From the IMG/VR virus record IMGVR_UViG_3300040946_000488: a stretch of DNA of 64,000 bases. One strand, given 5' to 3'. The DNA comes from an uncultured virus (IMG/VR IMGVR_UViG_3300040946_000488) (taxonomy: Duplodnaviria > Heunggongvirae > Uroviricota > Caudoviricetes). The notes under the pieces are model-generated. The model did no database searches and was not told where the DNA came from. It saw only the letters and a list, made by a program, of their open reading frames with translations. A program made the position numbers and the translations under genes. How positions within the stretch are numbered: position 1 is the first letter of the stretch; the number at the start of each line of letters is the position of its first letter. This document shows, piece by piece, positions 1 through 64,000 of the stretch.

Positions 1-125
1 GCACTGGCGAAGGAGCCCGCCCCGGAATCGCCCAAAGGGAAGCCTAGCCCCGAATTCACCCCGGACCCCGTGACGTCTACGGCCCCGGTTCGTTTCACCG
101 TTCTGCGCGGTGGGAAGGATGTAGA

Positions 126-998
126 GTGATGCCCAAGTCGATGCAAGCAACTTCCAGGAAGCACCTGCCGAAAACAACAATTGTGAAACAGCTTCAGCTC
201 CCCGCAACCCCCGAGGCTTCTCAGTCTATACCGGACAGACCAGCAGGGTCGGTCACGATTCTTTCTCCCGCAGACACGCTGGACACGCTCCGAGCGCAAA
301 CGGGTAGATTTACTGTCACCATGCTGGATCCTTGGTACAACCGAGGAGTCGGCGGCATTGTTGACGGCTACGAAGAATGGCTCGGAATACTTCTTGCGGA
401 AGCTGGACGCATCTCAGATCACGTTTTCTTGTGGGGATTCCCGGAGATCGTGTGCTGTGCTCTGCGTCGCTTGCCACCAAACATGAAGCTGACGGCATGG
501 TTGACGTGGTACTTCAAGAATTGTCCTTCGGTGATCCGAGGTTGGCGTTCGGCGCAGATGGCATGCCTGCATTTCTCCACCCCAGGCGCCAAGATATACC
601 CCGAACATTTCTTGAACGAAGCTCAGCTAGAAAAACAGGCACAGGGGAAGCTGCGCTATATGCCGGGGCCAGCAACGGTCATCGAATCATCGCTCATCAT
701 TGGTTTCGTGGGCAGGAAGGAGCAGGTGGGACATCCTGCTCAGAAGCCGGAAGCGGTCTACGAACCTCTATTTCGCATGACCACGAAACCAGGAGATACG
801 GTTCTAGATCCGATGTGCGGCTCGGGGACCACGGGGGCCGTGGCTCTAAGCCGTGGACTCCACGCGGTTCTGTGCGACAGCTCCGAGGAATACGTGAAAA
901 TGACCGAAAAGCGCCTCGGCATCAAACATCATCGCCAAAGTAGCGTTTCAGAAAAGCATAGACTTGCTGCTTCACTTTCCTCGGAGCAGCTTGGATGA
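126..998 (+). CDS. DNA N6-adenine/N4-cytosine methyltransferase (beta class)
   Basis: Motif IV-like LDPWY, HPAQKP, motif I VLDPMCGSGTTG in beta order. Confidence 0.85.
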   Translation: MMPKSMQATSRKHLPKTTIVKQLQLPATPEASQSIPDRPAGSVTILSPADTLDTLRAQTGRFTVTMLDPWYNRGVGGIVDGYEEWLGILLAEAGRISDHVFLWGFPEIVCCALRRLPPNMKLTAWLTWYFKNCPSVIRGWRSAQMACLHFSTPGAKIYPEHFLNEAQLEKQAQGKLRYMPGPATVIESSLIIGFVGRKEQVGHPAQKPEAVYEPLFRMTTKPGDTVLDPMCGSGTTGAVALSRGLHAVLCDSSEEYVKMTEKRLGIKHHRQSSVSEKHRLAASLSSEQLG

Positions 999-1108
999 TC
1001 GCCATGACGTTGATTTTCCCAGTTGTGTCGTCCCAGTAGTTCTTTTTCATCACTTGGTGAGGTGGAGATTGCCATGCGGAGGGTATCTCGTCGTGAGATC
1101 GATGGCGA

Positions 1109-1390
1109 ATGGGATCCGAACTATTATTGAGCCTTTCGCGGGAGATGCCGGTTCATGCACGCCCTCAAGTTTACAGGAGATGGGAAATGCGAAAGATACT
1201 TGTCCGCCGATTGGCGGCTGCCCTGTGGGATGAATTCGAGCTTTCCACGGAGGGTCCTGGCAGGGGATTCGAGCAATTGGGCATTCCCACGCAGAATGCG
1301 TGGCTCCGCATAGCTCGTCGTGCTGTCGCTGAAATTCGCAAGTTTGAGAGGATTCGACGATCTTCGGATCGGCCGGCCAGAAAAAAGTGA
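1109..1390 (+). CDS. hypothetical protein
   Basis: ORF coupled (GTGA) to next gene. Confidence 0.45.
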   Translation: MGSELLLSLSREMPVHARPQVYRRWEMRKILVRRLAAALWDEFELSTEGPGRGFEQLGIPTQNAWLRIARRAVAEIRKFERIRRSSDRPARKK

Positions 1391-2052
1391 GGCATCGTGA
1401 TTTCAGCGAAGGAAGGAAGGAATCCTGCATGAGGTTCGGGAAAGAGAAGGAGCTCATATATCTGCTTGGCTGCGCACAGAGAACCAAGGAGACGTGGAAG
1501 AAAGAGCAAGAGAAGCTGGATCGGCAGGCATCCCTGGCCAAGATCGCGGCCGACCATGGACGCAATGTCCTGTACAGCCTCCAGATCGAGATCTTGCGGC
1601 TCTCGGGCATCATGTCCGCCAGGGGGAAATGGGAGCTGCGCTCCGGCAGGCCGGGAGCGGGGCATCGCGACGAGTATGTCCTGATGGCTCCCGACGAGGG
1701 GACGAAAGGCATCCTGTGCGAACTCAGATCCCTGGGGCTGCCATCGGGTCCCTCGCTGGTTGCCCAGTCTCCCGGCAAGTTCTTGAGGATTCCGGGCTCG
1801 GATCACGTAGTGATCGACCTGTTTCCCTGGGGAGCCAACTTGCGAATAGACGAGGGGATCTTGTCGGTGTCGATGCCGGGAGACAACCTGGCCGATTTCG
1901 TGGAGAAGTGGGGTCTCAAGATCAGCAAGAAACTAGACCTTGACACGGCGGGAAATGAGCGGCAGGAAAGCGACATCCTGAGGCATACCCTGGCCAGGCG
2001 CAAGGCGCTTGCCCGGCTCCACGATGAAATCTTCCGCCGTTCTAGGTCCTAA
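1387..2052 (+). CDS. hypothetical protein
   Basis: 221-aa ORF, high GC3. Confidence 0.65.
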   Translation: MRHRDFSEGRKESCMRFGKEKELIYLLGCAQRTKETWKKEQEKLDRQASLAKIAADHGRNVLYSLQIEILRLSGIMSARGKWELRSGRPGAGHRDEYVLMAPDEGTKGILCELRSLGLPSGPSLVAQSPGKFLRIPGSDHVVIDLFPWGANLRIDEGILSVSMPGDNLADFVEKWGLKISKKLDLDTAGNERQESDILRHTLARRKALARLHDEIFRRSRS

Positions 2053-2061
2053 AAATACAAC

Positions 2062-2090
2062 TTGACACTTTGTTCGAGTCGCTAGATAAT
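2062..2090 (+). promoter_or_regulatory. sigma70-type promoter with conserved spacer motif
   Basis: TTGACA-17 bp (ctttgttc...)-GATAAT, 11 bp before ATG 2102. Confidence 0.8.
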
Positions 2091-2101
2091 GTATTTCGAT
2101 C

Positions 2102-2881
2102 ATGGAAACTTCGTCTGATCTGAAGACTTTTCAAGGTCATGTAATCGTGGCCACCCATGATGAATGGGGTTTTGTGTGCCGTCCTGATCGGGCGATTGCC
2201 TCCCAGGGGAAGTCGTTCAAGTGTCAGTGTTGCAAGGAAAACAAGATGCTGGGGGTGATCCCGGCCGATCTCTTCAATCAAGCCACGGTGACGATAGATC
2301 TGTGCGAAGCGTGCCTGCGCCGGATAGCGGACGACGTCAAGAGAGCTTCCAGCAGGAATGTTTCAAGCATCTCGTCGGAGGAGTTGGCTAAATCCCTCCC
2401 CTGGCGGTTGGGCCTGACTTCCGTGGTGGATGCCGGGGCGATCCCCATGGTAAGGCTGCATCCAACCCTGATTCCCTTCGCGAGCGATACGGCGAGGCGC
2501 CTGGTGCTCGAAGCCCCTGTCCTCCTCATGATGATCCGGAAGCTGATCTCAAGGGACTGTGGGCCGGAAGATCGCATGAGGGCTGCAGTATTGCTCGGGG
2601 CAGTGTCCGGCCTCGATTATCCCTCGGATGGATCCATGGAGGAATGGAAGCTCGACGACGCTGCCGATCGCGAGGGAGAACGTATCGTGGACATCCATGG
2701 CCATGACGTGGTCATGCTGGCCCCTCCTGATCCGGGATCATATTCCTCGTTCGCCAGCCCCCAGGTCAGGCGCCTGGTGCTGGCGGCACCCCGGATGCAG
2801 TCGGCGTTGAGGAGGCTGCTGTTCGAGGCGGGGAGATCGTCGGCGGCCGAAGCCCTGATCTCCGAGCTGGAATCGCCATGA
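2102..2881 (+). CDS. hypothetical protein with CxxC motifs and internal repeat
   Basis: CQCC/CEAC; RRLVLEAP...RKLI and RRLVLAAP...RRLL. Confidence 0.7.
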   Translation: METSSDLKTFQGHVIVATHDEWGFVCRPDRAIASQGKSFKCQCCKENKMLGVIPADLFNQATVTIDLCEACLRRIADDVKRASSRNVSSISSEELAKSLPWRLGLTSVVDAGAIPMVRLHPTLIPFASDTARRLVLEAPVLLMMIRKLISRDCGPEDRMRAAVLLGAVSGLDYPSDGSMEEWKLDDAADREGERIVDIHGHDVVMLAPPDPGSYSSFASPQVRRLVLAAPRMQSALRRLLFEAGRSSAAEALISELESP

Positions 2882-3390
2882 CGAGGCGTCCGTCTCCCAG
2901 TGCGACGCTGGTGCGCACCGACGATGAGATAATCTCGCGGGCCAGGCAAATCGTGGCTGGCGAGGGATATTTTTTTGAGATTGGCCTGGGGGCTGTCAGT
3001 GAACTCCTCAGCCGGCTCTGTCCGGGGACTGTCGATGTCGGCTTGACGGACTTCGATGCCTGGCGGGAGGGGAAGGGGAGGGACAGGAAAACCGTGCTGT
3101 CCGAGATGCGAGAACACATGGATTTCGCCATCTCGAAGGCGATCTCACACCGGGGACTGTCCGCCTCGGACTCCATCGACTATTACGATTCGTGGGTATG
3201 GCTCCTGGGGGACGAGGACTACGGGGCCATCGACTGGAAGAAGTACCGGAACTACGGCTGCCCGATCTTGTTCCAGATCTGCAAGAAATATGGGTTCCCT
3301 CCGATCAGGAAGCGGGCATTCCAGCGCATGGCCAGGGGGCTGTGCTGCGTCCCCGATTGCGATGCCGGCTGCGGAGGGAAAAAGGGATGA
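2878..3390 (+). CDS. hypothetical phage protein, Cys-rich C-terminus
   Basis: ATGA overlap; NYGCPILFQIC...CCVPDCDAGC. Confidence 0.7.
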   Translation: MTRRPSPSATLVRTDDEIISRARQIVAGEGYFFEIGLGAVSELLSRLCPGTVDVGLTDFDAWREGKGRDRKTVLSEMREHMDFAISKAISHRGLSASDSIDYYDSWVWLLGDEDYGAIDWKKYRNYGCPILFQICKKYGFPPIRKRAFQRMARGLCCVPDCDAGCGGKKG

Positions 3391-3418
3391 GACCAGTAAC
3401 CAGGAAAGGCAAGCCGAC

Positions 3419-4072
3419 ATGACCACCGTGACGACTGTAACCAATCCACAGATCATCCAAGACGTTCTGACGAGTCTGGACAATCTACTAGCACCCGGGG
3501 ATAGACGAGGTGGTCCTGGACTGGCTAACTTCATCATGAACTACCCAAACTTGTCGAAAATCCGCCGGGTTATCGGAGGCGACGATGCAGAGATCAACGA
3601 GCTTCTTCTGGAGAAAGAGCAGCGAACCTCCATCTGGCATAACGAAAATCAAGCTCGCCACCGCGAGGTATGGAAGGCCAAGCTCAAGTATGACAAGGAA
3701 AAGGGCAAGCTGACCGTGGTTGAGAAGCAGGTTTATGATCTGTTGAAGTCCGGTGGGCACTGGCGCATGCAAGACATTGTCGCCAAATTCATTTCCATAT
3801 CGAGCAAGGCACTTCCCGACATACTCTCTCAGATCGAAAACATCCTCTACGAGTTAGAATGCCGAGGACTCATCGTTCAGACCACGAACCGAATTAACAG
3901 AAAGCCAGAAGAGCCTTATCGGTTCAAGTGGTTTGTGGTCAGTAAGGACGAGCGGCGAATCTTCGCCGGCCTCAAGCCATCGGCTGCCTACATGAAGAAT
4001 ACCCCCAAACTGGAAGTCCGACACGTCAACGTCCGAGACGAGCTTGCCAAGTCGAAGATGCACGCAACCTGA
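3419..4072 (+). CDS. hypothetical protein, possible winged helix; lower GC
   Basis: AGGAAAGG RBS; ENILYELECRGLI helix-wing pattern. Confidence 0.6.
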   Translation: MTTVTTVTNPQIIQDVLTSLDNLLAPGDRRGGPGLANFIMNYPNLSKIRRVIGGDDAEINELLLEKEQRTSIWHNENQARHREVWKAKLKYDKEKGKLTVVEKQVYDLLKSGGHWRMQDIVAKFISISSKALPDILSQIENILYELECRGLIVQTTNRINRKPEEPYRFKWFVVSKDERRIFAGLKPSAAYMKNTPKLEVRHVNVRDELAKSKMHAT

Positions 4073-4199
4073 GACGAATCTTAGTGGTTATCAAACGGCC
4101 AGGAATGGAAAGAGAATTTGAGAGGAAAGAGCAAGTCATGAGAGAGCTTGGGGAACGGGATCGTGAACTGGGCTGGCTCCTGCTGCTCCTAAGGCAATC

Positions 4200-5312
4200 A
4201 TGATGGACATCAAGGCCATCAAGGGAGAGGACATCCTGGCGGCCACCGAGCCAGAGCAGATCTTTGGGCAGCTGGAGGTCGGGAACATCCATGCTCCCGA
4301 AGCCTTGTCGAATGCTTTCCGCGCCCTGGCCCGTGTCTTCCATCCCGACAGGACGACCAATCCGTCCAGGGCTGCCAGGCTCAAGGCCGTCATGCAGGCA
4401 TTGCTGGCGCTGCGAGATCGCGCGGAGGCGAAGCTGGCCGCTGGCACCTACGGCCAGGCATCATCCATATCCATCTCGGCCACCAACCTCTACACGGATG
4501 TCTTCTTCTGGAGGCCTGGCGACATCTGCGACGTGTACGCGGGGACGTATCTCCACGTGCCCAAGGTGGGCCGCAATGATCCTCCCGGGAAGATCTCGCG
4601 GCATGCCGTGATCAAGATTGCCCGTGCGCCCGGCGATGCGGATCTGCTCCGCAACGAGATGGCGATCCTCAAGGATCTGTTCGCCACCAAGGGCGACGAG
4701 CACGATCACTTCAAGCGGTACCTGCCCGAGCCCCTGGAGTCCACTTCGGTCAAGATCGGATCCACCGTCCGGCCGGCCAACGTCCTGTCGCAGTCCCATG
4801 AATCTGTGTCTCTCGCCGAGGTGAGGGCCGCTTATCCCGTGGGCCTCGACGCGGCGGACATGGCCTGGATGTGGCGCCGGGCCCTGGAGATCTTGTCCTG
4901 GGTCCACAGCAGGGGGTACGTCCACGGGGCCATCCTGCCTCCTCACATCCTCGTCCACCCGGCCAGCCACGGGGCGACCCTCGTCGACTGGTGCTACTCC
5001 ACCAAGATCGGGAGCCCCATCAAGGCACTCTCGGTACCCAATGAGAGTTACTATCCTCCCGAGGTGATCGCCAGGCAGCCCGCCACCCCGGCCACCGATC
5101 TATTCATGCTGGCAGCGAGCATGCGCTTATTGTTGGGCAAGCATAAGATCTCCAGCCGTATCGCCGGCATCCTGGACGCCTGCCTCATCCCCCGCCAGCA
5201 GGCTCGCTTCAGCGATGCCTGGGAAGTCTACAGGCTGCTCGACAAGGCGTTGCTGGCGACATACGGGCCGCCCAGGTTTCGTCCGTTCGCCATGCCCCAG
5301 GAGACGACATGA
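4200..5312 (+). CDS. J-domain / protein-kinase-like fusion (probable pseudokinase)
   Basis: FRALARVFHPD J motif; VIKIAR, RNE, VHGAILPPHILV, LVDWCYS kinase subdomains. Confidence 0.85.
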   Translation: MMDIKAIKGEDILAATEPEQIFGQLEVGNIHAPEALSNAFRALARVFHPDRTTNPSRAARLKAVMQALLALRDRAEAKLAAGTYGQASSISISATNLYTDVFFWRPGDICDVYAGTYLHVPKVGRNDPPGKISRHAVIKIARAPGDADLLRNEMAILKDLFATKGDEHDHFKRYLPEPLESTSVKIGSTVRPANVLSQSHESVSLAEVRAAYPVGLDAADMAWMWRRALEILSWVHSRGYVHGAILPPHILVHPASHGATLVDWCYSTKIGSPIKALSVPNESYYPPEVIARQPATPATDLFMLAASMRLLLGKHKISSRIAGILDACLIPRQQARFSDAWEVYRLLDKALLATYGPPRFRPFAMPQETT

Positions 5313-5647
5313 AGATCACGAAGGACAGCCTGCCCAACGATTGCACCGGACTCGTCACGGGGGGCCATTACATTTGCAAGTCATGCCTCATGGAAGGAGA
5401 GATCCTGGAAGGCATCCCCGTCCCCACCCCACAGTTTGAGGGATGCGTCAGGTGCCAGCACAAGAATTTCCTCCGGTACCGGGAGACATTCCGGGCGAGA
5501 CTTGCCATAGACGTCAAGGATTTCATCCAAGGCAATCGGGACGAACTATCGCTCCATGATCCTGCCACCAAGTTCAAGGCGATCTTGGAGATCTTGATCG
5601 ATCGCGTGGCGGACCTGGAATTCGTTTCTTTGAACTCACGGCCATGA
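5309..5647 (+). CDS. hypothetical Zn-ribbon protein
   Basis: CKSC...CVRC; ATGA overlaps. Confidence 0.65.
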   Translation: MKITKDSLPNDCTGLVTGGHYICKSCLMEGEILEGIPVPTPQFEGCVRCQHKNFLRYRETFRARLAIDVKDFIQGNRDELSLHDPATKFKAILEILIDRVADLEFVSLNSRP

Positions 5648-5828
5648 GAGTCATCCTCGCCAGCGAAGATATGCCCCAAGGCGAATGCCTGATCGCGGGC
5701 TCCCTGACGCAAGCCCAGGCCGAGATCATGGCGGCCTGGCTCAACGAAGACATCCATCTCCGTCCCGATCAAATCCATGTAGTGGTCCCCGAGGGCCACG
5801 AGGCGAAAGCCAAGGCGATCGACTCCCC

Positions 5829-6209
5829 ATGAAGCATCCTCCCAAGATACTCACCGTTCAGGTGACCTGTCATGTGGGGCCGGATGGATCGTATCATCCG
5901 ACCAGGCTGAGCGCCCTTGAGCAACATGCGATGGACTTGTTGATCAGGCGCAGGTTTGCCAGGGGCAAGCTGCCGGGTTGGCTCGAATTCGAGCATCTCC
6001 ACCGCGTGGCATGCAAGATTTCGCGTGTCTGGGAACGATTCTACGAACGGGTGGAACGCCGCGAGTTGCAGTCGTGCCTGGGGTGCCACGATTGGTTCGA
6101 GCCCAGCCACCTGTTCCGGAATCTCGGGGGCAGGTACTGTGCCTCGTGTTTAGTCAACTCAGGGGGAGCATCACGTGCTCCAGGTTGTCCCACGGGAGGG
6201 AATCCATGA
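5829..6209 (+). CDS. hypothetical protein with C-terminal Zn finger
   Basis: CLGC...YCASC; ATGA coupling. Confidence 0.55.
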   Translation: MKHPPKILTVQVTCHVGPDGSYHPTRLSALEQHAMDLLIRRRFARGKLPGWLEFEHLHRVACKISRVWERFYERVERRELQSCLGCHDWFEPSHLFRNLGGRYCASCLVNSGGASRAPGCPTGGNP

Positions 6210-6418
6210 GAATCAAGGACAATCCCCTGCCTCTCCTGGCAGTCACCTTCATCCTGATCTGGCTATTCGCGTTCATGACGGGCATTGAGATCGAGAAACG
6301 CAACCAACGGTCGCGGGTGGTGAGGTCCGTTAGGGACACCATGCATATCGCTGGGGATGCCGATGATTGTTCCGACGTAATCGATGTCCTGGTCCGGGCA
6401 TGCGGGAGGAAACCATGA
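6206..6418 (+). CDS. small membrane protein
   Basis: N-terminal hydrophobic helix LPLLAVTFILIWLFAF. Confidence 0.55.
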   Translation: MRIKDNPLPLLAVTFILIWLFAFMTGIEIEKRNQRSRVVRSVRDTMHIAGDADDCSDVIDVLVRACGRKP

Positions 6419-6542
6419 AAATCAGCAACAGTGGCGTCCTGAGGATGAATGCATTGTCTCTCGTCTTTTCCATATCCTCCATCGTGATCTCCCTCCTCGC
6501 CATCTTGATCACCTTCCTGTCCATGCCTTGCGGGAGATCGCC

Positions 6543-6947
6543 ATGAAGAATCACATCATCTTCGAGGTATCCATCGGGATCGCTGCCGTGGCGATCGGTT
6601 GGCTCCTGGGCCACGTGGCTGGCCAGGCCTTGCGCCCGAGGGTGGGCACCTGGCCTGACCATCCTGTCAGCGTCCCGGCAGCGGCGACGGTCTCGGCGCC
6701 AGACGCAGCCGTCTTGCCCGATCGATACCCTCGGGCATTCATGGTCCAGGACCGTGCCGGCCACATATCGTCGAGCAAGGTCTGGAAGTTCGAGGACGAC
6801 TGGTTCGCCGACGGGGGCAAGCTGGGCTGCCGCAGGTTCTCCACCGACGGTGCCACGCTCGAATTCTGCCTGGATCCGTACCACACGGGATCGGGCTGCA
6901 CGGTTCCGCAAGATCGGCCGATCTATCATACACATGGAGATCGCTGA
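6543..6947 (+). CDS. membrane-anchored hypothetical protein
   Basis: N-terminal TM segment; GGGAG RBS. Confidence 0.6.
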   Translation: MKNHIIFEVSIGIAAVAIGWLLGHVAGQALRPRVGTWPDHPVSVPAAATVSAPDAAVLPDRYPRAFMVQDRAGHISSSKVWKFEDDWFADGGKLGCRRFSTDGATLEFCLDPYHTGSGCTVPQDRPIYHTHGDR

Positions 6948-7450
6948 TGCGCTGGTTCTTCGACACCGAGTTCAACGATACCGGCCGCGAGATCCAGTTG
7001 ATCTCGATTGGCATGATCAGCGACGACGGACGGAAGTCCTATTCGGCTTGCCTGTCGGACGGATGGTGCCCGACCGCCTGCGATGCCTGGATGAAGAAGA
7101 ACGTCCTGCCGCACCTGCCGCCACGGGAAGATCGCAAGCCACGAGGGCGGGTCGCCCAGGAGATCTTGCTTTTGGTCGGCCCGGATCCTGAGTTCTGGGC
7201 CTACCACAGTTCTTATGATTGGGTGGCGCTCTGCCAGCTCGTCACCCTCAACGGCCGGATGCTAGACCTGCCCAAGGGCTGGCCGCGCTACTGCTGCGAT
7301 CTGAAGGTGCTCATGCACCTGATGGGCGTCAACAAAAAGATCTTGGGGCTCGATCAGGAGAAAGCGACCAAGCACGATGCCCTGGCGGACGCAAAGTGGA
7401 ATCGTAAGGCCTGGATCAGTTTGCAGTTGCTATCATATCCCGCAAGGTGA
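6947..7450 (+). CDS. DEDDh 3'-5' exoribonuclease (Rv2179c/RNase AS-like)
   Basis: FFDTEF, LISIGMI, YDWVALCQL, HDALADA. Confidence 0.85.
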   Translation: MRWFFDTEFNDTGREIQLISIGMISDDGRKSYSACLSDGWCPTACDAWMKKNVLPHLPPREDRKPRGRVAQEILLLVGPDPEFWAYHSSYDWVALCQLVTLNGRMLDLPKGWPRYCCDLKVLMHLMGVNKKILGLDQEKATKHDALADAKWNRKAWISLQLLSYPAR

Positions 7451-7476
7451 CAAGATGAGCGAAGGAGGAATCGAAC

Positions 7477-7773
7477 ATGGAGACATCGAAAGTTAGCATG
7501 AGGGTGATATCCGTGAAGAGCAGCTTCCAGCGGGGCAAACCGTACACGGAGGTGACATATGAAGCTGAGATGTCGTGGGTGGAGAGGGACAGCCGGTGGT
7601 TCCACGTCTCCGGCTTGACGGTGTCGTATGAAGGACAGCCGGTCCACAAGATTGGCGATCTCCACCTCAATCCCATAGTCGAAACGGCGAACCTGCTCGG
7701 CATAGAGCTACAGTCCCCGGACGGGCCGGAGAGCACCCCCAAGCCGGGAGCGTTTTACCCGACCCATTCTTGA
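7477..7773 (+). CDS. hypothetical protein
   Basis: AGGAGG RBS. Confidence 0.6.
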   Translation: METSKVSMRVISVKSSFQRGKPYTEVTYEAEMSWVERDSRWFHVSGLTVSYEGQPVHKIGDLHLNPIVETANLLGIELQSPDGPESTPKPGAFYPTHS

Positions 7774-7842
7774 TTCCCTCGCGCCCGGGAGATGGGGCCG
7801 ACGAGGCCCCGTCCGAGGCATTGTCGCAGAAGATAGTCGCCA

Positions 7843-8286
7843 ATGGATAAGTCGTTCAAGTTCAGGCTGGAGGACGTGGTCGCCGTCAAGGGCGACAGGT
7901 CGATGGAGGGCACGATCACGATCCGCATGAACGTGGCCTCGGGCAATCGTTATGAATTCCGGCTGGCCGATGGCTCTTGCGTGATCCGCGACGAGAGAGA
8001 TCTGGTACTGGCAGAGCACCGGCCATCCTGGCTGAAGAAGGGAGCGAAGATACGCTGGCTGGGGGAGGGGCGCCACGACGTGTACGTGGTGACGAGGGTG
8101 AACAGGCGTTGGCGGGGCATGCCGGCGGGGATATCGCCCACTTTCAATGCCGAACGAGATCTGAAAGACAAGCTCGGGAATCCGGCGGGGAAGGAAGTGG
8201 TCAGTTCTTCCTGGAGCGCCAAGGACATCATGTACTGGGAGCGGTACCGGGAGCCCCGGCGAAAATCGAGGGCTGCCTCCACTTAG
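7843..8286 (+). CDS. hypothetical protein, tandem SH3/KOW-like barrels
   Basis: FRLEDVVAV..G.I and LKKGAKIRW patterns. Confidence 0.55.
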   Translation: MDKSFKFRLEDVVAVKGDRSMEGTITIRMNVASGNRYEFRLADGSCVIRDERDLVLAEHRPSWLKKGAKIRWLGEGRHDVYVVTRVNRRWRGMPAGISPTFNAERDLKDKLGNPAGKEVVSSSWSAKDIMYWERYREPRRKSRAAST

Positions 8287-8289
8287 TTC

Positions 8290-8319
8290 TTGACACTTTG
8301 TTCAGTCATGGCATAGGAT
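8290..8319 (+). promoter_or_regulatory. sigma70-type promoter with conserved spacer motif
   Basis: TTGACA ctttgttcag... 18 bp TAGGAT in intergenic gap. Confidence 0.7.
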
Positions 8320-8803
8320 GTCCTGGTCGCTTCATGATGGAGAACCAATGGCAGACAAGCTGAAACAGTCGTGGTCGCAAGAGATCCCAGGTCCTGTCGC
8401 TAACGCATTCATCGACTTCCTCAAGGAACTCCAGGCTTCCGTCGCGAGGCTGGGCGGCCGGCTGATCGACGTCAAGGAGATCGCCGCTAAGGCGCGACTG
8501 GCCGAGGCCCAGGCGGGACTGCGCGCGGCCAGGGTCAGGTCCTCGAAGGACGTGTCATAGGGATCGGCCATCCATCAGTCCAATCTCTGCCAGTCACGAG
8601 GAGAGAACATGCTGGATCGCAACGGGAAGCTGGAAATCTTCGATAACTTCGTGGTGGATCGCCGGTTGCCCAAGTTCAAGGCGGGCCGGAAGGAGCTTGG
8701 AACAGATGGCACGTCCTGGGTACGCCCTGGCACTGGGCAGGATGTTGAGGACGTTAGATCGCTTGACGGAAGCATCAGCGAATGATTACGAAGGAGGAAG
8801 ACG

Positions 8804-9361
8804 ATGAGGAAGACAAGTTACAGGTGGGCATGGGCCGAGGGCGCGAGGATGCGCAAGGGGTGCAATGCATCCGAGCTTGGCCCCGAGATCATGCGGTTGC
8901 TCAAGCTCTACAAGCAGAGGCTGACCGCCGACCAGTTGCTGGCGGAGGCCACCGGGACCTCCAGCCCCCTGCACGTCGCCTTCGGGTGGGACGACGCGGA
9001 GGCGGCCCACCAGTACCGATTGGTGGAGGCACGTCACCTGCTGAGATCCATCCAGTACGCCTTCGAGACCTCCGACGGCGAGATCAAGGAGCGCTCCACC
9101 ACCATCATCGCTCGGGTGCTCCGGGCCGGCAGCTACTACTATGCCACCGTCAAGCCCAGCGAGATCGTGAAGGAGCACAAGCTGGACTGCAAGCGGCTGG
9201 CCGAGCTGGCCATCAGGCAGCTGGAGGTCCTCCAGAAGAAGTGCCCCTCGTTCGGGAAGCTCGCCGTCGTGGGCGAGGCCATCCGCCAGTTGGGGGCCAA
9301 GATCAAGAAAGATTCTCGCGCAAAAGGCAAGCGAACAAAGAAGAAAGACAAGGAAGGGTAG
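8804..9361 (+). CDS. conserved phage hypothetical protein
   Basis: AGGAGG RBS; SPLHxxFxWDDxxAAxxYRLxxAR pattern seen in phage proteins. Confidence 0.7.
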   Translation: MRKTSYRWAWAEGARMRKGCNASELGPEIMRLLKLYKQRLTADQLLAEATGTSSPLHVAFGWDDAEAAHQYRLVEARHLLRSIQYAFETSDGEIKERSTTIIARVLRAGSYYYATVKPSEIVKEHKLDCKRLAELAIRQLEVLQKKCPSFGKLAVVGEAIRQLGAKIKKDSRAKGKRTKKKDKEG

Positions 9362-9556
9362 GATGCCTATGCCAGGACAGGACAAGAAGCCTCACGCAGA
9401 GTTCGACGCGGATCTCAGTCCCGACAACGAGAAAAATCGAAAGGCTGCCAAGGAACAGAGGCTTGTATTCGATCGTACCAAGGGCGTCTACCGCGATGCG
9501 GATGGGTGTCCCAGGCGCGACAGGTACGGCCAGCCCCTGGGCTGAGGGACGTCACC

Positions 9557-10207
9557 ATGCACGCCACGCCGTGGAAATACCTGGATGAGAAGGAACGGGC
9601 CTCCATCGAGGCGAAGAATCGTGCCGCGTTCCGCGAGGCATTCGACAAGATCTGCGAGGCGTTGGATCGGGCTGAGATCGCTTACCATAGGAAGGATTTT
9701 CCAAAAAAACTGATGGACGAGCGCCCATGGGTGTACGACTGCGGATGCCTGACCTCGGTGGCTGGCTACATGATGTTGGGGAACTTCAAGATCACGGTCC
9801 CCCAGGAGCATGGACATCCCGAATATGCCGGCAAGTGGCACATGAAGGCCGCCATCCGTGTCCAGATCGGGAATATCCTGAACGTCGTGAGATTCGTGGA
9901 GGGCAAGAAGGGACTCGATCACGATCTGATTGCCAAGGAGATCGTGGCGTGGGTGGCGAGGCAACGAGCAAGCGACGAGGCTCATCGTCATTCCTTGATC
10001 GAGTCTGTCCGGCGGGAGAAGATCGTCCAGGGCTTGAACGAAAAGTACGCCGTGAAGTCGACCTTCCCCGGCCTCTCCGACCGATGGGACAGTTCTCACC
10101 CGATGGCCAAGGTGGGGAGCGGCGAGTCGATCGAGGTCTGCCTGCCGGGCATGCCGATCGACAAGGCCGAGGCGATCTTGGACTTCGCCAGGAAGCTGGG
10201 GCTATGA
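9557..10207 (+). CDS. hypothetical protein
   Basis: GAGGG RBS, high GC3. Confidence 0.65.
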   Translation: MHATPWKYLDEKERASIEAKNRAAFREAFDKICEALDRAEIAYHRKDFPKKLMDERPWVYDCGCLTSVAGYMMLGNFKITVPQEHGHPEYAGKWHMKAAIRVQIGNILNVVRFVEGKKGLDHDLIAKEIVAWVARQRASDEAHRHSLIESVRREKIVQGLNEKYAVKSTFPGLSDRWDSSHPMAKVGSGESIEVCLPGMPIDKAEAILDFARKLGL

Positions 10208-10665
10208 TGAAGATGGACGAACGAGAGGAACGGATGAGGCGTATGAGGATGGCATTCTGGATCGCCTGGTTCGCCATCACGAACCGCTTCAGGAAGACCT
10301 ACGTCGCCAACGAGTGCGGTCATCGCACCAAGCGAGAAGGATCGACCGTCTCGTTTGGCGAGCGCTATGTCATCGCCATGCCCCTGGCCACGAACGGACA
10401 TCCTGACTGGTGCCTGGATTGCATCGGGGGCATGGCGATCAGGTGTGGTTGGTGTGGACGCCCGATCCACGTTGGCGAGATGGTCACCCCGTATCTTGCC
10501 AAGGATGGGATGCCAGGATACACGCGGTACCATGAAGATGTTGGTAATGATTGTCGCAAGTCGGTGGTTGGTTGCGAAAGGATTGATTGCGCTGACTCAG
10601 GCGGTGATTATTGCGGTCGGTGGTATCCTCCCGAGAGGGTAGCCCGTTTCGTCTTCCGTGCTTGA
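10204..10665 (+). CDS. Cys-rich hypothetical protein
   Basis: CGH, CLDC, CGWC motifs; ATGA overlap. Confidence 0.6.
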   Translation: MMKMDEREERMRRMRMAFWIAWFAITNRFRKTYVANECGHRTKREGSTVSFGERYVIAMPLATNGHPDWCLDCIGGMAIRCGWCGRPIHVGEMVTPYLAKDGMPGYTRYHEDVGNDCRKSVVGCERIDCADSGGDYCGRWYPPERVARFVFRA

Positions 10666-10672
10666 GGATCCC

Positions 10673-11353
10673 ATGCAAGAACATGATGTCTTTCCCTGCA
10701 TGGCCGACAAGATCCCGGAGGGCTCCGTCGGCTCGGCCCGCGTCACGCACTTCACCGTCACCCGTGCCGACTCTTCGTTCGCGGCTTTGCGGTCCGTCGT
10801 CACGGGACGCCGGGCCGAGATCGTCAGCCCAGGCCGGTATGCCCGGCTGTCCATAGAGGACGAACTGGTGATGACCGACACCAACATGGAGAGGAGGACC
10901 AACCGTCCGTTGATCGAGCATGCCAGGGGACATGTCCTCGTCGGCGGGCTCGGGCTCGGGATGGTCGTGTTCGGCCTGCTCGCCAAGAAGCCCGCCATAC
11001 GCAGCCTGGTCGTCCTGGAAGTGAGCCCCGACGTCATAGCCTTGATCCAGCCTCACCTGCCCGTGGATGCCAGGCTCACGATCGTCCAGGTGGACGTGTT
11101 TGGTTGGGACGGTTGGCAAGACCATGCGGAGCATGGGTGGCAGGGGCAGGGGTGGCGGGGTCGAAGTCCCCGAAGAGGACTATCGAGGAAAGGCCCGCAA
11201 TTCGACACGATCTACTTCGACATCTGGCCTAGCATCCAGGCCAGCAACATCCCCTCGGCAGAGTTGTTGAGGGGACTCGCGGCCGGCCGGGTAGCACGGG
11301 GGGGATGGATGGGCGATTGGGACACGGCATACCGCAAACTGGAGCGCCGATGA
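10673..11353 (+). CDS. SAM-dependent methyltransferase (spermidine-synthase-like) with in-frame 63-bp insertion
   Basis: GHVLVGGLGLG, VVLEVSPDVI, FDTIYFDIWP. Confidence 0.8.
   Translation: MQEHDVFPCMADKIPEGSVGSARVTHFTVTRADSSFAALRSVVTGRRAEIVSPGRYARLSIEDELVMTDTNMERRTNRPLIEHARGHVLVGGLGLGMVVFGLLAKKPAIRSLVVLEVSPDVIALIQPHLPVDARLTIVQVDVFGWDGWQDHAEHGWQGQGWRGRSPRRGLSRKGPQFDTIYFDIWPSIQASNIPSAELLRGLAAGRVARGGWMGDWDTAYRKLERR
11117..11179 (+). repeat. 63-bp double-hairpin element, diverged copy H
   Basis: Aligns without gaps to 59016-59078; stem ccatgc-GGA-gcatgg. Confidence 0.8.
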
Positions 11354-11646
11354 CCGACGACGAAGATGTCACGATGGAACAGGAAGACCGCTACCGCATG
11401 TTGAGGATGAAGGAATGGTTCGTATTGGTGGGTTGCGTGGTAGCGATCTTGGGAATCCTGGTGGAGGCCAGGATCAGCGACAGCCGTGAGAAGTACCTGG
11501 AGTTCAAGTTGAAAGAAGCTGAGGCCAATGAGGCTGCCTTGCGGGCCGAGAACGATGCCTGCTGGAAGGACGTCAAGAGCAAGGTGCTGGAGGTCATCCG
11601 CTTCCGGTGCCCGGTCGTGGATGGGAATTCCAGGACCAAGCCATGA
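11350..11646 (+). CDS. membrane protein with coiled coil
   Basis: TM WFVLVGCVVAILGILV followed by heptads. Confidence 0.55.
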   Translation: MTDDEDVTMEQEDRYRMLRMKEWFVLVGCVVAILGILVEARISDSREKYLEFKLKEAEANEAALRAENDACWKDVKSKVLEVIRFRCPVVDGNSRTKP

Positions 11647-12017
11647 AGCTGATTTCCGGGACGAGATATGGCCTGCCGGACGACGATCGGGGTGCCTGCA
11701 AGCTCGACGATGGCGACACGGTCAAGGTGTCCCTGGAAGGTTTCTTCAAGGGCTGGATGTGCGTGGGAGTCCGCAAGGTCTCCTGCATCTTTTTCCAGCC
11801 GGTAGGTCCCGGGCCGTGGGTGTACTGCTCGAAAAGCAGATTCCTGGACATAGTCGAGTGGACGGAATTCCATGGGCATGATTTCCACACCGAATTCAAC
11901 CTGCAATACAATGCTGGAGGATTGATACCCCTCATGGATTCCGAATTGCCCTATCAGGAAGAACTGCGGAGGATGGCCGTCGTGGCGATTCACGGCCTCG
12001 CGAAAGGTTCGGCTTGA
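11643..12017 (+). CDS. hypothetical protein
   Basis: ATGA-coupled ORF. Confidence 0.55.
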   Translation: MKLISGTRYGLPDDDRGACKLDDGDTVKVSLEGFFKGWMCVGVRKVSCIFFQPVGPGPWVYCSKSRFLDIVEWTEFHGHDFHTEFNLQYNAGGLIPLMDSELPYQEELRRMAVVAIHGLAKGSA

Positions 12018-12053
12018 GGTGACGATCGAATCGTACAGGAAGGAGACCAAGGC

Positions 12054-12776
12054 ATGCTCAAGACAGTGACCGTGACGGGAGCGGACGAGTCGATCAGCCC
12101 GTGGGAACTGGTCCCCATCGCCATGCAATATCCGTTCGTGGAGTTCGGCATCTTGATGAGCGGGAAGGAGTCACGTCCCCGTTTCCCCACCGCGAAGGCA
12201 TGGGTCGAAGATCTGCATCTCGTGAAGGAACGGCATGGGATCCGGCTGGCGGCCCACCTTTGCGGCCGGCTGGCCAGGGAGTTCCTGGTGGGCGAGTACG
12301 TCCCGATCGATTATGCCTTGTACGGCCGCTACCAGATCAATACCCATGGCATCGTCCATCCCTTCGATCATGCCAAGCTGCGCTCCACCGTGAACTTCCT
12401 GACCCGTGGGGGCAGCCAGGTGATCTTCCAGCATGACGATGTCAATTCGCGGGCCATGCTGGCGTGCCGGGGCCCGGATCCTGGGGATTGCTTTTTCAGC
12501 AAAGATCTGGATGTCGCGGCCTTATTCGACCTGTCGCACGGAGGAGGGATCTTGCCGGACTCCTGGCCATCGCCCCTGGATGGGATCCCATGTGGCTATG
12601 CGGGAGGACTCTCGCCCGATAACGTGGCCGAGCAGATCGCCAAGATCTCGAAGGCCGCCGGGGACGTCGATTTCTGGATCGACGCCGAGACCCACCTGAG
12701 ATCGCATGACGATCAGGTCTTCGATCTGGACAAGGTGCGCCGGTTCCTCGACGCTGCCAGGCCCCACGTGAAATAG
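12054..12776 (+). CDS. TIM-barrel protein, phosphoribosylanthranilate-isomerase-like
   Basis: LFDLSHGGG, GYAGGLSPDNV, WIDAET, FDLDKV. Confidence 0.75.
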   Translation: MLKTVTVTGADESISPWELVPIAMQYPFVEFGILMSGKESRPRFPTAKAWVEDLHLVKERHGIRLAAHLCGRLAREFLVGEYVPIDYALYGRYQINTHGIVHPFDHAKLRSTVNFLTRGGSQVIFQHDDVNSRAMLACRGPDPGDCFFSKDLDVAALFDLSHGGGILPDSWPSPLDGIPCGYAGGLSPDNVAEQIAKISKAAGDVDFWIDAETHLRSHDDQVFDLDKVRRFLDAARPHVK

Positions 12777-12777
12777 C

Positions 12778-12807
12778 TTGACACCTTTCATGCAATTGCA
12801 TAAGACT
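12778..12807 (+). promoter_or_regulatory. sigma70-type promoter
   Basis: TTGACAcctttca...TAAGACT upstream of AGGAGG RBS/ATG 12851. Confidence 0.55.
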
Positions 12808-13615
12808 TATTTTTTCTTGGAAGCTCGAAACCACTTCGCAGGAGGACCAGATGGGCGGCAATAATTTCACCGGGACCATGTACGACGGAGACGAGCAGGG
12901 AGATCCTGACAAGACCAGGAAGATCGCGGCGCCGGGAATCCCCGCCGTGGTCAATCCCGAGGAAGTCCCCGAGGCTGGGGACGAGGGAAAGACTCCCAAG
13001 GTCACGGTTCCCGAAGGGATCGCGTGTCCCCAGGCACTCGGCCCGGGAGGCCCGGTGGGACCGACGGGACAGCAAGGGCAGCCATAGGGTCTGGATCCTG
13101 GAGATGGCCAACTTCTCGATCAGCGTGTGTATCAAGCCCCGTCCCTGGCCTTTCAAATGGGGTCCTTTCTGCCGAGACGAAGTGCGCTATTTTGACGTCG
13201 ACGAAGCCAGGATCCTGATCTCCCAGCGGGAGGGGCAGTGCATGAACCAGAGTCCCGTCGTGATCGATTGCTATTCCGGCCCCGGGGAATGCACCACCAC
13301 GATGGATTTCCGGGGCTCGTCGAGGTTCAAGCGCAAGACCGAGATCTGAGGGAGGCGAGCATGTTGGCCCTGGCGTGGATCGAGATCCTGGCGTGGCCGG
13401 TGGCCATCATGGCCGGCGCCACCATCCTCATGTGGGAGGTTTCGGGGCTTGCCGACCTGGTTTTCTTGCTCCGCTGGAGATGGCACGCATGGAGATGTCG
13501 CGGGGCACTGCGCAGGCGTCACTCAGCCTCCTGAACTCGTGCCAAGATCGTCATGGATGGATCCCAGGCAGGCTGCCATGGAATCCGAGCAAACAACACA
13601 TCGAGGAGAGACAAC

Positions 13616-14608
13616 ATGGGCGGAGGTTCCTTCAGCCACGATACGTACACCCGGGCGACCGCGTTCCGGAAATCAGCCCCGGTCGACGACATCTTCACGC
13701 AGAATGCCGTGCATAAGATCCACCCCACGCTCGATCCCAAGGGCGTGAAGGTGCGCGAGAGCTGCGACAGTCCCGAGCATCCCGAGTCCAATGCCGTGGC
13801 CATCTGGTTCGACCAGACCGGCAGCATGGGGGAGGCTCCCACGATCATGGCCCGCAAGACCCTGGGCAGCCTCATGCGAATCCTCCTCGCCAAGGGCTAT
13901 CTCGATCATCCCCAGATCTTGTTCGGGGCGTTCGGCGATTATTCGGATGGGAGTGGCATCATCCAGGTGGGGCAGTTCGAGTCGGATAACCGCATGGACG
14001 ACTGCCTGACCAACATCTGGCTGGTGGGCAAGGGAGGCGGACAGTCGATGGAGTCGAGCGAAATGGCCATGTACTTCACCGCCAGGCACGCCAAGATCGA
14101 CTGCTTCGAGAAGCGCGGCAAGAAGGGCTACATGTTCATCGTCACCGACGAGTTCTGCTATCCCATGGTCTCGGCCGATCAGGCGAATGACCTCTTCGGC
14201 GATAGCCTGGAACGGAACATCCCCGTCGAGTCCATCCTGGCGGAGCTTCGCGAGAAGTGGGAGGTGTTCTTGATCTATCTCACCACCGATTCGTACATGG
14301 CCGACGGCACCGCCAGGATCAAGAAGGCCTGGCAAGCCATGTTCGGCGAGCGCATGCTCGACCTGCCTTCCGCCTCCCTCGTCAGCGACCTGATCGCCAC
14401 CACCATCGGGCTGTGCGAGGGTCGTGAGATCATAGACATCACGCGCGACCTGGCCTCCGCCGGCACCGATCCGGGAGCGATCGATGCCGTGACCAAGGCC
14501 GTGATCCCATATTCCAAGACCGATCGATCGCGATCTCTCGCCCGGGCAGACGTCTCCGGCAGCCTGCCTCCCGCGGCAGTTTCCCACGGCAGCACCAGGC
14601 GTCTCTGA
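13616..14608 (+). CDS. vWA-domain protein
   Basis: MIDAS FDQTGSM; GDY; GQFESD; GGGQxxES; KGYMFIVTDE. Confidence 0.85.
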   Translation: MGGGSFSHDTYTRATAFRKSAPVDDIFTQNAVHKIHPTLDPKGVKVRESCDSPEHPESNAVAIWFDQTGSMGEAPTIMARKTLGSLMRILLAKGYLDHPQILFGAFGDYSDGSGIIQVGQFESDNRMDDCLTNIWLVGKGGGQSMESSEMAMYFTARHAKIDCFEKRGKKGYMFIVTDEFCYPMVSADQANDLFGDSLERNIPVESILAELREKWEVFLIYLTTDSYMADGTARIKKAWQAMFGERMLDLPSASLVSDLIATTIGLCEGREIIDITRDLASAGTDPGAIDAVTKAVIPYSKTDRSRSLARADVSGSLPPAAVSHGSTRRL

Positions 14609-14658
14609 GACAGGAGACACCATCCGGCTGACGACCATCGCCAGATCAAGGAGTTTAT

Positions 14659-15165
14659 GTGCCACGCGAACACGCTGATGAATTCCATCGCCGGCTGATG
14701 GCTCATGGGGCCGCCATGTGGCGGCGCAAGAAGAGGGCAGCCATCAAGGTTGCCAAGAAAGCTGGATGGTCGATCATCAACTCGAAGGGAAGGGTCTTGC
14801 TGGGATCCACGGCGAACGATGTCGATGGTCGTCAATCGGACAGGAACTTCGCGAAGCCCCGTCTCCCCAAGAAACGGCTCCCGCCGGAAGGCGGGGGCCG
14901 TGGCGATCGGTGGCTTTCCTCTTCCAGCGAGGCACTGGCCGAGGTGCCGCTCGCCATGGCCCAGGCCCGGCTCGCCCTGATCATCGAGGAGGCAGGGAAA
15001 GACGAGATTGCCCGGAAGCTTGGCTGGCAGCCTCGCCGGCTCGACAACCTCCTGAAGGGCGAGCACGATCTCACGGTCAGGGAGATGGCCATGGTCCTGG
15101 ATGCCGCCGGCTTCGAGTTGGGACTGGACATGAAGCCGAAATCGAGAGGGAAGTCATATGGCTGA
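14659..15165 (+). CDS. XRE-like HTH protein
   Basis: KDEIARKLGWQPRRLDNLLKGEHDLTVREMA. Confidence 0.6.
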   Translation: MPREHADEFHRRLMAHGAAMWRRKKRAAIKVAKKAGWSIINSKGRVLLGSTANDVDGRQSDRNFAKPRLPKKRLPPEGGGRGDRWLSSSSEALAEVPLAMAQARLALIIEEAGKDEIARKLGWQPRRLDNLLKGEHDLTVREMAMVLDAAGFELGLDMKPKSRGKSYG

Positions 15166-15625
15166 TGCCATCTCCAACGAGATCTTGGCCAAGGGGATCG
15201 CGAGGCACCAGTGGCTGCGAGAGGAGATCTCACGGCTGGAGGCTGAGGACCGCGAGATGATCAAGCTGATCCAGGGAGCGTGCGAGCACCCGGCCCCATT
15301 GGTCGTCGAGGGCGCATACAGCCCGAACACGGAATTCAGTTACTACAGCCCAAGCTTCAGGGTCTGCACCCGCTGCGGTTACTCGGAGGAAGAATACTCC
15401 TTCAGCAAGCTCGGCCAATATCCGGCCGACCAGATCCGGAAATGGGGACGGGACGAGGCCAGGAAGATGTGCGTGGGCCACACCTTGACCCACGAGGAAT
15501 TGAGCGACATCTCTTGCGCCTGGATGCAGGCGGCGAGTGCCAGGGACGCGGAGGAGGAGGAGAGGGAGAAGGCTGCCGAGCTGGCCAGGATGCTGTCTCA
15601 TAGATTGACTCGAAAGACAGCTTGA
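15158..15625 (+). CDS. hypothetical Zn-ribbon protein
   Basis: CEH...RVCTRCGYSEE. Confidence 0.65.
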   Translation: MADAISNEILAKGIARHQWLREEISRLEAEDREMIKLIQGACEHPAPLVVEGAYSPNTEFSYYSPSFRVCTRCGYSEEEYSFSKLGQYPADQIRKWGRDEARKMCVGHTLTHEELSDISCAWMQAASARDAEEEEREKAAELARMLSHRLTRKTA

Positions 15626-15645
15626 CATTTCACCAGGAGGGAACC

Positions 15646-15981
15646 ATGAGGAACGAGATCCGGGAATGGCCGTCGCGGAAGGCACTCGCCAGGCTGGTCC
15701 TCGTCGGACTGCTGGCCATCCCGCTGGCCTTCAGTTGCGAAGATCCTGCTTGCCACGACAAGAGAGCCAACCAGGCGACTCCGGTCGCGGCCGATCTGGG
15801 CCCGCAGGGTTGCCGAGATCATATCGTGGATTGCGAATCCAACGTCAGCTGCCCATATGCCGGCCAGAAGATCGAGACGACGGTGGGCGAGAGGGCGGAT
15901 GGCTGCGGGAAGAGATCGATCTGCGTCTGCCGTTGCCCCAGCGAATCTTCTCCCCCGGACCCGGCTCCCGTCGCTCCCTGA
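15646..15981 (+). CDS. Cys-rich lipoprotein
   Basis: Signal peptide with LAFSC lipobox; multiple Cys. Confidence 0.6.
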   Translation: MRNEIREWPSRKALARLVLVGLLAIPLAFSCEDPACHDKRANQATPVAADLGPQGCRDHIVDCESNVSCPYAGQKIETTVGERADGCGKRSICVCRCPSESSPPDPAPVAP

Positions 15982-15994
15982 AAAGAAAGGCGAC

Positions 15995-17443
15995 ATGCCG
16001 ACCGCGTACATCGTCCTGGATCTCGGCTTCGGCGACGCCGGCAAGGGCTCCCTCGTGGACTATCTCGCGGCTCGCACGGGCGCCGATCCACCATCGGGTC
16101 TGGTCGTCCGTTTCAACGGGGGCGGCCAGGCGGCCCACAATGTCGTGACGCCTGATGGCCTGCACCATACCTTCGCGCAGTTCGGCAGTGCCACGTTCCT
16201 GGGGGCCAAGACATATCTGTCCCAGCCTTGCCTGTGGAATCCCATCGCCATGGAAGCCGAGGCGGAGGTGCTGGAAAAGACTCTGGGGAGGAAGATTGAT
16301 TTCCCCTATGTCGACAGTCTGGCGTCCGTGGTCACTCCCTGGCACCAGGCCATGGGGCGCCTGCGCGAGATCTCGCGGGGAACGGGACGACATGGCAGTT
16401 GCGGGGTCGGCATCGGAGAGGCCATGCTCGACCGTCAAGAGCATCCCTCGGAAAGCATCCACGCGAGAAACCTGAAGGGATGGGACGAAGACAACCTGTG
16501 CTACCACCTCATGAGGCTGGCAGATCGGAAACGTGGGGAGTGGGCCGATCTTGCCGATCGACTGAAGGTTTCCCCATCATCCCTGGGCAATTCTCCCGAC
16601 CTGTCCTTCCTCATGGACAAGCATGCTCCCCGCGCCGTGGCGGCCAGGCTCAGGCAGATCGCGGCCAGGACTTCCATGCCCGGCCTGGATCTCAGCTCCA
16701 AGACGCTCTTCGACAATGCAGGCGACGTCATCTTCGAGGGAGCCCAGGGCATCGGGATCGACGAGCGATATGGGTTCTTGCCGTTCGCCACCTGGAGCGA
16801 CTGCACGTCGTCCGGCGCCCGTCAGGTCCTGTCCGAGGTCGGGTGGATGGGAGACACCAAGACAATAGGTGTCTTGAGGGCCTACGGCGTCCGCCATGGA
16901 CCGGGGCCGTTCGTCACCGAGATCGTGGATCGTCACGGGAATGCAGATCGAGGACCACTGGCCTTTTTCAAAGATGCCCACAATGGGACAGGACCATGGC
17001 AGGGACCCATGCGCTATGGCTGGTTCGACGCCGTCCTGGCCCACTACACGATGAGGGCCGAGAAGGAAGCTGGATCTTTCTCGACAGCATTCAGAACATT
17101 CCATCCTGGGGTGGATTGCCTGGCGATCACCTGCGTCGACCAGGTGGACCGCATGCTGGGCAGCGGGTTGCCCTGGGAGATATGCGACGAATATGAGTGG
17201 CATGCAGGGCGAAGGAAAATAGGCCCCCTCGTCTTCGAGCCGGGCTGCTTCGCCACGCAGGAGGAGATGACGGAGGCACTCCAATGCGTCGTCCCCCTGT
17301 ATCGTCACGAGGGTCATGATTCTGAGGGACTCCTGGCTGCCATCGAGGGACTCTTGCGCTGTCCGATCGAGATCGTGTCGCACGGTCCCTCATGGAACGA
17401 CAAGGAATGGCGGAAAAGCCCGCCGACCACCATGAAAGATTGA
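15995..17443 (+). CDS. purA: divergent adenylosuccinate-synthetase-family protein
   Basis: LGFGDAGKG, RFNGGGQAAHNV, FEGAQG, RHGPGPFVTE, RYGWFD, SHGP. Confidence 0.85.
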   Translation: MPTAYIVLDLGFGDAGKGSLVDYLAARTGADPPSGLVVRFNGGGQAAHNVVTPDGLHHTFAQFGSATFLGAKTYLSQPCLWNPIAMEAEAEVLEKTLGRKIDFPYVDSLASVVTPWHQAMGRLREISRGTGRHGSCGVGIGEAMLDRQEHPSESIHARNLKGWDEDNLCYHLMRLADRKRGEWADLADRLKVSPSSLGNSPDLSFLMDKHAPRAVAARLRQIAARTSMPGLDLSSKTLFDNAGDVIFEGAQGIGIDERYGFLPFATWSDCTSSGARQVLSEVGWMGDTKTIGVLRAYGVRHGPGPFVTEIVDRHGNADRGPLAFFKDAHNGTGPWQGPMRYGWFDAVLAHYTMRAEKEAGSFSTAFRTFHPGVDCLAITCVDQVDRMLGSGLPWEICDEYEWHAGRRKIGPLVFEPGCFATQEEMTEALQCVVPLYRHEGHDSEGLLAAIEGLLRCPIEIVSHGPSWNDKEWRKSPPTTMKD

Positions 17444-17458
17444 GGAGAGAGGAACCCC

Positions 17459-17854
17459 ATGAGTGAAGATACGACGGATCCGTTCAGGGTAATGGTCGTG
17501 ACGGCCCAGGACCTGAGGATGAAGGCTAACTTGCACGAGGCGGCAGTGGCGGCCCGGCACAAGCGGTTCATGGAAATCGTGCCCGACAGGATATTGAATG
17601 ACGTGCTGACGTATGCCGTGAACGAGGCAGAAAGGGGAGGGAACATCTACCATTACAATCTCAACCCGAACGGCATCATGGGCGTGATCAATGATATGCC
17701 TGGCATGGTGTCGAGCTTCGGGGGAGCCGACTGGTTCCGGTCGATGTGCCGTGATGAGTTCTCCAATCTCCTTGCCTACCTGAAAGAAAGACTGGAAGGA
17801 CGAGGATTTGGTTTTGAGATCTCGCAGGGTAACACCATCGATCTGTCCTGGTGA
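17459..17854 (+). CDS. hypothetical protein, paralog of 17942-18349
   Basis: Shared TAQ, HxxFMEIxP, LEGRGF, LSW. Confidence 0.75.
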   Translation: MSEDTTDPFRVMVVTAQDLRMKANLHEAAVAARHKRFMEIVPDRILNDVLTYAVNEAERGGNIYHYNLNPNGIMGVINDMPGMVSSFGGADWFRSMCRDEFSNLLAYLKERLEGRGFGFEISQGNTIDLSW

Positions 17855-17941
17855 GCGCCGGACGAGACCATATGCCTCAGGCTGGATTGGTAAGCCCAGA
17901 CCAGCGATCTGACGAGATGACGGAATCCAGGAGGAGATCAC

Positions 17942-18349
17942 ATGGCTGATGACATTGTCGCCCAGCTGCCCGAATTGCGCTTGACAGCCCAACTCCTGAA
18001 GGAGATGGTGCAAAACCGCAGGACAGAAGAGAGGATATATCATGACAAGTTCATGGAGATCTTGCCCAATCTCTTGCTAGCCCATGTGCTGAGAGATGCC
18101 TCCAGTCGGGCGAGGAGAGGCTTTGAGAGAGTTTCGCTTGAGATAGATTCTTCGGACATCAAATCCTTGATGGTCGACTGTCCCTTCCTCAAGGAAACCT
18201 TCGGGGAGTGCGATCAGATCTGGTACATGTGCCTCAAGGAACGGACGGCTATCTGTAATGTCCTGAAGATCGCGCTGGAGGGACGGGGGTTTGTCTGCCA
18301 GGTTGGCGAGAACCTGAACTGTCTGCCGGTGTCCCTGTCCTGGGGATGA
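17942..18349 (+). CDS. hypothetical protein, paralog of 17459-17854
   Basis: AGGAGG RBS; shared motifs. Confidence 0.75.
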   Translation: MADDIVAQLPELRLTAQLLKEMVQNRRTEERIYHDKFMEILPNLLLAHVLRDASSRARRGFERVSLEIDSSDIKSLMVDCPFLKETFGECDQIWYMCLKERTAICNVLKIALEGRGFVCQVGENLNCLPVSLSWG

Positions 18350-18444
18350 CGAACATCCATCCTGGCAGACAATCCAGGACGCGCCAACGAGTGGCATGAT
18401 GTTTTGAGAGTCTTGAGAACCATGTCTACCTTGATCGAGGCCGC

Positions 18445-18930
18445 ATGCCCAAGCGTTCGCAATTCGACGGCGAGTCCGTCGATGGTCCCCTTCGCAATGC
18501 GATGGTCGATGCCTTCAATGCAGCACTGGACGAGAATGGCGATCTAGGGGCATCGCTGGCCATAGCCTTCGAGACGGGCAATGCCATCCTGAGGGGCCGG
18601 ACCTCCGACATGACCCTGGCGGAGAGGGTGGTGGCCACGGTGGCCGCCCAGCATGGGCTGGAGATGATGGACATGTACGCCACGGTTCGCTCGCGGTCCA
18701 TCAGCCATCCCCGGTTCGTGGCCTGGTGGCTCATCCGCAAGCACACGCAGATGTCGTTCCCCGCCATCGGGGCCATGTTCAGGGGAGTGCATCATACCGC
18801 CATCCTGAAGGGCTGCCGGCACGTGGGGGCGTCGGCCGTCCTGATGGCCAAGGCCAGGGAGATCGAGACCCTCTTGTTTCCCGTGACGAAGACAGGTACC
18901 TTGGATGGAGATCATGGCCGTGATACCTGA
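18445..18930 (+). CDS. stand-alone DnaA domain IV (C-terminal HTH) protein
   Basis: RSRSISHPRFVAWWLIRKHTQMSFPAIGAMFRGVHHTAILKG. Confidence 0.8.
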   Translation: MPKRSQFDGESVDGPLRNAMVDAFNAALDENGDLGASLAIAFETGNAILRGRTSDMTLAERVVATVAAQHGLEMMDMYATVRSRSISHPRFVAWWLIRKHTQMSFPAIGAMFRGVHHTAILKGCRHVGASAVLMAKAREIETLLFPVTKTGTLDGDHGRDT

Positions 18931-19729
18931 ACTGGGATCGTCCGGATGGGATAAGATCGCCAAGCCCATGCTGGCCTTCCTGTCCAGGAATCCTTCCACC
19001 ATCGAGGAGGCCCAGGCCTGGGCTCGCCAAGATAGGACGGGTGCCGAGATGACCCGGAATGTCTTGGCTTACCTGTCATTGACAGGGAAAGCCCATTTCG
19101 ACGATCCTTCCGGCAAGTGGGTGGCCGGGAAACTGCCAGGAAATTGTCAATTCTATGAGCCCTCCATGGTGCCCAGGCTGGACGAGCCCATCGACATGGG
19201 GCCGCTGCTCAGGTTCCTGGACTCCCGGACCCCCAGGCCGGAACATTCTTCCCAGGACCCCGGCCCTCCCACCAGGCGCAGTCCCCACACCGCATACCGC
19301 CTCACCCTCGGGGACAGGACCCTCACGATCAGCCAGTGGGCGAAGGAGACAGGCATGTCGATCTCGACGATCCATGGCCGCCTGGCCCGGGGCTGGCCGC
19401 CCGAGAGGATCCTGGGGGAGCCCCTGCACCACGTGGGGAGATGGCCAATCTTGTCGCCTCCCGCAGAGGTCAAGGCAATTGGGATCGCGTCCCTCCCCCA
19501 GGCCGGGCATGAGGAAAGTGGACGGAAGAAGAGATTCACCCGGCTCACCCTCGATGGCGAGACCATGCTGGTGAGCGGGTGGGCAAAGAAATTGGGATTG
19601 ACCCCATCGCTCATCCGCAGCCGGCTGCGGCTCGGGTGGCCGGCGGACAAGATACTGAGGACCCCTCGCCAGGCACAGTACCGGAACAGCATCGCGCGGG
19701 CGAAAGATCATCCAGGCCAGGCGTCGTGA
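18905..19729 (+). CDS. protein with two HNH-associated-type DNA-binding repeats
   Basis: LTLxGxT..SxWAKxxGxxxxxIxxRLxxGWxxxxIL twice. Confidence 0.7.
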   Translation: MEIMAVIPELGSSGWDKIAKPMLAFLSRNPSTIEEAQAWARQDRTGAEMTRNVLAYLSLTGKAHFDDPSGKWVAGKLPGNCQFYEPSMVPRLDEPIDMGPLLRFLDSRTPRPEHSSQDPGPPTRRSPHTAYRLTLGDRTLTISQWAKETGMSISTIHGRLARGWPPERILGEPLHHVGRWPILSPPAEVKAIGIASLPQAGHEESGRKKRFTRLTLDGETMLVSGWAKKLGLTPSLIRSRLRLGWPADKILRTPRQAQYRNSIARAKDHPGQAS

Positions 19730-19777
19730 GGTTGGATCCTGCCAAGGAAGCGTTCCGACTCAGGGCTAAAGGATTCC

Positions 19778-20311
19778 CTAGGACCCTCTCAAGAGCGACT
19801 TCGCGAACCTGCCCAGGCGGCCAATCTCAGCCGCCCGCGATGCCGCGAGCATGGTGGCGGTGCGGGCGAACAGGGACGAGTGCCCGTGCTTGAGGGCATG
19901 GAGGACGGCCATCACGATCTCCGTGTGCTCGAAGTCTTCGCCTTCCCTGAGATCTCGGGACAGTCCATCTAAGAACGAGGCGATCTTGGCGTCTACCGAG
20001 CTTCCTCCATTCTCGATGCATCTGACGAGGAGTTGGACAAGCTCGTCGGATCCGAACGCAAACTCTTCCCGTCCCTCGTGGAGGAAGCTCATGCGCTCCG
20101 CAAACTCTAGGCTTTGCAGCCTTGCCAAGACATCGTCCAGCGAGGTTGTTTCCTCCCTCCTCTTGGACCTGGCAGCCAGCCTCAGGTGTACCTTGCACAG
20201 GCCGTCCTGGTGGGCGAGGTTGTGGCAGCGGCCGTCAGGGCGATCTCTCGCCGGCCCCGTGCAACGCTTGTCCTGGTGGGGTGGCTTCAGCCACCAGAAG
20301 TTGGCGCTCAT
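19778..20311 (-). CDS. hypothetical protein
   Basis: C-x9-C...CKVH Zn motif plus helical region. Confidence 0.55.
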   Translation of the reverse strand: MSANFWWLKPPHQDKRCTGPARDRPDGRCHNLAHQDGLCKVHLRLAARSKRREETTSLDDVLARLQSLEFAERMSFLHEGREEFAFGSDELVQLLVRCIENGGSSVDAKIASFLDGLSRDLREGEDFEHTEIVMAVLHALKHGHSSLFARTATMLAASRAAEIGRLGRFAKSLLRGS

Positions 20312-21002
20312 CGTGATGTCGTCCTGGGCATGGATCACGTCACCAACCTGAATTTTTGTCCGGGAGGGAGCGAGATCATTGGACCGGACGGGCACCTGAG
20401 CCTGGCGATCTTCTTCCATCCCTGGTCCCGATCGATCGACCACAAGCGGACATTGCCGGCCCCGCTCCCTATCCACTGGAGGGCATGTTCTCTTGCCTTG
20501 GCGACGTTGCTCCAGCCCTCGACGACCCGATTCCCATTCCGGAAGCAATAGGTGAGCATGTATTTCGGGAAGGGCATCATGGCCGGACTGTCATGATCCC
20601 TGGGGCGGATACCACCAGCGGGTGCATACGGTCGTCCAGCCCCCGTCGGGCCTGACCTGGCCACAGTGGCGGCACACTTTCGGCTGTCCAAGGCATCTCC
20701 AATCTTCTTCGTGCTGCCCATATATCAATACGGGCATCGGCACCGTGGGAGGCGTCCAGTAGGGGAACAGCCTCAAGTGATCGGCGAGGGGCTGGCAGGC
20801 GATCATGTCATTTTCTCGATCGTCGGATCGATTTGATCGACATCCATCCGCCCCGGACCATGTCGGCCCGGATGCCCGATGGGGTACTGTTCGACGAGAT
20901 CGCCTAGCTTATCGAAGTAGCAATCGTCGCAGAGCGATCCCTCGTCCGTCATGTGGACTCCTGTCAGGCAGGGATGAATCTCGATGCCGCATCCTAGGCA
21001 GA

Positions 21003-21773
21003 TCACAGGATGACCTGGGCCAGCGCCGCCTGCAATGCCGCCCCGTCGACGCCCGCGGGGCACTTGTTGCCCATCAGCGTTTCCCAGGTGTCGGTCGAGA
21101 TGAGGGCGTAGCCCTCCTCGGCATATGCCTCGAAGGCCGGGATGGTGACGGGCATGTTCTCTTGCCAGGTCTTGGCTCCCAGGAGCCTGGGCGAGCAGGC
21201 AGGCACGTGCGTGGCGTGTCCACCCCAAGACCCAGGCGCCCAGTTGCCCGTCAAGATCCCGGAAGGCGACACGTCCCACTCGTCCGCACCCTGCCATGCC
21301 AGGGGCAGCGACCACCCGATCCACAGCCCCCCGAACAGGTACATGGCCGCGGCCACGAGATCCATCCTCTTGAGATCCACGGCCGCGAAGGCGGCGATCT
21401 CGTGGTTGAAGATGGGTTTCGTCCTCCAGGCGGTGGCCACGTCGAGCATGTTGGCTCCCTGGTCGGTGGATGGATCTCCCTGGACGAACCCGGTGAAGGC
21501 ACCATAGGCGGCCAGGGCGTCGGCCGCGGTCGCAATCAATTCGGAGGAAGTGTTGCCGCTCCAGGTCCCGATGTGGTGGCATGCCGAGACGAACACGCAG
21601 TCGCCATAATCATCATTGCCGTCCATCCCATAGACCAATGGCATCCCTGCCACCATGGACCAGTCGAAGGCGGCGGGTGGCGCCGGCAGGACCGAGAGGT
21701 TCAGGAAGTCATGGATCTGGAGGGTCTTCGCCTTGATCTTCCTCGCATTTTTGCCGAGCCTGTAGATCTTCAT
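21003..21773 (-). CDS. papain-like cysteine peptidase
   Basis: GNDDYGDCV (Cys), GGHA (His), TW; AGGAG RBS. Confidence 0.7.
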   Translation of the reverse strand: MKIYRLGKNARKIKAKTLQIHDFLNLSVLPAPPAAFDWSMVAGMPLVYGMDGNDDYGDCVFVSACHHIGTWSGNTSSELIATAADALAAYGAFTGFVQGDPSTDQGANMLDVATAWRTKPIFNHEIAAFAAVDLKRMDLVAAAMYLFGGLWIGWSLPLAWQGADEWDVSPSGILTGNWAPGSWGGHATHVPACSPRLLGAKTWQENMPVTIPAFEAYAEEGYALISTDTWETLMGNKCPAGVDGAALQAALAQVIL

Positions 21774-22099
21774 GTTTGCTCCTGATGGTAGATGCCCTCG
21801 GCGCCGCCATGCCCCTGGGCACAAGTGCTGCCGCCTGGCGAGGTGAACTGTCTGCAATCGCAGATGGAGCAGAAAGTATCGAGCCACTCGGCCTTGAAGT
21901 CAGGCGATCGTCCCCGTGCGATCTCGGCGTCCACGTAGTCGGCCACCTTCTCGAATGCCTTGTCCAGGAAGATCGCCGCCTCGGTCAGCAGGGAATCGCA
22001 CCCCGATCTCTCCACGGCCGTCGAGGCGGCTTTGATGGCTTTCTCTGCGGGCGTCCATCTGTCCACGTAGCAGCGGCGAGTGATTGACGGTACCGTCAT
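21770..22099 (-). CDS. hypothetical phage protein
   Basis: RR..DRWTPAEKAI...AVE...LLTEA; ATGA coupling. Confidence 0.6.
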   Translation of the reverse strand: MTVPSITRRCYVDRWTPAEKAIKAASTAVERSGCDSLLTEAAIFLDKAFEKVADYVDAEIARGRSPDFKAEWLDTFCSICDCRQFTSPGGSTCAQGHGGAEGIYHQEQT

Positions 22100-22295
22100 C
22101 GAGATTTTCCTCGTCCCTGGAGGGTCACGGCTGCCTGGAGGGCATGGATCAGTGCCTCTGCCTCCGGGATGGTCATGGGCACCCTCACCACTGCCTCGTC
22201 TCGGACAGTGACGAGGATATCCACCTGCACTGGGATCTCCACTTCGACCTGGGTCTTCATGCTGGTCAGGGAATGGGCGATCGTCGACGAGAATG

Positions 22296-22679
22296 TCACT
22301 TGAACCCCAGTGCCTCGGTGGTGATGAAGGCATCGGCATTGGCCTTGACGGTGGCCTGCTCGGGCGTCGCCGACCCGTCGTTCACGGCTGCCGTGCAGGA
22401 CTGGTCCAGATCTCGGGCCCCGCAGGCCACCGTGGCGATGTCGTATAAATTGCCTACGAGGCTGATCAGGCATGAGGTAGCCGTGGCCGAGGCCAGGCAG
22501 GCCGTCACGAGGGGGGCGGCCGACGTCCGCTGCGCCGCCACGATATCGGCATGGCAATCCAGGATCTGGCCGTAGAAGATGTCCGGCGTGGGAGATGGGC
22601 CCGGCACCGGCGTGGGCGTGGGCAGGGCGCAGCCGGAGGACAGCAATACGGCAAGGACGATGCGACGAAGCATGTTCAC
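22296..22679 (-). CDS. Cys-rich lipoprotein
   Basis: Lipobox SSGC, PTPTP linker. Confidence 0.7.
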   Translation of the reverse strand: MNMLRRIVLAVLLSSGCALPTPTPVPGPSPTPDIFYGQILDCHADIVAAQRTSAAPLVTACLASATATSCLISLVGNLYDIATVACGARDLDQSCTAAVNDGSATPEQATVKANADAFITTEALGFK

Positions 22680-22836
22680 TCCTCCATGTACAGGCGCCTG
22701 GCATGGGAGAAATCAGCCTGGCTGGCTGCCGGCCGGCCCCCGGACCAGATCATGTCACGATGGGAGACTGGCTCGTGCCGGTGGCATCCCAGGCAAGCCC
22801 AGGATGCCGCCAACCAAGCAACCAGGACGACCAGGA

Positions 22837-23235
22837 CTATGGCTTGAAGGCGATCCTCTGTGTCTTGAGCCACGCCGAGGCTTTCTCCCGGACGTCAGGC
22901 GTCGCGAGGGATGCGTACTTGCTGCCAGATGCGGGCGTCGCCAGGGCGGCCACGATGCACGCGACGTCGGCGTACCCCACGCTCACGAGGGCCGGGATGC
23001 CGGCCAGGCATATCGCGACGTTGCCCCCACTGGTGAGGCAGCCCATGACGGCGCCTTCGAGCTGGGTGCAGGACGTGCTGGTGGGGGACGTGGTGCAGGT
23101 GGTCTCGGTGCAGGTGATGATCGCGTTGGTCACCTGGCCGGGCGTGGGGGTCTTGCCCCCGCAGCCGGGCGCGAAGGCCAAGAGCAAGACGGGAATCAGG
23201 ATGGCGAAGGAAAGCAAGCTCGACAGTCTCTTCAT
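22837..23235 (-). CDS. Cys-rich lipoprotein, similar to 22296-22679
   Basis: Lipobox APGC, TPTP, V..CL...C...LV...VAC pattern. Confidence 0.7.
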   Translation of the reverse strand: MKRLSSLLSFAILIPVLLLAFAPGCGGKTPTPGQVTNAIITCTETTCTTSPTSTSCTQLEGAVMGCLTSGGNVAICLAGIPALVSVGYADVACIVAALATPASGSKYASLATPDVREKASAWLKTQRIAFKP

Positions 23236-23297
23236 GTGCGTTCTCCTCATGTGGTCCGGGCGACAGCCTACACCATCTCGTCGCGTCATATCGAAGA

Positions 23298-23322
23298 AAA
23301 AATCAAGGGGATCTTGATTTTT
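23298..23322. repeat. perfect 10-bp inverted repeat
   Basis: AAAAATCAAG-gggat-CTTGATTTTT. Confidence 0.7.
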
Positions 23323-24130
23323 GGTGTATCGTCTCTCTCGTGGCCACATAGATCCCAATCGTCTCCGCGCCCACGGGTCCCGAGATCTCGACCCCCGGCC
23401 CGACGATGGGGGGATCGAAGATGCCAGGATCTCCCTGGCCCACGATCTTGATGGGCACGTCCAGGTGCCTCGCCACCTGGCAGGCCAGCTGAACCCCCTT
23501 GGCCCCTATGATCCGGCACAGGCACAGGAAGTAGTCGCCCTTCTCCTTCGTCGGCACGACGGGCCCGAACAGATCGGAATCGAAGGCATTCGGGATAACG
23601 ACATGGTACCAGGTGTCGCCCCCCGCGGCGTTGGCCTTGCCCAGGTGGAAGTGCATCCAGGCATAGCTCTCGTAGACCCTGTAGTTGGCGAAGACGTTGG
23701 GGTACCCGATCCCGGATTCCACGATGTATTGTGAGAGACCGTCGACGGCCCGGAACTGTACCCCTCCCCAGGGGATGCAGACGATGGCGTCCCAGTCCTT
23801 CTGGCAGCGCTCCACGATGGCGGCCCGGGCGCGGTGCTCGAACACGGCCATGTAGCGGGCGTAGATCCCGTTCTCCGCGATCTCGTAGAACTCGGTCCTC
23901 TTGCGGGCGCCGTACAGTTCCTGCCACATCTTGTGGGGCCCGACGTCGACGTGCTCCGTGCAGATCGGCTCGGAGCCCTCCGTGCCCAGGTGGATGACCT
24001 CGTGTCCCCTCTCGTGCATCATCCTGCACAGGTTCCATACCTTCGTGGTGTAGGCGCAGGTCGTGAAGGCATCTTCCCTGCGGGGATCCAGGGTCTTGGT
24101 GTGGGGCAGGCCGATGACGATGATCTTCAT
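23303..24130 (-). pseudogene. GT4 glycosyltransferase, C-terminally truncated
   Basis: GHEVIHLG, VIPN, RIIGAKG; stops before the ExFG..E donor motif. Confidence 0.65.
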
Positions 24131-24196
24131 GGCCGGCACCCTACCCCAACGGATAGGGACCAATGAATTTTATTTGAGTCGGCATGGCGCCGACGG

Positions 24197-25312
24197 TCAG
24201 ACGTTGCGGGATCCAGGTTTCGTCGATTTCTTGGGAGCCGGCATCCCCAACAATTTCCTGGCTCCCGCCAGATCGGGCAGGGAGACATTGAACCGGCCCG
24301 TCTCGTCGGCAATCCTGATCGCAGACTCCAGGTCGTCTTCCCATCCGTCCTGCCCCATCTCGTGCCCAAGCAAGCCGAGGCCGAGCCAGGAGGCAGCCAT
24401 GCGCGGATGGATCTCGATGGATGCCCGGTAGGCCGACAGTGCCCCATCGAGGTCCCCGGCAGACTGGCGAGCCCTCGCGACGTCCTTGTGCCACAGGGCA
24501 GCGTCTTCGCGGCGGGACGCGAAAACATCACGGACCAGATCGAACATCTCTAGCGCGAACATGGGATCCACGCCAATGGCCTCGTTCCCCAGGTCGTACA
24601 GGGACGGTGGCTCCAGGTCCCCTCCCCTGGCGACCAGGCGCTCACGCGCGGCCAGCAGGACCTTGAGGTTGCGGTGAGCGATGCGCACGCCCATGCCGGC
24701 AGAGTCGCGCCAGTCCCGGAATCGCAGCCCCGCGGCCGAGATGAGCCAGTTGCCGTCCCTGCGCCCGGACAGCCGCTCGTGCAGCGGGAGGTGGAAGCGG
24801 ACGGACGGCTTGTTCCGCCAGAGGCGATCTTGGTAAGTGACGATCTCCAGGCATGAATCCTGGCCCACGATCTCGTAGGGACATACCAGGTAGTCGATGC
24901 CGGGCCGGGCTGCAAGACGATGGACAGCCTTCGCCAATCCGTCGGGATCCAGGCACTCGTCGTCCGCGTCGAGCTTCAGGATCCAGTCCCCGTGGCACGC
25001 CCCCAGGCCGCGATTGCGGGCGTCCGCCCAGTCCCGCAAGATCGGGAGCCCCGTGGATGGGCCAGGGATTGCCCGTCCCCAGGACGCGGGCTCGTCCCGG
25101 AAGTACAGCTCAGGGTGGGCGGGAGGGTGGAGGGAAACGCAATGAAACCCAATCCCAAGTTCGTCGGCCAGGCATCTCGCGATCTCGGGAGTGCCGTCGC
25201 TGGAGCCAGTGTCCACGATGCAGATCTCGTTGGCAGCGGAGGCCACCGAGCGCAGTGCCCGCTCGATGACGCTGGCCGCATTGAGCACCATCATGTGGAC
25301 GGACAGCCTCAT
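24197..25312 (-). CDS. GT2 glycosyltransferase with TPR C-terminus
   Basis: VDTGSSDGT, ARN, LDADD, LHE; TPR helices. Confidence 0.85.
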   Translation of the reverse strand: MRLSVHMMVLNAASVIERALRSVASAANEICIVDTGSSDGTPEIARCLADELGIGFHCVSLHPPAHPELYFRDEPASWGRAIPGPSTGLPILRDWADARNRGLGACHGDWILKLDADDECLDPDGLAKAVHRLAARPGIDYLVCPYEIVGQDSCLEIVTYQDRLWRNKPSVRFHLPLHERLSGRRDGNWLISAAGLRFRDWRDSAGMGVRIAHRNLKVLLAARERLVARGGDLEPPSLYDLGNEAIGVDPMFALEMFDLVRDVFASRREDAALWHKDVARARQSAGDLDGALSAYRASIEIHPRMAASWLGLGLLGHEMGQDGWEDDLESAIRIADETGRFNVSLPDLAGARKLLGMPAPKKSTKPGSRNV

Positions 25313-25341
25313 GCCGGTCGGCCCATCCCAGTCCAATTCAG

Positions 25342-26114
25342 CATGCCTATCCGGTTGACGCCCCTGATGTCCATATTACTTCCGAAGAGCCTCTTCCATT
25401 TACCCCCGGCTTTAACAATGCAAAGGACCTAAAAGGGAGCCACTTAGCGCCCTCGTTCTCACAGACAATCACATCGCCTTGTCTAGTTCGGCACCAAGCG
25501 CCAAGGTGTGCATAATCAAGGTCCCGTGGCCCATTGGGGTAGTATGCGCCAGCTCTGTTGTTATAGGGAGGATCGATGAACCACGTGGCCGCAACATCTG
25601 GAGACTTCGAGTAGTCGCCTTGAATCACCTTCCAATGTCGTATTGCACCTACCTGGCTAGCGACGCGCTCCCTTGTGGCTTCTGTCCAACCCTCAAATTT
25701 GCGACCCATTTTGGCTAGTCGAATTCTTCCGATACTCAAGCTTTTCCGAGGGTTTACAGTTGCACTATTGAACCACCATCCGACTAGATTTCTAGCCGAG
25801 TATGGAACCCAAGCAGGTAAGTCATCAATGTCTATTACATTGGCGGGAATGCTTCGTATCTCGGCCTCGGAAACGCCGATCAGATAGGTCCACAGATCGG
25901 CGACAATGGGGTTCTTTTCCACCAAGATCACCTGCCGTTCTGGGTATCTAAGACTGTACCCGGCAGCTCCGGCAAAGGGTTCTACGATTATGGGCATGAG
26001 AGGCTTTGGATATCTCGGAGCGGCTCTGTATTTGCCTCCGTAGTATCGCCAGAACGGTTTCAAGGTCATTTAATCCCTATCGAGTTGGTGGAGTGAGTGA
26101 ACCGAATAAGCATG
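25342..26114. mobile_element. non-autonomous IS1595-type cassette carrying a DNA methyltransferase
   Basis: Ends CATGCCTATCCGGTTGA / TGAACCGAATAAGCATG shared with 39905-40158; low GC; degenerate flanks. Confidence 0.75.
25347..26069 (-). CDS. DNA adenine methyltransferase (D12/Dam-like)
   Basis: YYGGK, VEPFAG, FIDPPY. Confidence 0.9.
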   Translation of the reverse strand: MTLKPFWRYYGGKYRAAPRYPKPLMPIIVEPFAGAAGYSLRYPERQVILVEKNPIVADLWTYLIGVSEAEIRSIPANVIDIDDLPAWVPYSARNLVGWWFNSATVNPRKSLSIGRIRLAKMGRKFEGWTEATRERVASQVGAIRHWKVIQGDYSKSPDVAATWFIDPPYNNRAGAYYPNGPRDLDYAHLGAWCRTRQGDVIVCENEGAKWLPFRSFALLKPGVNGRGSSEVIWTSGASTG

Positions 26115-26134
26115 CCATTCCTCTCTGCCGAGGA

Positions 26135-26518
26135 CTACAGTCCTGCCACGCTCACCACCGTCCCCCTCGGCCCTATCCTGGGATTGCTCACGGCCTCGAT
26201 GAACTTCTCCGTCACCATGCCTGGATCGTCAGCCCCCTCCGGCCCTCCCCGATCCCAGCCCGTGATCCAACCTCCCTCTATGAAGCCGCGCACGTCCAGG
26301 CGCCAAAATGGATTCCTGGCACAGTCTTCCATCCAGATCGATCTAGGAATCCAGTCGATTATCTGTTTCCTGCTCACGGGAGCCCAGTCAGCCAGCTTGT
26401 TGTCCCAATGGTACAGGACGATGCACGCGGCCACGTTCTCCAGCTCCGCCCTGCCCAGCGTGGCGATGCATGTGGCAGGAGACTGCACCCTGATCTGTCC
26501 GGGCTTCAGCCTTTCCAT
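26135..26518 (-). CDS. hypothetical protein
   Basis: AGGAGG RBS. Confidence 0.6.
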   Translation of the reverse strand: MERLKPGQIRVQSPATCIATLGRAELENVAACIVLYHWDNKLADWAPVSRKQIIDWIPRSIWMEDCARNPFWRLDVRGFIEGGWITGWDRGGPEGADDPGMVTEKFIEAVSNPRIGPRGTVVSVAGL

Positions 26519-27244
26519 CTCGCCTCCTGGGTGAGCATCCGCAATGAGAATTGGCCGGCGCCGGGAAAATCATGCTTGAGGGCATCGGATGCTCCCCGGC
26601 GGGTCACGGGCTTCATGAAATACAGCATGGTCCAGGGATGCTCTGGCGGCCAGTGGAGGAACCGATACTTCCATACCAGGCTTTTCGGCTGGTGGGCCGG
26701 CATGACACGTGCTTTCATTGATCGATCCCTGGAATCCTGAACCCGAAGGCAAGTCACGCTGATGGATGCCTGATTTTCTCCCACGACGACATTCCTCCCT
26801 GCCAACTCGCGGCTCGCGAAGGTGCCTGGCGGAGATCGGTGGCTTTTCAGGCTATCGCATATCCAATTTTTCAATGTGCATGGACGGGGCATGCCGGCAT
26901 TTCCCTCGTACAAGATCTCGACCTCGAACCTGAACGCCTTCTTCTTGTTCGTCATCGTGGATTGCTCCCCATCTTTCCCGCCAGTCGTCGGCTCATGACT
27001 TCAGACCGTCCATTGGAGGTCAGCGACCAGATCCACCTGCCCTTCCCGTGGGACGCTCGCACGAAGTCGACCTGGGCAAGCCCACGCCTCCGCAGGGCGT
27101 GCAGGGTCCTGCCTCCCTCGCGGGCAGAGGTCTGCCAGCCGTAGGCACTCTGTCGTTGGGTGATGGCCGAGCCTATGGAGGTGCAGGTATGCTCGCCTGG
27201 CCGGGCCAGCCTGCCTAAGGCAATCTCCTGTGGCAGGGACAGCT

Positions 27245-27592
27245 TCATGTTTTCCCTTGGTCCCCGGCTTTCCTGGAAATCACGATCATGATCCCGGAAC
27301 CGTTCTTCAGTTCCAGGACGGGCCAGCCATCCTTGCCCTTGCTGCTCGGGCGATCTTTGTCCGCCAGGAGATTAAGTTCGGTCACCATGATGGCCAGGTG
27401 GCGTGACACTTCCACTGCTTCCTCGGCATCGCGGCACGTGATCTTGAAGAGCGCTCCTCCATTGAACTTGGAGCTGGCAATGGCCCTGGCAGCCGCCACC
27501 TTGCAGGGAGACTGGCCTGCCATGAACCTGTCGATCCAGGCGTCCGTGATGTCCATCGGGATCATCAGGTCTTGTGAGAATGAATCCATCAT
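27245..27592 (-). CDS. hypothetical protein
   Basis: Coupled ORF, high GC3. Confidence 0.55.
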   Translation of the reverse strand: MMDSFSQDLMIPMDITDAWIDRFMAGQSPCKVAAARAIASSKFNGGALFKITCRDAEEAVEVSRHLAIMVTELNLLADKDRPSSKGKDGWPVLELKNGSGIMIVISRKAGDQGKT

Positions 27593-27598
27593 CGAACC

Positions 27599-27931
27599 CT
27601 AACCATCGTATCCCCCTGCGGGGACTGCGGGCCTACCCACCCCACCCCCACCACCCGCGCTTCGCGCGCCCTTGCCAAAAACCTGGCCGTATGGACGATC
27701 AGTACCGGGAGCCGATTGAAGCTTCAATCCGAGCAATGCCAACCGGACCTTGACGGCGTCCGACGAATTGGATTCCAGCGTGGCAATCACCGGCCTGACG
27801 ATCTCATCCACCCGGGCATCCGCGAAAGCCATGATTAGTTCCTTCAAGGATCCCAGGCTCGCCATGTCGTGCTGCCTCAACTCGTATTCCAGCGCCTTCC
27901 AAGCTTCTTCTTTGGTATGGGGCATGGTCAA
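27599..27931 (-). CDS. hypothetical protein with in-frame element near C-terminus
   Basis: ...VFG|KGARSAGGGGGVGRPAVPAGG|YDG*. Confidence 0.65.
   Translation of the reverse strand: MTMPHTKEEAWKALEYELRQHDMASLGSLKELIMAFADARVDEIVRPVIATLESNSSDAVKVRLALLGLKLQSAPGTDRPYGQVFGKGARSAGGGGGVGRPAVPAGGYDG
27612..27674 (-). repeat. 63-bp element copy A
   Basis: ccccctgcggggactgcgggcc...cgcgcttcgcgcgcccttg. Confidence 0.95.
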
Positions 27932-28359
27932 TTTTCCTTTCCCCCTGCGGGGACTGCGGGCCTACCCACCCCACCTCCCCCACCCGCGCTTCGCGCGCCC
28001 TTGTCTCCCACTTTCGCGATCTGGGCAGCGCTTTCCCTCTTCTCCGCCATGATCCGGTCCGCCGCCATGATCATCTCCTTGGGCAGCAAGTAAGCTGCGC
28101 ACGTGGGACAGAGGGGACAGATCGCCATGCCAGGATTCGGCCCAGGGGTCACGCTGGTCATGATGCCAGGACGAAGATTGCAGACGGATGCGTACCATCC
28201 CGCCTGGCCCAGGGCATCGGTCAGGGCATCGGCATCGGCCACGCAGTCGAAAGACAGGACGAGCGAATTCTTGCAATTCGTCGGCTTGGCATCCACGGCC
28301 CCCACGCAGGCGATCCTGAGCGCGAAGGACAGCTTCTCGTCGTCATCGGCCATCGTCAT
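27928..28359 (-). CDS. hypothetical protein with in-frame element near C-terminus
   Basis: ...VGD|KGARSAGGGGGVGRPAVPAGG|KEN*; CPLCPTC. Confidence 0.65.
   Translation of the reverse strand: MTMADDDEKLSFALRIACVGAVDAKPTNCKNSLVLSFDCVADADALTDALGQAGWYASVCNLRPGIMTSVTPGPNPGMAICPLCPTCAAYLLPKEMIMAADRIMAEKRESAAQIAKVGDKGARSAGGGGGVGRPAVPAGGKEN
27941..28003 (-). repeat. 63-bp element copy B
   Basis: Near-identical to copy A. Confidence 0.95.
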
Positions 28360-28627
28360 CCTCCGATCCGGCCCTTGCCACGGACTCCATGAACGTGGCC
28401 ATGCTTCGCACGGCCTCGTCGTGCCTGCCACCCCCACCACCCCCACCCTCGCTTCGCTCGCCCTCGCTAGCCACGTCCGAGGAGGACGATGAGGGGGCAT
28501 GGGGAATCGCTGGGGGCTGGGACAGGTCCCGCAGCCGGGCATGGCGCCTCATCTCGTAGTCGAATATCGCCACTCCCTGATCCCGGTTCCCCGAGGCCAG
28601 CCGGATCCATGAATCTTCCCCGGTCAT
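28343..28627 (-). CDS. hypothetical protein with partial element
   Basis: Contains EGERSEGGGGGGGR. Confidence 0.5.
   Translation of the reverse strand: MTGEDSWIRLASGNRDQGVAIFDYEMRRHARLRDLSQPPAIPHAPSSSSSDVASEGERSEGGGGGGGRHDEAVRSMATFMESVARAGSEDDDGR
28423..28466 (-). repeat. truncated element copy C (hairpin 1 plus G tract)
   Basis: ccacccccaccacccccaccctcgcttcgctcgccctcg matches the unit at 38585. Confidence 0.85.
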
Positions 28628-28837
28628 CCGATCTTGTCTCCCGGGGGACCGCCAGGGCAGGATCCGGCGAGACCCACCGTCCCCTGGGGAGGGCCAATAT
28701 GGGGCGTGGCTCCCTGGGGCGAGAGGGGATCGCTCGCGTCGGGCAAGGATGCCATCCGTTTGAGATCATCTTCGTGCAATGCCTTCAGGTGCCTCATCTC
28801 GTTTTCCTTCTTTTGAGCTTGTAGTGTACTTTCTCTT

Positions 28838-29299
28838 CTAATGCCTTTCATTTAACACTGCAACAAGCTTATGGATGGGACAATCTGCTCGAATCCCTGT
28901 TGGCGGACAAGTATAAAACGATTGCACAATCGTTTCCAGTTCAGCCTGGTGGGACAGGAGAGCCCTCACGGCCTCGCAGGCATCATTGTCCCACCGTGCC
29001 TCGACGCAGGTCCTCAATGCATCTTCGTCGTGCCTCTTGACGATAGACTCCAATAAGGTCCGAGCTTCATCATGATCTGCCTCGACCTTCCCGTCGCGCA
29101 GTCGGGTAGGATACTTGTATGGCCCTTCGCCCCTGGGCAGCATGGCGATGCGCGGCCCAGCCATGCCCGGGTGCCGGGGAATGTTGGTCCTCATGCGATC
29201 ATGGTCGAGGATTCCCTGGCCGTCCACGCAGCAGGTCTCCACGTAGGCCAGCAGGGAGAAGTGATCTTTACCCCATTCGTTCATCGGCACGAACCTCAT
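28838..29299 (-). CDS. conserved phage hypothetical protein
   Basis: WGKDHFSLLAYVET..VD, YPTRL, DHD. Confidence 0.6.
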   Translation of the reverse strand: MRFVPMNEWGKDHFSLLAYVETCCVDGQGILDHDRMRTNIPRHPGMAGPRIAMLPRGEGPYKYPTRLRDGKVEADHDEARTLLESIVKRHDEDALRTCVEARWDNDACEAVRALLSHQAELETIVQSFYTCPPTGIRADCPIHKLVAVLNERH

Positions 29300-29311
29300 G
29301 TTGGTTCCTTG

Positions 29312-29842
29312 TTAATTTGCCTGGGAAGATATGACTGAGTTACCGGGATCGGGTGCCCTGAAGCCGACGAGCGTGATCAAGTCCTCCACCTGTGCCTTCG
29401 CCAGCCTCATGAAAGATTCCCTGGCGGCCAGCAAGCGGGAGAGCATGACGACATTGTTCTGGAGGACCTGCACCACGGACAGGCTATCGCAGGCATCCAC
29501 CTCCGACAACTTCCTCGCGCGGGCCTCCGCGGCCTGCGAGAGCACCCTGCGCTCCGCCATCTCTGCCAGTTCTCCCTCGCCCATGGGTTCGGAGTCCTTC
29601 TTCCGGCGATCTATCGAGATCATGTCGTCCATCCTCCCGATGAGGAATCGCAGGATCATTGCCTGGTGGGGAACGGATACGCAGTTACCGACGATGGCGA
29701 CTGTCATCCTGAGGAAGCCATCGAGCTGGCCGAGCATCAGCGCCTGCTCCGACTCCGGCAGTCCGAGCTTCCCGACCTCGTCCCTCTGTCGGACGTCCCT
29801 GTCGGCGATCATCTTCTTCACCAATTCCATGTCGATGGCCAT
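29312..29842 (-). CDS. hypothetical helical protein
   Basis: AAGGAG RBS. Confidence 0.65.
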   Translation of the reverse strand: MAIDMELVKKMIADRDVRQRDEVGKLGLPESEQALMLGQLDGFLRMTVAIVGNCVSVPHQAMILRFLIGRMDDMISIDRRKKDSEPMGEGELAEMAERRVLSQAAEARARKLSEVDACDSLSVVQVLQNNVVMLSRLLAARESFMRLAKAQVEDLITLVGFRAPDPGNSVISSQAN

Positions 29843-30570
29843 GATCTGTCTCCTTGTCGGCGATTACCTTCGTCACCAATTCGATCTCACACGCGCTTTG
29901 CGCTCTTCCCTTCACGTCGATTTCTTCGACGGCGGCTTGAGTCTCGGGAAGTCGACGTCCACCACTTCGATGGTGCCCGAATTCAGGATGTCGTCTACAT
30001 CGACAGGTATCCCCGTGGCTTGCTCGAAGTAATCCAGATCCATCGGACAGTACAGGTCTTCCAGTGTCTTTCGCTTCTCGTCCGGGACTTCGATCGTCAG
30101 CATGGCATGCAAGGCTACATCAATGTGGATCTTCATCGTTCACTTCCCCAGGGACCATCCTGGCTGACGGGGTCATCTTGGGACGATGCCTCGATGCATA
30201 GGCGGAATGCCTCGTCGAGTGCCTTCATCCCCTCCTCGAAGCCATTGGGGTCGCGATCGTTCCCGTGGGCTGCAGTGGCCTTCCCTATGAGGTCTTGCAG
30301 CCGGCCTATCACGATGAGCAGATCGCGTCTCGTCGGCTTGCGTTTCATCGAGATCTCCTGACGGCTTTCCCTGCTTTCTCCAGCGACCCGAACACTTCGC
30401 ACGTCTCGGCGTCGATCGAATGGAATGATTCGTTTCGATGGATATACAACCGTGGATCATGTGCCCATGCCCATCTTGGGAGGGGAGCCTCGCATGTCCC
30501 CTCGTCGGTCCCAAGGAATCTCTGTTTCCAGTGCCGGCACTGTCCACATTGACGGCCCTTCATGGGGGAC

Positions 30571-31902
30571 TCAAAAACGGCCGGCCGAGATCTCGTCCCT
30601 CAACAACCTCGTCACCTCCGCGACAGGATCCGCCGCAGACAAGATCTGGCGGCCCATGACCAGGTGGGTGGCCCCGGCCTTCCTGGCTTCCTCCGGCGTG
30701 GCCACCCTCTTCTGATCGTCGGTAGACACCCCGGGCGACCGGACGCCCGGGGTCACGAAGAGCATCTTGCGGTCCCACGGCATGGAGGACAGCATCCCCA
30801 CCTCCTCTGGCGAGCAGACGAATCCGTCCACCCCGGCCGAGTGGGCCAGCTTGGCCAATGAGATGACCTGGTCCATCGGCAAGCGATTGTAGATTTCCTG
30901 GCAGTCATCCTTGCCGAGGGAGGTGAGCAGGGTGACGGCCAGCACTTTCGTCCCGGCATCCCGTAACTGGTTGACTACGGCATTCATCATCTGGAAGCCG
31001 CCGGAGGCATGGACGGTCACGGCCCATGGAGGGCGATGAGCCATGCGCTTGCAGGCATTGGCCACCGTGGCGGGGATGTCATGTCCCTTGAGATCGATCA
31101 TGACCCGGCCGTACACCGAGAGATTGGGCAAGATCCAATCCAGGCCCTCGGCCAGCATCAGGTCGTTGACCTTGAGGATGCAGCCCGAGGTCCTGATCTT
31201 GTCCAGGAACGGCAAGATCTCGTCCCAGTCCTTGCCATCCAGGGCCAGGATGATGGGATTGCCTTCTTCCGCCGCTGGATCGCAGCGCCTCATGAGCTTG
31301 TTCTCGATGGCGTGCTTCCGGATGTCGTGCAGGGTCATGGCAGACCACACCATGCACTGCGCCTCCTCCAACAAGTGCCCGATCTTGTCTCTCCAGCCCT
31401 GCTGGCGATCCACGAGGACCACCAGGGCAATCAATTCGGCCCCTGCCTGGCGGACGGCCTCGATGGCCGCGATCTTGGAAGCCCCGTCCGTGATCACGTC
31501 GTCGATGATCGCCACCCGCTCGCCCGCCTTCAAATCCCCGATGATCGTGCCCTTCACGACCCTGCCCGGCTTCGCCTCCTCCCTGACGGTGACGATGGGG
31601 ATGCCGGTGAGCGAGGAGATGACCCCGGCCAGGGGACTGACAGCCTCCGGCACTTCCACGATCCTGTCGATCTGGCGGATACGGCGCAGGGGATTGGAGT
31701 ACAGGAAGGCCAGCGCCTGGAGCTCACGGGGATGGCTGCGCATCAGGCGGAGGTTGACGTAAATGTCGGTGGTGCCGCCGCTCTTGAGCGGCAGGCTGTG
31801 CAGATTGTCGAACTTCAGCAGATCGTTGTCGGCCAGCCTCTCGATCGCAGCCTCCTGCTCGCAGGGCGACAGCCAGTGTCCCAGTCTATCGTTCGTGCTC
31901 AT
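30571..31902 (-). CDS. pyrE: bifunctional orotate phosphoribosyltransferase / OMP decarboxylase (PyrE-PyrF fusion)
   Basis: LKSG..YVNLR, AIIDDVITDGAS; DLKGHDIPATV, VTVHASGG, TPGVR, DDQKR, VMGRQI. Confidence 0.95.
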   Translation of the reverse strand: MSTNDRLGHWLSPCEQEAAIERLADNDLLKFDNLHSLPLKSGGTTDIYVNLRLMRSHPRELQALAFLYSNPLRRIRQIDRIVEVPEAVSPLAGVISSLTGIPIVTVREEAKPGRVVKGTIIGDLKAGERVAIIDDVITDGASKIAAIEAVRQAGAELIALVVLVDRQQGWRDKIGHLLEEAQCMVWSAMTLHDIRKHAIENKLMRRCDPAAEEGNPIILALDGKDWDEILPFLDKIRTSGCILKVNDLMLAEGLDWILPNLSVYGRVMIDLKGHDIPATVANACKRMAHRPPWAVTVHASGGFQMMNAVVNQLRDAGTKVLAVTLLTSLGKDDCQEIYNRLPMDQVISLAKLAHSAGVDGFVCSPEEVGMLSSMPWDRKMLFVTPGVRSPGVSTDDQKRVATPEEARKAGATHLVMGRQILSAADPVAEVTRLLRDEISAGRF

Positions 31903-31942
31903 GTCGTTGGGTTCCTTTCGTCGATGCCTTGTTTTTCCTATT

Positions 31943-32308
31943 TCACAGATCTTCGATGTGTCGTCGCTCGCAAATCTTCCTCTTCCGTTCCGAGAGAAAC
32001 TCTCCGGCGGGCAAGGTGACATAGCACTTGGAGCAGCATACATGCACGTCCGGTCCCCTCCTCTCCTGGATGGCCCTGATGTAGTTCACCAGGTTGAGCA
32101 TCAAGTTCTCCTTGATGTCGGGGTGCAGGTGAGGGTTCTCCCGGATCTTGCGGGCTATGTGCCGGCAATCGTCCAGGGTGGATGCTGCCTTGATCGCGTG
32201 GCAGAAACGCGAATCCAGCATGCTGATGCCGTAAGGAGTGTAGGCTGCGCAGGTGAACAGTCCCTGCTGCGGTGCTTGATCGACATACAGGTTCGGGTTG
32301 ATCATCAT
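31943..32308 (-). CDS. hypothetical protein
   Basis: Coupled ORF; CSKC. Confidence 0.55.
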   Translation of the reverse strand: MMINPNLYVDQAPQQGLFTCAAYTPYGISMLDSRFCHAIKAASTLDDCRHIARKIRENPHLHPDIKENLMLNLVNYIRAIQERRGPDVHVCCSKCYVTLPAGEFLSERKRKICERRHIEDL

Positions 32309-32465
32309 CCACCAGAATTCTTGTGATTCCTGACCTGCAATTCCATCAAGAGCTTTGCCTCCAGATCGCTCAATTCCCAATGACTGTCCTCGCCCCTGGC
32401 CACGGGCGGAACGGCTTCGAGGCACATCCTGGTAGAACTTCTTTGTTCCATGCCTATCGGCTTCC

Positions 32466-32494
32466 TTGACAAAGCGTTTGCGTCATGCTAGTTT
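32466..32494 (+). promoter_or_regulatory. inward promoter in left TIR for transposase
   Basis: TTGACA-17-TAGTTT with extended TG. Confidence 0.6.
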
Positions 32495-32501
32495 CTGACA
32501 C

Positions 32502-33563
32502 ATGGACCCACGCGGCTTCCCGACCAGCATCCCCGAGTTTCAGCGCGTTTTCCCCGATGACGCAGCCTGCGCCAAGTACCTCGAAGCGGTGCGCTGGCCC
32601 GACGGTTTCACCTGCCCAAAGTGCGGCGTGGTAGGCGAGCCCTACCGCTTCGCAACGCGCAAGTCTGTGGTGCTGCGCTGCCGGCCCTGCCAGGTCAACA
32701 CGTCGCTGACGGCTGGGACCGTCATGCAGGGCACGCACACTCCGCTGTCGACGTGGTTTTGGGGAGCGTACCTCGTAACCACGCAGACGCCCGGCATGTC
32801 GGCCTTGCAGTTTCAGCGGCAGCTCGGCCTGGGTTGCTACGAGACGGCCTTTCAGATCCTCCACAAGCTGCGGGCGGGCATGGTCCGCTCCGGCCGGGAC
32901 ACCATAGGCGGCGAGTATCCCGTTGAGGTGGACGAGTGCTACATCGGCGGGCGCACGCAGGGTGAGGGGCGAGGTGTCCACCATCAGACCACCGTTGTTG
33001 GGGCGGTCGAGGTCCGCACGCGCAGGGACGCCGAAGAGCGCACCGCGAAATGGAAGGAATCGCACGAGGGCGGCATTCCCACGAAGAAGCTGATCTATGC
33101 GGGCAGGCTGCGCCTGAAAGTCGTCTCTGGCATCCCGTCCAAGCTGGAAATGCTGGCCAATCCACTGACCACCGGACGCGGCGCCGAGCAGCTTTGCGGA
33201 TTCATCCAGGGCAACGTGTCGCCGGGGTCCACCGTCCGCACCGACGGCTGGGTTGGCTACAAAGACCTGCCCCAACTTAGCTACACCCACGAACCTCTGA
33301 CCATCAATGGCGACTCCGAGAAGTGCGAAGCCCACATGCCCATGATCCACCTGGTTTTCAGCAACCTGAAGACCTGGATCTTGGGGACGCATCATGGTGT
33401 TTCTCCTCAGCATTTGCAGGCTTACCTCGACGAGTACACTTTCCGCTTCAACCGGCGCTTTTACCCGATGACGGCTTTCCATTCGGTGCTTGGTCTCGCC
33501 GTGAAGACTGTGCCACCGACCTACGCCCAGCTTTACTCGGGGGAATGGACTCGCGCGGCGTAG
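32502..33563 (+). CDS. IS1595-family DDE transposase
   Basis: RWPDGFTCPKC...CRPC Zn ribbon; VEVDECYIGG, TDGW, YLDEYTFRFNRR. Confidence 0.95.
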   Translation: MDPRGFPTSIPEFQRVFPDDAACAKYLEAVRWPDGFTCPKCGVVGEPYRFATRKSVVLRCRPCQVNTSLTAGTVMQGTHTPLSTWFWGAYLVTTQTPGMSALQFQRQLGLGCYETAFQILHKLRAGMVRSGRDTIGGEYPVEVDECYIGGRTQGEGRGVHHQTTVVGAVEVRTRRDAEERTAKWKESHEGGIPTKKLIYAGRLRLKVVSGIPSKLEMLANPLTTGRGAEQLCGFIQGNVSPGSTVRTDGWVGYKDLPQLSYTHEPLTINGDSEKCEAHMPMIHLVFSNLKTWILGTHHGVSPQHLQAYLDEYTFRFNRRFYPMTAFHSVLGLAVKTVPPTYAQLYSGEWTRAA

Positions 33564-33658
33564 TGAAGAAATCGTAGTCCTCGGCCAGCACGGCTCGCTT
33601 CTTGTCGAACATGCGCCGCATGCGAACAAGGCGTTGTTGGGGAGTCATTTGCATATCT

Positions 33659-34516
33659 TTAGTGCCGAAGCTGGACTTTTAACTCATTTATGAGGCGCAT
33701 CAGCCAGATTTCTTCATATTCGAGGCGTTCCAATACCTGTGGCTCGAAGATACGATTCCGCATTTCCGGAACGATATCGATCTGCTTGAACCGCTCGACT
33801 GCGAAGCCCTCTTCCTTAAAGAAAGAAGTTGCAGCTTCCCAGTCAATGAATGCGTCTTCCGCAATGCTGCGCCCCGTCACTTCGGTTACCCGTTTCAACG
33901 TGCTTGCTTGCTTCGTTTCGGGATAGAAACGCTCAAACGACTCCCTAATCACTACGTCGGACGTGATCCACGCTCCACCAAAGACTTTTAGCAGACTGCG
34001 GATATTTCCCGCGAACTGCTTACGTTCGGACATGGTGAGGAATTGAAGCAGTCCTTCATGTACGACCGTTATCGGTTCTCGCTTTAACAACCCGGCTGCA
34101 TTCCAGACTTCTTCGGTCTGTAGCACGTTTGCGGGATGCAGATGGTAATTAGCTCTTTCAGGAAGCGGGATGAGTGCCTTGACGATCAATCGCTTCTCCT
34201 CAAGTAATTCCGGAAGATCGGTTTCGACGATCAGCATTGACGGGTCTTCTGAGAGGATGAGGCCGCGCGGCGCAACTCCCCCGGCAAACTCTAATACTTG
34301 TCGGCAACCGAGACGATGGATAAACGTGTTCAGGGATTTGAAACGCAGCTCTATGTATGCTCGGTGGTTTGCAATAAAGCCGGGGTTGAACGTGCGAGAA
34401 ACTTCTTCGGCATCACACATGTCGGCGATTTGACGGCAGTAAGGGATGTCGGTCTCGGCGCGAAGAAAGGCGGCGAGCTTGGCCGTGGGACTGATGCGGG
34501 CGTGATGAATAGTCAC
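33659..34516 (-). CDS. passenger class I SAM-dependent methyltransferase (LCM-like)
   Basis: ISPTA, QVLEFAGG, ETDLP, HEGLLQFL; low GC. Confidence 0.8.
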   Translation of the reverse strand: MTIHHARISPTAKLAAFLRAETDIPYCRQIADMCDAEEVSRTFNPGFIANHRAYIELRFKSLNTFIHRLGCRQVLEFAGGVAPRGLILSEDPSMLIVETDLPELLEEKRLIVKALIPLPERANYHLHPANVLQTEEVWNAAGLLKREPITVVHEGLLQFLTMSERKQFAGNIRSLLKVFGGAWITSDVVIRESFERFYPETKQASTLKRVTEVTGRSIAEDAFIDWEAATSFFKEEGFAVERFKQIDIVPEMRNRIFEPQVLERLEYEEIWLMRLINELKVQLRH

Positions 34517-34680
34517 AATCCTCCTAAGAAGGTGGTGGTAGGGCCATGACGCGGAGCCATATCACGCACCAGCTTTCTTGTCAATCAACCCGATAGGCAT
34601 GCTTTGTTCCATGATCCTCCCGACGTTATTCCGGAAGGCCAGGGAGCGCACGAGAGTCTTGATCTCATCGTCCGTCAGGT

Positions 34681-35394
34681 TCATGACCTCGCCTTTCCTT
34701 TCGTCGAGGAACGTCTCGGTTCCGCCAGGGCATGCGCCTCTTGCTCGCCGGCCGCGGCCAATCCGGCCAGCAGCAAGGGATTGGCGCCGATGGCGTCCAG
34801 CTTGGCTCCAACCTCATTCCCGTCCGGGCCTAGCAGATTGGCCAGCATCTTGCCGAGCGAGGTGAGGCCGTCCTTGATGGCACAGAATTTTCTCCATCTG
34901 TCGATCGTGAAGAGGACACTCTCGGAATGGTACATATTGTGGGATTCGGGCCTGCACGGCTTTCCGAACGCCTCGGCGACGGCGATGTGACCGGACTCGT
35001 CGATGTCCACTGGGATCTCAAGCTTCGGCTCATCGAACTTGTTCCTGGCGACCGATATCCGCGCCACGCGAAAATCCAAGCTGATGCTTTTCGTATCCCC
35101 CCCGAACCCAGAGTGTTCTTCCAAGCCCCTCCAGGTGTACTCGATCACGTCTACGAACTCCGTCACGTCGCGGGAGATGAGGAATGACTTGGCAGCCGCC
35201 TTGGCTTCCGCCAGCGTCGGGGCCTCGAACAATTCCTGATGCACCCTCAGGCGATTGGGATCGATCTCCTCGCCCGGGCCGCCGGGCACCAGGATCACGA
35301 ACAGATCTCTCTCCATGTCCAGCCGGACGTCGAGATCGTACTCGGCCAGGACCGTGGTGACCTTGAACTTCCCGATCTTCTTTCCGTGGCTCAT
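34681..35394 (-). CDS. hypothetical protein
   Basis: High GC3; ATGA overlaps. Confidence 0.65.
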   Translation of the reverse strand: MSHGKKIGKFKVTTVLAEYDLDVRLDMERDLFVILVPGGPGEEIDPNRLRVHQELFEAPTLAEAKAAAKSFLISRDVTEFVDVIEYTWRGLEEHSGFGGDTKSISLDFRVARISVARNKFDEPKLEIPVDIDESGHIAVAEAFGKPCRPESHNMYHSESVLFTIDRWRKFCAIKDGLTSLGKMLANLLGPDGNEVGAKLDAIGANPLLLAGLAAAGEQEAHALAEPRRSSTKGKARS

Positions 35395-35677
35395 CCTTCG
35401 CTCCTTGGCTTGCCAGGATCTTCCCACCAGGCCTGCAAGATCAGGTACGTCTTGCTGGCCTGCCATCTTCTCGTCAATCCCTGGGTACAGTAGTCGATCA
35501 TCCCGAAGAACACGCATGAGGCTATCACGATCGTCAACAGTGGCCATAAGACAGCCATCGACGATGCGGTCCCAAAATCCGTCTTGAATCTCGTCCTGCG
35601 ATTCACTTCCCGGAGCAGCATGAAGTGGATGGCAGCGACCGCCAGGTACGAACCCCCGATCATCCAATTTTGCATCG

Positions 35678-36247
35678 TCATCTTCCCCATCCCCTCATCA
35701 AGAGTTCCATGGCTTCCCGATTTCCTGGTATCCGGTGGAAACCATACAGCAAGAAGGAGGTGGCCGGGCCAATCCACGCGAAGATCGCCATCCACCTCAC
35801 GATAGACGGCCCGAACTTGAGATGATCCCTTCCCTCGAAGACGAGGTTCCATCCTACCTTGTAGCCATCCAGGAAGGGCACGGGCAGCATGTTGACGAAG
35901 TTGAAGATGACGACCTGCACGGCGGCTGCCGCCAAGATCGGGAGCCGGCACGCGAGGTACAGTCCCCCGAACAGCAGGGCCAGGCTCATTCCCGCGATGG
36001 GCCCCATGGCGGCTACGAAGGCCATGGGCCGGCCCCTCAGCCGGGCACCAGGCAAGACGACCGCACCAATCGGGAGGAGGACGATGGATTTCACGTTGCC
36101 CCCGAGATGCCAGACGGCCCACACGTGCCCTGCCTCATGCGCCGCCATCACCAACAACGAGAAGATGGCAAAGTCCAGCGACCAGAGCCATGCCCAGGAG
36201 GCCAGGGACAATATCCCCAGCAGCATGATGAGGGGCTTGCGTCTCAT
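35678..36247 (-). CDS. site-2 protease family (M50) membrane metallopeptidase
   Basis: HEAGH, AMGP, NMLPVPFLDG. Confidence 0.85.
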   Translation of the reverse strand: MRRKPLIMLLGILSLASWAWLWSLDFAIFSLLVMAAHEAGHVWAVWHLGGNVKSIVLLPIGAVVLPGARLRGRPMAFVAAMGPIAGMSLALLFGGLYLACRLPILAAAAVQVVIFNFVNMLPVPFLDGYKVGWNLVFEGRDHLKFGPSIVRWMAIFAWIGPATSFLLYGFHRIPGNREAMELLMRGWGR

Positions 36248-36263
36248 TGAATTGGCCTTCCCC

Positions 36264-36779
36264 TCAGTTACCCGTGCCCAGTAGTTGGCGATAGCCTGCC
36301 ATCATGGCGGCGATCTGGTTGCGGGCCAGGAGGATGATCGGGATCTTGGGAGGCAGGGAAATGGCCATCTTCGATGCCTTGTCTTGCAGGGCCTGCACGG
36401 TGAGCATGACGGCAGTCACTTCCGCAGGGATCAGCCCGGCGTCTTCCAGCTTCTCCAGATGAGACCTGATCAATTCCCTGCCCAGGGCCGTGCAACTCGC
36501 CATGTCCTCGGGATTGGCCAGCAGCATCTCTTCCACGCAAGCCAGGTTGCCCAGCTTCTCCGTCAGCAGATCCATGGCCATGTCCTGGATCGTGCCGGGA
36601 AGCGCTCCGATCGCCTCCACGGATTCGGCGACGAACTCGGTGATTTCATGGCTGGCCTTGTCCGACAGATCTTCCGGGATCCCAATCTCCCGCATGATCT
36701 CCTTCTCCCTCTCCATGGATCGGATGGACAGTTCATGGATCTTGCGCTCGATGGCTGGATCGATCTTGGGGATAGTCAT
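36264..36779 (-). CDS. hypothetical helical protein
   Basis: GAGGGG RBS, high GC3. Confidence 0.6.
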   Translation of the reverse strand: MTIPKIDPAIERKIHELSIRSMEREKEIMREIGIPEDLSDKASHEITEFVAESVEAIGALPGTIQDMAMDLLTEKLGNLACVEEMLLANPEDMASCTALGRELIRSHLEKLEDAGLIPAEVTAVMLTVQALQDKASKMAISLPPKIPIILLARNQIAAMMAGYRQLLGTGN

Positions 36780-37003
36780 GTGCCCCTCGATTCACGCCTG
36801 TGCTTGTCAGGTCGCGACTTGACGGCCCGGCGTCGTGCCGTGATGAACGGAGGCTCGCGTTCCTCCCCCTGGGGCTGGGATTCCCATGGAGGTTCCCCCG
36901 GGCCGGCAAGCTGGTTCATGGCCGCCACCATGGCCCCGTCGAAGTCCGCCAGGGTGCCGTCCAGGTCGAAGAGAGCCACGGGCTCGGGTTCGCGAGAATT
37001 CAT
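36776..37003 (-). pseudogene. HAD 5'(3')-deoxyribonucleotidase-like fragment
   Basis: ALFDLDGTLADFD motif I only; 75 aa. Confidence 0.55.
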
Positions 37004-37811
37004 GTATCCCCCGATCCGTCGTCTGGGAACAGGTAATCCCGTGCCTTCTTCCAGGCCGCAGTGAATCCTGCGTCGATGTGATGCTTCCCCTCGCCGGTGC
37101 AGAGGGAGCCCCGCGAGGCAGACATGACCATCTCGCGCAACAGCGACTCGGCGAGAGTGCCGGCTGGCTCCTTTTCCTTCATCCCGGCACTGGCCACCAT
37201 GGCCTGCGCAGCCTCCCCGAACGAGCACCTGAAGATGGAAGACACTTCTTCCTGATCCAGCCAGAGGCCGGTCGCCTGGTGGAGCACGAACAGCTTCTTG
37301 GCCAAGAGATCTAGGTCGACCGGCCCTGCCGTGGCACAGTAAGGCTCGGCCCGGTTCTCGAAATCGGCGTCCGTCACGTTCCCCAAGGCATGAGCGAGTT
37401 GCAGTCCCAGGAACTCGCGCAACCTCCTGAAGCCCTCGATCGTCTCGCCGAGGACATCGCGTGAGATCGCCGGAGATCCGGACTTCTCGGTCACCTGGAT
37501 CCCCCGGCCTGTGCGGCCATCCCCTGGAAATTGGGGCACGCCATGGCGGCATACTTCATCGCGTCCTCGAAGGAGGGAGCCGTGTACTTGGTGTTCGTGG
37601 CGAAGCTCCGGTGCTCCACCACGTCGACGTATTCACTCAAGGGATTTGCCTGGAAGCGACAGTAGTCGGTCTTGCCACTGGAGAAGGCCGATATGCCGAT
37701 GCAGGTCACCACCAGCCCGATCAAGAGGGTCAAGGCTGCGGTGACTATGGTGTTCCAGATCTTCTCGAAGTCCATGTGATTCCTCCGCGTGAGAGTGACG
37801 TGATTACCGTC

Positions 37812-38534
37812 TCAGCCTGCCATCTCCCGTTCCTCCAGGATGGCCTTGCCGTATAATTTCTGGAGGATGCCGATAGCCTCGGATTCGAGCTGGCGGATCC
37901 TCTCCCGGCTCAGCCTCAACGGTTTCCCGATCTGAGAAAGCGTCATGGGCTCGCACCCCAGCCCCCAGTGTTTCTTCAACACATCTTGGTGCAGGGGTTT
38001 GAGCCGATCGATGAATCCCTGGAGTTGCTGGATCTCCTCCATCTTCATGACCATCTCTTCGGCTGCTGGTAGCAGGCACGGTGGTTCCGTGAGAGATTCC
38101 TTCAAGAGGTGCTTGATCCTGGAGACCTGGGACTCGTCGATCTTGAGGGAAGACCTGGGATTGGTGACGGCCAGGATCACGTCAGGAAAGAGATCTGAGG
38201 GCAGGCACGCGAAATAATCGGCCAGCGGCAAGATGCATTTCTTCCAGCCTGTCTTCGGAGGGAATGCCATGCCGGTCACGGCCTCCGTGATCGCATGCTT
38301 CCGACACAAGGGTCCCTTGCTGAAAACAGCTCCATTATCGCAGTCAGGAATCCTGCAGATCGGAAGCATCCGGATGGGCGACATCCTCAAGCCTTCCAGT
38401 TCTGAGTAGATGCCATGACTGATGCCTGCTTCCTGGGCAAGTTCCTTCTGGGTCAGGCCTAGCTTGAGCCTACGCTCCTTCAAGAGGTTGTTCTTGAGGG
38501 TGACGTTGATCTCGAATTCCTTGATCTTGGCCAT
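37812..38534 (-). CDS. XRE HTH plus sigma70 region-4 protein
   Basis: GLTQKELAQEAGIS; MTLSQIG..LRLSRERIRQLESEAI. Confidence 0.85.
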   Translation of the reverse strand: MAKIKEFEINVTLKNNLLKERRLKLGLTQKELAQEAGISHGIYSELEGLRMSPIRMLPICRIPDCDNGAVFSKGPLCRKHAITEAVTGMAFPPKTGWKKCILPLADYFACLPSDLFPDVILAVTNPRSSLKIDESQVSRIKHLLKESLTEPPCLLPAAEEMVMKMEEIQQLQGFIDRLKPLHQDVLKKHWGLGCEPMTLSQIGKPLRLSRERIRQLESEAIGILQKLYGKAILEEREMAG

Positions 38535-38541
38535 GCTTCCC

Positions 38542-39495
38542 TCACCCTCCCGTGCCTTGTGCCTGTCCGCCAACGAGTCCCTTGCCCCCTTCGGGGACTG
38601 CGGGCCTACCACCCCCACCACCTCCACCCTCGCTTCGCTCGCCCTTGCCCCCTTCGGGGACTGCGGGCCTACCACCCCCACCACCTCCACCCTCGCTTCG
38701 CTCGCCCTTGCCCCCTTCGGGGACTGCGGGCCTACCACCCCCACCACCTCCACCCTCGCTTCGCTCGCCCTTGGCGACCTTCGCCCAGGTCTTCCGGTCG
38801 AAGCTCTCCCACACGCTGCCATCCAGTTCGTGTCGGTAGTAGGGAGGACATCCAGTCGATAGTTGGGAGATCGTCGAGACCCATAGTTCCCACAGGTGCA
38901 AGATCTGATCGTCGCGCCAGTCCCATACGCAGATCTGAGAGCGCAGGGCATCCAGCGGAGCCGCCAGCGTGGCATCCCTGTCCGCCAGGCTCTGGTAGAA
39001 ATGCGTCAGCATGCAGTCCTTGTTGTAGGTCTGCCCGGGGATGAAGGACAGCCGGCCGTTGAGCAGGTAGACATCCCCGTGCCCCGCGATGAGATCGCAG
39101 AACCAGTTAGCCCCCACCGCAGCGGGGGTGAGCAGGAGGATGTTCGCCCCCTTGGAGGACTCCAGGACGCAGCGCCTGGCCCAGGTCGCGATGTCGTTGA
39201 ACTCGCAGTTGAGCCAGAGCAGCCCCTTGCTACCATCCTCGCGCTTGAAGAGGGAATCAGACAGCATGGCCCAGGAATGATCGAAGGCATCCATGCCGAA
39301 CGCCTTCGTGTCCAGGGGCATGGGGCCTGCCGGCCCGGTGCAGGGCGCGAAGTAGTTGGGGGACTGGGCATTGCCGGCATGGGCAGCCAGATCGAAGGCG
39401 ATCGGGCCGAACCGCTTGGCCACGGCCGCCATGAAGTCGGCAGGTGTCTTGTAGTCCTGCTTGCTGTCCGATCCGGTGGAGATGCGGGCGCCCAT
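38542..39495 (-). CDS. phage N6-adenine methyltransferase-like (phage Dam family) with 3-unit element tail
   Basis: QDYKTP, FDLAA, WLNCEF in place of NPPF, NWF, GRLSF. Confidence 0.75.
   Translation of the reverse strand: MGARISTGSDSKQDYKTPADFMAAVAKRFGPIAFDLAAHAGNAQSPNYFAPCTGPAGPMPLDTKAFGMDAFDHSWAMLSDSLFKREDGSKGLLWLNCEFNDIATWARRCVLESSKGANILLLTPAAVGANWFCDLIAGHGDVYLLNGRLSFIPGQTYNKDCMLTHFYQSLADRDATLAAPLDALRSQICVWDWRDDQILHLWELWVSTISQLSTGCPPYYRHELDGSVWESFDRKTWAKVAKGERSEGGGGGGGRPAVPEGGKGERSEGGGGGGGRPAVPEGGKGERSEGGGGGGGRPAVPEGGKGLVGGQAQGTGG
38585..38773 (-). repeat. three tandem 63-bp elements (copy D)
   Basis: Exact 63-bp period, preceded by an extra CCCTTG. Confidence 0.95.
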
Positions 39496-39507
39496 CGTGA
39501 AGACCCT

Positions 39508-39537
39508 ATCCTATGCCGACCCTGAACGAGGTGTCAA
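39508..39537 (-). promoter_or_regulatory. sigma70-type promoter with conserved spacer motif
   Basis: TTGACAcctcgttcag...ggcaTAGGAT (18 bp). Confidence 0.75.
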
Positions 39538-39548
39538 GATCTAACTCG

Positions 39549-39896
39549 TCATGGACGGATCATCTGGAATCTCGGCATGATCTCGCTCATCCTGCGGCCA
39601 GCCATGGCAAGCTGAAGCTCCGGCTGCATGGTGGACGGCACCTCGCGGGCCAGGACCTCGACGATGCGCATGAAGCGGATCGCGTTGAATTCCTTCTCGT
39701 CCCTCGCCACGCCTACCGTAACCCCCTCGTGATCTATGACGAGGAACAAATCGCCTTGCCCATTGGCCGGGAGACCCTCCTGGGCATCCGGGGCCTTGGT
39801 GGCCAGGCGAGCCCCAGCCCGGATCTTGTCCAGCAGCTCGATGAACCCTTTCTCGATCTCATTGAGATCGAGCTGCGCCTTGCCTGGCATTGCCAT
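39549..39896 (-). CDS. hypothetical protein
   Basis: ATG immediately after the cassette TSD; high GC3. Confidence 0.55.
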   Translation of the reverse strand: MAMPGKAQLDLNEIEKGFIELLDKIRAGARLATKAPDAQEGLPANGQGDLFLVIDHEGVTVGVARDEKEFNAIRFMRIVEVLAREVPSTMQPELQLAMAGRRMSEIMPRFQMIRP

Positions 39897-39904
39897 GTCC
39901 CAAC

Positions 39905-40158
39905 CATGCCTATCCGGTTGACGACCCTGACTCATTAACAAGGTGTTTTTCATTCCAAGCTATCAAACGGTTGCGTGCTTGCGTTGCTTGATGGTCTGGA
40001 AGAATTCCGTAAACATTCAGCATTGTTATGCACATTTGGGCTCGCCTGAACGAAGAGGACTGCTCCCAAGCCGGAAAATTTTCTTCGCGACTTAACTCAG
40101 CCATAGCCAATCTTCCTTTTCTATCAAATCGGTGGAGTGCGTGAACCGGATAAGCATG
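39905..40158. mobile_element. 254-bp non-autonomous IS1595-type gene cassette
   Basis: TIRs CATGCCTATCCGGTTGAC / GTGAACCGGATAAGCATG; perfect TSD GTCCCAAC (39897-39904, 40159-40166). Confidence 0.9.
39910..40104 (-). CDS. 64-aa cassette cargo protein
   Basis: AAGGAAG RBS; stop codon lies inside the TIR (...SSTG*). Confidence 0.65.
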   Translation of the reverse strand: MAELSREENFPAWEQSSSFRRAQMCITMLNVYGILPDHQATQARNRLIAWNEKHLVNESGSSTG

Positions 40159-40458
40159 GTCCCAACTACAGGGGATCCAGGGGGAGGGCACGGATGGACG
40201 AGTTGCCAGGATACGAGGATATCACTATGATCCCCGCCGGCAGCAGCTTATACAGGGCATCGCCCGCATCCCATGTCTCCAGGGGAGGAGGCATCTTCAC
40301 CTTGTAGATCCGGAAGAATGCAGTCCCTTCGTCCTCGTGGTCCTCGCACGACACGGTCGCATCGTCTTCCGACCACACCAGCGTGGAGTTCTTGTCCAGG
40401 GTCCAATCAGGCTGGGGATTTTCAGTCATGTGGATTCTCTCCCGCGTGTTTCATATTG

Positions 40459-40752
40459 TCACTTCGGCGATTCCTTCAGGATGATCTTTCCCGCCAGGAT
40501 GCCCCAGGATGGGTACTCATCGAACACCCATTCGGCGTCCGTGGCCTCGCCAGACGCTGCCGGGCGGGTCAGCACCCACAGGTTGGATTCCTTCCAGGTA
40601 GCATTCACCAGCTTCCGGCCTGCTGGCAAGGCGACCGTCTCCTGGGAGCCCCAGCGCTTGACCCTGGCCATCTTGGTGCAGCCCGTGCCGGCCAGGGAGA
40701 TGGCCATGATCCCGAGGCACAGCAACGAGTCCCTCGTCGTCAAGATCTTCAT
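40459..40752 (-). CDS. phage lipoprotein
   Basis: Lipobox GTGC; KLVNATWKE.NLWVLTRP. Confidence 0.7.
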   Translation of the reverse strand: MKILTTRDSLLCLGIMAISLAGTGCTKMARVKRWGSQETVALPAGRKLVNATWKESNLWVLTRPAASGEATDAEWVFDEYPSWGILAGKIILKESPK

Positions 40753-41189
40753 CCTCCCTTGAAGAGGCTCTTGTTGCGCCACACATCGATCACCGCATTG
40801 CAGCCTGCGTACCACTGATAGTTGATCCCCACGAGGGCATTTGGATTTGTCCGTCTCTTCCCTTCCGGTTGGATAGGCTTGACCTCGATGCCCAGGAGAT
40901 AGCAGGCCAGGATGGCTGACCCATTGCTGAGGTACCCGTACTCGCCATCGAGGAGGGACATCCATCGCTCAAGCGTGTGTTTCAGATTATAAGAATGCAC
41001 CCGGCACGACTTGGAGGTGGAAGCCATCTCAAGCAAGCGCACGGCCCTCATGACACCAGCAAACTCCTTGGTGAATTCTTCACGGTATTCGGCAAACTCC
41101 GATTCGGACAGGCCCACCACCCGGAATCCCGCGGCGCTCAGATCGGGATGTTCTCCCAGTATCTTTTCCATGCGTGCGAACAGTTCCAT
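40749..41189 (-). CDS. hypothetical protein
   Basis: SYNLKHxxE...YLSNG..I...NPN pattern. Confidence 0.6.
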   Translation of the reverse strand: MELFARMEKILGEHPDLSAAGFRVVGLSESEFAEYREEFTKEFAGVMRAVRLLEMASTSKSCRVHSYNLKHTLERWMSLLDGEYGYLSNGSAILACYLLGIEVKPIQPEGKRRTNPNALVGINYQWYAGCNAVIDVWRNKSLFKGG

Positions 41190-41827
41190 CTTCGACGATC
41201 CTTTCCAGCCTTCACGACCATGATCCAACAGGGAATGCAGTCCTCAGACGATCTGCCCCTCCATGTCGATTGACGTGCAGATTATCTCTATGGTCTCGAA
41301 CGTGCCATCCTCCTTCACTGCCTGGATGGCAATGTCATAACCCGAATTTACCCCGGTCTTTTCGCAAATCATGAGGTGATCGGTCATGCGGATCCTCAGG
41401 TACGAACGGGCTCCTTCCAGCAAGGTGAATAGCGGCCAGATCGCGGCCGGGGAGGCCGGAGAGACCGAGGGCTTGACGGGCAACCACGGGATGGGCTCCC
41501 TGACCATCATCCTGGATCTCTCCCTGGCGACCAGGCGGTATCCCACGATCTTGGCCGGTTTGACAAGCACGGGAGGAGGGGGAGCCCAGGTGGCCATCGT
41601 CATTCCCTACCTGATGGCCATGATCCAGCCGAGCAGCCCGACGATGGCCACCAGCCCCAGGATGACCAGGACCAATGAAGACTTCGCCATGACATCTGGC
41701 TCATCGTCCCGCAGATCCCCCAAGATCGCCTCGACCTCATCCCTGCTGACACGACCCCGCAGGTACGAGTCGGCGACCATGATCTTGACGATGGCAACCT
41801 TCTTGGCGTCTCTCTTCATGGCATCCC

Positions 41828-42304
41828 TCATGGCCTGATGATCCTGGATTCCCAGGGAGCCGGATCGGGGACATCCCTCAGTATCACGAACCCATGGTAC
41901 CCTGACGTCACGATGGACGGCTGCACGGCCCACACGTCCCCCTGCGGGGACTGCGGGCCTACCCGCCCCACCCCTGCCCCACGCGCTCCGCGCGCCCTTG
42001 CTGGCCCCAGCCTGGCCAGCCCCCACCGCATCATCTTGCCGTCGACAGCCAGGGGCTCAGGCCCCACCGGGACATTGCACTGGACGAGCAGCCCATCTCC
42101 CCGCACCAACGTCAGGATGAGGCTCCACTGGCCAGCCCGATCGGGCACCGCGAAGCATGCATCCGTGCGAGCCGTCATGGCCTGGACGAATCCTCGTTGC
42201 CAGGCAGGGAAATTCGTGTGGATCACCTGGGCGTAATCTATCGTCCTCTCGACGGGTTCATCCATGTCTGTCACTAATCCACGAGCATCGTCGCCGTAAT
42301 GCAT
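41828..42304 (-). CDS. hypothetical protein with in-frame element mid-domain
   Basis: LGP|ARARGARGAGVGRVGPQSPQG|DVWAVQPSI...HGF. Confidence 0.65.
   Translation of the reverse strand: MHYGDDARGLVTDMDEPVERTIDYAQVIHTNFPAWQRGFVQAMTARTDACFAVPDRAGQWSLILTLVRGDGLLVQCNVPVGPEPLAVDGKMMRWGLARLGPARARGARGAGVGRVGPQSPQGDVWAVQPSIVTSGYHGFVILRDVPDPAPWESRIIRP
41938..42000 (-). repeat. 63-bp element copy E
   Basis: Gap-free match to copies A and B. Confidence 0.9.
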
Positions 42305-42446
42305 GTCGTTTCGCCTCCTCCAATGAACGAAACTGTCCCGTGATCTCGTTGCCAGGCTCATTTTGCACTACCCAGAATGATCGTTCACTGACAATGACAT
42401 TCTGAAAGGTCCTGCCCTTGCCGTCCATGGTTGCCTCCTCTTGGCC

Positions 42447-43190
42447 TCATGCTTCGATTACAAAATGTTTGTCGAAATGCATATTGACATCCATGCTGCC
42501 CAGGTAGCCGAATGGATTGCACAGCATCCTGGTCTTCCCAATCTGGGTACGCATGGACGAGTGCGTGTGGCCGAACAGCCACAGGCTGGGCTCGCGATCC
42601 AAGATCACGTCCGTCATGTCGCACACGAAGAACGGATTGAGGATACTGCCCACGTATTGCGGAGCCACGCACACTGGAGAGGGCAGGTGGTGGGTCACCA
42701 CGATGTCGCCCGGCCTGATCTCTCGCGCGAGGTACTCGACGGCCCTCCGGTTCTGCTCGTACACCCAGGGCTCGAATCCCTCGATGGCCGAGAAGTCGGT
42801 CAGGCACGCCTTGGCACGCGGATTGGAATCGTAATGGGGGAACCAGAGCGTGGCTCCCAGCACGCGCTTCCGTCCCGACCCTGTTTCCTGGATCGAGGAG
42901 CAGTCCAGCCAGATGAGGTTGGGATTCTCGTGCGCTGCCTTCCTCACCATCTCGCAAGTCTCGGCCGGGCTGGATCCATAGAACTCGTGGTTCCCCAGTA
43001 CGAACGCAACCAGCGATTCGCGGTACCGCTCGCACAGGAGAGCGAGCGCACGCGGCAGCCCGTCGCCGACCTCCAGATCGCCGGCCACCACCAGGATGTC
43101 CACGCCGGACGGATCCAGGCTGGACACGAACGAGCGCCCATGATCGCGATGGAACTCGAAGTGCAGGTCGGAGAGCAATTGCAGCCGCAT
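42447..43190 (-). CDS. calcineurin-like metallophosphoesterase
   Basis: SDLH, AGD, GNHE, THH, GHTH. Confidence 0.9.
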   Translation of the reverse strand: MRLQLLSDLHFEFHRDHGRSFVSSLDPSGVDILVVAGDLEVGDGLPRALALLCERYRESLVAFVLGNHEFYGSSPAETCEMVRKAAHENPNLIWLDCSSIQETGSGRKRVLGATLWFPHYDSNPRAKACLTDFSAIEGFEPWVYEQNRRAVEYLAREIRPGDIVVTHHLPSPVCVAPQYVGSILNPFFVCDMTDVILDREPSLWLFGHTHSSMRTQIGKTRMLCNPFGYLGSMDVNMHFDKHFVIEA

Positions 43191-43430
43191 GTTCACTGCC
43201 TGGTGGATTTCCTGCAAGCCAAAGGGTGTCTTGCCAGGTACTCAAGGACGCGGGACTGATCGCCCCCGATGGGCTTCAGTTCGATCGCTTCCTTGCCCTC
43301 GGGGCTCCCTGTCTCGTAACAGGGGACGTGTCCGCAATTTCAGCACTTCTCACGCTGGTAACCCCTGGCACCACGTGGGAGCCCCGGACGTGCCGGCACC
43401 GAGTCTCCACCTCGATCTTGTTCGTCTCGA

Positions 43431-43811
43431 TCATTTCTTCTTTTTCCCCTTGCTCACCTCGCGATGGACGATCTCGTGCTCCACGAACCTCGCCACCTCC
43501 TCGATCTCGTCGTCGGCCCACAGGCCCCACTGCAACCGAGCGGGCCTCATCTCGCTATCGGTCTCAGGATGACGAGCATTCCACGAGATCACAGTCTTGC
43601 GGATTGCCTTGAGATGATCCGATATCTTTCTGGCCGCTGTTTTCCATCGAGACTTTTCGAGGCTCGGCCCAGTGATTTCAGCTCCACAGTGAATGCAACT
43701 GACACCATAGCAAGCCGTATGCGTATTGGATATGAGGATGGAAAACGATCCGCAGAATGGGCAACTGCGCACGAGCAAATCCCGGATTCGCGGGTGAATG
43801 GTATTGGGCAT
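43431..43811 (-). CDS. Lar-like Zn-ribbon protein
   Basis: CPFCG...VSCIHCGA...WNAR. Confidence 0.65.
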   Translation of the reverse strand: MPNTIHPRIRDLLVRSCPFCGSFSILISNTHTACYGVSCIHCGAEITGPSLEKSRWKTAARKISDHLKAIRKTVISWNARHPETDSEMRPARLQWGLWADDEIEEVARFVEHEIVHREVSKGKKKK

Positions 43812-43827
43812 CAGCTTCCTTCCTTCG

Positions 43828-45531
43828 TCATCCGAAAAGTTCCTCCGCGGCCCGGACCTGCCCGCCTCCCGCGTCCACGATCAAGCGGCGGGACCGGAGG
43901 CGCTGCAGGTAGGTGTCGCGCGAGCTGCGCTTGTAGCCCGTAGCGATGTCGATGTCTTCCTTGTCGATGGCATTGGGATAGGCTGCCACGACGACGTCCA
44001 GGATCTTGAGTTCGCCCAGGGGCAATCTCGACCGCCAGTACTTGAGCAGATCGTCCCCCGTGGGCAATGGCTGGTACTGGTCCCCCAGTGCCTCCTTCCC
44101 TCCCTCGGTCGCCACGATCCGGCCGCTGGCCTCCTCGACATGCCCGGCCGCCTTGAGGCGCTGCAGGTAGGTGTCCCGCGAGCTACGCTTGTAGCCGGTC
44201 AAGACGCTGAGCTGCTCGCGGGTGACGCCCCCGGGATGCTGGGCGACAGCTGTCAGGATCTTGATCTCGCCGGGCATGAGGCGTGGACCTTCCTGGCGTG
44301 GGACGTTTTGACGTGGGGAAGGGACCGAAGGATCACGGATCGCCTGCCTGGCCTTGTCTCGCGAGGACAGGGCAGGCGGGAAGCGCCCCGCGATCTGGCT
44401 TCCGGGCGGGGCAGCTTCCACGAGATCTTTCAGGCCAATCGTCATCTCGACGATCATGGCAGCCAGTCGCGCTGCCGCCGACGAGGATTCCTCGGCCTTC
44501 TCCCTCATCTTCTTGGCGGAGGCTCGCCATCCCTCCGGGACGACGGGCACCTCGACCCTCACCTCCCTGGCAGGGCCTGACGGTCTCGCGTCGAGTTCCC
44601 GCTTCAGCCTCGCGACTTCTTCCCTGAGTCCCTTCTCCGTCTCGACCTTGACCTCAGCCTCCCTGGGCAGATCTGCCAGCTGGGGCAGCAGGTGCAGTAT
44701 CTTGCCCGTCGGGGGAGGCGGCGATGCTTGCCGCCTGCCCGCCTCGGGGTGCTCCGTCCGAACGTCCCCGATCGCGACGAGGGTGGGCTCCAGGACCAGG
44801 GCCCGGCCCATGGCGAAGAATTCCCCCGGGGGAAGGTTCTTCACCTGCTTGAAGAACTCTTGCTTGTCCGTCTTGGAGATGCCGAGGCATCCCGCCGCCC
44901 TCTCCCGATCGATGTCGATGAAGGTCTGGCCGATCATCACGTTCTTCAGCTCGGCCGCGAAGTCCTTGGACAGCTTCCCCAGCCGCTGGGTCGCGGCGAC
45001 GGTGCCATATCCCCGCTTGCGCCCCCTGGCCGCCAGATCGATCAAGGCACTCCTGCAGCGTTTTTCGCCTGAACTTTCGCTGGCCCCGTGCCCCGGCTCG
45101 GGCGCGAGCGTGTGTGCCTCGTCGACGTAGACGATCAGGTCACGCCACAGCTTCTTGGGAGCTTCCACCAGGGCCTGGATGAAGAGCGCCACCCAGGCCG
45201 GCCGGGTGGGAGGCGACATCTCGAACAGGTCGATGACCGCGCTCACCCCAAGCTCCAGCAGCCGATGCGCCAGCAGCGATGCCGAGCGGACGTCCGCGGG
45301 GGTGTCGCCATCCTTGCCCACCAGGATGAGATCGAACTTCTCCCGCAAGGTGGAGAACTCTCCCTCCGGATCGATGACGATCTGAGGGACCTTCCCGAAC
45401 GACTGCTCGATGAGCCTCCGCAACAGCCAGCTCTTGCCGCCCCCGCTGTTGGCCTGCACCAGCAGATTGGATCGCAAGACGACGTCCAGGTCGGCGTCGA
45501 ACCGGACGCCGTCCTCCGTGCGCTTGCCCAT
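43828..45531 (-). CDS. HerA/FtsK-like ATPase with tandem C-terminal winged helices
   Basis: ANSGGGKS, IDPEGEF, VDEAH, GRKRG, ATQR; TGYKRSSRDTYLQRL twice. Confidence 0.85.
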   Translation of the reverse strand: MGKRTEDGVRFDADLDVVLRSNLLVQANSGGGKSWLLRRLIEQSFGKVPQIVIDPEGEFSTLREKFDLILVGKDGDTPADVRSASLLAHRLLELGVSAVIDLFEMSPPTRPAWVALFIQALVEAPKKLWRDLIVYVDEAHTLAPEPGHGASESSGEKRCRSALIDLAARGRKRGYGTVAATQRLGKLSKDFAAELKNVMIGQTFIDIDRERAAGCLGISKTDKQEFFKQVKNLPPGEFFAMGRALVLEPTLVAIGDVRTEHPEAGRRQASPPPPTGKILHLLPQLADLPREAEVKVETEKGLREEVARLKRELDARPSGPAREVRVEVPVVPEGWRASAKKMREKAEESSSAAARLAAMIVEMTIGLKDLVEAAPPGSQIAGRFPPALSSRDKARQAIRDPSVPSPRQNVPRQEGPRLMPGEIKILTAVAQHPGGVTREQLSVLTGYKRSSRDTYLQRLKAAGHVEEASGRIVATEGGKEALGDQYQPLPTGDDLLKYWRSRLPLGELKILDVVVAAYPNAIDKEDIDIATGYKRSSRDTYLQRLRSRRLIVDAGGGQVRAAEELFG

Positions 45532-45663
45532 GCATACGGTCCTACTCACCCGGCCTTCCCTCCCTGAGGATCCCTCGCGTGCTTGAGAGTCCATCCCTCC
45601 GGGGGGATGTGCTTGAGCAGCCACATCCAGTGGGGATAGAGACGCATCTTCAGCACGGCGCCC

Positions 45664-46968
45664 TCAGATCCGCGCCTTGAATTGCTCGTGCATGGTGATG
45701 AGCGCGGGGTTCTGTGGGAACGCCTTGAGGGCTTCCTCGCACATGGCCATGGCCTCGTCACGGCGATCCAGCTTGTCCAGCGCGGAGGCGACCAGGATCT
45801 TGGACATGTTCTCGAACCCCGTCCCATTGTCGATGATCTGGAGGACGTCCTTGTTCTCGATCCCCATCCGGTAGGCCTCCACCGCTTCCTGCCACTTCTG
45901 CTCGTGGAACCGCGAGCGGCACAGGCGGAAGGCAGCCTTGGATCCCAGGTGCTCGGCCAGCGCCCGCTCGTACCATTCCGAGGCCAAGGGATACTCCTGC
46001 CGGGACTCGTGGATCTCCCCCCGCATGCAGCAGGCCCAGGCAATCTCCTCCTTCCACATGGACATCGTCAGGTACAGATCTATCACGGCGATCGCGAAAT
46101 CGGGCATGGTGGCCCGTGCCTCCATGGCCAGGTAGACCAGCGTCCGGGGCGACACCATCCAGTCGTTCGCCCGCGCCTCACGGTACAGGACCTTGAGGCA
46201 GCGTCCCGGCACCCGGACCCCCATGCCCGCGCTGTCCTTCATGTCCACCACCACGAGGTTGCCGTCGATCTGGGCCGTCTTGACCTGGCCCCTCAATACC
46301 TCGTGCGTGACGCCACACCATGAGATGTACGGCACGTTCTTGCAGAGGCGCTCCCGGAAGGAATCAGCCCGCGACTGGCCATCCAGCCCCATGTTGTAGA
46401 TGTAGCGAGATGCCGCCAGATCGGCCCCGGCACGCTCAAGCTCCACGCACAGGCCAGGTATGCACCAGGGATCTTGGACGACGTCGTCCGCATCCAGGAA
46501 CAGGATCCACTGCTTGGTGCAACGAGACCAGCCAAGATTGCGGGCCGCCGCCCAGTCCGCCAACAATGATTCTCCGGTGAACGGACCCTCGAAAGTCTCC
46601 CCCACCAGGGGCTTGCCCATCGCGTAGGTCTCGGGGACGTCCAGCAGGTACAGTTCAGGATGATTGGTGGCCGTCACCTCGATGATGTCGAGGCCGAAGC
46701 CGGAACCCCTGAATTCCGCATACTCTCTCAGTATTGCGATGGTCCGGTCGGAGCAATCGTTGGCCACCGCCACGATCTCGTTGATGTAGGGACCGATGTT
46801 GTCCAGCAGGCGCCCGACGCAGCTCTCGCCGTTCTTCACCATCAGGTGCAGGGATACGGTCGGGCGCTCGCCGGGCGCGAAGTCCTCGGGACGCCGGAGC
46901 GTAACCTTGCGGAAGAGGGGATTGTTGTCGCCCTCGGAAGCGATCGAATACTGTGCCTCGTCCCTCAT
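45664..46968 (-). CDS. GT2 glycosyltransferase with TPR C-terminus, paralog of 24197-25312
   Basis: HPELY, DWAAARN, LDADD, THE; TPRs. Confidence 0.85.
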   Translation of the reverse strand: MRDEAQYSIASEGDNNPLFRKVTLRRPEDFAPGERPTVSLHLMVKNGESCVGRLLDNIGPYINEIVAVANDCSDRTIAILREYAEFRGSGFGLDIIEVTATNHPELYLLDVPETYAMGKPLVGETFEGPFTGESLLADWAAARNLGWSRCTKQWILFLDADDVVQDPWCIPGLCVELERAGADLAASRYIYNMGLDGQSRADSFRERLCKNVPYISWCGVTHEVLRGQVKTAQIDGNLVVVDMKDSAGMGVRVPGRCLKVLYREARANDWMVSPRTLVYLAMEARATMPDFAIAVIDLYLTMSMWKEEIAWACCMRGEIHESRQEYPLASEWYERALAEHLGSKAAFRLCRSRFHEQKWQEAVEAYRMGIENKDVLQIIDNGTGFENMSKILVASALDKLDRRDEAMAMCEEALKAFPQNPALITMHEQFKARI

Positions 46969-47902
46969 CTGGTCCTCCTTGGTTCATCCTTCGTCGTCAG
47001 TCTCGTCCTCATCGCCTCGGCATTCCGGACACCCCTCGCAATCTTCTTCATTCTCCTGGCCGCCGGGGCAGTCACAATCATCTCCGCACGATATGCATTC
47101 GTGCGTCGTCCAGGGATTAGCTACTTCATGATCGACGTCGTCATCCACCTGATGTCCCTCCCTTGTCAGGATTGCCTCGTTCCACGATCCCGAGCAGACT
47201 GATGCCTTCCTCCTGCATGTAGCTATAGAACCTGTCCATCACCTTGTCGATGAAGCCCTCAAGCTCGACGATCCTGGCTCTCAAGATCGCGATCTCGGTG
47301 GCATGACATTCCCCTTCCGACTTGGCCCGATCCCGAAGCCGACGAAGCTCGGTCTCCGCATCGGCATGGTGCGATTGCCTGCAGCCCGCGCAGAACAGGT
47401 TGGTGGGGGCCGACGCATCCCTGGGATACTCCCGCCCACAATGAGCGCAAGCCGCGACGGGCACCGTGATCAGGTGGTGGCTGAGGCAGCCCTCCATCGC
47501 CACGGGGACCGAGGACGACGGGAGGATCATCGCTTGTCTCCATACCGAGCGAACAGCCTGTTGAGGCCGGACGCTCCACTGTGCGACACGGGCTTCCTGG
47601 CAGACCTCTCCCTCGACCATTCGAGGATATCTTGCTCCCGTCGCTCCAGCATGCCCTGCAGCCGCATGATCTGTCCCCAGGCAGCCAGCAACAAGAACGC
47701 AGCCGGCAGCAGGTAAGCCTCGACGTCGTCCGGGCGCCGGGGCCAGCGTGCCCACAGGAAGAACACCGCGACCGTGGCCGCGAACAGGAGAGCCCATGTG
47801 GTGGTGGCCAGCTTCATGCCCTATCTCATAGCATCAATCGCCGTTGACATCTCGGCGAGAGCAGTCCTCATGCGTTCCTTGGCATCCACGCTTCTGGACT
47901 CT

Positions 47903-48847
47903 TCAGGCAACTTGTTCGGGCTCCTTGGCGGACCCGTATTTCTGTACCAGTCCCCGCATGAAACCCAAGACGTCATCGACGTCCAAATGAGGAGGATATG
48001 GCAACTCCTGAGCTTTCGCGAGGTTCTCGATCTTGGCCGACAACTCGGACAGGATCATCTCGATCCTGTCCTCCCTCCAGGCCCGGCGGGCCTCGACCAC
48101 ATCGATCAAGGTGCTCATGTAGGGGAGCAGGTAGATCCAGTCACAGATCGATCGCTTCACGATCTGTCCATCCGACCTCGTCCCGAAGAACGTCCGGGCA
48201 CCTTCGGCAGAACAACCACCTTCCGGATCGGGAGTGATCGGAGTGTTCGTGAACCTCCACTCGGGCAGCCGGTGGTCCTTCCGCTGCATGAACATGTTGA
48301 GGGCATTCTCGTAATTCATCTTGTAGGTCGCCTTCTGCAGGAAGCCCTCCGGCAGCATCCTCTTCATCTTGATGACGAGCTTGAAGTCCTTCTTGCCGCC
48401 GGCACGGTACTCACGCCCGACCGCATTGATCTTCTCCAGGTAGTCCAGGTCGACGAAGGAGTCCTGGAAGTCGTCCAGGACCAGATCCCGGTGCCCGAGC
48501 TTGTGCATGGTGGAGCACGAGTTCCTCACCGTGGAAACCTTGTAGGTGTCGATCTCTTGCCAGCACCCTCGGTTCGGCTCGATGTCACACCAGATCACGA
48601 TGTCCCGCAAAAATTTCCGGTGCTCCGTTCCCCCCAAGATCAGGCTCTTCATCCTCACCATGTCGACCGGGCCAATGATGGGATACTCGGCGACCGTGAA
48701 ACCAAGCTGGTTCCAGGTAGAATGGGGAGGCTCGGGCAGGACATGGCGAAAGCTGCTGTCTGATTTATCCCAGGAATCCATGGGATTGCGCATGCCCCGG
48801 AGCGCGGCCCTGAAGCCATAGACCTCGGTTTCGGTGATCGCGATCAT
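47903..48847 (-). CDS. ThyX-like (flavin-dependent thymidylate synthase-related) protein
   Basis: GMRNPMDSWDKSDS, HRKFLR, NSCSTMH, LPEG, QRKDHRLPEW. Confidence 0.65.
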   Translation of the reverse strand: MIAITETEVYGFRAALRGMRNPMDSWDKSDSSFRHVLPEPPHSTWNQLGFTVAEYPIIGPVDMVRMKSLILGGTEHRKFLRDIVIWCDIEPNRGCWQEIDTYKVSTVRNSCSTMHKLGHRDLVLDDFQDSFVDLDYLEKINAVGREYRAGGKKDFKLVIKMKRMLPEGFLQKATYKMNYENALNMFMQRKDHRLPEWRFTNTPITPDPEGGCSAEGARTFFGTRSDGQIVKRSICDWIYLLPYMSTLIDVVEARRAWREDRIEMILSELSAKIENLAKAQELPYPPHLDVDDVLGFMRGLVQKYGSAKEPEQVA

Positions 48848-48867
48848 GAAGCCTCCATCGGGAACAG

Positions 48868-48897
48868 ATCTTTGAGCCAGGCAGAACGAGGTGTCAA
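48868..48897 (-). promoter_or_regulatory. promoter with conserved spacer motif
   Basis: TTGACAcctcgttc...AAAGAT upstream of GGAGG RBS. Confidence 0.65.
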
Positions 48898-49317
48898 GCA
48901 GGAATCGACCGTCAGGTGTCGATTGTGGTCGATGGTGTCTCGGGCAGATGGATGAGCCTGGAGGCGTCATCCATCCAGGCGAACGGGATCGCGTCGGGCC
49001 ATGGATCGTGCTCCCTCAACCCGTCGAGGCGCGCTTGGATGTAGTCTCCCAGGTCCACGCACACCTTGTCGGTCTTGCTGCCGGTGGAATCCACGGGGAT
49101 GACGTTGACGCTGGCCTCGAAGGCCAGGAGGCTGTCGTCGAACCCCAGCATCCAGGTGACGTGCAACGTCCTGTGATGGAGCACGACCGATTGGCTGTGG
49201 ATCGATTCCTTCTCGATCTTGAGGCACAGCCGCTTGAGTGCCCTCATGCCGTCCAGGATGCCCTCGCGATCTTGCTTGCCCATCATGGCCATGTCCCTCC
49301 TGCCTTCCTTGCCGAGT

Positions 49318-50226
49318 TCATGGCACTTCGCCAGCCCTCTCGTCCAGCCATCTGACGAACCGCTGGGCCGGCTCGTTCTCCCACTTGTCGATCATCTCGA
49401 TGATCAGTGCCCGCCTTCCCCCTGTCCTGGCGTCCGCCAGATCCTTCTCCATCGAGCTGGCCTCGCCAGCCACCCTCTCGGCATCTGCGCTGGCCAGCAA
49501 TTCCTGTATTGCATAGAGCTGTTCGGACATGCGATCGTCGATGTCCCATTTCGAGTTCAAGACATCGTGGTGGAGGTTGCCCAGCGCCACCGCCAGCCTG
49601 TCGATCAGTTGCCTGAGCCGGCCGCGCTCCGGCCAGTCGCCCATCTCGCCGATCACGGGCTCCTGATGGACACCGTCTTTCTGGGAACGGATGCCCAGCC
49701 TTTCCTCCTCCAGGGCAGCACAGGCCGCGTCCCATTCCTTCCGGTAGGCCTCCCGCATGGGCTCGGGCAGTCCCCGCCAGGCATCCAATGGCACCTTCTT
49801 GTGTGTCCTGGCAAACTCGCCGGCCATGAAGAGGATGCGACTGCCACGTTCCCTCTCGCCCATTCCGATCTCGCCATACAGGCTGCTGAGCACGTACTTC
49901 CTGATCGTCCTCGGGGGAGGCTGAGCCCCGGTCCTGGCGGCCTCGGCTTCCTCGACGTCAGACTTTCCCTGATCGAGTGCGGACGCGATCTCGCCGACGG
50001 TCATCCCGGGACACTCCCCCAATCGGGACCGACAGGGCGACACGCGATGCCACCCATGGGGATGATTCTCCTCTTCCAGTCCCCACAAAAAATACGGCAT
50101 GGCCCATGTCCGGAAACCTCCATCATCATGCTCCTTGACCTTGTCGAGGAGGAACCGGCCAGATCTCCTCGACCATATCATCACCGTCTCGCCGACCTGG
50201 GGCAATCCTAGCCGTGGTTCGCACAT
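49318..50226 (-). CDS. hypothetical protein
   Basis: GAGGAGG RBS; 302 aa. Confidence 0.55.
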   Translation of the reverse strand: MCEPRLGLPQVGETVMIWSRRSGRFLLDKVKEHDDGGFRTWAMPYFLWGLEEENHPHGWHRVSPCRSRLGECPGMTVGEIASALDQGKSDVEEAEAARTGAQPPPRTIRKYVLSSLYGEIGMGERERGSRILFMAGEFARTHKKVPLDAWRGLPEPMREAYRKEWDAACAALEEERLGIRSQKDGVHQEPVIGEMGDWPERGRLRQLIDRLAVALGNLHHDVLNSKWDIDDRMSEQLYAIQELLASADAERVAGEASSMEKDLADARTGGRRALIIEMIDKWENEPAQRFVRWLDERAGEVP

Positions 50227-50240
50227 GATGGACGTCCTCC

Positions 50241-50900
50241 TCAGATCCCCTGTCCCAGCCCGTCCAGCTTGACGAGGCTGGACCTCACCGCCGCCACGAT
50301 GCCGGCATGGACCTGCTCGATGGCCCCCCAGGCCGGTACCACCATCCATCCCGGCTGTCCCACCGCCATCGACTTCCACAGGCCCAGGTACCGATCGCGC
50401 AGGCGGCGCTGCTTGGGCAGATCCCTCTCGTACCTGTCGCCGGCCACCGTGGTCCTGGAGGCAGCCTCTTCCGGCGAGCAGTCCAGGAGGATGTTCAGGT
50501 CGGCCCTGGGCAGGCACTCATGGGCATCGTGCAGCCACCCCTCGTCCAGGCCGTCGTCGCTGCCATAGACGTAGGCCGACTGCCACCAGCGGCCACAGAC
50601 CACGATCACCCCGTCCCGCAGCGCCTGGAGGATGCGACCGGCCGCCGCGTACTTGTCCACCGTCTGGACGCACTGGAAGACCAGGGGATCGCAATGGCAC
50701 ACATGGGTATCCTTCGTCAGGTGCCCGACCGCGATCTTGCCGTGCAGGTGATCGTGGATCACCTTGCCGGTCGCCGAGCCGTAGTCCGGGAACGTGAACG
50801 CCCTCGCCTTGAATCCGCACTTGACGAGGAATTCCACTAATAGCTTGACCTGGGTGGACTTGCCGAAGCGATCGCACCCTTCCAGCACGATGAAGTGCAT
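50241..50900 (-). CDS. tmk: thymidylate kinase
   Basis: FIVLEGCDRFGKSTQ, FPDY, RWWQS, DRYE. Confidence 0.9.
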   Translation of the reverse strand: MHFIVLEGCDRFGKSTQVKLLVEFLVKCGFKARAFTFPDYGSATGKVIHDHLHGKIAVGHLTKDTHVCHCDPLVFQCVQTVDKYAAAGRILQALRDGVIVVCGRWWQSAYVYGSDDGLDEGWLHDAHECLPRADLNILLDCSPEEAASRTTVAGDRYERDLPKQRRLRDRYLGLWKSMAVGQPGWMVVPAWGAIEQVHAGIVAAVRSSLVKLDGLGQGI

Positions 50901-51427
50901 CAGGTTCTCTCCCCAGCGACATGGGCATGCCAGATGTCACCTGGTTTCGCGCTGTCCGGGGAGGGCTCCCATTCCATGTGGACCGATCCAAGCGCCAATC
51001 CCATCTCTCTCAAGCGACCGTTCACTTCCCTCAAGGATTTCCGGCCGAAGTTCTTGAGCCTCAACAGATCGGTCTGGGTGAACATGATCAGATCGCCAAC
51101 CCGGCGGATGGGTTTCCCCAGGGCATAGCAAAAGCAATTGGCCGATCTGACGGATAGTTCCAGGTCGTCCACTTGCTTGTCCAGCAATCCACGATCGACG
51201 AGCCGATCTTCCAGGCCCGTGACCGGCTCGAAAGGATTCGACGGGCACGTGCTTGGCGACATGATAGGGACCTGCACGCGCACCAGGCGTCCTAGATCCC
51301 TCCTCATGGTCCCGAGTTCGTTCTCGACGAGGACCAGGTGGTCGATGCGTATCTCCCGGATCTTCTCCTCCAGGGCCGTGATGCGAGCCAACATCTCGTC
51401 AGTGATTTTCTTGCCATCTTCGCTCAT
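50900..51427 (-). CDS. stand-alone RNA polymerase alpha C-terminal-domain protein
   Basis: VDDLELSVRSANC...GDL...DLLRLKNFGRKSLREV. Confidence 0.9.
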   Translation of the reverse strand: MSEDGKKITDEMLARITALEEKIREIRIDHLVLVENELGTMRRDLGRLVRVQVPIMSPSTCPSNPFEPVTGLEDRLVDRGLLDKQVDDLELSVRSANCFCYALGKPIRRVGDLIMFTQTDLLRLKNFGRKSLREVNGRLREMGLALGSVHMEWEPSPDSAKPGDIWHAHVAGERT

Positions 51428-51533
51428 GTCGACCTCACGTGATTCTGAATGTTCTCAGGCTTGGGTCGAGGTGGACAGATCCCACCCCCTGGGACAGTAA
51501 CATGATTGAAACTCCGATCCTTCCCAGTAAAAT

Positions 51534-52040
51534 ATGGCCATGCCAAGCAAGAAGAAACCTTGCCCAACATGTGATCGCCTGATGAGCAGCCGTGCCACTC
51601 AATGTCGAAAGTGCAAGCCTCCGTACCCTCGTACTGACGAACACAAGCGCAAGATGTCTGCAATCTTGATGGGAGTACCGAAGCCGTATCTTCGAGGCCG
51701 TCCATGCCCAAAAAACTCGATGCTGATGAAGGCCTGGTGGACGAAAGAACGCCGGCAACGCAAACGAGATGAGATGCTTCGACGGAATCCGGACGCTCGC
51801 TATCATGGTTTGTCAACAAAAGGAGCCGCTCGCCTCGTTCGCTCCGTTGGACGATGCCAGCGCTGCGAGCATGATGGGTCAAGAAGCCGGCTGGAAATAC
51901 ATCACCATAATCGAGACAAGCACGATCACTCTCCAGCAAACCTGGAGGTCCTTTGCCACCGCTGTCACATGCGAGAGCATGCAGAGGCTGGCGAAATAGG
52001 CTGGGCTCACTATCACCAAAAGCGAAGGACTCTCCACTAG
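51534..52040 (+). CDS. HNH endonuclease with NUMOD3-like motif, opposite strand
   Basis: TDEHKRKMS; CQRC...LEIHH...NLEVLCHRCHMREH. Confidence 0.9.
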   Translation: MAMPSKKKPCPTCDRLMSSRATQCRKCKPPYPRTDEHKRKMSAILMGVPKPYLRGRPCPKNSMLMKAWWTKERRQRKRDEMLRRNPDARYHGLSTKGAARLVRSVGRCQRCEHDGSRSRLEIHHHNRDKHDHSPANLEVLCHRCHMREHAEAGEIGWAHYHQKRRTLH

Positions 52041-52354
52041 GCATGATGACATCCTCCGTTGTCATCTGGCTTTGCCCCCGGCGGGGGCGCAGGGAGAGCC
52101 ATCGGCATGGTGGACCCTCATGTGCTCCTCGTAGTCCCGGCGATCTTGATCTTCCTTTTCCGAGAGCTGGGTATCCAGCCAGATCTGGAGCTTGACCGTG
52201 CAGGAATTGCAGATCCCACCGTCCTGCTCGCCCCGCCTCGGCCCCCCGCAGAACTCACAATGATTGGTGACGGGGTACACGGACTTGAACAACCCTCGCT
52301 TCCTGTAATCGAGGAACTGTCGCACTGCTTGCACCACCAGGAAAGGATCCATGT

Positions 52355-53521
52355 TCACTCCTGCCTCAATGGTCGTCCCGGGCGGACGAAGCCTGAATCG
52401 TCGGGCTCGCCGGGCTCGCCGGGCTCGCCGGGATCTCCATCCTCTCCCTCTCCAGGGCCTCCATCTGGGCCAGCCACCTCGGCACCCTCCCCAGTCCCTG
52501 GCAGGGCCAGGTCGGGCCACTCGTCTTCTCCCGATCCTGGTCCGGATCTTGGTTCCTGCCCCAGGACCACGGGCTTCGCCGGCCTGGGCCTGGCGAAGGC
52601 TTTCCTGGCAGGCTTCGGGGCCGGCATCGAGGCCAATGCCCTCTCCTCCCGTCCCCGCCCCGCCGCCAGGTGGATCATGCGGGCCACGGCGATCTCGTCG
52701 GCCGACATCCCCGCCTGCAGGGCCAGCATCATGCTGGCGTCCGCCTGACGATCGTCCCGGGCGGCAGCCTGCAGGGCGATGAACTCGCGCCCGGCCCGCC
52801 TTACCTGCACGCAGATGTCCTCGGGCTCGCCGGCCACGCAGTGCTTGTGCAGTCGCAGGGGCCAGACGGTCTCCAGCGATCGCCAGAATCCTGACATGGC
52901 GCCGACGTGCGCCGACAGGGGCCAGGGCTTCCAGCAACGGCCTCCACCAGCCACGGAATTTTCGCTCCATGCCCGGGCCAGGACCACCGACACCAGGTGC
53001 CCACGTGGAGTGTACGCCGTGAACAGGGGCTCCAGCAATGCGTCCCAGGACAGCAACGCCACGTCGGCCAGTGCCCTCGCCGCGGCCCCGATCGCCGACT
53101 TGTCGCCATCCCTCGAAGATGGGAGGCCGAGGCCGGCCACGGAGGGGAGATCCAGGGAACCATCCGGCTGCGCCACGAGGAGGAACTCGTAGGAACCGTT
53201 CATCTCGGCGGGAGCGGGCACCATGCGCTCGACCTCGGGGGCATCGGATGGGACATCCGCCCTCGGCACCCTGCGACGGCGGCAGACGAGCGCATACACC
53301 CTGGATATCGCCGGATCATTCGGAGAGCCCGGCGGCACCTCGCCTGCCATCTGCCTCCAGGCCCACTGCGCGAGGCTGGAGCAGGTCTCGCAGATCCCGA
53401 CGTCCTGCTCGCCCTTCCGGAACAGGAAAGCCTGTCCCGTCCCGTGGCAGATGATGCACGACATGCCAGGAGGAGCGTCGATGGCGTAGGTGAAGCCCGG
53501 CAACGATCGCTCGAACGTCAT
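52355..53521 (-). CDS. hypothetical protein, Zn ribbon plus acidic Pro/Gly tail
   Basis: CIIC...CETC; ATGA coupling. Confidence 0.6.
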   Translation of the reverse strand: MTFERSLPGFTYAIDAPPGMSCIICHGTGQAFLFRKGEQDVGICETCSSLAQWAWRQMAGEVPPGSPNDPAISRVYALVCRRRRVPRADVPSDAPEVERMVPAPAEMNGSYEFLLVAQPDGSLDLPSVAGLGLPSSRDGDKSAIGAAARALADVALLSWDALLEPLFTAYTPRGHLVSVVLARAWSENSVAGGGRCWKPWPLSAHVGAMSGFWRSLETVWPLRLHKHCVAGEPEDICVQVRRAGREFIALQAAARDDRQADASMMLALQAGMSADEIAVARMIHLAAGRGREERALASMPAPKPARKAFARPRPAKPVVLGQEPRSGPGSGEDEWPDLALPGTGEGAEVAGPDGGPGEGEDGDPGEPGEPGEPDDSGFVRPGRPLRQE

Positions 53522-54648
53522 GGGACCATACCAGGAGCCTTCGAGATCCCTTGCGGAGACAAGGCAACCACGATTTCTTGGCGCTCGATCATGAGGGCTG
53601 CTATCTGGCTGTCGATCTGATCGAGCCTCCAGCAGCGCTGCCTGATGGCCAGGACCTCCTCCGGATCGTTCATGTCGGGTGCCTTGTCGTCGAGGGCCAC
53701 GCCCTCGATCTTGCCGCCGGCTCCGCCGAGCCGACCGTCTCCCGCGGCATATTCTGCCGTGCCATCGACTCCACGAATCCCTGGGGTTCGCGCAATCTCC
53801 TTGTCCGGGAACATCCCCGGGGAGCGATGGCAATGCCTGTTGAGGCGGGCAGAAGGGGTGGTCAAGATCTTCTCGGTCGTCCAGCCAGCCTTGATCCTTG
53901 AGTAGATCATGACCGGACTCCATCCCAACTTCTTGGCCCATCCACAGACAGACATGGTCAAGCCATCGTGAGTCAGGGTCTTGCCCTTGCCGCGGGGAAC
54001 ATAGAGGAGATGGGACTCCTCCTTGCCCGGATCGAGACTTGGGGATCCTGTTGGCACTGCCTCGTCCACGATGCCTCCTTCCCTCATGATGTCTCCCAGG
54101 CGATCGCAGGCCCTGTGGATGATCTGGCAGACGCGGGACTCCGTGACCCCGAGCCCATCCCCGATTTCCTGCATCGAGACGCCTCCAAGACAGTACGCCT
54201 GGAGGATCTGGCGATCGGAAGGATCCAGCCTCTCAAGCGACGAGGCTCCCATCTCGAACCTCTCGGCCCGGATGGCCTCGTCCTCTGGATTGTTACCTGA
54301 GGGGACATGCTCAGCATCCTCCATGGGGACCGGGTACAATGCTGCCCAGGGGACTTGCTCCAGGACGCTCGTCCCCGAGGCCTTCATTTTCTTGCGATCG
54401 TCCCGTGAGACGAGATCGCGTCTCCTCAACTCGTCGAGCATGGCGCCCCTCACCCTCAGGTAGGCGTACTGCCACAGGGTCGTGCCCTGGGAAGGATCGT
54501 GCCTCTCGTGACAGGTCCACAGGGCAAGGTTCCCGACGGCGACGAGATCTTCCAATGCAGGCTTCCCTCCCCGCCCACGGGTGATGGCACCAGCCATCCT
54601 CCAGATCCGATCTTGGTGCTCGCGGAAGACGGCGTCGAACGGGGACAT
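53518..54648 (-). CDS. FliA/WhiG-like sigma factor fused to a phage DNA-binding domain
   Basis: YAYLRVRGAMLDELRRRD; SMQEIGDGLGVTESRVCQI; WAKKLG...RIKAGW. Confidence 0.85.
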   Translation of the reverse strand: MSPFDAVFREHQDRIWRMAGAITRGRGGKPALEDLVAVGNLALWTCHERHDPSQGTTLWQYAYLRVRGAMLDELRRRDLVSRDDRKKMKASGTSVLEQVPWAALYPVPMEDAEHVPSGNNPEDEAIRAERFEMGASSLERLDPSDRQILQAYCLGGVSMQEIGDGLGVTESRVCQIIHRACDRLGDIMREGGIVDEAVPTGSPSLDPGKEESHLLYVPRGKGKTLTHDGLTMSVCGWAKKLGWSPVMIYSRIKAGWTTEKILTTPSARLNRHCHRSPGMFPDKEIARTPGIRGVDGTAEYAAGDGRLGGAGGKIEGVALDDKAPDMNDPEEVLAIRQRCWRLDQIDSQIAALMIERQEIVVALSPQGISKAPGMVP

Positions 54649-55349
54649 GTGACATGGTGGAACCTACCTCAAAAATCGATCGGCTCATAGAGTGCGCTGC
54701 CGTCCGTGTCCCCTACCCTCCGGGCGCAAGATCCCAACCAATCGTCCAGGATCGTCAGGACGAGAGAACGCACATCATGGACAGGATCTCCCCTCGATAT
54801 CTCGATCACTACCTGCCTGGTCGTGACGTCGAGCACATGGTACCCGCCCTCCACGGCCTTGTCGGCCAGGCCGGAAGTCGATAGCCGGCGCAAGGCTCGA
54901 CCATCCCTCGTCGCAATTCCTCCAGCCATCGTATCAAGCATCATGATGAAGCAGGTTCCCGCACTCATCGCGCCTTGCCATCACCCTGTGGCAGCAGAGG
55001 CATCTCCTGGCCTCCTTCGTCCCAGCACCTTCCGGCGCCCACTTGGAGGGGGTGCAATTCGTCTTGCCATCGCAAGGGGGGAAATCCCTCCCCACGATCC
55101 TCTTGGCCTTGATCGCGTCGAGATTGCGGACCCCTTGTCTCGTGAACTTTTCCATCACTTTTCCTCTCGCGGGGACTCTTCTCCTCCAGGGACGCCAGTA
55201 GCACCCAACCTGGTCTGGAGCCTGGCCCTCTCTTGCTCCAGTAGTAACCTCCGCAGATCATCGTGGTCGGACATGGCCCACGCCATGGCTACGATCGCGA
55301 CGACCAGGAAGGCGAGCAGCCACAGGCCCAGGATCCAGATCGCCGTCGC

Positions 55350-55745
55350 CTACCACTCGCTGTCGCTGCGATCGCGACGGCCATGGCGCTCGCCCCCACT
55401 CCCGCGATCGCCCCACCCATGCCCGCCGCCGTTGTCTCCCCCACTCCTGCCACGCGATCCTCCCCCGCCCCCTCCCCCACCACCCCCACGCCCCGGCCTC
55501 TCCTCGGCCTCGGACGCCCGCAATGGCCGGCCGTCGAGCATGTGGCCGTTGATGTTCTCGATGGCCTCGGCAGCAGCCTGGGGGGTCTCGAACTCCACGA
55601 AGGCGAATCCACGAGACTTCCCGGTCTCGCGATCGGCGATCACCTTGGCCGACACGAACGAATAGCCCTCGGCCTTCAGCAGGTCGGCCAGATCGTCTGT
55701 CGTGGTGGCCCAAGGCAAGTTTCCCAAGTACATCCTGTTTCCCAT
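55350..55745 (-). CDS. RRM RNA-binding protein with Gly-rich tail
   Basis: RNP2 MYLGNL, RNP1 RGFAFVEF. Confidence 0.95.
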   Translation of the reverse strand: MGNRMYLGNLPWATTTDDLADLLKAEGYSFVSAKVIADRETGKSRGFAFVEFETPQAAAEAIENINGHMLDGRPLRASEAEERPGRGGGGGGGGGGSRGRSGGDNGGGHGWGDRGSGGERHGRRDRSDSEW

Positions 55746-56449
55746 GCGTTCTCTTTCTCTGTTGGTTGTTTCCTTCGCGGTTTCTCAGGCGACCGCGCCG
55801 CCCTGACAATCATTCCTCGTCATCATCGTCGAACGGCTCAGGTGCTTCCGGCCTGAACCTGGGGAACCCGATAGGTCGATCTGGCTGCGAGGGCCGGCCG
55901 GAAGCCGGCCGTCGGGGGGGCTCGTGCTCGTCGACCTCGATGGCAGGTCCTCCCCGCCCCTTCCCTTTCTTCAAAATTTCCTTGAACTTATGGACCAGCT
56001 TGCCCCGCGGGCTGTCCCTCAGGGGAGCCTCCCGGACAGGGAACCTCATGTTGCCCACATGGTACACGCGGGCATGGGGCCTGGCAGGAGGCGATGATTC
56101 CGGGGAAGTCTCGACCTTGTCCGGGAATGACAGTGCCTCCGGTCCGTCCATGTCAGTCGCCTTGCTCGCCGGAACCTTCGTCTCATGGGGTGGGATCTTC
56201 TTGTTCCTCATGATGGACTCATGCCCCAGGGACCAGCGCCGGCCGGCACCCGCCGAAAGGAGCAAACGGGAGCCGGCCACCCAGCCTGGGGTGAGGCCGG
56301 GGCGCATGGCTGGCGTCCCCCCCGCCGAACCCGAAGACGACGGGGTACTTGTCGGCCAGCTCGATCGACGTCCCCGCGTCCGGGAGAATGGAAGAACCCA
56401 GACGCACGGGACGGAACCTGCGAAACGAGGGAAGGATGGAAAGCATGCT

Positions 56450-56731
56450 TCATTCCATACACGTGACGAAAGCCGACGGGACACGCGCTGGTCCCTGGTA
56501 CCATAAACCTGATCGACTCTTGAATTTAGGGGGAACATTCAAGTGAGGCATTGTTCCCACGCAACGGTCACAATGCGCTGATGATTCGCCAGGCTTTACG
56601 TAGTGAAGTGAGCCACATCCTTGACACATGCACAGCGCACTGTGATCCTTGCGATAAATTAGCTTCTTCAGCACGACACGTCTTCTCCTCTTGAATTGCT
56701 TGCGATCATCGCCCGGATGGACAAGCTTCAT
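56450..56731 (-). CDS. Zn-ribbon hypothetical protein
   Basis: CQGC...CDRC; ATGA coupling. Confidence 0.55.
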   Translation of the reverse strand: MKLVHPGDDRKQFKRRRRVVLKKLIYRKDHSALCMCQGCGSLHYVKPGESSAHCDRCVGTMPHLNVPPKFKSRSGLWYQGPARVPSAFVTCME

Positions 56732-57213
56732 TCTCCCACCTTCGCCGGCACCAGGTGGCTCTTGGCAGGGATGAGGCAAGGCAGGCTGTGCCCACGGCGC
56801 ACCGATATCCCCCCCGAAGGCAGGATGGACTCGATGACCAGATCGTCCATCAAGTCAGGATCTACCTTGAGGGCGGCACCAAACACCTGGGCATATCTCG
56901 GACGGCTCTTGGGTGCTATGGCCACGTGCTGTCCCACCTCGAAGTGGGGAGAGCCTGGCTTCTTGGGCGGCTTCCAGCCGGAATCTTCCAGTTCGTCCAT
57001 GATGGAGTCCAGGCAGAACGCCTTGTTGATGATCTCCTCCAAGATCTTCCAGGCCATCTGCATGTGGGGATTGGCGATTCCATTCTGCCAGCTCTTGAGG
57101 CGGGACTGGGCAAGCAGGGCATGCCTGACTATCTTGTCGGCATTGCGACGCAGCCTGCCGATGGGCGTGCTGCGCCTGTAGCTCCTTTTTTGCTTTCCCA
57201 TGAGGACTGTCAA
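56728..57213 (-). CDS. hypothetical protein with C-terminal KOW/SH3-like region
   Basis: FEVGQHVAI; directly downstream of promoter. Confidence 0.6.
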   Translation of the reverse strand: MTVLMGKQKRSYRRSTPIGRLRRNADKIVRHALLAQSRLKSWQNGIANPHMQMAWKILEEIINKAFCLDSIMDELEDSGWKPPKKPGSPHFEVGQHVAIAPKSRPRYAQVFGAALKVDPDLMDDLVIESILPSGGISVRRGHSLPCLIPAKSHLVPAKVGE

Positions 57214-57226
57214 CCTCTACGAATAC

Positions 57227-57255
57227 ATTTTATCCCGTGACGAACGAAGTGTCAA
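57227..57255 (-). promoter_or_regulatory. strong sigma70-type promoter with conserved spacer motif
   Basis: TTGACActtcgttc...17 bp TAAAAT, upstream A-tracts. Confidence 0.85.
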
Positions 57256-57395
57256 TCAAGATTTTTCCGGCTGTTTCGAGTCCTCGTTTTTTCATGTCGG
57301 ATCGTGGTGAACCAGGCTATGGCAGAAAAAAGCAGCCAACCGCCAGTAAAGATCGCCAAAAAAACATAGGGAAACATGTGCCCGATCGGTGCTCG

Positions 57396-58181
57396 TCAGA
57401 TCAGTCCCTTGGACCTCGCGTAATCGTCGAAATTGACGTACCAGCGACATGCCCCCACCTGGCGCTGCCTCGTCCTCACCGCGTTGCCGCTGTTGCCCTC
57501 GACGGTCCAGATGATCCTGTCCTGGCAGGCGGCAACCTGGACGACGTGGCCATGGATCTGGCCGTTGGCGATCACGCCCAGGTCCCCGCATTCCGGGACA
57601 TGCGACGGCTGGTGGGACATGTCGACGACGGAGCCTGGGATGTTCTTCAAGCAAAATTGGGCGATGGACTGTGCTCCCCCGATGCGGCCGAAGGGAGAGC
57701 CTCCTGGCGCCTTGGCGAAGTTCCAGCTGGCGAAGTACGCGCACCAGGCCGGGCCGGGGATGGAGATGGGCTTGCCCACCATGCCGGTATAGACGTCCAC
57801 CTCGGGACCCCGGTTCGATCCGTCCGGGATCTCGTGGACCCCCGCAGCCAGCTCTACCTTGGCTGACGCCAGCGCGGCTGCCGCGATGGGATTGGAGGCA
57901 TCCTGCTCGGGCATGCTCGACGTGGGTTGCTCCTGGGAACTGCCGGAAGGATTGTCCAGTGCCCACCAGGTGTCGGGACCCACGATCCCGTCGACCGCCA
58001 GGTTCGCCCGGCCCGGCCCGACGTGTCCGGCCTGGAACAGCTTGACGGCGGAATCCGTGGAAGGCCCGAAGATGGACGTCCCGGGATCTTCCCCGCAACC
58101 ATAGCCCTGCTCGATGAGCTCCTGCTGGAGCCTGGCCACGTAAGCGCCACTATCGCCCATGGTCAGAACTGGATTTGGCAT
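57396..58181 (-). CDS. endolysin: peptidoglycan-binding domain plus CHAP
   Basis: LQQEL...FGPSTDSAVKLFQ...VDGIVGPDTW; WCAYF, GHV, VEGN. Confidence 0.9.
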   Translation of the reverse strand: MPNPVLTMGDSGAYVARLQQELIEQGYGCGEDPGTSIFGPSTDSAVKLFQAGHVGPGRANLAVDGIVGPDTWWALDNPSGSSQEQPTSSMPEQDASNPIAAAALASAKVELAAGVHEIPDGSNRGPEVDVYTGMVGKPISIPGPAWCAYFASWNFAKAPGGSPFGRIGGAQSIAQFCLKNIPGSVVDMSHQPSHVPECGDLGVIANGQIHGHVVQVAACQDRIIWTVEGNSGNAVRTRQRQVGACRWYVNFDDYARSKGLI

Positions 58182-58484
58182 CCGGGCCTCCTTCCTCTAT
58201 TCAATCAAGCCACGTCTTGCATGGTGCCCAGGACTTGGGATTGGACGGGCTGCAATGGACCTCGAACAAGCGGAAAACATCTCCTGGACATGCTCAAGCC
58301 TTCTTCTTCTTCTTCTTCATTCGCGGCTCGCGCCTGGCAGGAGGGGCATACGACACCGAGATCGAGAAAGTCACCTGGGGCGGGGGATCATCGTACACCG
58401 CCGCCACGAGATAAAGCATGACGAGGGGAGCCTCGGCCGGGACTGCCGTGTCCAGCATCGCTCGGATCGCCTTCTCGGTCATCC

Positions 58485-58802
58485 TCAGGCAGCCTTGGCA
58501 TCCGGGCGAGCAGGGATCTGGCCTGGTATCTGGCGGATGAGCCTGGCCAGGGCCGCGGGAGAGAATGGATCTTCCCGCGCCTTGCGCCGACGATCGCCCC
58601 CCTGGAAATGATCCTTCAGCAACTCGTACAGTGCCCGTGCCAGGGTCTCCAGGGTGATGTCCCGTCCCGTGCGATCATCCTCGACCGTCACGTCCGCTCC
58701 CTTCGCCACGATCTTGGCCACCTGCACCATCGACACGTAGCTTGACTCGTCGACGTCGTACAGCTTCCGGTTCGAGAACTTCTTGAATTTCCGCAGGGGC
58801 AT
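58485..58802 (-). CDS. PhaR/PhbF-like N-terminal DNA-binding domain protein
   Basis: KKFSNRKLYD..S.YV...V.DxxTGxDIT..TL. Confidence 0.85.
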   Translation of the reverse strand: MPLRKFKKFSNRKLYDVDESSYVSMVQVAKIVAKGADVTVEDDRTGRDITLETLARALYELLKDHFQGGDRRRKAREDPFSPAALARLIRQIPGQIPARPDAKAA

Positions 58803-58812
58803 GGGCTCCTTC

Positions 58813-59316
58813 CTATTGTACCAGGAATTTTCGGCCTGGGCCTGCCAGCCTCCGCTGGTGTCTCTCACGGGTCTTCCTCAAGATCACGTGAGCTATGTCG
58901 GCGACGTGCTCAGGCCCGAAGACCACCTTATCGCCCTTGTGGACCGAAGTGTCAAGGGCGCGCGAAGCGCGGGTGGTAGGTGCAGGGTGGGCAGGCCCGT
59001 AGTCCCCGCAGGGGGCAAGGGCGCGCGAAGCGCGGGTGGCAGGGGCAGGGTGGGCAGGCCCGCAGTCCCCGCAGGGGGCAAGGGGTTCAGACTCGACAAT
59101 TCCCAAGAAAGGCAAGCATCCCTCCTCGTCATTTCGCGTGAGGACCCTGGCCCACAGTCGTTCTCCGACGCCCTCGAAGACCAGCTTCACCAGATCGCCG
59201 GGCCACAGATCTTCCCTCTCCTCCCTGGTAGGTATCTCGAACGAACTCGATTCCTTGTTCCGTCCCTCGACGTTGGCCAGCTCGGCAGTTCCATGCATCT
59301 TGTTCTTCGGCATCAT
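58813..59316 (-). CDS. DUF2314-like protein with two in-frame elements
   Basis: GDLVKLVF..ERLW.RV...FLGIVESEP...GDKVVFGPEHVAD. Confidence 0.7.
   Translation of the reverse strand: MMPKNKMHGTAELANVEGRNKESSSFEIPTREEREDLWPGDLVKLVFEGVGERLWARVLTRNDEEGCLPFLGIVESEPLAPCGDCGPAHPAPATRASRALAPCGDYGPAHPAPTTRASRALDTSVHKGDKVVFGPEHVADIAHVILRKTRERHQRRLAGPGRKFLVQ
58953..59078 (+). repeat. two tandem 63-bp elements (copy F), antisense to host gene
   Basis: 63-bp period, followed by an extra CAAGGG. Confidence 0.95.
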
Positions 59317-60134
59317 CCCCTCACGGTCGGCTGGGACTGCATGAGTTCCAGCAATTCCTTGATCGATATCGCCAGCATCCTGCAGTCCTTGATGTTGGCG
59401 CGGGCCACGTCGCCATGGCCGAGCTTGAAATTGGACTCGTCGGCAAACACCGTCAGGGCAGCGATCAACTGTCTCAGGTGCAGCAGGATCGTGTCGACGG
59501 GCACGCCGACAGCCCGATCGGGAGCGAAACCGTGCCAGTTCGGGTCGAGGGACGGGCCGGGCATGCCTGGGATGCCGTGCTTGGATCCCTGGATCAACTC
59601 GATCTCTTCCTTCAGGTTCACTGCCAGTATGCGACAATTCCGCGCCACCGTTCGCATCGCATCGGATCCGACAGGCGAGATCTCAAGCCCATGGAGGACC
59701 ATCCATCGACCAACCTCGTCCGCCACCGACTCCAGCACCGCGGCGAGCTGTGCCTCGTGCTGCATGACGGTCGCGTTGACAGCATTCACCTTGATGTCCG
59801 CCACGATGCCGTGCGCGCTCACCGTGTACCGCTCGGGGAGGGTCTGTGAGGCAGCCAGGCGCTCGCTGAGCCCGGGGAGGGGCGGCAGGTCGGGCAGGCG
59901 AGCAAGACTAGATGACCGAGATGACGGGAGCGATGGGGGATCATACGTCATGGCGACCGGGGGCGAAGATGCCGATTGCCGCCTGCCGCAGGACCAGCAG
60001 GATGCCGATCCACGATCCACCGGACGCTTGCACACGGAACAGGCCAACTGCGAGGTATAGCCGTTGTGGCAGAAGACGCAGACGTTGAGCCCGTCTTCCA
60101 CCCCATGTCCGCACGCCAGGCAGTACAGGCCCAT
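59313..60134 (-). CDS. double Zn-ribbon protein with duplicated helical domain
   Basis: Four CxxC; ADE...CR(I/M)LA..(L/I)KE..EL.Q twice. Confidence 0.7.
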   Translation of the reverse strand: MGLYCLACGHGVEDGLNVCVFCHNGYTSQLACSVCKRPVDRGSASCWSCGRRQSASSPPVAMTYDPPSLPSSRSSSLARLPDLPPLPGLSERLAASQTLPERYTVSAHGIVADIKVNAVNATVMQHEAQLAAVLESVADEVGRWMVLHGLEISPVGSDAMRTVARNCRILAVNLKEEIELIQGSKHGIPGMPGPSLDPNWHGFAPDRAVGVPVDTILLHLRQLIAALTVFADESNFKLGHGDVARANIKDCRMLAISIKELLELMQSQPTVRG

Positions 60135-60650
60135 CAGGCATGCTCCTGGCACAGGATGGAAGCCAGCCAGAACCCGGATCCGACGAGGGCGACCAGATCT
60201 GCCGAGGTCGCCAGGACGGACTTGCCCATGGGCAAGGCCCACAGGGCGGCAAGGCACGCGGCAGCCAGGAAAAGCTTCATTTCCTGGTCACCCTCACCTC
60301 ATATTCATGGCCGTCCATGCCGATGAACTTCGTCGAGGTCTCGGGCCGGCTCGACTATGATGCCCAGTGCCCCGCCACGTAATGTGCGGCACTCCACGAC
60401 GTCCAGTCTGTATATAATGCCCCGTTCCGTCTTGACTGCGGACCATCTAGGATCTTCGGGATCCGGTAGATGGAAGGGTCCTATGTCATGTCTCCTGGCC
60501 ACGTTCACCGTGGAAAGAGGATTTCCCCCTGGTGGCACCATCTCGGATCCTGGATCCATTCCGGGATCCTCCTTGCCCTTCCCGAAAAGCCACGAGATGA
60601 AGTCCCTGATGCCCATGTCAGTCAATATCCTGGTCCAATCATCATCATAT

Positions 60651-61520
60651 TCATGTCCGTCTACGCCGACGAACCTCGTTGATGATGAACCCCTCGGGCG
60701 TGAAGAGGCCGTCGGACATCCCCTCCACCCCGCCCGACGACGCCAGCAAGGTCACCGCCAGCGACGGGATGTCGACATTGCACTGTTCCAGGATGATGTC
60801 GCAAGCATGCTCGTAGTCGTGATCGAGCAACTCCAGGAGGCGCTGGCCAGGGTTGGAGAGATCTTGGACCATGTATCTTTGCAATGCCTTCACCAGGTCG
60901 AAGGCCGGGATGACCTCCTTGCGCACGTTGGTGGCCAGGGGCTTCAGTCCGGACTCCTGCCACATCTCCCAGAACCGTGGATCGCCGTGCTGGGCCAGGG
61001 ACCTGATCTCTTCCCTGGTCTCGGCCACCAGCCATGGTCCCAGGTCTGCCAGGTCGGCATGCTTCGACAACGCCTCGTAGATCACCTTGGAGTCCAGATC
61101 CGACATGTCGTCGAGGATTCCGTCGGCCTGGATGGACTCCAGGATGGCCGTCATGCATTGCTTCTCTTCTTCCGCCCGCGTGACGACGACGAATGCCCGG
61201 CCGCTGCCATCCTGGGCCTCCACGACCACCCGGCCTTCGCGTTCCAGGGAGCCTGACAAGGCCGTGAATACGAGATTGAACTCCCTCGCCACCGCGGCGA
61301 GGGCTCCCTCGATGGTCAGTGGGACAGGCTTCACGGTGCTATCTTCTATCATGACTGGCCTCTTCAGCAATGCCCCCAGCGACGGTCCGGGCCGGAGCGC
61401 TGACAGGGACTTCATTGTATGTGAGGACGGGACGAGCCTCGTCTCGACCTCCCGGACGATCAAGCCTGGCCATACCCGTTTCACTGCCCCCTGCGGGGAC
61501 GGCGGGCCTGCCCACCCCAT
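60651..61520 (-). CDS. hypothetical acidic protein (start uncertain)
   Basis: High GC3; predicted ATG lies inside element G. Confidence 0.6.
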   Translation of the reverse strand: MGWAGPPSPQGAVKRVWPGLIVREVETRLVPSSHTMKSLSALRPGPSLGALLKRPVMIEDSTVKPVPLTIEGALAAVAREFNLVFTALSGSLEREGRVVVEAQDGSGRAFVVVTRAEEEKQCMTAILESIQADGILDDMSDLDSKVIYEALSKHADLADLGPWLVAETREEIRSLAQHGDPRFWEMWQESGLKPLATNVRKEVIPAFDLVKALQRYMVQDLSNPGQRLLELLDHDYEHACDIILEQCNVDIPSLAVTLLASSGGVEGMSDGLFTPEGFIINEVRRRRRT

Positions 61521-61567
61521 CCCTGCCCCACGCGCTTCGCGAGCTTTGCTCGCTCCGCGCGCCCTTG
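61487..61567 (-). repeat. 81-bp element variant (copy G)
   Basis: 63-bp unit plus 18 bp in the hairpin-1 region. Confidence 0.85.
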
Positions 61568-61623
61568 CCCGCGATCTGCCCAGCCAGGCGAAACAGTCGT
61601 TGAGGCATAAAGATCATCTTCCC

Positions 61624-62529
61624 TCACCCCCCGACGCGGACCTTGGCCCATTCGATGTCGATGGCAGCCTTGATGAAATCGCTCATGGCGAAGGTGTCCA
61701 GGCAGCGATGGTACTCGTCCTTGTCGATCTTGCCAAGGTGGTACCGGGAGCGCAGCAAGATCAGGGACGTCTGGATGGCGTCCTGCAGGCAGTACCGGCC
61801 CACGGAATCCATCTTGGCCCTGGCCTCGGCGGTTGGGATCCCGCGGGTGGACTTGACGACGTCGTTGACCGAGGCACCTGTCATGTCGGTCTTGCCCGGC
61901 AGCCCGATCAGGTGTGCCATGTCGGTGAGCTTCATGTTCCTGGCCGCCCCGTAGTCGCCCAGGAAATCCATCAGGTCGATGTGCCCCTCGTCCGAGTAGC
62001 GGTACCGCATGCCCCGATTTTCGTAATACCAGCCGAAAGGGATGCCGTGCTTGAGGCTGCGCATGGACAGGACCGGCAGGTCGAAGCCCCGGCCGTTCCA
62101 GGTGACCAGGTTGATGCCCGATTGCTTCTTCATCTCCCGGCCGAAGGCCCCGAGGATGCCCTGCTCTATCTCGTCCGCGAGATCCGAGATCCACGGATCG
62201 CTGTCCGTGGCCCACTGGCTGGTGGAATACCCGTCGACGAGGCGGTACCTCGGGAACTCGGGATCGATGTCCATGACGACGTCGACCCAGGCCACCGCCA
62301 CCACCCTGTGGGCTTGCGGGGGCGGGAACTGCTCTACCTTGCTCACGCAGGCATGCGGATATCCCTCCACCACCTGGATGGCCTCACCCAAGAGACTGCC
62401 CTTGATCGGTACGTGCGGTTTGGGACTGAGATTGCCCCCAAGGCCGGGAACCAGCTTGTACTGATCTTCCCCGGGGGTCCAGACGGAAGGATCCGGGATG
62501 GTCTCGATGTCCAATACCCGGAAGATCAT
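61624..62529 (-). CDS. PolB-related 3'-5' exonuclease
   Basis: LDIETIPD, LVTWNGRGFDLPVL, HIDLMD, YCLQD. Confidence 0.9.
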   Translation of the reverse strand: MIFRVLDIETIPDPSVWTPGEDQYKLVPGLGGNLSPKPHVPIKGSLLGEAIQVVEGYPHACVSKVEQFPPPQAHRVVAVAWVDVVMDIDPEFPRYRLVDGYSTSQWATDSDPWISDLADEIEQGILGAFGREMKKQSGINLVTWNGRGFDLPVLSMRSLKHGIPFGWYYENRGMRYRYSDEGHIDLMDFLGDYGAARNMKLTDMAHLIGLPGKTDMTGASVNDVVKSTRGIPTAEARAKMDSVGRYCLQDAIQTSLILLRSRYHLGKIDKDEYHRCLDTFAMSDFIKAAIDIEWAKVRVGG

Positions 62530-63200
62530 GATTGCGCCTCCCCGGCCTCTCTCCAGCCTGGCCTGCCATGCAGGCGATCGTGCAAGATCCAGAAACGATC
62601 CAGGAACCTCCGCCGTGCCTCAGCCGGAGGATGGCACATGATCATGTAATTGCCAGGCACCGGGCGTTGGCGATCTGTCCACCATTCGAGCCGCACGGGA
62701 TTAAACAGGCTCACGACCTCGACGGACAGTGCCTGCTGGTCTGCCTCCTGGACGACGGGAGGCAAGTCGTTCAATGCCTCCCCCAGCCCGAAGGCCCGGC
62801 CGATGGCCGACAGCCAACGATGCTCCAGTTCCATGGTAGGGGTGCAGACACCTTCTTTGACGAAGCTGAAGGAATCAATGGTGCGCTTCACGGGGGTGGT
62901 CAGATCGCCGGTGTATGCCTCGGCGGCATCGTGCATGAGCAAGATGAGGTTCAGGCGATCATAATCCTTGTCCTGGAATCGTTCGTGCCCTGGCTTCCTC
63001 CCCTCGATCTCCCTCGCCATCGGCCTCCCCATCGTCTCCACGAGCAGGGAATGCTCCGCCACGGAGTAGAAGTCCCGGCAATGGCCCCCGAACCGGCAGG
63101 ACATGGACAGCGCATGGGCGATGTCCTGGATATCGATCATCTCGGGAGTCGGATTCTCGATGTCGACGATCTTGCCGGTGAACGTCTGCAGCCAGCGCAT
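62526..63200 (-). CDS. HD-domain deoxynucleotidase (YfbR-like)
   Basis: DIAHALS..CRFGGH..FYSVAEHS, LMHDAAEAY. Confidence 0.9.
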   Translation of the reverse strand: MRWLQTFTGKIVDIENPTPEMIDIQDIAHALSMSCRFGGHCRDFYSVAEHSLLVETMGRPMAREIEGRKPGHERFQDKDYDRLNLILLMHDAAEAYTGDLTTPVKRTIDSFSFVKEGVCTPTMELEHRWLSAIGRAFGLGEALNDLPPVVQEADQQALSVEVVSLFNPVRLEWWTDRQRPVPGNYMIMCHPPAEARRRFLDRFWILHDRLHGRPGWREAGEAQS

Positions 63201-63482
63201 CAGACGATCCCCATGGCCAGCAAGACGGTTTCCGGCATGGCAGGGAACCTGTCGCCGACCTTGTGGCGCGGATGCCCGGCATATTCGACATACATCTCGA
63301 ACACGGTCGCGTGGCGATCTTCATTATCTTCGATGTCTTCCCCAAACTCGACCGTGACCCTCGTCACGATCCCGTGCTTCCCATACGCCACCTCGTGGCT
63401 GGCCACCCGCGTGACCCGAGCGAAAACATCCTTGGCCATCGTGTCTCCTTCGTCTCGATGTTTCTCCATCTGCCGAAAACTT

Positions 63483-63512
63483 ATCTCTACGCCTCCTCGA
63501 ACGAGGTGTCAA
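63483..63512 (-). promoter_or_regulatory. promoter with conserved spacer motif
   Basis: TTGACAcctcgttcg...TAGAGAT. Confidence 0.65.
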
Positions 63513-63523
63513 CAGGAATCCGA

Positions 63524-63973
63524 TCAGTTCCCGCTCGCACCATCATGCAGCTTGATCACTGCCTCCAACTGCTCGCGGCACATCTTCACGAAAAGCTCGC
63601 AGGGAGCATCCCCCAGGACCGACATCAGCTTGTGCAGGCACACTCCCATGACCCCCATGTGCAAGTGCAGCATTGCCTTCTCGGGAGGAGCCAGCCCGAT
63701 CGTCTCCAGCATGGACGACATCCGATCGTTGGACTTGAGGGCCATCTCGGCGACCTTGGCGGATGCCTCCGGGGTTTCCATGACCGGCACCTCCGTCGAT
63801 ATGGAGGTAGCATCCTCCAGCAACATCAGGGAACACCTGGCATACGTGTCCTTGAGGAGTTCCGGCATCATGCTCGCGGTGCCCATGAAGTACACCAGGT
63901 AAGCATGCACCGTCTTCACGAGGCGATCGGACGCCTCCTCGTCGAGCCCCACGCGATCGGCCTCTCCCCGCAT
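63524..63973 (-). CDS. hypothetical protein
   Basis: GAGG RBS, high GC3. Confidence 0.6.
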   Translation of the reverse strand: MRGEADRVGLDEEASDRLVKTVHAYLVYFMGTASMMPELLKDTYARCSLMLLEDATSISTEVPVMETPEASAKVAEMALKSNDRMSSMLETIGLAPPEKAMLHLHMGVMGVCLHKLMSVLGDAPCELFVKMCREQLEAVIKLHDGASGN

Positions 63974-64000
63974 CCTCGCGGACCCGCTATTCCATAGTTC

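Follow-up and report, generated by a model that had tools for sequence, protein, structure and literature searches.

Rickettsia and mitochondria provide the best-known cases of selfish DNA that resides in frame within genes. Double-hairpin elements occur in the mitochondria of Allomyces, and we know of no mobilising enzyme for the Rickettsia palindromic elements (RPEs). RPEs are described as hairpin repeats found in frame in unrelated genes and compatible with the fold of the host protein (PMC10969869), while yeast GC42 and other mitochondrial GC clusters are described as tiny, G+C-rich hairpin elements that strains gain and lose rapidly, whose units merge and shuffle, whose conserved flanks allow exchange by homologous recombination and whose transposition mechanism that account leaves unresolved (PMC4478555).

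Here we describe a repeat that resembles both, found in a 64,000-nt stretch of DNA from an uncultured virus (IMG/VR IMGVR_UViG_3300040946_000488; hereafter the window). Like RPEs, copies A, F and G are internal to homology-backed proteins, in which they correspond to clean gaps of 21 or 42 aa. RPEs, however, measure about 100-150 bp, carry one conserved peptide per family and inhabit an intracellular bacterium, whereas the element in this phage genome measures 63 nt (81 nt in a variant), is read in four frames and encodes no conserved peptide. The comparison with RPEs made in the original prediction is apt for behaviour but not for family membership. The hybrid copy D and the nested hairpin of copy H recall the merging of GC-cluster units. 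In contrast to GC42, for which a putative AG target-site duplication is described (PMC4478555), none is seen at A or F, and the genome that houses the mitochondrial elements is AT-rich, whereas the phage genome is 60% G+C and gene-dense, with copies in genes or at gene junctions. By analogy, RPEs and the mitochondrial GC-cluster or double-hairpin elements are the closest counterparts, the likeness to the latter being one of behaviour, from which no common descent is claimed. No in-frame mini-element in a phage was found in the literature searched. We consider it very likely that the repeat is a family of non-autonomous selfish mini-elements in a large phage-like virus (at least 133 kb) of peat and wetland microbes.

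Architecture and copies of the unit

A window search with a profile built from eight copies recovered 10 full copies and one partial or hybrid copy at the eight predicted loci (Table 1), and each half of the unit gave nine matches at ≤3 mismatches versus none in 100 dinucleotide-preserving shuffles. The lengths of 63, 81, 126 and 189 nt were also borne out, and each is divisible by three. The profile also gave a weak match at 26129-26168 (E 0.59), which we do not count as a copy.

Table 1. Element copies, host genes with homology support and a candidate empty site in the window
Feature	Position	Strand	Description
A host gene	10658..11353	+	Class-I methyltransferase-like, 231 aa (226 aa from second Met)
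Copy A	11117..11179	+	63 nt; frame a, 21 aa in a spermidine-synthase-like methyltransferase
Copy B	27612..27674	-	63 nt; frame b, 4 codons ahead of stop in a 110-codon ORF
Copy C	27941..28003	-	63 nt; frame b, 4 codons ahead of stop, ORF 27928-28359 (or -28542)
Copy D (partial/hybrid)	about 28398..28466	-	Frame b, 20 codons ahead of stop, ORF 28343-28627
E host gene	38542..39495	-	Dam-family DNA methyltransferase with lineage-specific C-terminal extension
Copies E1-E3	38585..38773	-	189 nt; three 63-nt units of identical sequence; frame b, 14 codons ahead of stop
Copy F	41938..42000	-	63 nt; frame c, 36 codons ahead of stop and internal to a protein of 145-177 aa
Candidate empty site	45657..45663	.	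In three runs a contig passes 45659 into the element, + orientation
G host gene	58813..59316	-	Conserved small protein, 167 aa with insert, 125 aa without
Copies G1-G2	58953..59078	+	Two units, antisense to host gene, read as 42 aa
Copy H	61487..61567	-	81-nt variant; an 18-nt hairpin is nested in hairpin 1

The unit consists, in order, of CAAG, a GCGNAGC mini-hairpin with a 5-6 bp stem (hairpin 1), a G-run, and C-runs followed by G5 that form a C4-GNA-G4 hairpin (hairpin 2). For both GCGNAGC and C-GNA-G, published work describes DNA mini-hairpins of exceptional stability (PMC13037366; PMC3201870). The GCGNAGC core is unchanged in all nine aligned copies, and hairpin 1 is predicted in five of the seven copies folded, while the pairing of the 3' part differs from copy to copy. 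Shuffles of such G+C-rich sequence fold too, which keeps the fold z-scores weak (+0.64 to -2.27). The three compensatory pairs all come from copy A, the sole and diverged copy behind the covariation; two hairpin-1 pairs are broken in the E copies, and hairpin 2 is without covariation in any copy. Copies B and C share 61 of 63 positions, G1 and G2 60 and B and G2 58, the three E units are identical to one another, and copy A, the most diverged, has 39-47 positions in common with the others. In copy D the 5' ~42 nt (hairpin 1 and G-run) are E-like and a different mini-hairpin, GCGAAGC, replaces hairpin 2; its tail encodes EAVRS, which is also the start of a second-site insertion in two alleles of the A host protein (P0008 and P0012).

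Such features might suggest a recruited nucleic-acid signal, e.g., a single-strand initiation or primase site, an N4-type hairpin promoter, an RNA stabiliser or a G-quadruplex switch, whose location in coding sequence would be incidental. The G-run often fits a G-quadruplex motif (a canonical one in six of 10 full copies), at seven of the eight loci the genes around the element have the G-rich strand as their sense strand, and mini-hairpins including CCGAAGG are described at phage and plasmid priming sites and at N4 early promoters (PMC13037366). We regard this explanation as improbable, as one locus is inverted and the orientation bias is not significant with eight loci, the positions in protein loops bear no regular relation to gene starts or ends, no Rfam family matched in the window at gathering thresholds, and near-identical phages differ in presence or copy number at A, B, E, F and G.

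Filled and empty alleles

The hairpin-2 pattern retrieved 19 metagenome loci, 16 of which are 90-100% identical to the window with copies at the same sites, and the window stretch was found in 20 runs of 18 studies, two of which runs may be the source sample; these recurrences rule out an assembly artefact. Three of the 19 loci gave no alignment of ≥100 nt to the window. Two loci (L013 and L018) match hairpin 2 only and are unrelated, whereas a third (L012) carries an element copy at a locus outside the window, and the runs contain one further element flank that is absent from the window. Beyond these samples, the hairpin-2 pattern had no match in the viral contig and genome contig collections, and the 5' pattern had none in viral contigs and one in genome contigs, an intergenic Pigmentiphaga sequence without G-run or hairpin 2 that we take as chance. 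Megablast with 22 kb of the window found nothing similar among 50,697 phage records, none of 80 IMG/VR loci of the A-host methyltransferase family, from large phages, has the element, and the G-host family was not found in the viral contig collection.

The phage population is mosaic with many indels, and empty alleles were found at A, F and G and at none of B, C, D, E and H, where Logan contigs end at the copies and so give no filled or empty readout for B, C, D and E. The A host matches phrog_15480, a methyltransferase (E 5e-27), and has 56 homologues. In the empty allele P0011, which represents a 12-sequence cluster, residues 154-174 are exactly absent and a single substitution (S176L) is present; the insert is absent by a clean 21-aa gap from 12 of 18 aligned homologues, including all 11 distant ones. 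The second-site insertion mentioned above lies 80 residues upstream, and P0012 in addition has copy A doubled. Among the 44 homologues of the G host, exactly 42 aa are missing from P0059, P0060 and P0061, this site is occupied by two 27-aa units in P0058, and empty P0060 and filled P0057 have the same two substitutions (T10S and V132A); the 42-aa gap is clean in 13 of 15 aligned homologues and in 10/10 distant ones. At F, exactly 21 aa are absent from P0102 and P0103, i.e., from two of three aligned homologues, and a contig of the public, independent run X5 bridges the site (joint 41936->42001, one letter between, net -63 nt, depth 5.6); at the junction, this empty allele departs by one base from what removal of 63 nt from the filled allele would give. 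Removal of the element had been predicted to rejoin native sequence; SEP|LDT is found exactly in P0060, but the actual empty allele has LGPGVW where LGP|DVW was expected.

Copy number and site vary as well. The E array comprises two units in L001 and L003, contigs that span it, but three in L017, and in run X3 copy B is tandemly duplicated (joint going back 63, depth 43.7). A joint between 41998 and 45659, on opposite strands and with 45-69 letters on its shorter side, occurs in runs X3, X5 and X7, and 45659, situated 4 nt past the stop codon 45664-45666, is probably a site that is empty in the window and holds an extra copy in these runs. A tRNA-His called nearby by ARAGORN (45678-45772) is 95 nt long, lies within a minus-strand gene and is probably false.

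These comparisons leave scarcely any room for the view that the segments are ancestral low-complexity linkers or assembly artefacts. They are Gly-rich and predicted to be disordered, and the breaks of Logan contigs at copies would fit an artefact, but unrelated proteins read one and the same DNA unit in four frames, three of them sense and one antisense, the 16 metagenome contigs are independent, and homologues at A, G and F are empty, so that the linker reading is refuted. Exact 63-nt units or multiples of them have been gained or lost on otherwise near-identical alleles, the change at A and G being either a gain or a precise loss, copies occur in unrelated genes, tandem arrays vary in number and close relatives have new sites. 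The reading as a mobile mini-element is supported by near-identical alleles that differ only by the insert, the empty F contig of X5, the new sites and the changes in copy number, and we are highly confident that the element is a selfish mobile insertion.

Reading frames and host proteins

The four-frame claim holds: A is read in frame a, B to E in frame b, F in frame c and G in antisense. Because five or six of the six frames are open in every copy, location inside ORFs, which the original prediction asserted for all copies, is weak evidence by itself; the host gene is backed by homology only for A, E, F and G. At least four of the eight loci are intragenic, and H has no demonstrated gene. 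Copy H lies between a PolB-exonuclease-like gene, whose stop is at 61624, and the gene that follows. Its supposed use of the TAG frame is not supported; the frame-a ORF through H (61481-62383) overlaps the PolB-exonuclease-like gene in a different frame, which places H in an intergenic position or at the N-terminus of the next gene. Its reading is ambiguous between a 92-codon ORF, 61339-61617 (frame b), and the 5' end of 60651-61613 (frame c).

The E host belongs to PF05869 (E 2.6e-11) and phrog_111, and its array occupies residues 241-303, whereas among the 150 homologues listed the best-scoring stretches end by query residue 215; the next gene begins 8 nt past its stop. The copy B host ORF has no family match, and copy C lies just upstream of the ribosome-binding site of the next gene. 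In folded proteins, the insertions fall in predicted disordered loops or C-terminal tails: the model places the A insert, at pLDDT <50, between strands 140-144 and 182-187, and the G insert has pLDDT <50 over residues 81-121.

The inserts are probably translated rather than removed. Ribosome bypass is known from mitochondrial 'byp' GC elements and T4 gene 60, and an element that is kept in DNA yet removed from mRNA or bypassed by the ribosome would accord with the stable hairpins flanking the unit. All intragenic lengths, however, are multiples of three, and frame a, the only frame with a stop (a TAG in B, C, E, F and G1), is the host frame in none of the copies that carry the TAG, A reading frame a without one; an element that is skipped would need neither constraint. 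B, C, D and E moreover read through the unit to stops 4-20 codons on, and we consider removal or bypass very improbable. The original prediction assigned the unused TAG to A, B, D and E; B and E do carry it and no copy that carries it uses that frame, but A and D are without it and C, F and G1 have it too.

We propose that a length of 3n (63; 81 = 63 + 18) together with five or six stop-free frames would allow copies to persist in genes, and that selection would purge those that strike structured parts of proteins or place the frame-a TAG in the host frame. Transcription and translation of the surviving inserts would yield linkers that serve no function themselves, rich in Gly, Arg and Trp when read in sense and in Pro, Ala and Cys when read in antisense.

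Proposed movement and significance of the element

The flanks of the eight loci differ on both sides, indicating no conserved target motif, and the unit ends, CAAGG... and ...GGGGG, are not complementary, so that terminal inverted repeats are absent. Comparison of filled and empty alleles limits any target duplication at A and F to ≤1 nt. Each tandem array (E and G) is followed by CAAGGG, with which the unit begins, and CAAGGGG is also present in the empty G site; this may be a repeat of 6-7 nt at G, and at E by its flank, although repeats from partial units or slippage explain it equally well.

Miniature elements derived from IS200/IS605 have hairpins near both ends, no target duplication and precise loss. 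The element resembles such PATE-like forms in the lack of duplication at A and F and in its apparently precise loss, but it is without their fixed 4-5 nt abutting target, and its two hairpins are dissimilar and in direct order. GTAG, which precedes the 3' palindromic part only in B, C, E and F, is a G[T/C][A/G]G tetranucleotide that recalls the tags described for REP sequences (PMC3733652). REP/REPIN systems combine an extragenic location, a GTAG or CGTC tag next to a palindrome of 20-40 nt and a RAYT gene, but the copies here are not extragenic, and the window has no RAYT gene. With MITEs, for which in-frame fusions are described as possible (PMC10969869), it shares small size, non-autonomy and multiple copies, but it is without their terminal inverted repeats and target-site duplication and is smaller than usual.

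The original prediction found no mobilising enzyme in the window. None that is plausible was found, and no Y1/HUH transposase, RAYT or reverse transcriptase is among its 100-102 predicted proteins, but the window does encode an IS1595-family DDE transposase and two HNH-domain proteins, none of which anything ties to the element. IS1595-family elements have terminal inverted repeats and an 8-bp duplication; the element has neither, and we reject this transposase as its mobiliser.

Possibly no dedicated enzyme is involved, copies arising by template-switching or slippage of replication at stable hairpins, being lost by slippage and spreading only by homologous recombination among co-infecting phages. 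The CAAGGG direct repeats at E and G suit slippage, and the identical E units, the mosaic, indel-rich population and the lack of an enzyme among the window proteins point the same way. At A and F, by contrast, the empty alleles are clean with next to no junction repeat, and near-identical copies (B/C, B/G2) lie in unrelated genes in both orientations, which requires a copy-and-insert step that microhomology does not explain. We consider the enzyme-free explanation rather unlikely.

The route that we favour, at somewhat less than even confidence, is that the element is mobilised through single-stranded DNA hairpins by a trans-acting enzyme. Movement would occur at the DNA level, most likely through single-stranded DNA, in which the GNA mini-hairpins could fold, with the enzyme supplied in trans from outside the window or by the host and with insertion leaving no target duplication and using no fixed target. 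Homologous recombination of the flanks would carry a copy at one site from phage to phage, and arrays would grow or shrink by slippage between flanking CAAGGG. A bolder and slightly more doubtful possibility is that the family is specialised for phage coding sequence by its 3n lengths (63 nt, and 81 nt through two independent 18-nt hairpin additions) and its five or six stop-free frames, and moves by an undescribed, scar-free and target-independent mechanism that recognises GNA mini-hairpins in single-stranded replicating DNA; it might then also drive protein-length polymorphism through disordered loops and mosaic recombination through dispersed homology.

The copies break short-read assemblies and inflate predicted proteins by 21-63 aa of low-complexity sequence, and alleles of one gene can pass for different proteins. 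With filled and empty alleles together in the same peat metagenomes, the element provides a natural system for insertion, clean loss and fitness cost, and its invariant GCGNAGC mini-hairpin hints at a testable single-stranded-DNA mechanism.

Anatomy and distribution of the repeat unit

Repeat finding and a search with a profile made from eight copies identified the element unit 10 times in full and once in part, at eight loci of the window, lettered A to H (see the table), which agrees with the original prediction that such a unit recurs there. The 3′ part (27 nt) and the 5′ part (24 nt) of the unit each have nine matches in the window at ≤3 mismatches, and neither part is matched in any of 100 dinucleotide-preserving shuffles. 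Copies other than A and H are identical to each other at 50–61 of 63 positions, H has 45–53 positions in common with the copies other than A, and A has 39–47 in common with all others.

From 5′ to 3′, the unit consists of CAAG, hairpin 1, a G-run, and C-runs with G5. Hairpin 1 has a stem of 5–6 bp, a C-G closing pair and a GNA triloop, and its GCGNAGC core is identical in all nine aligned copies. Folding as single-stranded DNA predicts hairpin 1 in five of the seven copies folded, the exceptions being E, where two stem pairs are changed to G-A/A-G, and D. The 18 nt inserted in copy H form a nested stem within hairpin 1, and in copy A, judged from its sequence alone, three paired changes on both sides preserve the hairpin. 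Six of the 10 full copies have a G-run that matches the canonical G-quadruplex motif. In the 3′ part, a C4-GNA-G4 hairpin is possible and the G-run offers alternative pairings; no covariation in hairpin 2 was found among the copies compared. The fold z-scores of the copies (+0.64 to −2.27) are weak, because shuffled G+C-rich sequence folds too. In the double-hairpin description, the hairpin 1 part is well supported and the 3′ part is only plausible. Both GCGNAGC and C-GNA-G are described among known DNA mini-hairpin motifs of exceptional stability (PMC13037366; PMC3201870). In the metagenome contig L001 (4483–4528, corresponding to 28418–28466 of the window), four positions within ~25 nt of the copy D G-run are changed from G to A, between flanks that are ~96% identical, which suggests that the G-run may decay or be hypermutable.

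The two element patterns have no match in IMG/VR and only one, chance-like match in the genomes of 185,579 prokaryote species, and 17 of 19 metagenome loci are from the phage population of the window or from a close relative of it. An unrelated AT-rich contig (L013, 213–232 and 303–324) twice shows a 20-nt identity to hairpin 2, by a tRNA-like end, which was judged to be coincidental or a separate repeat. Variant copies occur in relatives whose host proteins, P0012 and P0058, are 71–77% identical to those of the window in the alignments. Given these relatives and the distribution of pattern matches, the element family seems to be restricted to a single phage lineage.

Element copies and other features of the window
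Feature	Position	Strand	Extent or annotation	Host
Copy A	11117–11179	+	63 nt	Methyltransferase (phrog_15480; 56 homologues)
Copy B	27612–27674	−	63 nt	
Copy C	27941–28003	−	63 nt	
Copy D	~28398–28466	−	Partial or hybrid	
Copy E	38585–38773	−	Three units, identical to each other	Dam-family methyltransferase (PF05869; 939 matches)
Copy F	41938–42000	−	63 nt	Protein (3 homologues)
Copy G	58953–59078	+	Two units	Small protein (44 homologues)
Copy H	61487–61567	−	81 nt	
Adenylosuccinate-synthetase-like protein	15995–17443	+	PHROG 1211 (annotated PurZ-type enzyme), E 6.5e-60; under the NCBIfam cut-offs of PurA and of PurZ	
IS1595-family DDE transposase	32502–33563	+	NF033547, E 1e-54; antisense among minus-strand phage genes	
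tRNA-His call (ARAGORN)	45678–45772	+	95 nt; within a minus-strand glycosyltransferase/TPR gene, probably a false positive	
Cargo unusual in phage	50900–51427, 53518–54648, 55350–55745, 58485–58868	−	RNA-polymerase alpha C-terminal-domain protein; sigma factor fused to HNH-like domain; RRM RNA-binding protein; PhaR-like (PHB_acc_N) DNA-binding protein	
9-nt tandem repeat	52389–52443	−	Five overlapping 28-nt matches at 9-nt spacing in ORF 52355–53521; in frame too, no relation to the element	
HD-domain nucleotide phosphohydrolase	62526–63200	−		

Filled and empty alleles

Homologues of the host proteins of A, G and F occur with and without the element. Among the 18 homologues of host A that were aligned, five near-identical proteins contain the 21 aa, and from P0011, a cluster of 12 sequences, residues 154–174 are exactly absent, the sole other difference being S176L. 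P0008 has copy A and, after residue 74, another insertion of 21 aa. P0012 (71% alignment identity) has this second-site insertion and a doubled copy A, and all 11 more distant homologues are without either insertion. For host G (15 homologues aligned), P0057 is filled and P0059, P0060 and P0061 are short by exactly 42 aa. T10S and V132A are common to empty P0060 and filled P0057, and therefore the filled and empty forms are found on one haplotype. P0058 (77% identical) carries at the G site two 27-aa units, which are 81-nt variants with an 18-nt addition unlike that of H, and the 10 distant homologues are all empty. For host F, P0101 is filled, and P0102 (61% identical in the alignment) and P0103 (59%) are short by exactly 21 aa. 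Logan contigs of the public sequencing run X5 pass from 41936 to 42001 through a single intervening letter, so that 63 nt net are missing (depth 5.6). This empty F allele encodes LGPGVW, as P0102 does, and its one difference from the window sequence with the 63 nt removed is a base at the junction.

These empty alleles, whose gaps in the alignments of host proteins to homologues are clean and measure 21 aa (A and F) or 42 aa (G), support the original interpretation of the unit as a mobile element. That the segments are ancestral linkers or artefacts of assembly is excluded. It is also unlikely that the element is a recruited signal, such as a priming site, a hairpin promoter or a G-quadruplex, because its presence or absence varies among near-identical phages.

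In run X3, a joint going back 63 nt at B represents a tandem duplication. In runs X3, X5 and X7, 45659 is joined to the 5′ end of an element on the opposite strand, from which we infer an additional inverted copy 4 nt beyond the stop codon at 45664–45666, where the window has none. The number of units at locus E is three in the window and in L017 and two in L001 and L003, contigs that span the locus; L010 has an in-frame 30-nt deletion at the E 3′ junction. Among the 150 matches listed for Dam homologues, the best-scoring stretch never extends beyond query residue 215, and none of the 10 Dam homologues aligned matches the E array (residues 241–303), which therefore lies in a lineage-specific tail; no empty E allele with the same tail was found among the Dam homologues compared.

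Host genes, reading frames and predicted loops

The location of a copy inside an ORF is weak as evidence, because five or six of the six frames are open in every copy. The claim that all copies lie inside ORFs stands for A, E, F and G, whose hosts are supported by homology, but not for H. On one side of this copy a PolB-exonuclease-like gene has its stop (61624), and on the other lies the body of the next gene; the ORF first proposed for H overlaps the PolB-exonuclease-like gene, which is a real one, in a different frame. It is possible that H is coding, either in a 92-codon ORF from 61617 or through an upstream start of 60651–61613. The hosts of B, C and D are small ORFs for which no family match was found and whose support consists of codon-usage score and tight gene packing. 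Four codons separate B from the stop, four separate C, 20 separate D and 14 separate E.

Metagenome contigs differ from the window around these genes. The two small genes bearing B and C are missing as a block (27574–28341) from L001, where the gene at 27245–27592 and the beginning of the C-host gene form a fusion, a gene-module indel without elements at its edges. Relative to the window, the contig L004 (99% identical) has at 61182 a 1-nt deletion in ORF 60651–61520, which is a frameshift variant or a sequencing error.

As originally predicted, the element is read in four frames: sense frame a in A, b in B, C, D and E, c in F, and antisense in G; H uses frame c, if its long ORF is real. All antisense frames of the copies are open. 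In frame a, a TAG interrupts B, C, E, F and G1, and none of these five is read in that frame by its host gene. The original lettering of the copies with the TAG was wrong: A is without it and is read in frame a. Lengths are all multiples of three, from the predicted 63, 81, 126 and 189 nt in the window to the two 27-aa units of P0058 and the 30-nt deletion of L010. Together with the avoidance of TAG, these lengths suggest that the copies are translated and not skipped, and the use of multiple frames argues against selection on the inserted peptide.

AlphaFold2 models, with family alignments as input, give a good fold for the methyltransferase of copy A (mean pLDDT 80, pTM 0.78), in which residues 156–176 are the sole internal segment with pLDDT <50, are without secondary structure and lie between the strands 140–144 and 182–187; the insert comprises residues 154–174. 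The model of host G is poorer (mean pLDDT 63), and its residues 81–121, with pLDDT <50, lie between the strands 70–74 and 130–133. The internal copies are thus predicted to be in surface loops, and the remaining copies are in C-terminal tails.

Genome context and mode of spread

The G+C content of the window is 57–66%, and its genes are on the plus strand up to ~20 kb and thereafter mostly on the minus strand. Encoded proteins include two with sigma-factor domains, thymidylate kinase, an OMP-decarboxylase fusion, a PurA/PurZ-like enzyme, RNase H, an endolysin-like protein, a HerA/terminase-like ATPase, two with HNH domains and the IS1595-family transposase; no virion genes were found within the window. 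A contig of 133,573 nt encodes a protein identical to the copy A host, whose family is found at 80 IMG/VR loci on contigs of up to 512 kb, and the window is probably a piece of a large phage. The stretch 36001–46000 is present in 20 peat or wetland runs from 18 studies, of which runs two are possibly the source sample itself. Near the IS1595 transposase, related contigs and runs have rearrangements and joints, with 34601 joined to 26122 in L008, L009, L014 and L019, and 32569–33441, at the transposase, is skipped in run X4.

At the junctions, inverted repeats are absent from the element ends, and the eight flanks have no common motif on either side. Comparison of filled with empty alleles at A and F allows a direct repeat of ≤1 nt. 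CAAGGG directly follows both tandem arrays and CAAGGGG is found within the empty G site, which fits array growth and clean loss by slippage, or microhomology at insertion. Empty alleles have a substitution close to the junction (≤6 nt) at all three loci. The change is S176L at A and a single base at F; at G, P78S is seen in two empty clusters and no such change in the third, P0060. Such substitutions could be a footprint, co-conversion or chance. AEHGW, the hairpin-1 peptide specific to A, is common to the A-site copies of the window and the 71%-identical P0012, and these copies are therefore orthologous; either P0011 precisely lost an old insertion, or the insertion moves between alleles via recombination of the flanks. 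At seven of the eight loci the surrounding genes have the G-rich strand as their sense strand, a bias that is not significant for eight loci.

As originally noted, no mobilising enzyme is recognised in the window: neither a Y1/HUH transposase nor a reverse transcriptase was found among its proteins, and nothing evident connects the IS1595 transposase with the element, which is without inverted repeats. On the best-supported interpretation, the element is selfish DNA that is non-autonomous, reaches new sites as copies and is lost cleanly. Its survival inside genes would depend on lengths in multiples of three, on almost all of its frames being open and on selection that favours loops and tails. 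For its movement, we tentatively prefer a mechanism in which an enzyme encoded elsewhere would recognise the GNA mini-hairpins in single-stranded replicating DNA, copies would spread between phages by recombination and slippage would alter the length of arrays. The main rival, in which replication error produces the copies and no enzyme is involved, is somewhat less likely.

A full-text literature search found no phage genome reported to carry palindromic or hairpin elements in frame. The closest described systems are Rickettsia palindromic elements (PMC10969869) and, in mitochondria, GC clusters (PMC4478555) or double-hairpin elements. The element is selfish DNA of an already known sort, and what is new is the phage as the type of host.

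Follow-up and report, generated by a model that had tools for sequence, protein, structure and literature searches.

Probable IS1595-derived mobile insertion cassettes with single cargo genes in the genome of an uncultured phage

Mobile insertion cassettes (MICs) such as IS231/MIC231 of Bacillus cereus carry one or more passenger genes between repeats of the insertion sequence (IS) type, lack a transposase and are presumed to be moved in trans by a cognate IS. The qnrS2 and qnrD MICs are known examples, and in the sections of PMC3129680 that deal with MICs the concept is referenced to De Palmenaer 2004. The same sections cite the term 'transporter ISs' of the IS1595 family from Siguier, Gagnevin and Chandler 2009, a study that may already describe MIC forms of IS1595. 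MITEs shared by prokaryotes and viruses are likewise non-autonomous, bounded by inverted repeats and found in viral contigs as well as hosts; the searched passages of PMC11602168, which treat them, do not contain IS1595, methyltransferase, cargo or passenger.

Two units in a 64,000-nucleotide stretch of DNA from an uncultured virus of the Caudoviricetes (IMG/VR IMGVR_UViG_3300040946_000488; the whole stretch is called the window here) hold passenger genes and no transposase, and are very probably non-autonomous mobile insertion cassettes derived from IS1595-family ISs. The features discussed are as follows.

25342..26114, cargo on the minus strand: cassette 1, a probable transposase-less mobile insertion cassette of 773 bp (inverted-repeat tips, GC)
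25342..25367, minus strand: downstream end (repeat) of cassette 1, coding for the last codons of the cargo and its TAG stop
25347..26069, minus strand: cargo 1, DNA adenine methyltransferase-like, 240 aa (phrog_56, homologues, motifs)
26071..26114, minus strand: upstream end module of cassette 1, made up of an 18-bp repeat tip and a conserved stretch whose last bases are a Shine-Dalgarno-like GATAGGG
32305..32448 (3' part) and 34602-34684 (5' part), minus strand: 72-aa phage gene split by an IS, uninterrupted in metagenome contig L140
32449..34601, plus strand: transporter IS of 2153 bp, an autonomous relative (ends, 8-bp duplication, transposase)
32502..33563, plus strand: IS1595-family DDE transposase, 353 aa (PF12762, PF12760, NF033547)
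33659..34516, minus strand: passenger gene of the IS, SAM-dependent methyltransferase-like, 285 aa, convergent with the transposase (PF04072)
39905..40158, minus strand: cassette 2, 254 bp (tips and perfect 8-bp target duplication)
39910..40104, minus strand: cargo 2, 64 aa from the ATG (conserved relatives; no family match)

In contrast to the described MICs, these cassettes have IS1595-family ends, reside in environmental phages and contain one ORF fitted exactly into the slot of the transposase, with DNA methyltransferase genes as the dominant kind. The element at 32449-34601 and two further viral elements, E36 and E37, resemble IS1595 transporter ISs in carrying a passenger beside the transposase, whereas in the two cassettes the transposase is wholly gone. 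From the MITEs, as far as the passages of PMC11602168 describe them, the present elements differ in carrying conserved genes. Cassette 2 was considered as a MITE, that is, an element without coding capacity, and this was rejected, its 64-aa ORF being conserved in relatives. Phage morons are also extra genes located precisely between two phage genes, often of deviant GC, but by definition they have their own promoter and terminator, whereas the cassettes have transposon ends and no promoter-like or terminator-like signals. Integron gene cassettes likewise consist of one promoterless ORF each and can be exchanged as a unit, but the cassettes here lack attC and integrase and show transposon repeats and 8-bp duplications instead. 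MICs are a known kind of element; their occurrence in phages with anti-restriction cargo is new.

The preliminary description had reported shared ends on the two units, and direct reading bears this out. The left ends (25342-25367 and 39905-39930) are identical at 25 of 26 bases and the right ends (26077-26114 and 40121-40158) at 33 of 38, and within each unit the two ends form inverted repeats over about 18-22 bases, with tips (CATGCYTATYCGGTTSAC) common to both. These tips lie far above chance: allowing up to three mismatches, the 18-base consensus matches five times in the window, versus 0.43 expected and with none of 100 shuffles reaching five; four matches are the cassette ends and the fifth (34584-34601) forms the right end of the 32449-34601 IS. 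A 12-base core gives seven matches (1.2 expected), which are all six ends and one stray. The units are flanked by IS inverted repeats, the same 18-base tips being present on 14 transposase-bearing elements; the ISfinder terminal consensus of the ISSod11 group presumably fits them too. The GC content is 0.51 in cassette 1, 0.47 in cassette 2 and 0.61 in the window. Cassette 2, which is inserted in a 7-nt gap separating two minus-strand genes and is also present in contig L140, has a perfect target duplication of 8 bp (GTCCCAAC, 39897-39904 and 40159-40166), whereas cassette 1 is without a clean duplication (CAATTCAG / CCATTCCT, 5 of 8 matching). The claimed co-orientation of the cargo with the operon holds as well, both cargo ORFs and the flanking genes with Pfam or PHROG matches being on the minus strand. 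No promoter-like or terminator-like sites were found on the cargo strand within the cassettes.

Cargo 1 matches phrog_56 ('DNA methyltransferase', E 7e-14), has FxGxG and DPPY motifs by eye, and has 2148 homologues, some of which are named site-specific DNA-adenine methylase or carry PF02086. Cargo 1 itself has no match in Pfam or NCBIfam, its sequence gave chance-level matches only against solved structures, and its relatives in GenBank phages are only 35-37% identical, the single one inspected having no cassette ends. Cargo 2 gave nothing above chance in Pfam, PHROGs, NCBIfam or the ESM Atlas. Its 64-aa ORF has relatives at 80% (P0126, ending in ASTG), 69% (with another tail) and 31% identity, the last lying in L085, a cassette of 247 bp whose ends are the same; two of the relatives have a repeat-coded tail. 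Both cargo ORFs extend into the left repeat and finish with ...STG plus TAG, 5 nt from the tip. Proteins with such tails, which the preliminary description had proposed to look for, exist: among the best 120 homologues of cargo 1, 10 end in repeat-coded [S/L]TG or STE.

The cargo ORF occupies the slot of the transposase ORF. In plain ISs the transposase gene starts at nt 49-54 and its stop lies 13-42 nt from the far tip; the corresponding values for cargo ORFs are nt 24-63 and 5-57 nt. The upstream module ends in ..CGATAGGAGAACA, followed by 1-6 more bases and a start codon, in 10 of 13 listed elements of the window's subfamily, and varies in the window's two cassettes and E21; in cassette 1 the Shine-Dalgarno-like GATAGGG lies 6 nt ahead of the cargo ATG. 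At the other end, cargo ORFs of at least six unrelated families enter the repeat in the single frame that holds a stop, and with the stop at or inside the far repeat the proteins therefore have STG* tails. That the end repeat supplies the stop is correct for the window's two cassettes and part of the family, but not for the rest. On the favoured reading, the cassettes retain, with their CATGCYTATYCGGTTSAC tips, both terminal inverted repeats needed by a transposase, while a single cargo ORF stands in place of the transposase ORF. A ribosome-binding site lies in the upstream end, right ahead of the cargo ATG, and the downstream repeat contains an in-frame TAG or TAA, or TGA where the repeat reads TTCAC. 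Movement would take place in trans, with a DDE transposase supplied by autonomous relatives that share these tips, and would produce 8-bp target duplications; the duplications seen, the multiple copies and the existence of such relatives suggest this. Since promoter-like and terminator-like sites are missing from the cassettes, transcription would depend on the phage operon around them.

IS1595-family elements generate 8-bp target site duplications and, in all groups but IS1016, their transposases have an N-terminal zinc ribbon. The autonomous IS previously noticed at 32449 does encode an IS1595 transposase, but its description is corrected here to a 2153-bp element with a passenger gene of its own and an 8-bp duplication (CTTTGTTC, 32441-32448 and 34602-34609). 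The product of 32502-33563 contains the DDE_Tnp_IS1595 catalytic domain (PF12762, 1.1e-29) and an N-terminal zinc ribbon at residues 18-64 (PF12760, 6.5e-14), and scores 185.6 bits with NF033547 (cut-off 75). The catalytic domain is a listed feature of the IS1595 family in the relevant part of PMC8101967, and the domains and the 8-bp duplication together indicate that the element belongs to this family. The passenger matches PF04072 (LCM, 2.4e-5) and, under its cut-off, TIGR00027 (3e-6). The 3' part of the split 72-aa gene regains an in-frame start from the ATG at the terminus of the IS repeat, and the ORF starting there reads MEQRSS...GG*. Empty sites of the element, at which the 8 bp stand only once, occur in metagenome contigs L140-L143 and in record 16 of X5; the element is present in contig L145, and in another strain (record 1 of X12) it lies at a different site with a new 8-bp duplication at 25369-25376. 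It is demonstrably mobile at present. The cassette ends begin like those of this IS, as had been stated, but the similarity is limited to the early positions and the repeats differ from position 11 on, which makes its transposase a doubtful helper of the two cassettes. It is only 50-65% identical to the transposases of ISs with cassette-type tips, and no transposase in the window has exactly cassette-type repeats.

Further cassettes, which the preliminary description predicted, are numerous. The same tips are found at 46 loci in viral contigs and 97 in bacterial genomes, corresponding to 39 and 35 distinct paired elements, with perfect 8-bp duplications in 25/39 and 16/35, respectively. Two of the viral pairs (E36 and E37) encode IS1595 transposases and about 28, the window's two included, have one cargo ORF, with eight DNA methyltransferases, one Lar and three nucleoside deoxyribosyltransferases among these; E01-E04 and E06 (235-256 bp) are plain MITEs. 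The bacterial copies are mostly plain ISs of 1.06-1.4 kb or MITEs, and the tips flank transposase genes in many phyla. Together with E36 and E37, 12 bacterial ISs make up the 14 transposase-bearing elements, the assignment being based on Pfam for E36 and E37 and on 49-80% identity across all 14. E36 and E37 have the transposase in common (92.7% at the nucleotide level) and carry unrelated passengers. Viral copies are flanked by genes for portal, head protease, DNA polymerase, primase and RecT, and some of the 'viral' contigs may derive from prophages or from hosts. One 194-kb viral contig contains a 287-bp cargo cassette twice (98.96% identical), at two sites with different duplications, and a 235-bp MITE and a 242-bp MITE are each present at two sites of one contig. 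By eye, the target duplications are A+T-rich, and often their outer positions are G/C and their inner ones A/T. A crude GC3-based score, used because the longest ORF is unreliable at this GC content, gives the cargo the orientation of its neighbours in 17 of 20 elements with agreeing flanks (32 examined); a longest-ORF strand predictor gave no signal (31/63 flanks). Some family members carry TnpB, a hint that DDE transposition and RNA-guided nucleases may be connected. The phage population comes from metagenomes of peat and wetland, with 20 runs from 18 studies, and among 50,697 records of sequenced phages only three distant matches to IS1595 elements were found.

The units had been called interchangeable, and this applies to their modularity across sites, but not to exchange at one site. 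Likewise, the empty sites found belong to the transposase-bearing IS and to neither cassette: the single metagenome scan was centred on the IS, with contigs that stop short of cassette 1, and in Logan contigs of four runs no joint cleanly took out either cassette. Such absence from contigs is no proof. Proteins flanking the two cassettes have no relatives in viral_contigs, and when empty sites of the viral cassettes L009 and L038 were sought through neighbouring proteins, the relatives proved too divergent or had undergone rearrangement. An isolated end-like match in L157 does not have the form of a canonical tip and was rejected as a cassette end. The cassette-1 site in run X12 keeps the first 76 nt, after which about 169 different letters stand in place of 707, and the cassette-2 site has 201 other letters between the same tips. 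As the 76 nt span the last 23 codons of the cargo, the former may reflect an internal deletion, and the latter a diverged homologue, P0126 being 80% identical with the same tail; since deletion or divergence fits equally well, the X12 and X5 variants were rejected as support for exchange. The same variants would also fit cassettes that are fossils, having transposed once but now relying solely on homologous recombination in co-infections by different phages, with the ends as homology arms, to spread and to exchange content. The missing clean duplication of cassette 1, a likely outcome where copies at separate sites have recombined, and the lack of a cognate transposase in the window fit such a history as well. 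We consider it unlikely, because near-identical copies at different sites have their own perfect duplications (E09/E10; MITEs E01 and E03), the sister IS at 32449-34601 moves today, and the X12 variants have the readings given above.

The location of the ends between genes, and the ribosome-binding site of the upstream module, could also suggest conserved regulatory or intergenic phage sequences (promoter, terminator or packaging signals) rather than transposon ends. This is very improbable, as bacteria of many phyla have IS1595 transposase genes between these tips, which also recur in unrelated phage contexts and are accompanied by 8-bp duplications in the proportions given above. Decayed IS copies with degraded transposase genes as 'cargo' would likewise have IS-like ends and similar ORF start and stop positions. 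However, as the preliminary description had assumed, the cargo is something else: PHROG, Pfam and homologue searches lead to DNA methyltransferases, cargo 1 is an intact 240-aa member of a large methyltransferase family without an IS1595 domain, and cargo 2 has conserved relatives, so there is hardly any room for decay. Just as little credence can be given to integron-like or other site-specific recombination cassettes, with which the single promoterless ORFs co-oriented with the operon would agree: the elements have terminal inverted repeats and 8-bp duplications at varied targets, their autonomous relatives encode a DDE transposase, and no integrase domain was found among the 102 ORFs of at least 110 aa scanned between 19.8 and 47 kb.

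For mobile insertion cassettes of IS1595 origin, methyltransferases and other anti-restriction genes dominate the cargo across the family, and hence the benefit to the phage is likely protection from host restriction. More tentatively, unrelated environmental phages may have in IS1595-derived 'ORF-slot' cassettes a general means of acquiring and exchanging anti-defence genes; the cassettes would in effect be transposable morons. If so, an ORF between the ends would be expressed in the phage operon without breaking it, because one end brings a ribosome-binding site and the other a stop and an outward ATG. The family bears on two open questions, namely how single accessory genes land exactly between two phage genes and how anti-restriction genes travel between unrelated phages, for which, with defined ends and a defined transposase family, it provides a concrete and testable route. 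It includes a natural peat and wetland population with one member caught moving, and relatives with other anti-restriction genes in many environmental phages. IS1595 elements, nearly absent in sequenced phages, thrive in uncultured ones, and the repeat-coded protein tails are a simple marker for cassette-borne genes in protein databases.

The two units lie where the preliminary description placed them, their ends agreeing as claimed (25/26 and 33/38 bases). Within each unit, one end is the inverted repeat of the other, a point absent from that description, with tips reading CATGCYTATYCGGTTSAC. An 18-base tip consensus, with up to three mismatches allowed, matches the window five times against 0.43 expected, and at least five matches occurred in 0 of 100 shuffles. 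The fifth match (34584-34601) supplies the right end that had been missing for the IS starting at 32449. Since a 12-base tip core finds all six ends and one stray match, the window holds exactly three elements of this type.

25342-26114, cassette 1, cargo on the minus strand; flank bases match at only 5 of 8 positions
32449-34601, the IS, 2153 bp, with duplication CTTTGTTC
39905-40158, cassette 2, cargo on the minus strand; perfect 8-bp flanking duplication GTCCCAAC

The anticipated 8-bp duplication thus stands at cassette 2 and fails at cassette 1. The cassettes have a GC of 0.51 (cassette 1) and 0.47 (cassette 2) versus 0.61 for the whole window, and cassette 2 lies between two consecutive minus-strand genes, in the 7 nt that separate the stop of the first from the start of the second. 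The IS encodes an IS1595-family transposase (PF12762, PF12760 and NF033547 matches) and shows that family's defining features as listed in the accessible part of PMC8101967. It is a transporter IS, as a convergent passenger gene beside the transposase encodes a 285-aa SAM-methyltransferase-like protein. The likeness of the cassette ends to those of the IS, also proposed earlier, covers the first 10 bases and is lost beyond them.

Cargo 1 (240 aa) matches the DNA methyltransferase family phrog_56 (7e-14) and has 2148 homologues, a few of which carry the source annotation site-specific DNA-adenine methylase. For cargo 2 (64 aa), Pfam, PHROGs, NCBIfam and ESM Atlas gave no family match, and its relatives are 80, 69 and 31% identical. 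Both ORFs extend into the downstream repeat and terminate in STG plus TAG, and a check for further proteins with such repeat-coded ends found them in 10 among the best 120 of the 2148 cargo 1 homologues. The conserved core of these homologues closes with ...EV(I/L)W and then carries tails of varying length, so the junctions differ between cassettes.

The cargo ORF occupies the place of the transposase ORF. Plain ISs of the family have a transposase gene whose ATG is at nt 49-54, counted from one tip, and whose stop is 13-42 nt from the other, adjoining the ~40-bp repeats; the corresponding ranges for cargo ORFs are nt 24-63 for the start and 5-57 nt for the stop. Elements of the window's subfamily have a conserved ~40-nt module as their upstream end; its 3' end, ..CGATAGGAGAACA, is a ribosome-binding site, from which 1-6 bases lead to the start codon. 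Of the three frames of the downstream repeat, one contains a stop, either TAG/TAA 5 nt from the tip or, where the repeat reads TTCAC, TGA at 14 nt. The claim that the end supplies the stop holds for at least six unrelated cargo families (E05/G15, E30/E26, E18-24, E21, E28 and E29, E denoting elements of viral contigs and G those of bacterial genomes) and not for other cargo ORFs, which end 23-57 nt ahead of the tip. The STG-stop tail is therefore real, and is as expected where an ORF abuts a repeat that has to be preserved; several of the family's transposases likewise end against or in the repeat. Ends and cargo are modular, E26 carrying the methyltransferase family of cassette 1 behind another upstream end.

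Viral contigs and bacterial and archaeal genomes were searched with a 22-base tip pattern. In viral contigs, 46 stretches matched, and tip pairing gave 57 pairs with 39 distinct sequences (the window's two counted). Perfect 8-bp duplications flank 25 of these, and two others have duplications one base off. The further cassettes looked for were found: 28 of the 39 hold a single cargo ORF, again counting the window's two. DNA methyltransferases account for eight of these cargos and come from several families (phrog_56, phrog_799, phrog_363, PF01555); one further cargo is the restriction-alleviation protein Lar, three belong to one nucleoside deoxyribosyltransferase family and the rest have no assigned function. 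Five pairs are MITEs of 235-256 bp, one of which (E01, 235 bp) is found twice in one contig, at sites whose duplications differ. Two pairs (E36, E37) combine a common IS1595 transposase with different passengers, and two contain a TnpB-like gene. The long pairs E38 and E39 were rejected as mis-pairings of tips. Flanking genes of the viral copies encode portal, head protease, DNA polymerase, primase, RecT and replication proteins. In bacterial and archaeal MAGs of many phyla, 97 stretches matched, many at contig ends; they give 35 distinct pairs, of which 16 show perfect duplications. By type, 12 are ISs (1062-2397 bp, transposase of 324-434 aa) and most others are MITEs of 83-265 bp. Only ~4 of these 35 hold a cargo ORF versus 28 of 39 viral pairs, so that in these samples gene-bearing cassettes belong chiefly to phages.

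Several viral copies have features of their own. The transporter ISs L005:3001-4784 and L036:3001-5016 share tips and have 99% identical transposases with unrelated passengers, one a cysteine-dioxygenase-like protein. The 1.14-kb elements L026:414-1549 and L039:4072-5210 have IS1595-type repeats, no target duplication and, in the transposase slot, a TnpB-like gene with OrfB_IS605 and Cas12f-like TNB domains; in the latter, a 235-bp MITE has inserted right at the tip. L002:3001-3520 and L012:2272-3022 are the same cassette at the same site, differing by 231 bp owing to a variable count of 33-nt coding repeats within the cargo.

The IS is currently mobile, having been caught moving. It is present in the window and in contig L145, and four metagenome contigs (L140-L143; 99.8-100% identity to the window) and one from metagenome run X5 join 34602 to 32440, with the 8 bp present once and the 72-aa gene intact. 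Run X12 has this IS, with 1 difference in 2153, inserted within the cassette at the cassette 1 site and flanked by its own duplication, 25369-25376, and loose ends in run X3, exactly at 32446-32449 and 34601, show further insertion sites. Gene-bearing cassettes are probably mobile too, on indirect evidence: E09 and E10 (98.96% identical) stand at separate sites on one contig, each with a perfect duplication of its own, and three related deoxyribosyltransferase cassettes lie at three different sites. Empty sites of the window's two cassettes were sought in contigs related to the window and contigs of metagenome runs, and none was found. Elements with identical tips have transposases that share 49-80% identity, and the window's transposase, at 50-65% identity to these, falls inside the family range. 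Although its own repeats differ, it could possibly cross-mobilise the cassettes.

Neither cassette has a sigma-70-like promoter or intrinsic terminator on the cargo strand. By a crude GC3-based strand call, cargo is co-directed with its neighbours in 17 of the 20 elements whose two flanks agree (32 examined), and a longest-ORF call gave no signal. Every tip, read outward, ends in ATG; that of the IS restores an in-frame start of the gene it splits, and that of cassette 1 starts an ORF of 11 codons with a TGA overlapping the ATG of the glycosyltransferase gene. Cargo may thus be expressed with its neighbours, and tips may affect adjacent genes.

The 24-47 kb neighbours are phage-like and on the minus strand (Dam, Lar, sigma factor, metallophosphoesterase, HerA/terminase-like ATPase, glycosyltransferases), with RNase H, HNH endonuclease and PurZ-like synthetase genes further upstream. 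The window contains no virion gene, so its phage nature is likely, short of proven. The PurZ-like gene (15857-17443, plus strand, 528 aa) matches phrog_1211 (PurZ-type adenylosuccinate synthetase-like, 9e-60), which hints at 2-aminoadenine DNA. A fused phosphoribosyltransferase and OMP decarboxylase gene (30571-32043, minus strand) in phage-like context is missing from the related contigs L146-L148 with the rest of 30417-34782. Population indels unrelated to the cassette ends comprise 689-690 additional bases at 36808 in L140 and L142, loss of 35836-36834 from L144 and L149, and replacement of 42 letters by 403 others at 40416-40459 in X12 and X8. A G+C-rich repeat family (~63-69 nt, two short hairpins) is dispersed on both strands.

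27606-27674, 27935-28003, 28398-28466, 38579-38773 (three in tandem), 41932-42000 and 61481-61549, repeat copies
58953-59084 and 11108-11179, inverted copies

Alignment suggests that the tandem array is one unit shorter in L140.

The preliminary observation is confirmed and its gene-cassette interpretation supported. The literature already knows mobile insertion cassettes (MICs), MITEs and transporter ISs as concepts (PMC3129680). In the main texts of the literature searched, Siguier et al. 2009 apart, we came across no account of gene-bearing cassettes of IS1595 type in phages, and the accessible part of a 2024 survey of MITEs in viruses (PMC11602168) lacks the terms IS1595, methyltransferase, cargo and passenger. 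The mechanism class is already known from MICs. Three features are new, each directly testable: the occurrence in phages, a cargo directed against restriction and the exact fit of the ORF into its slot.
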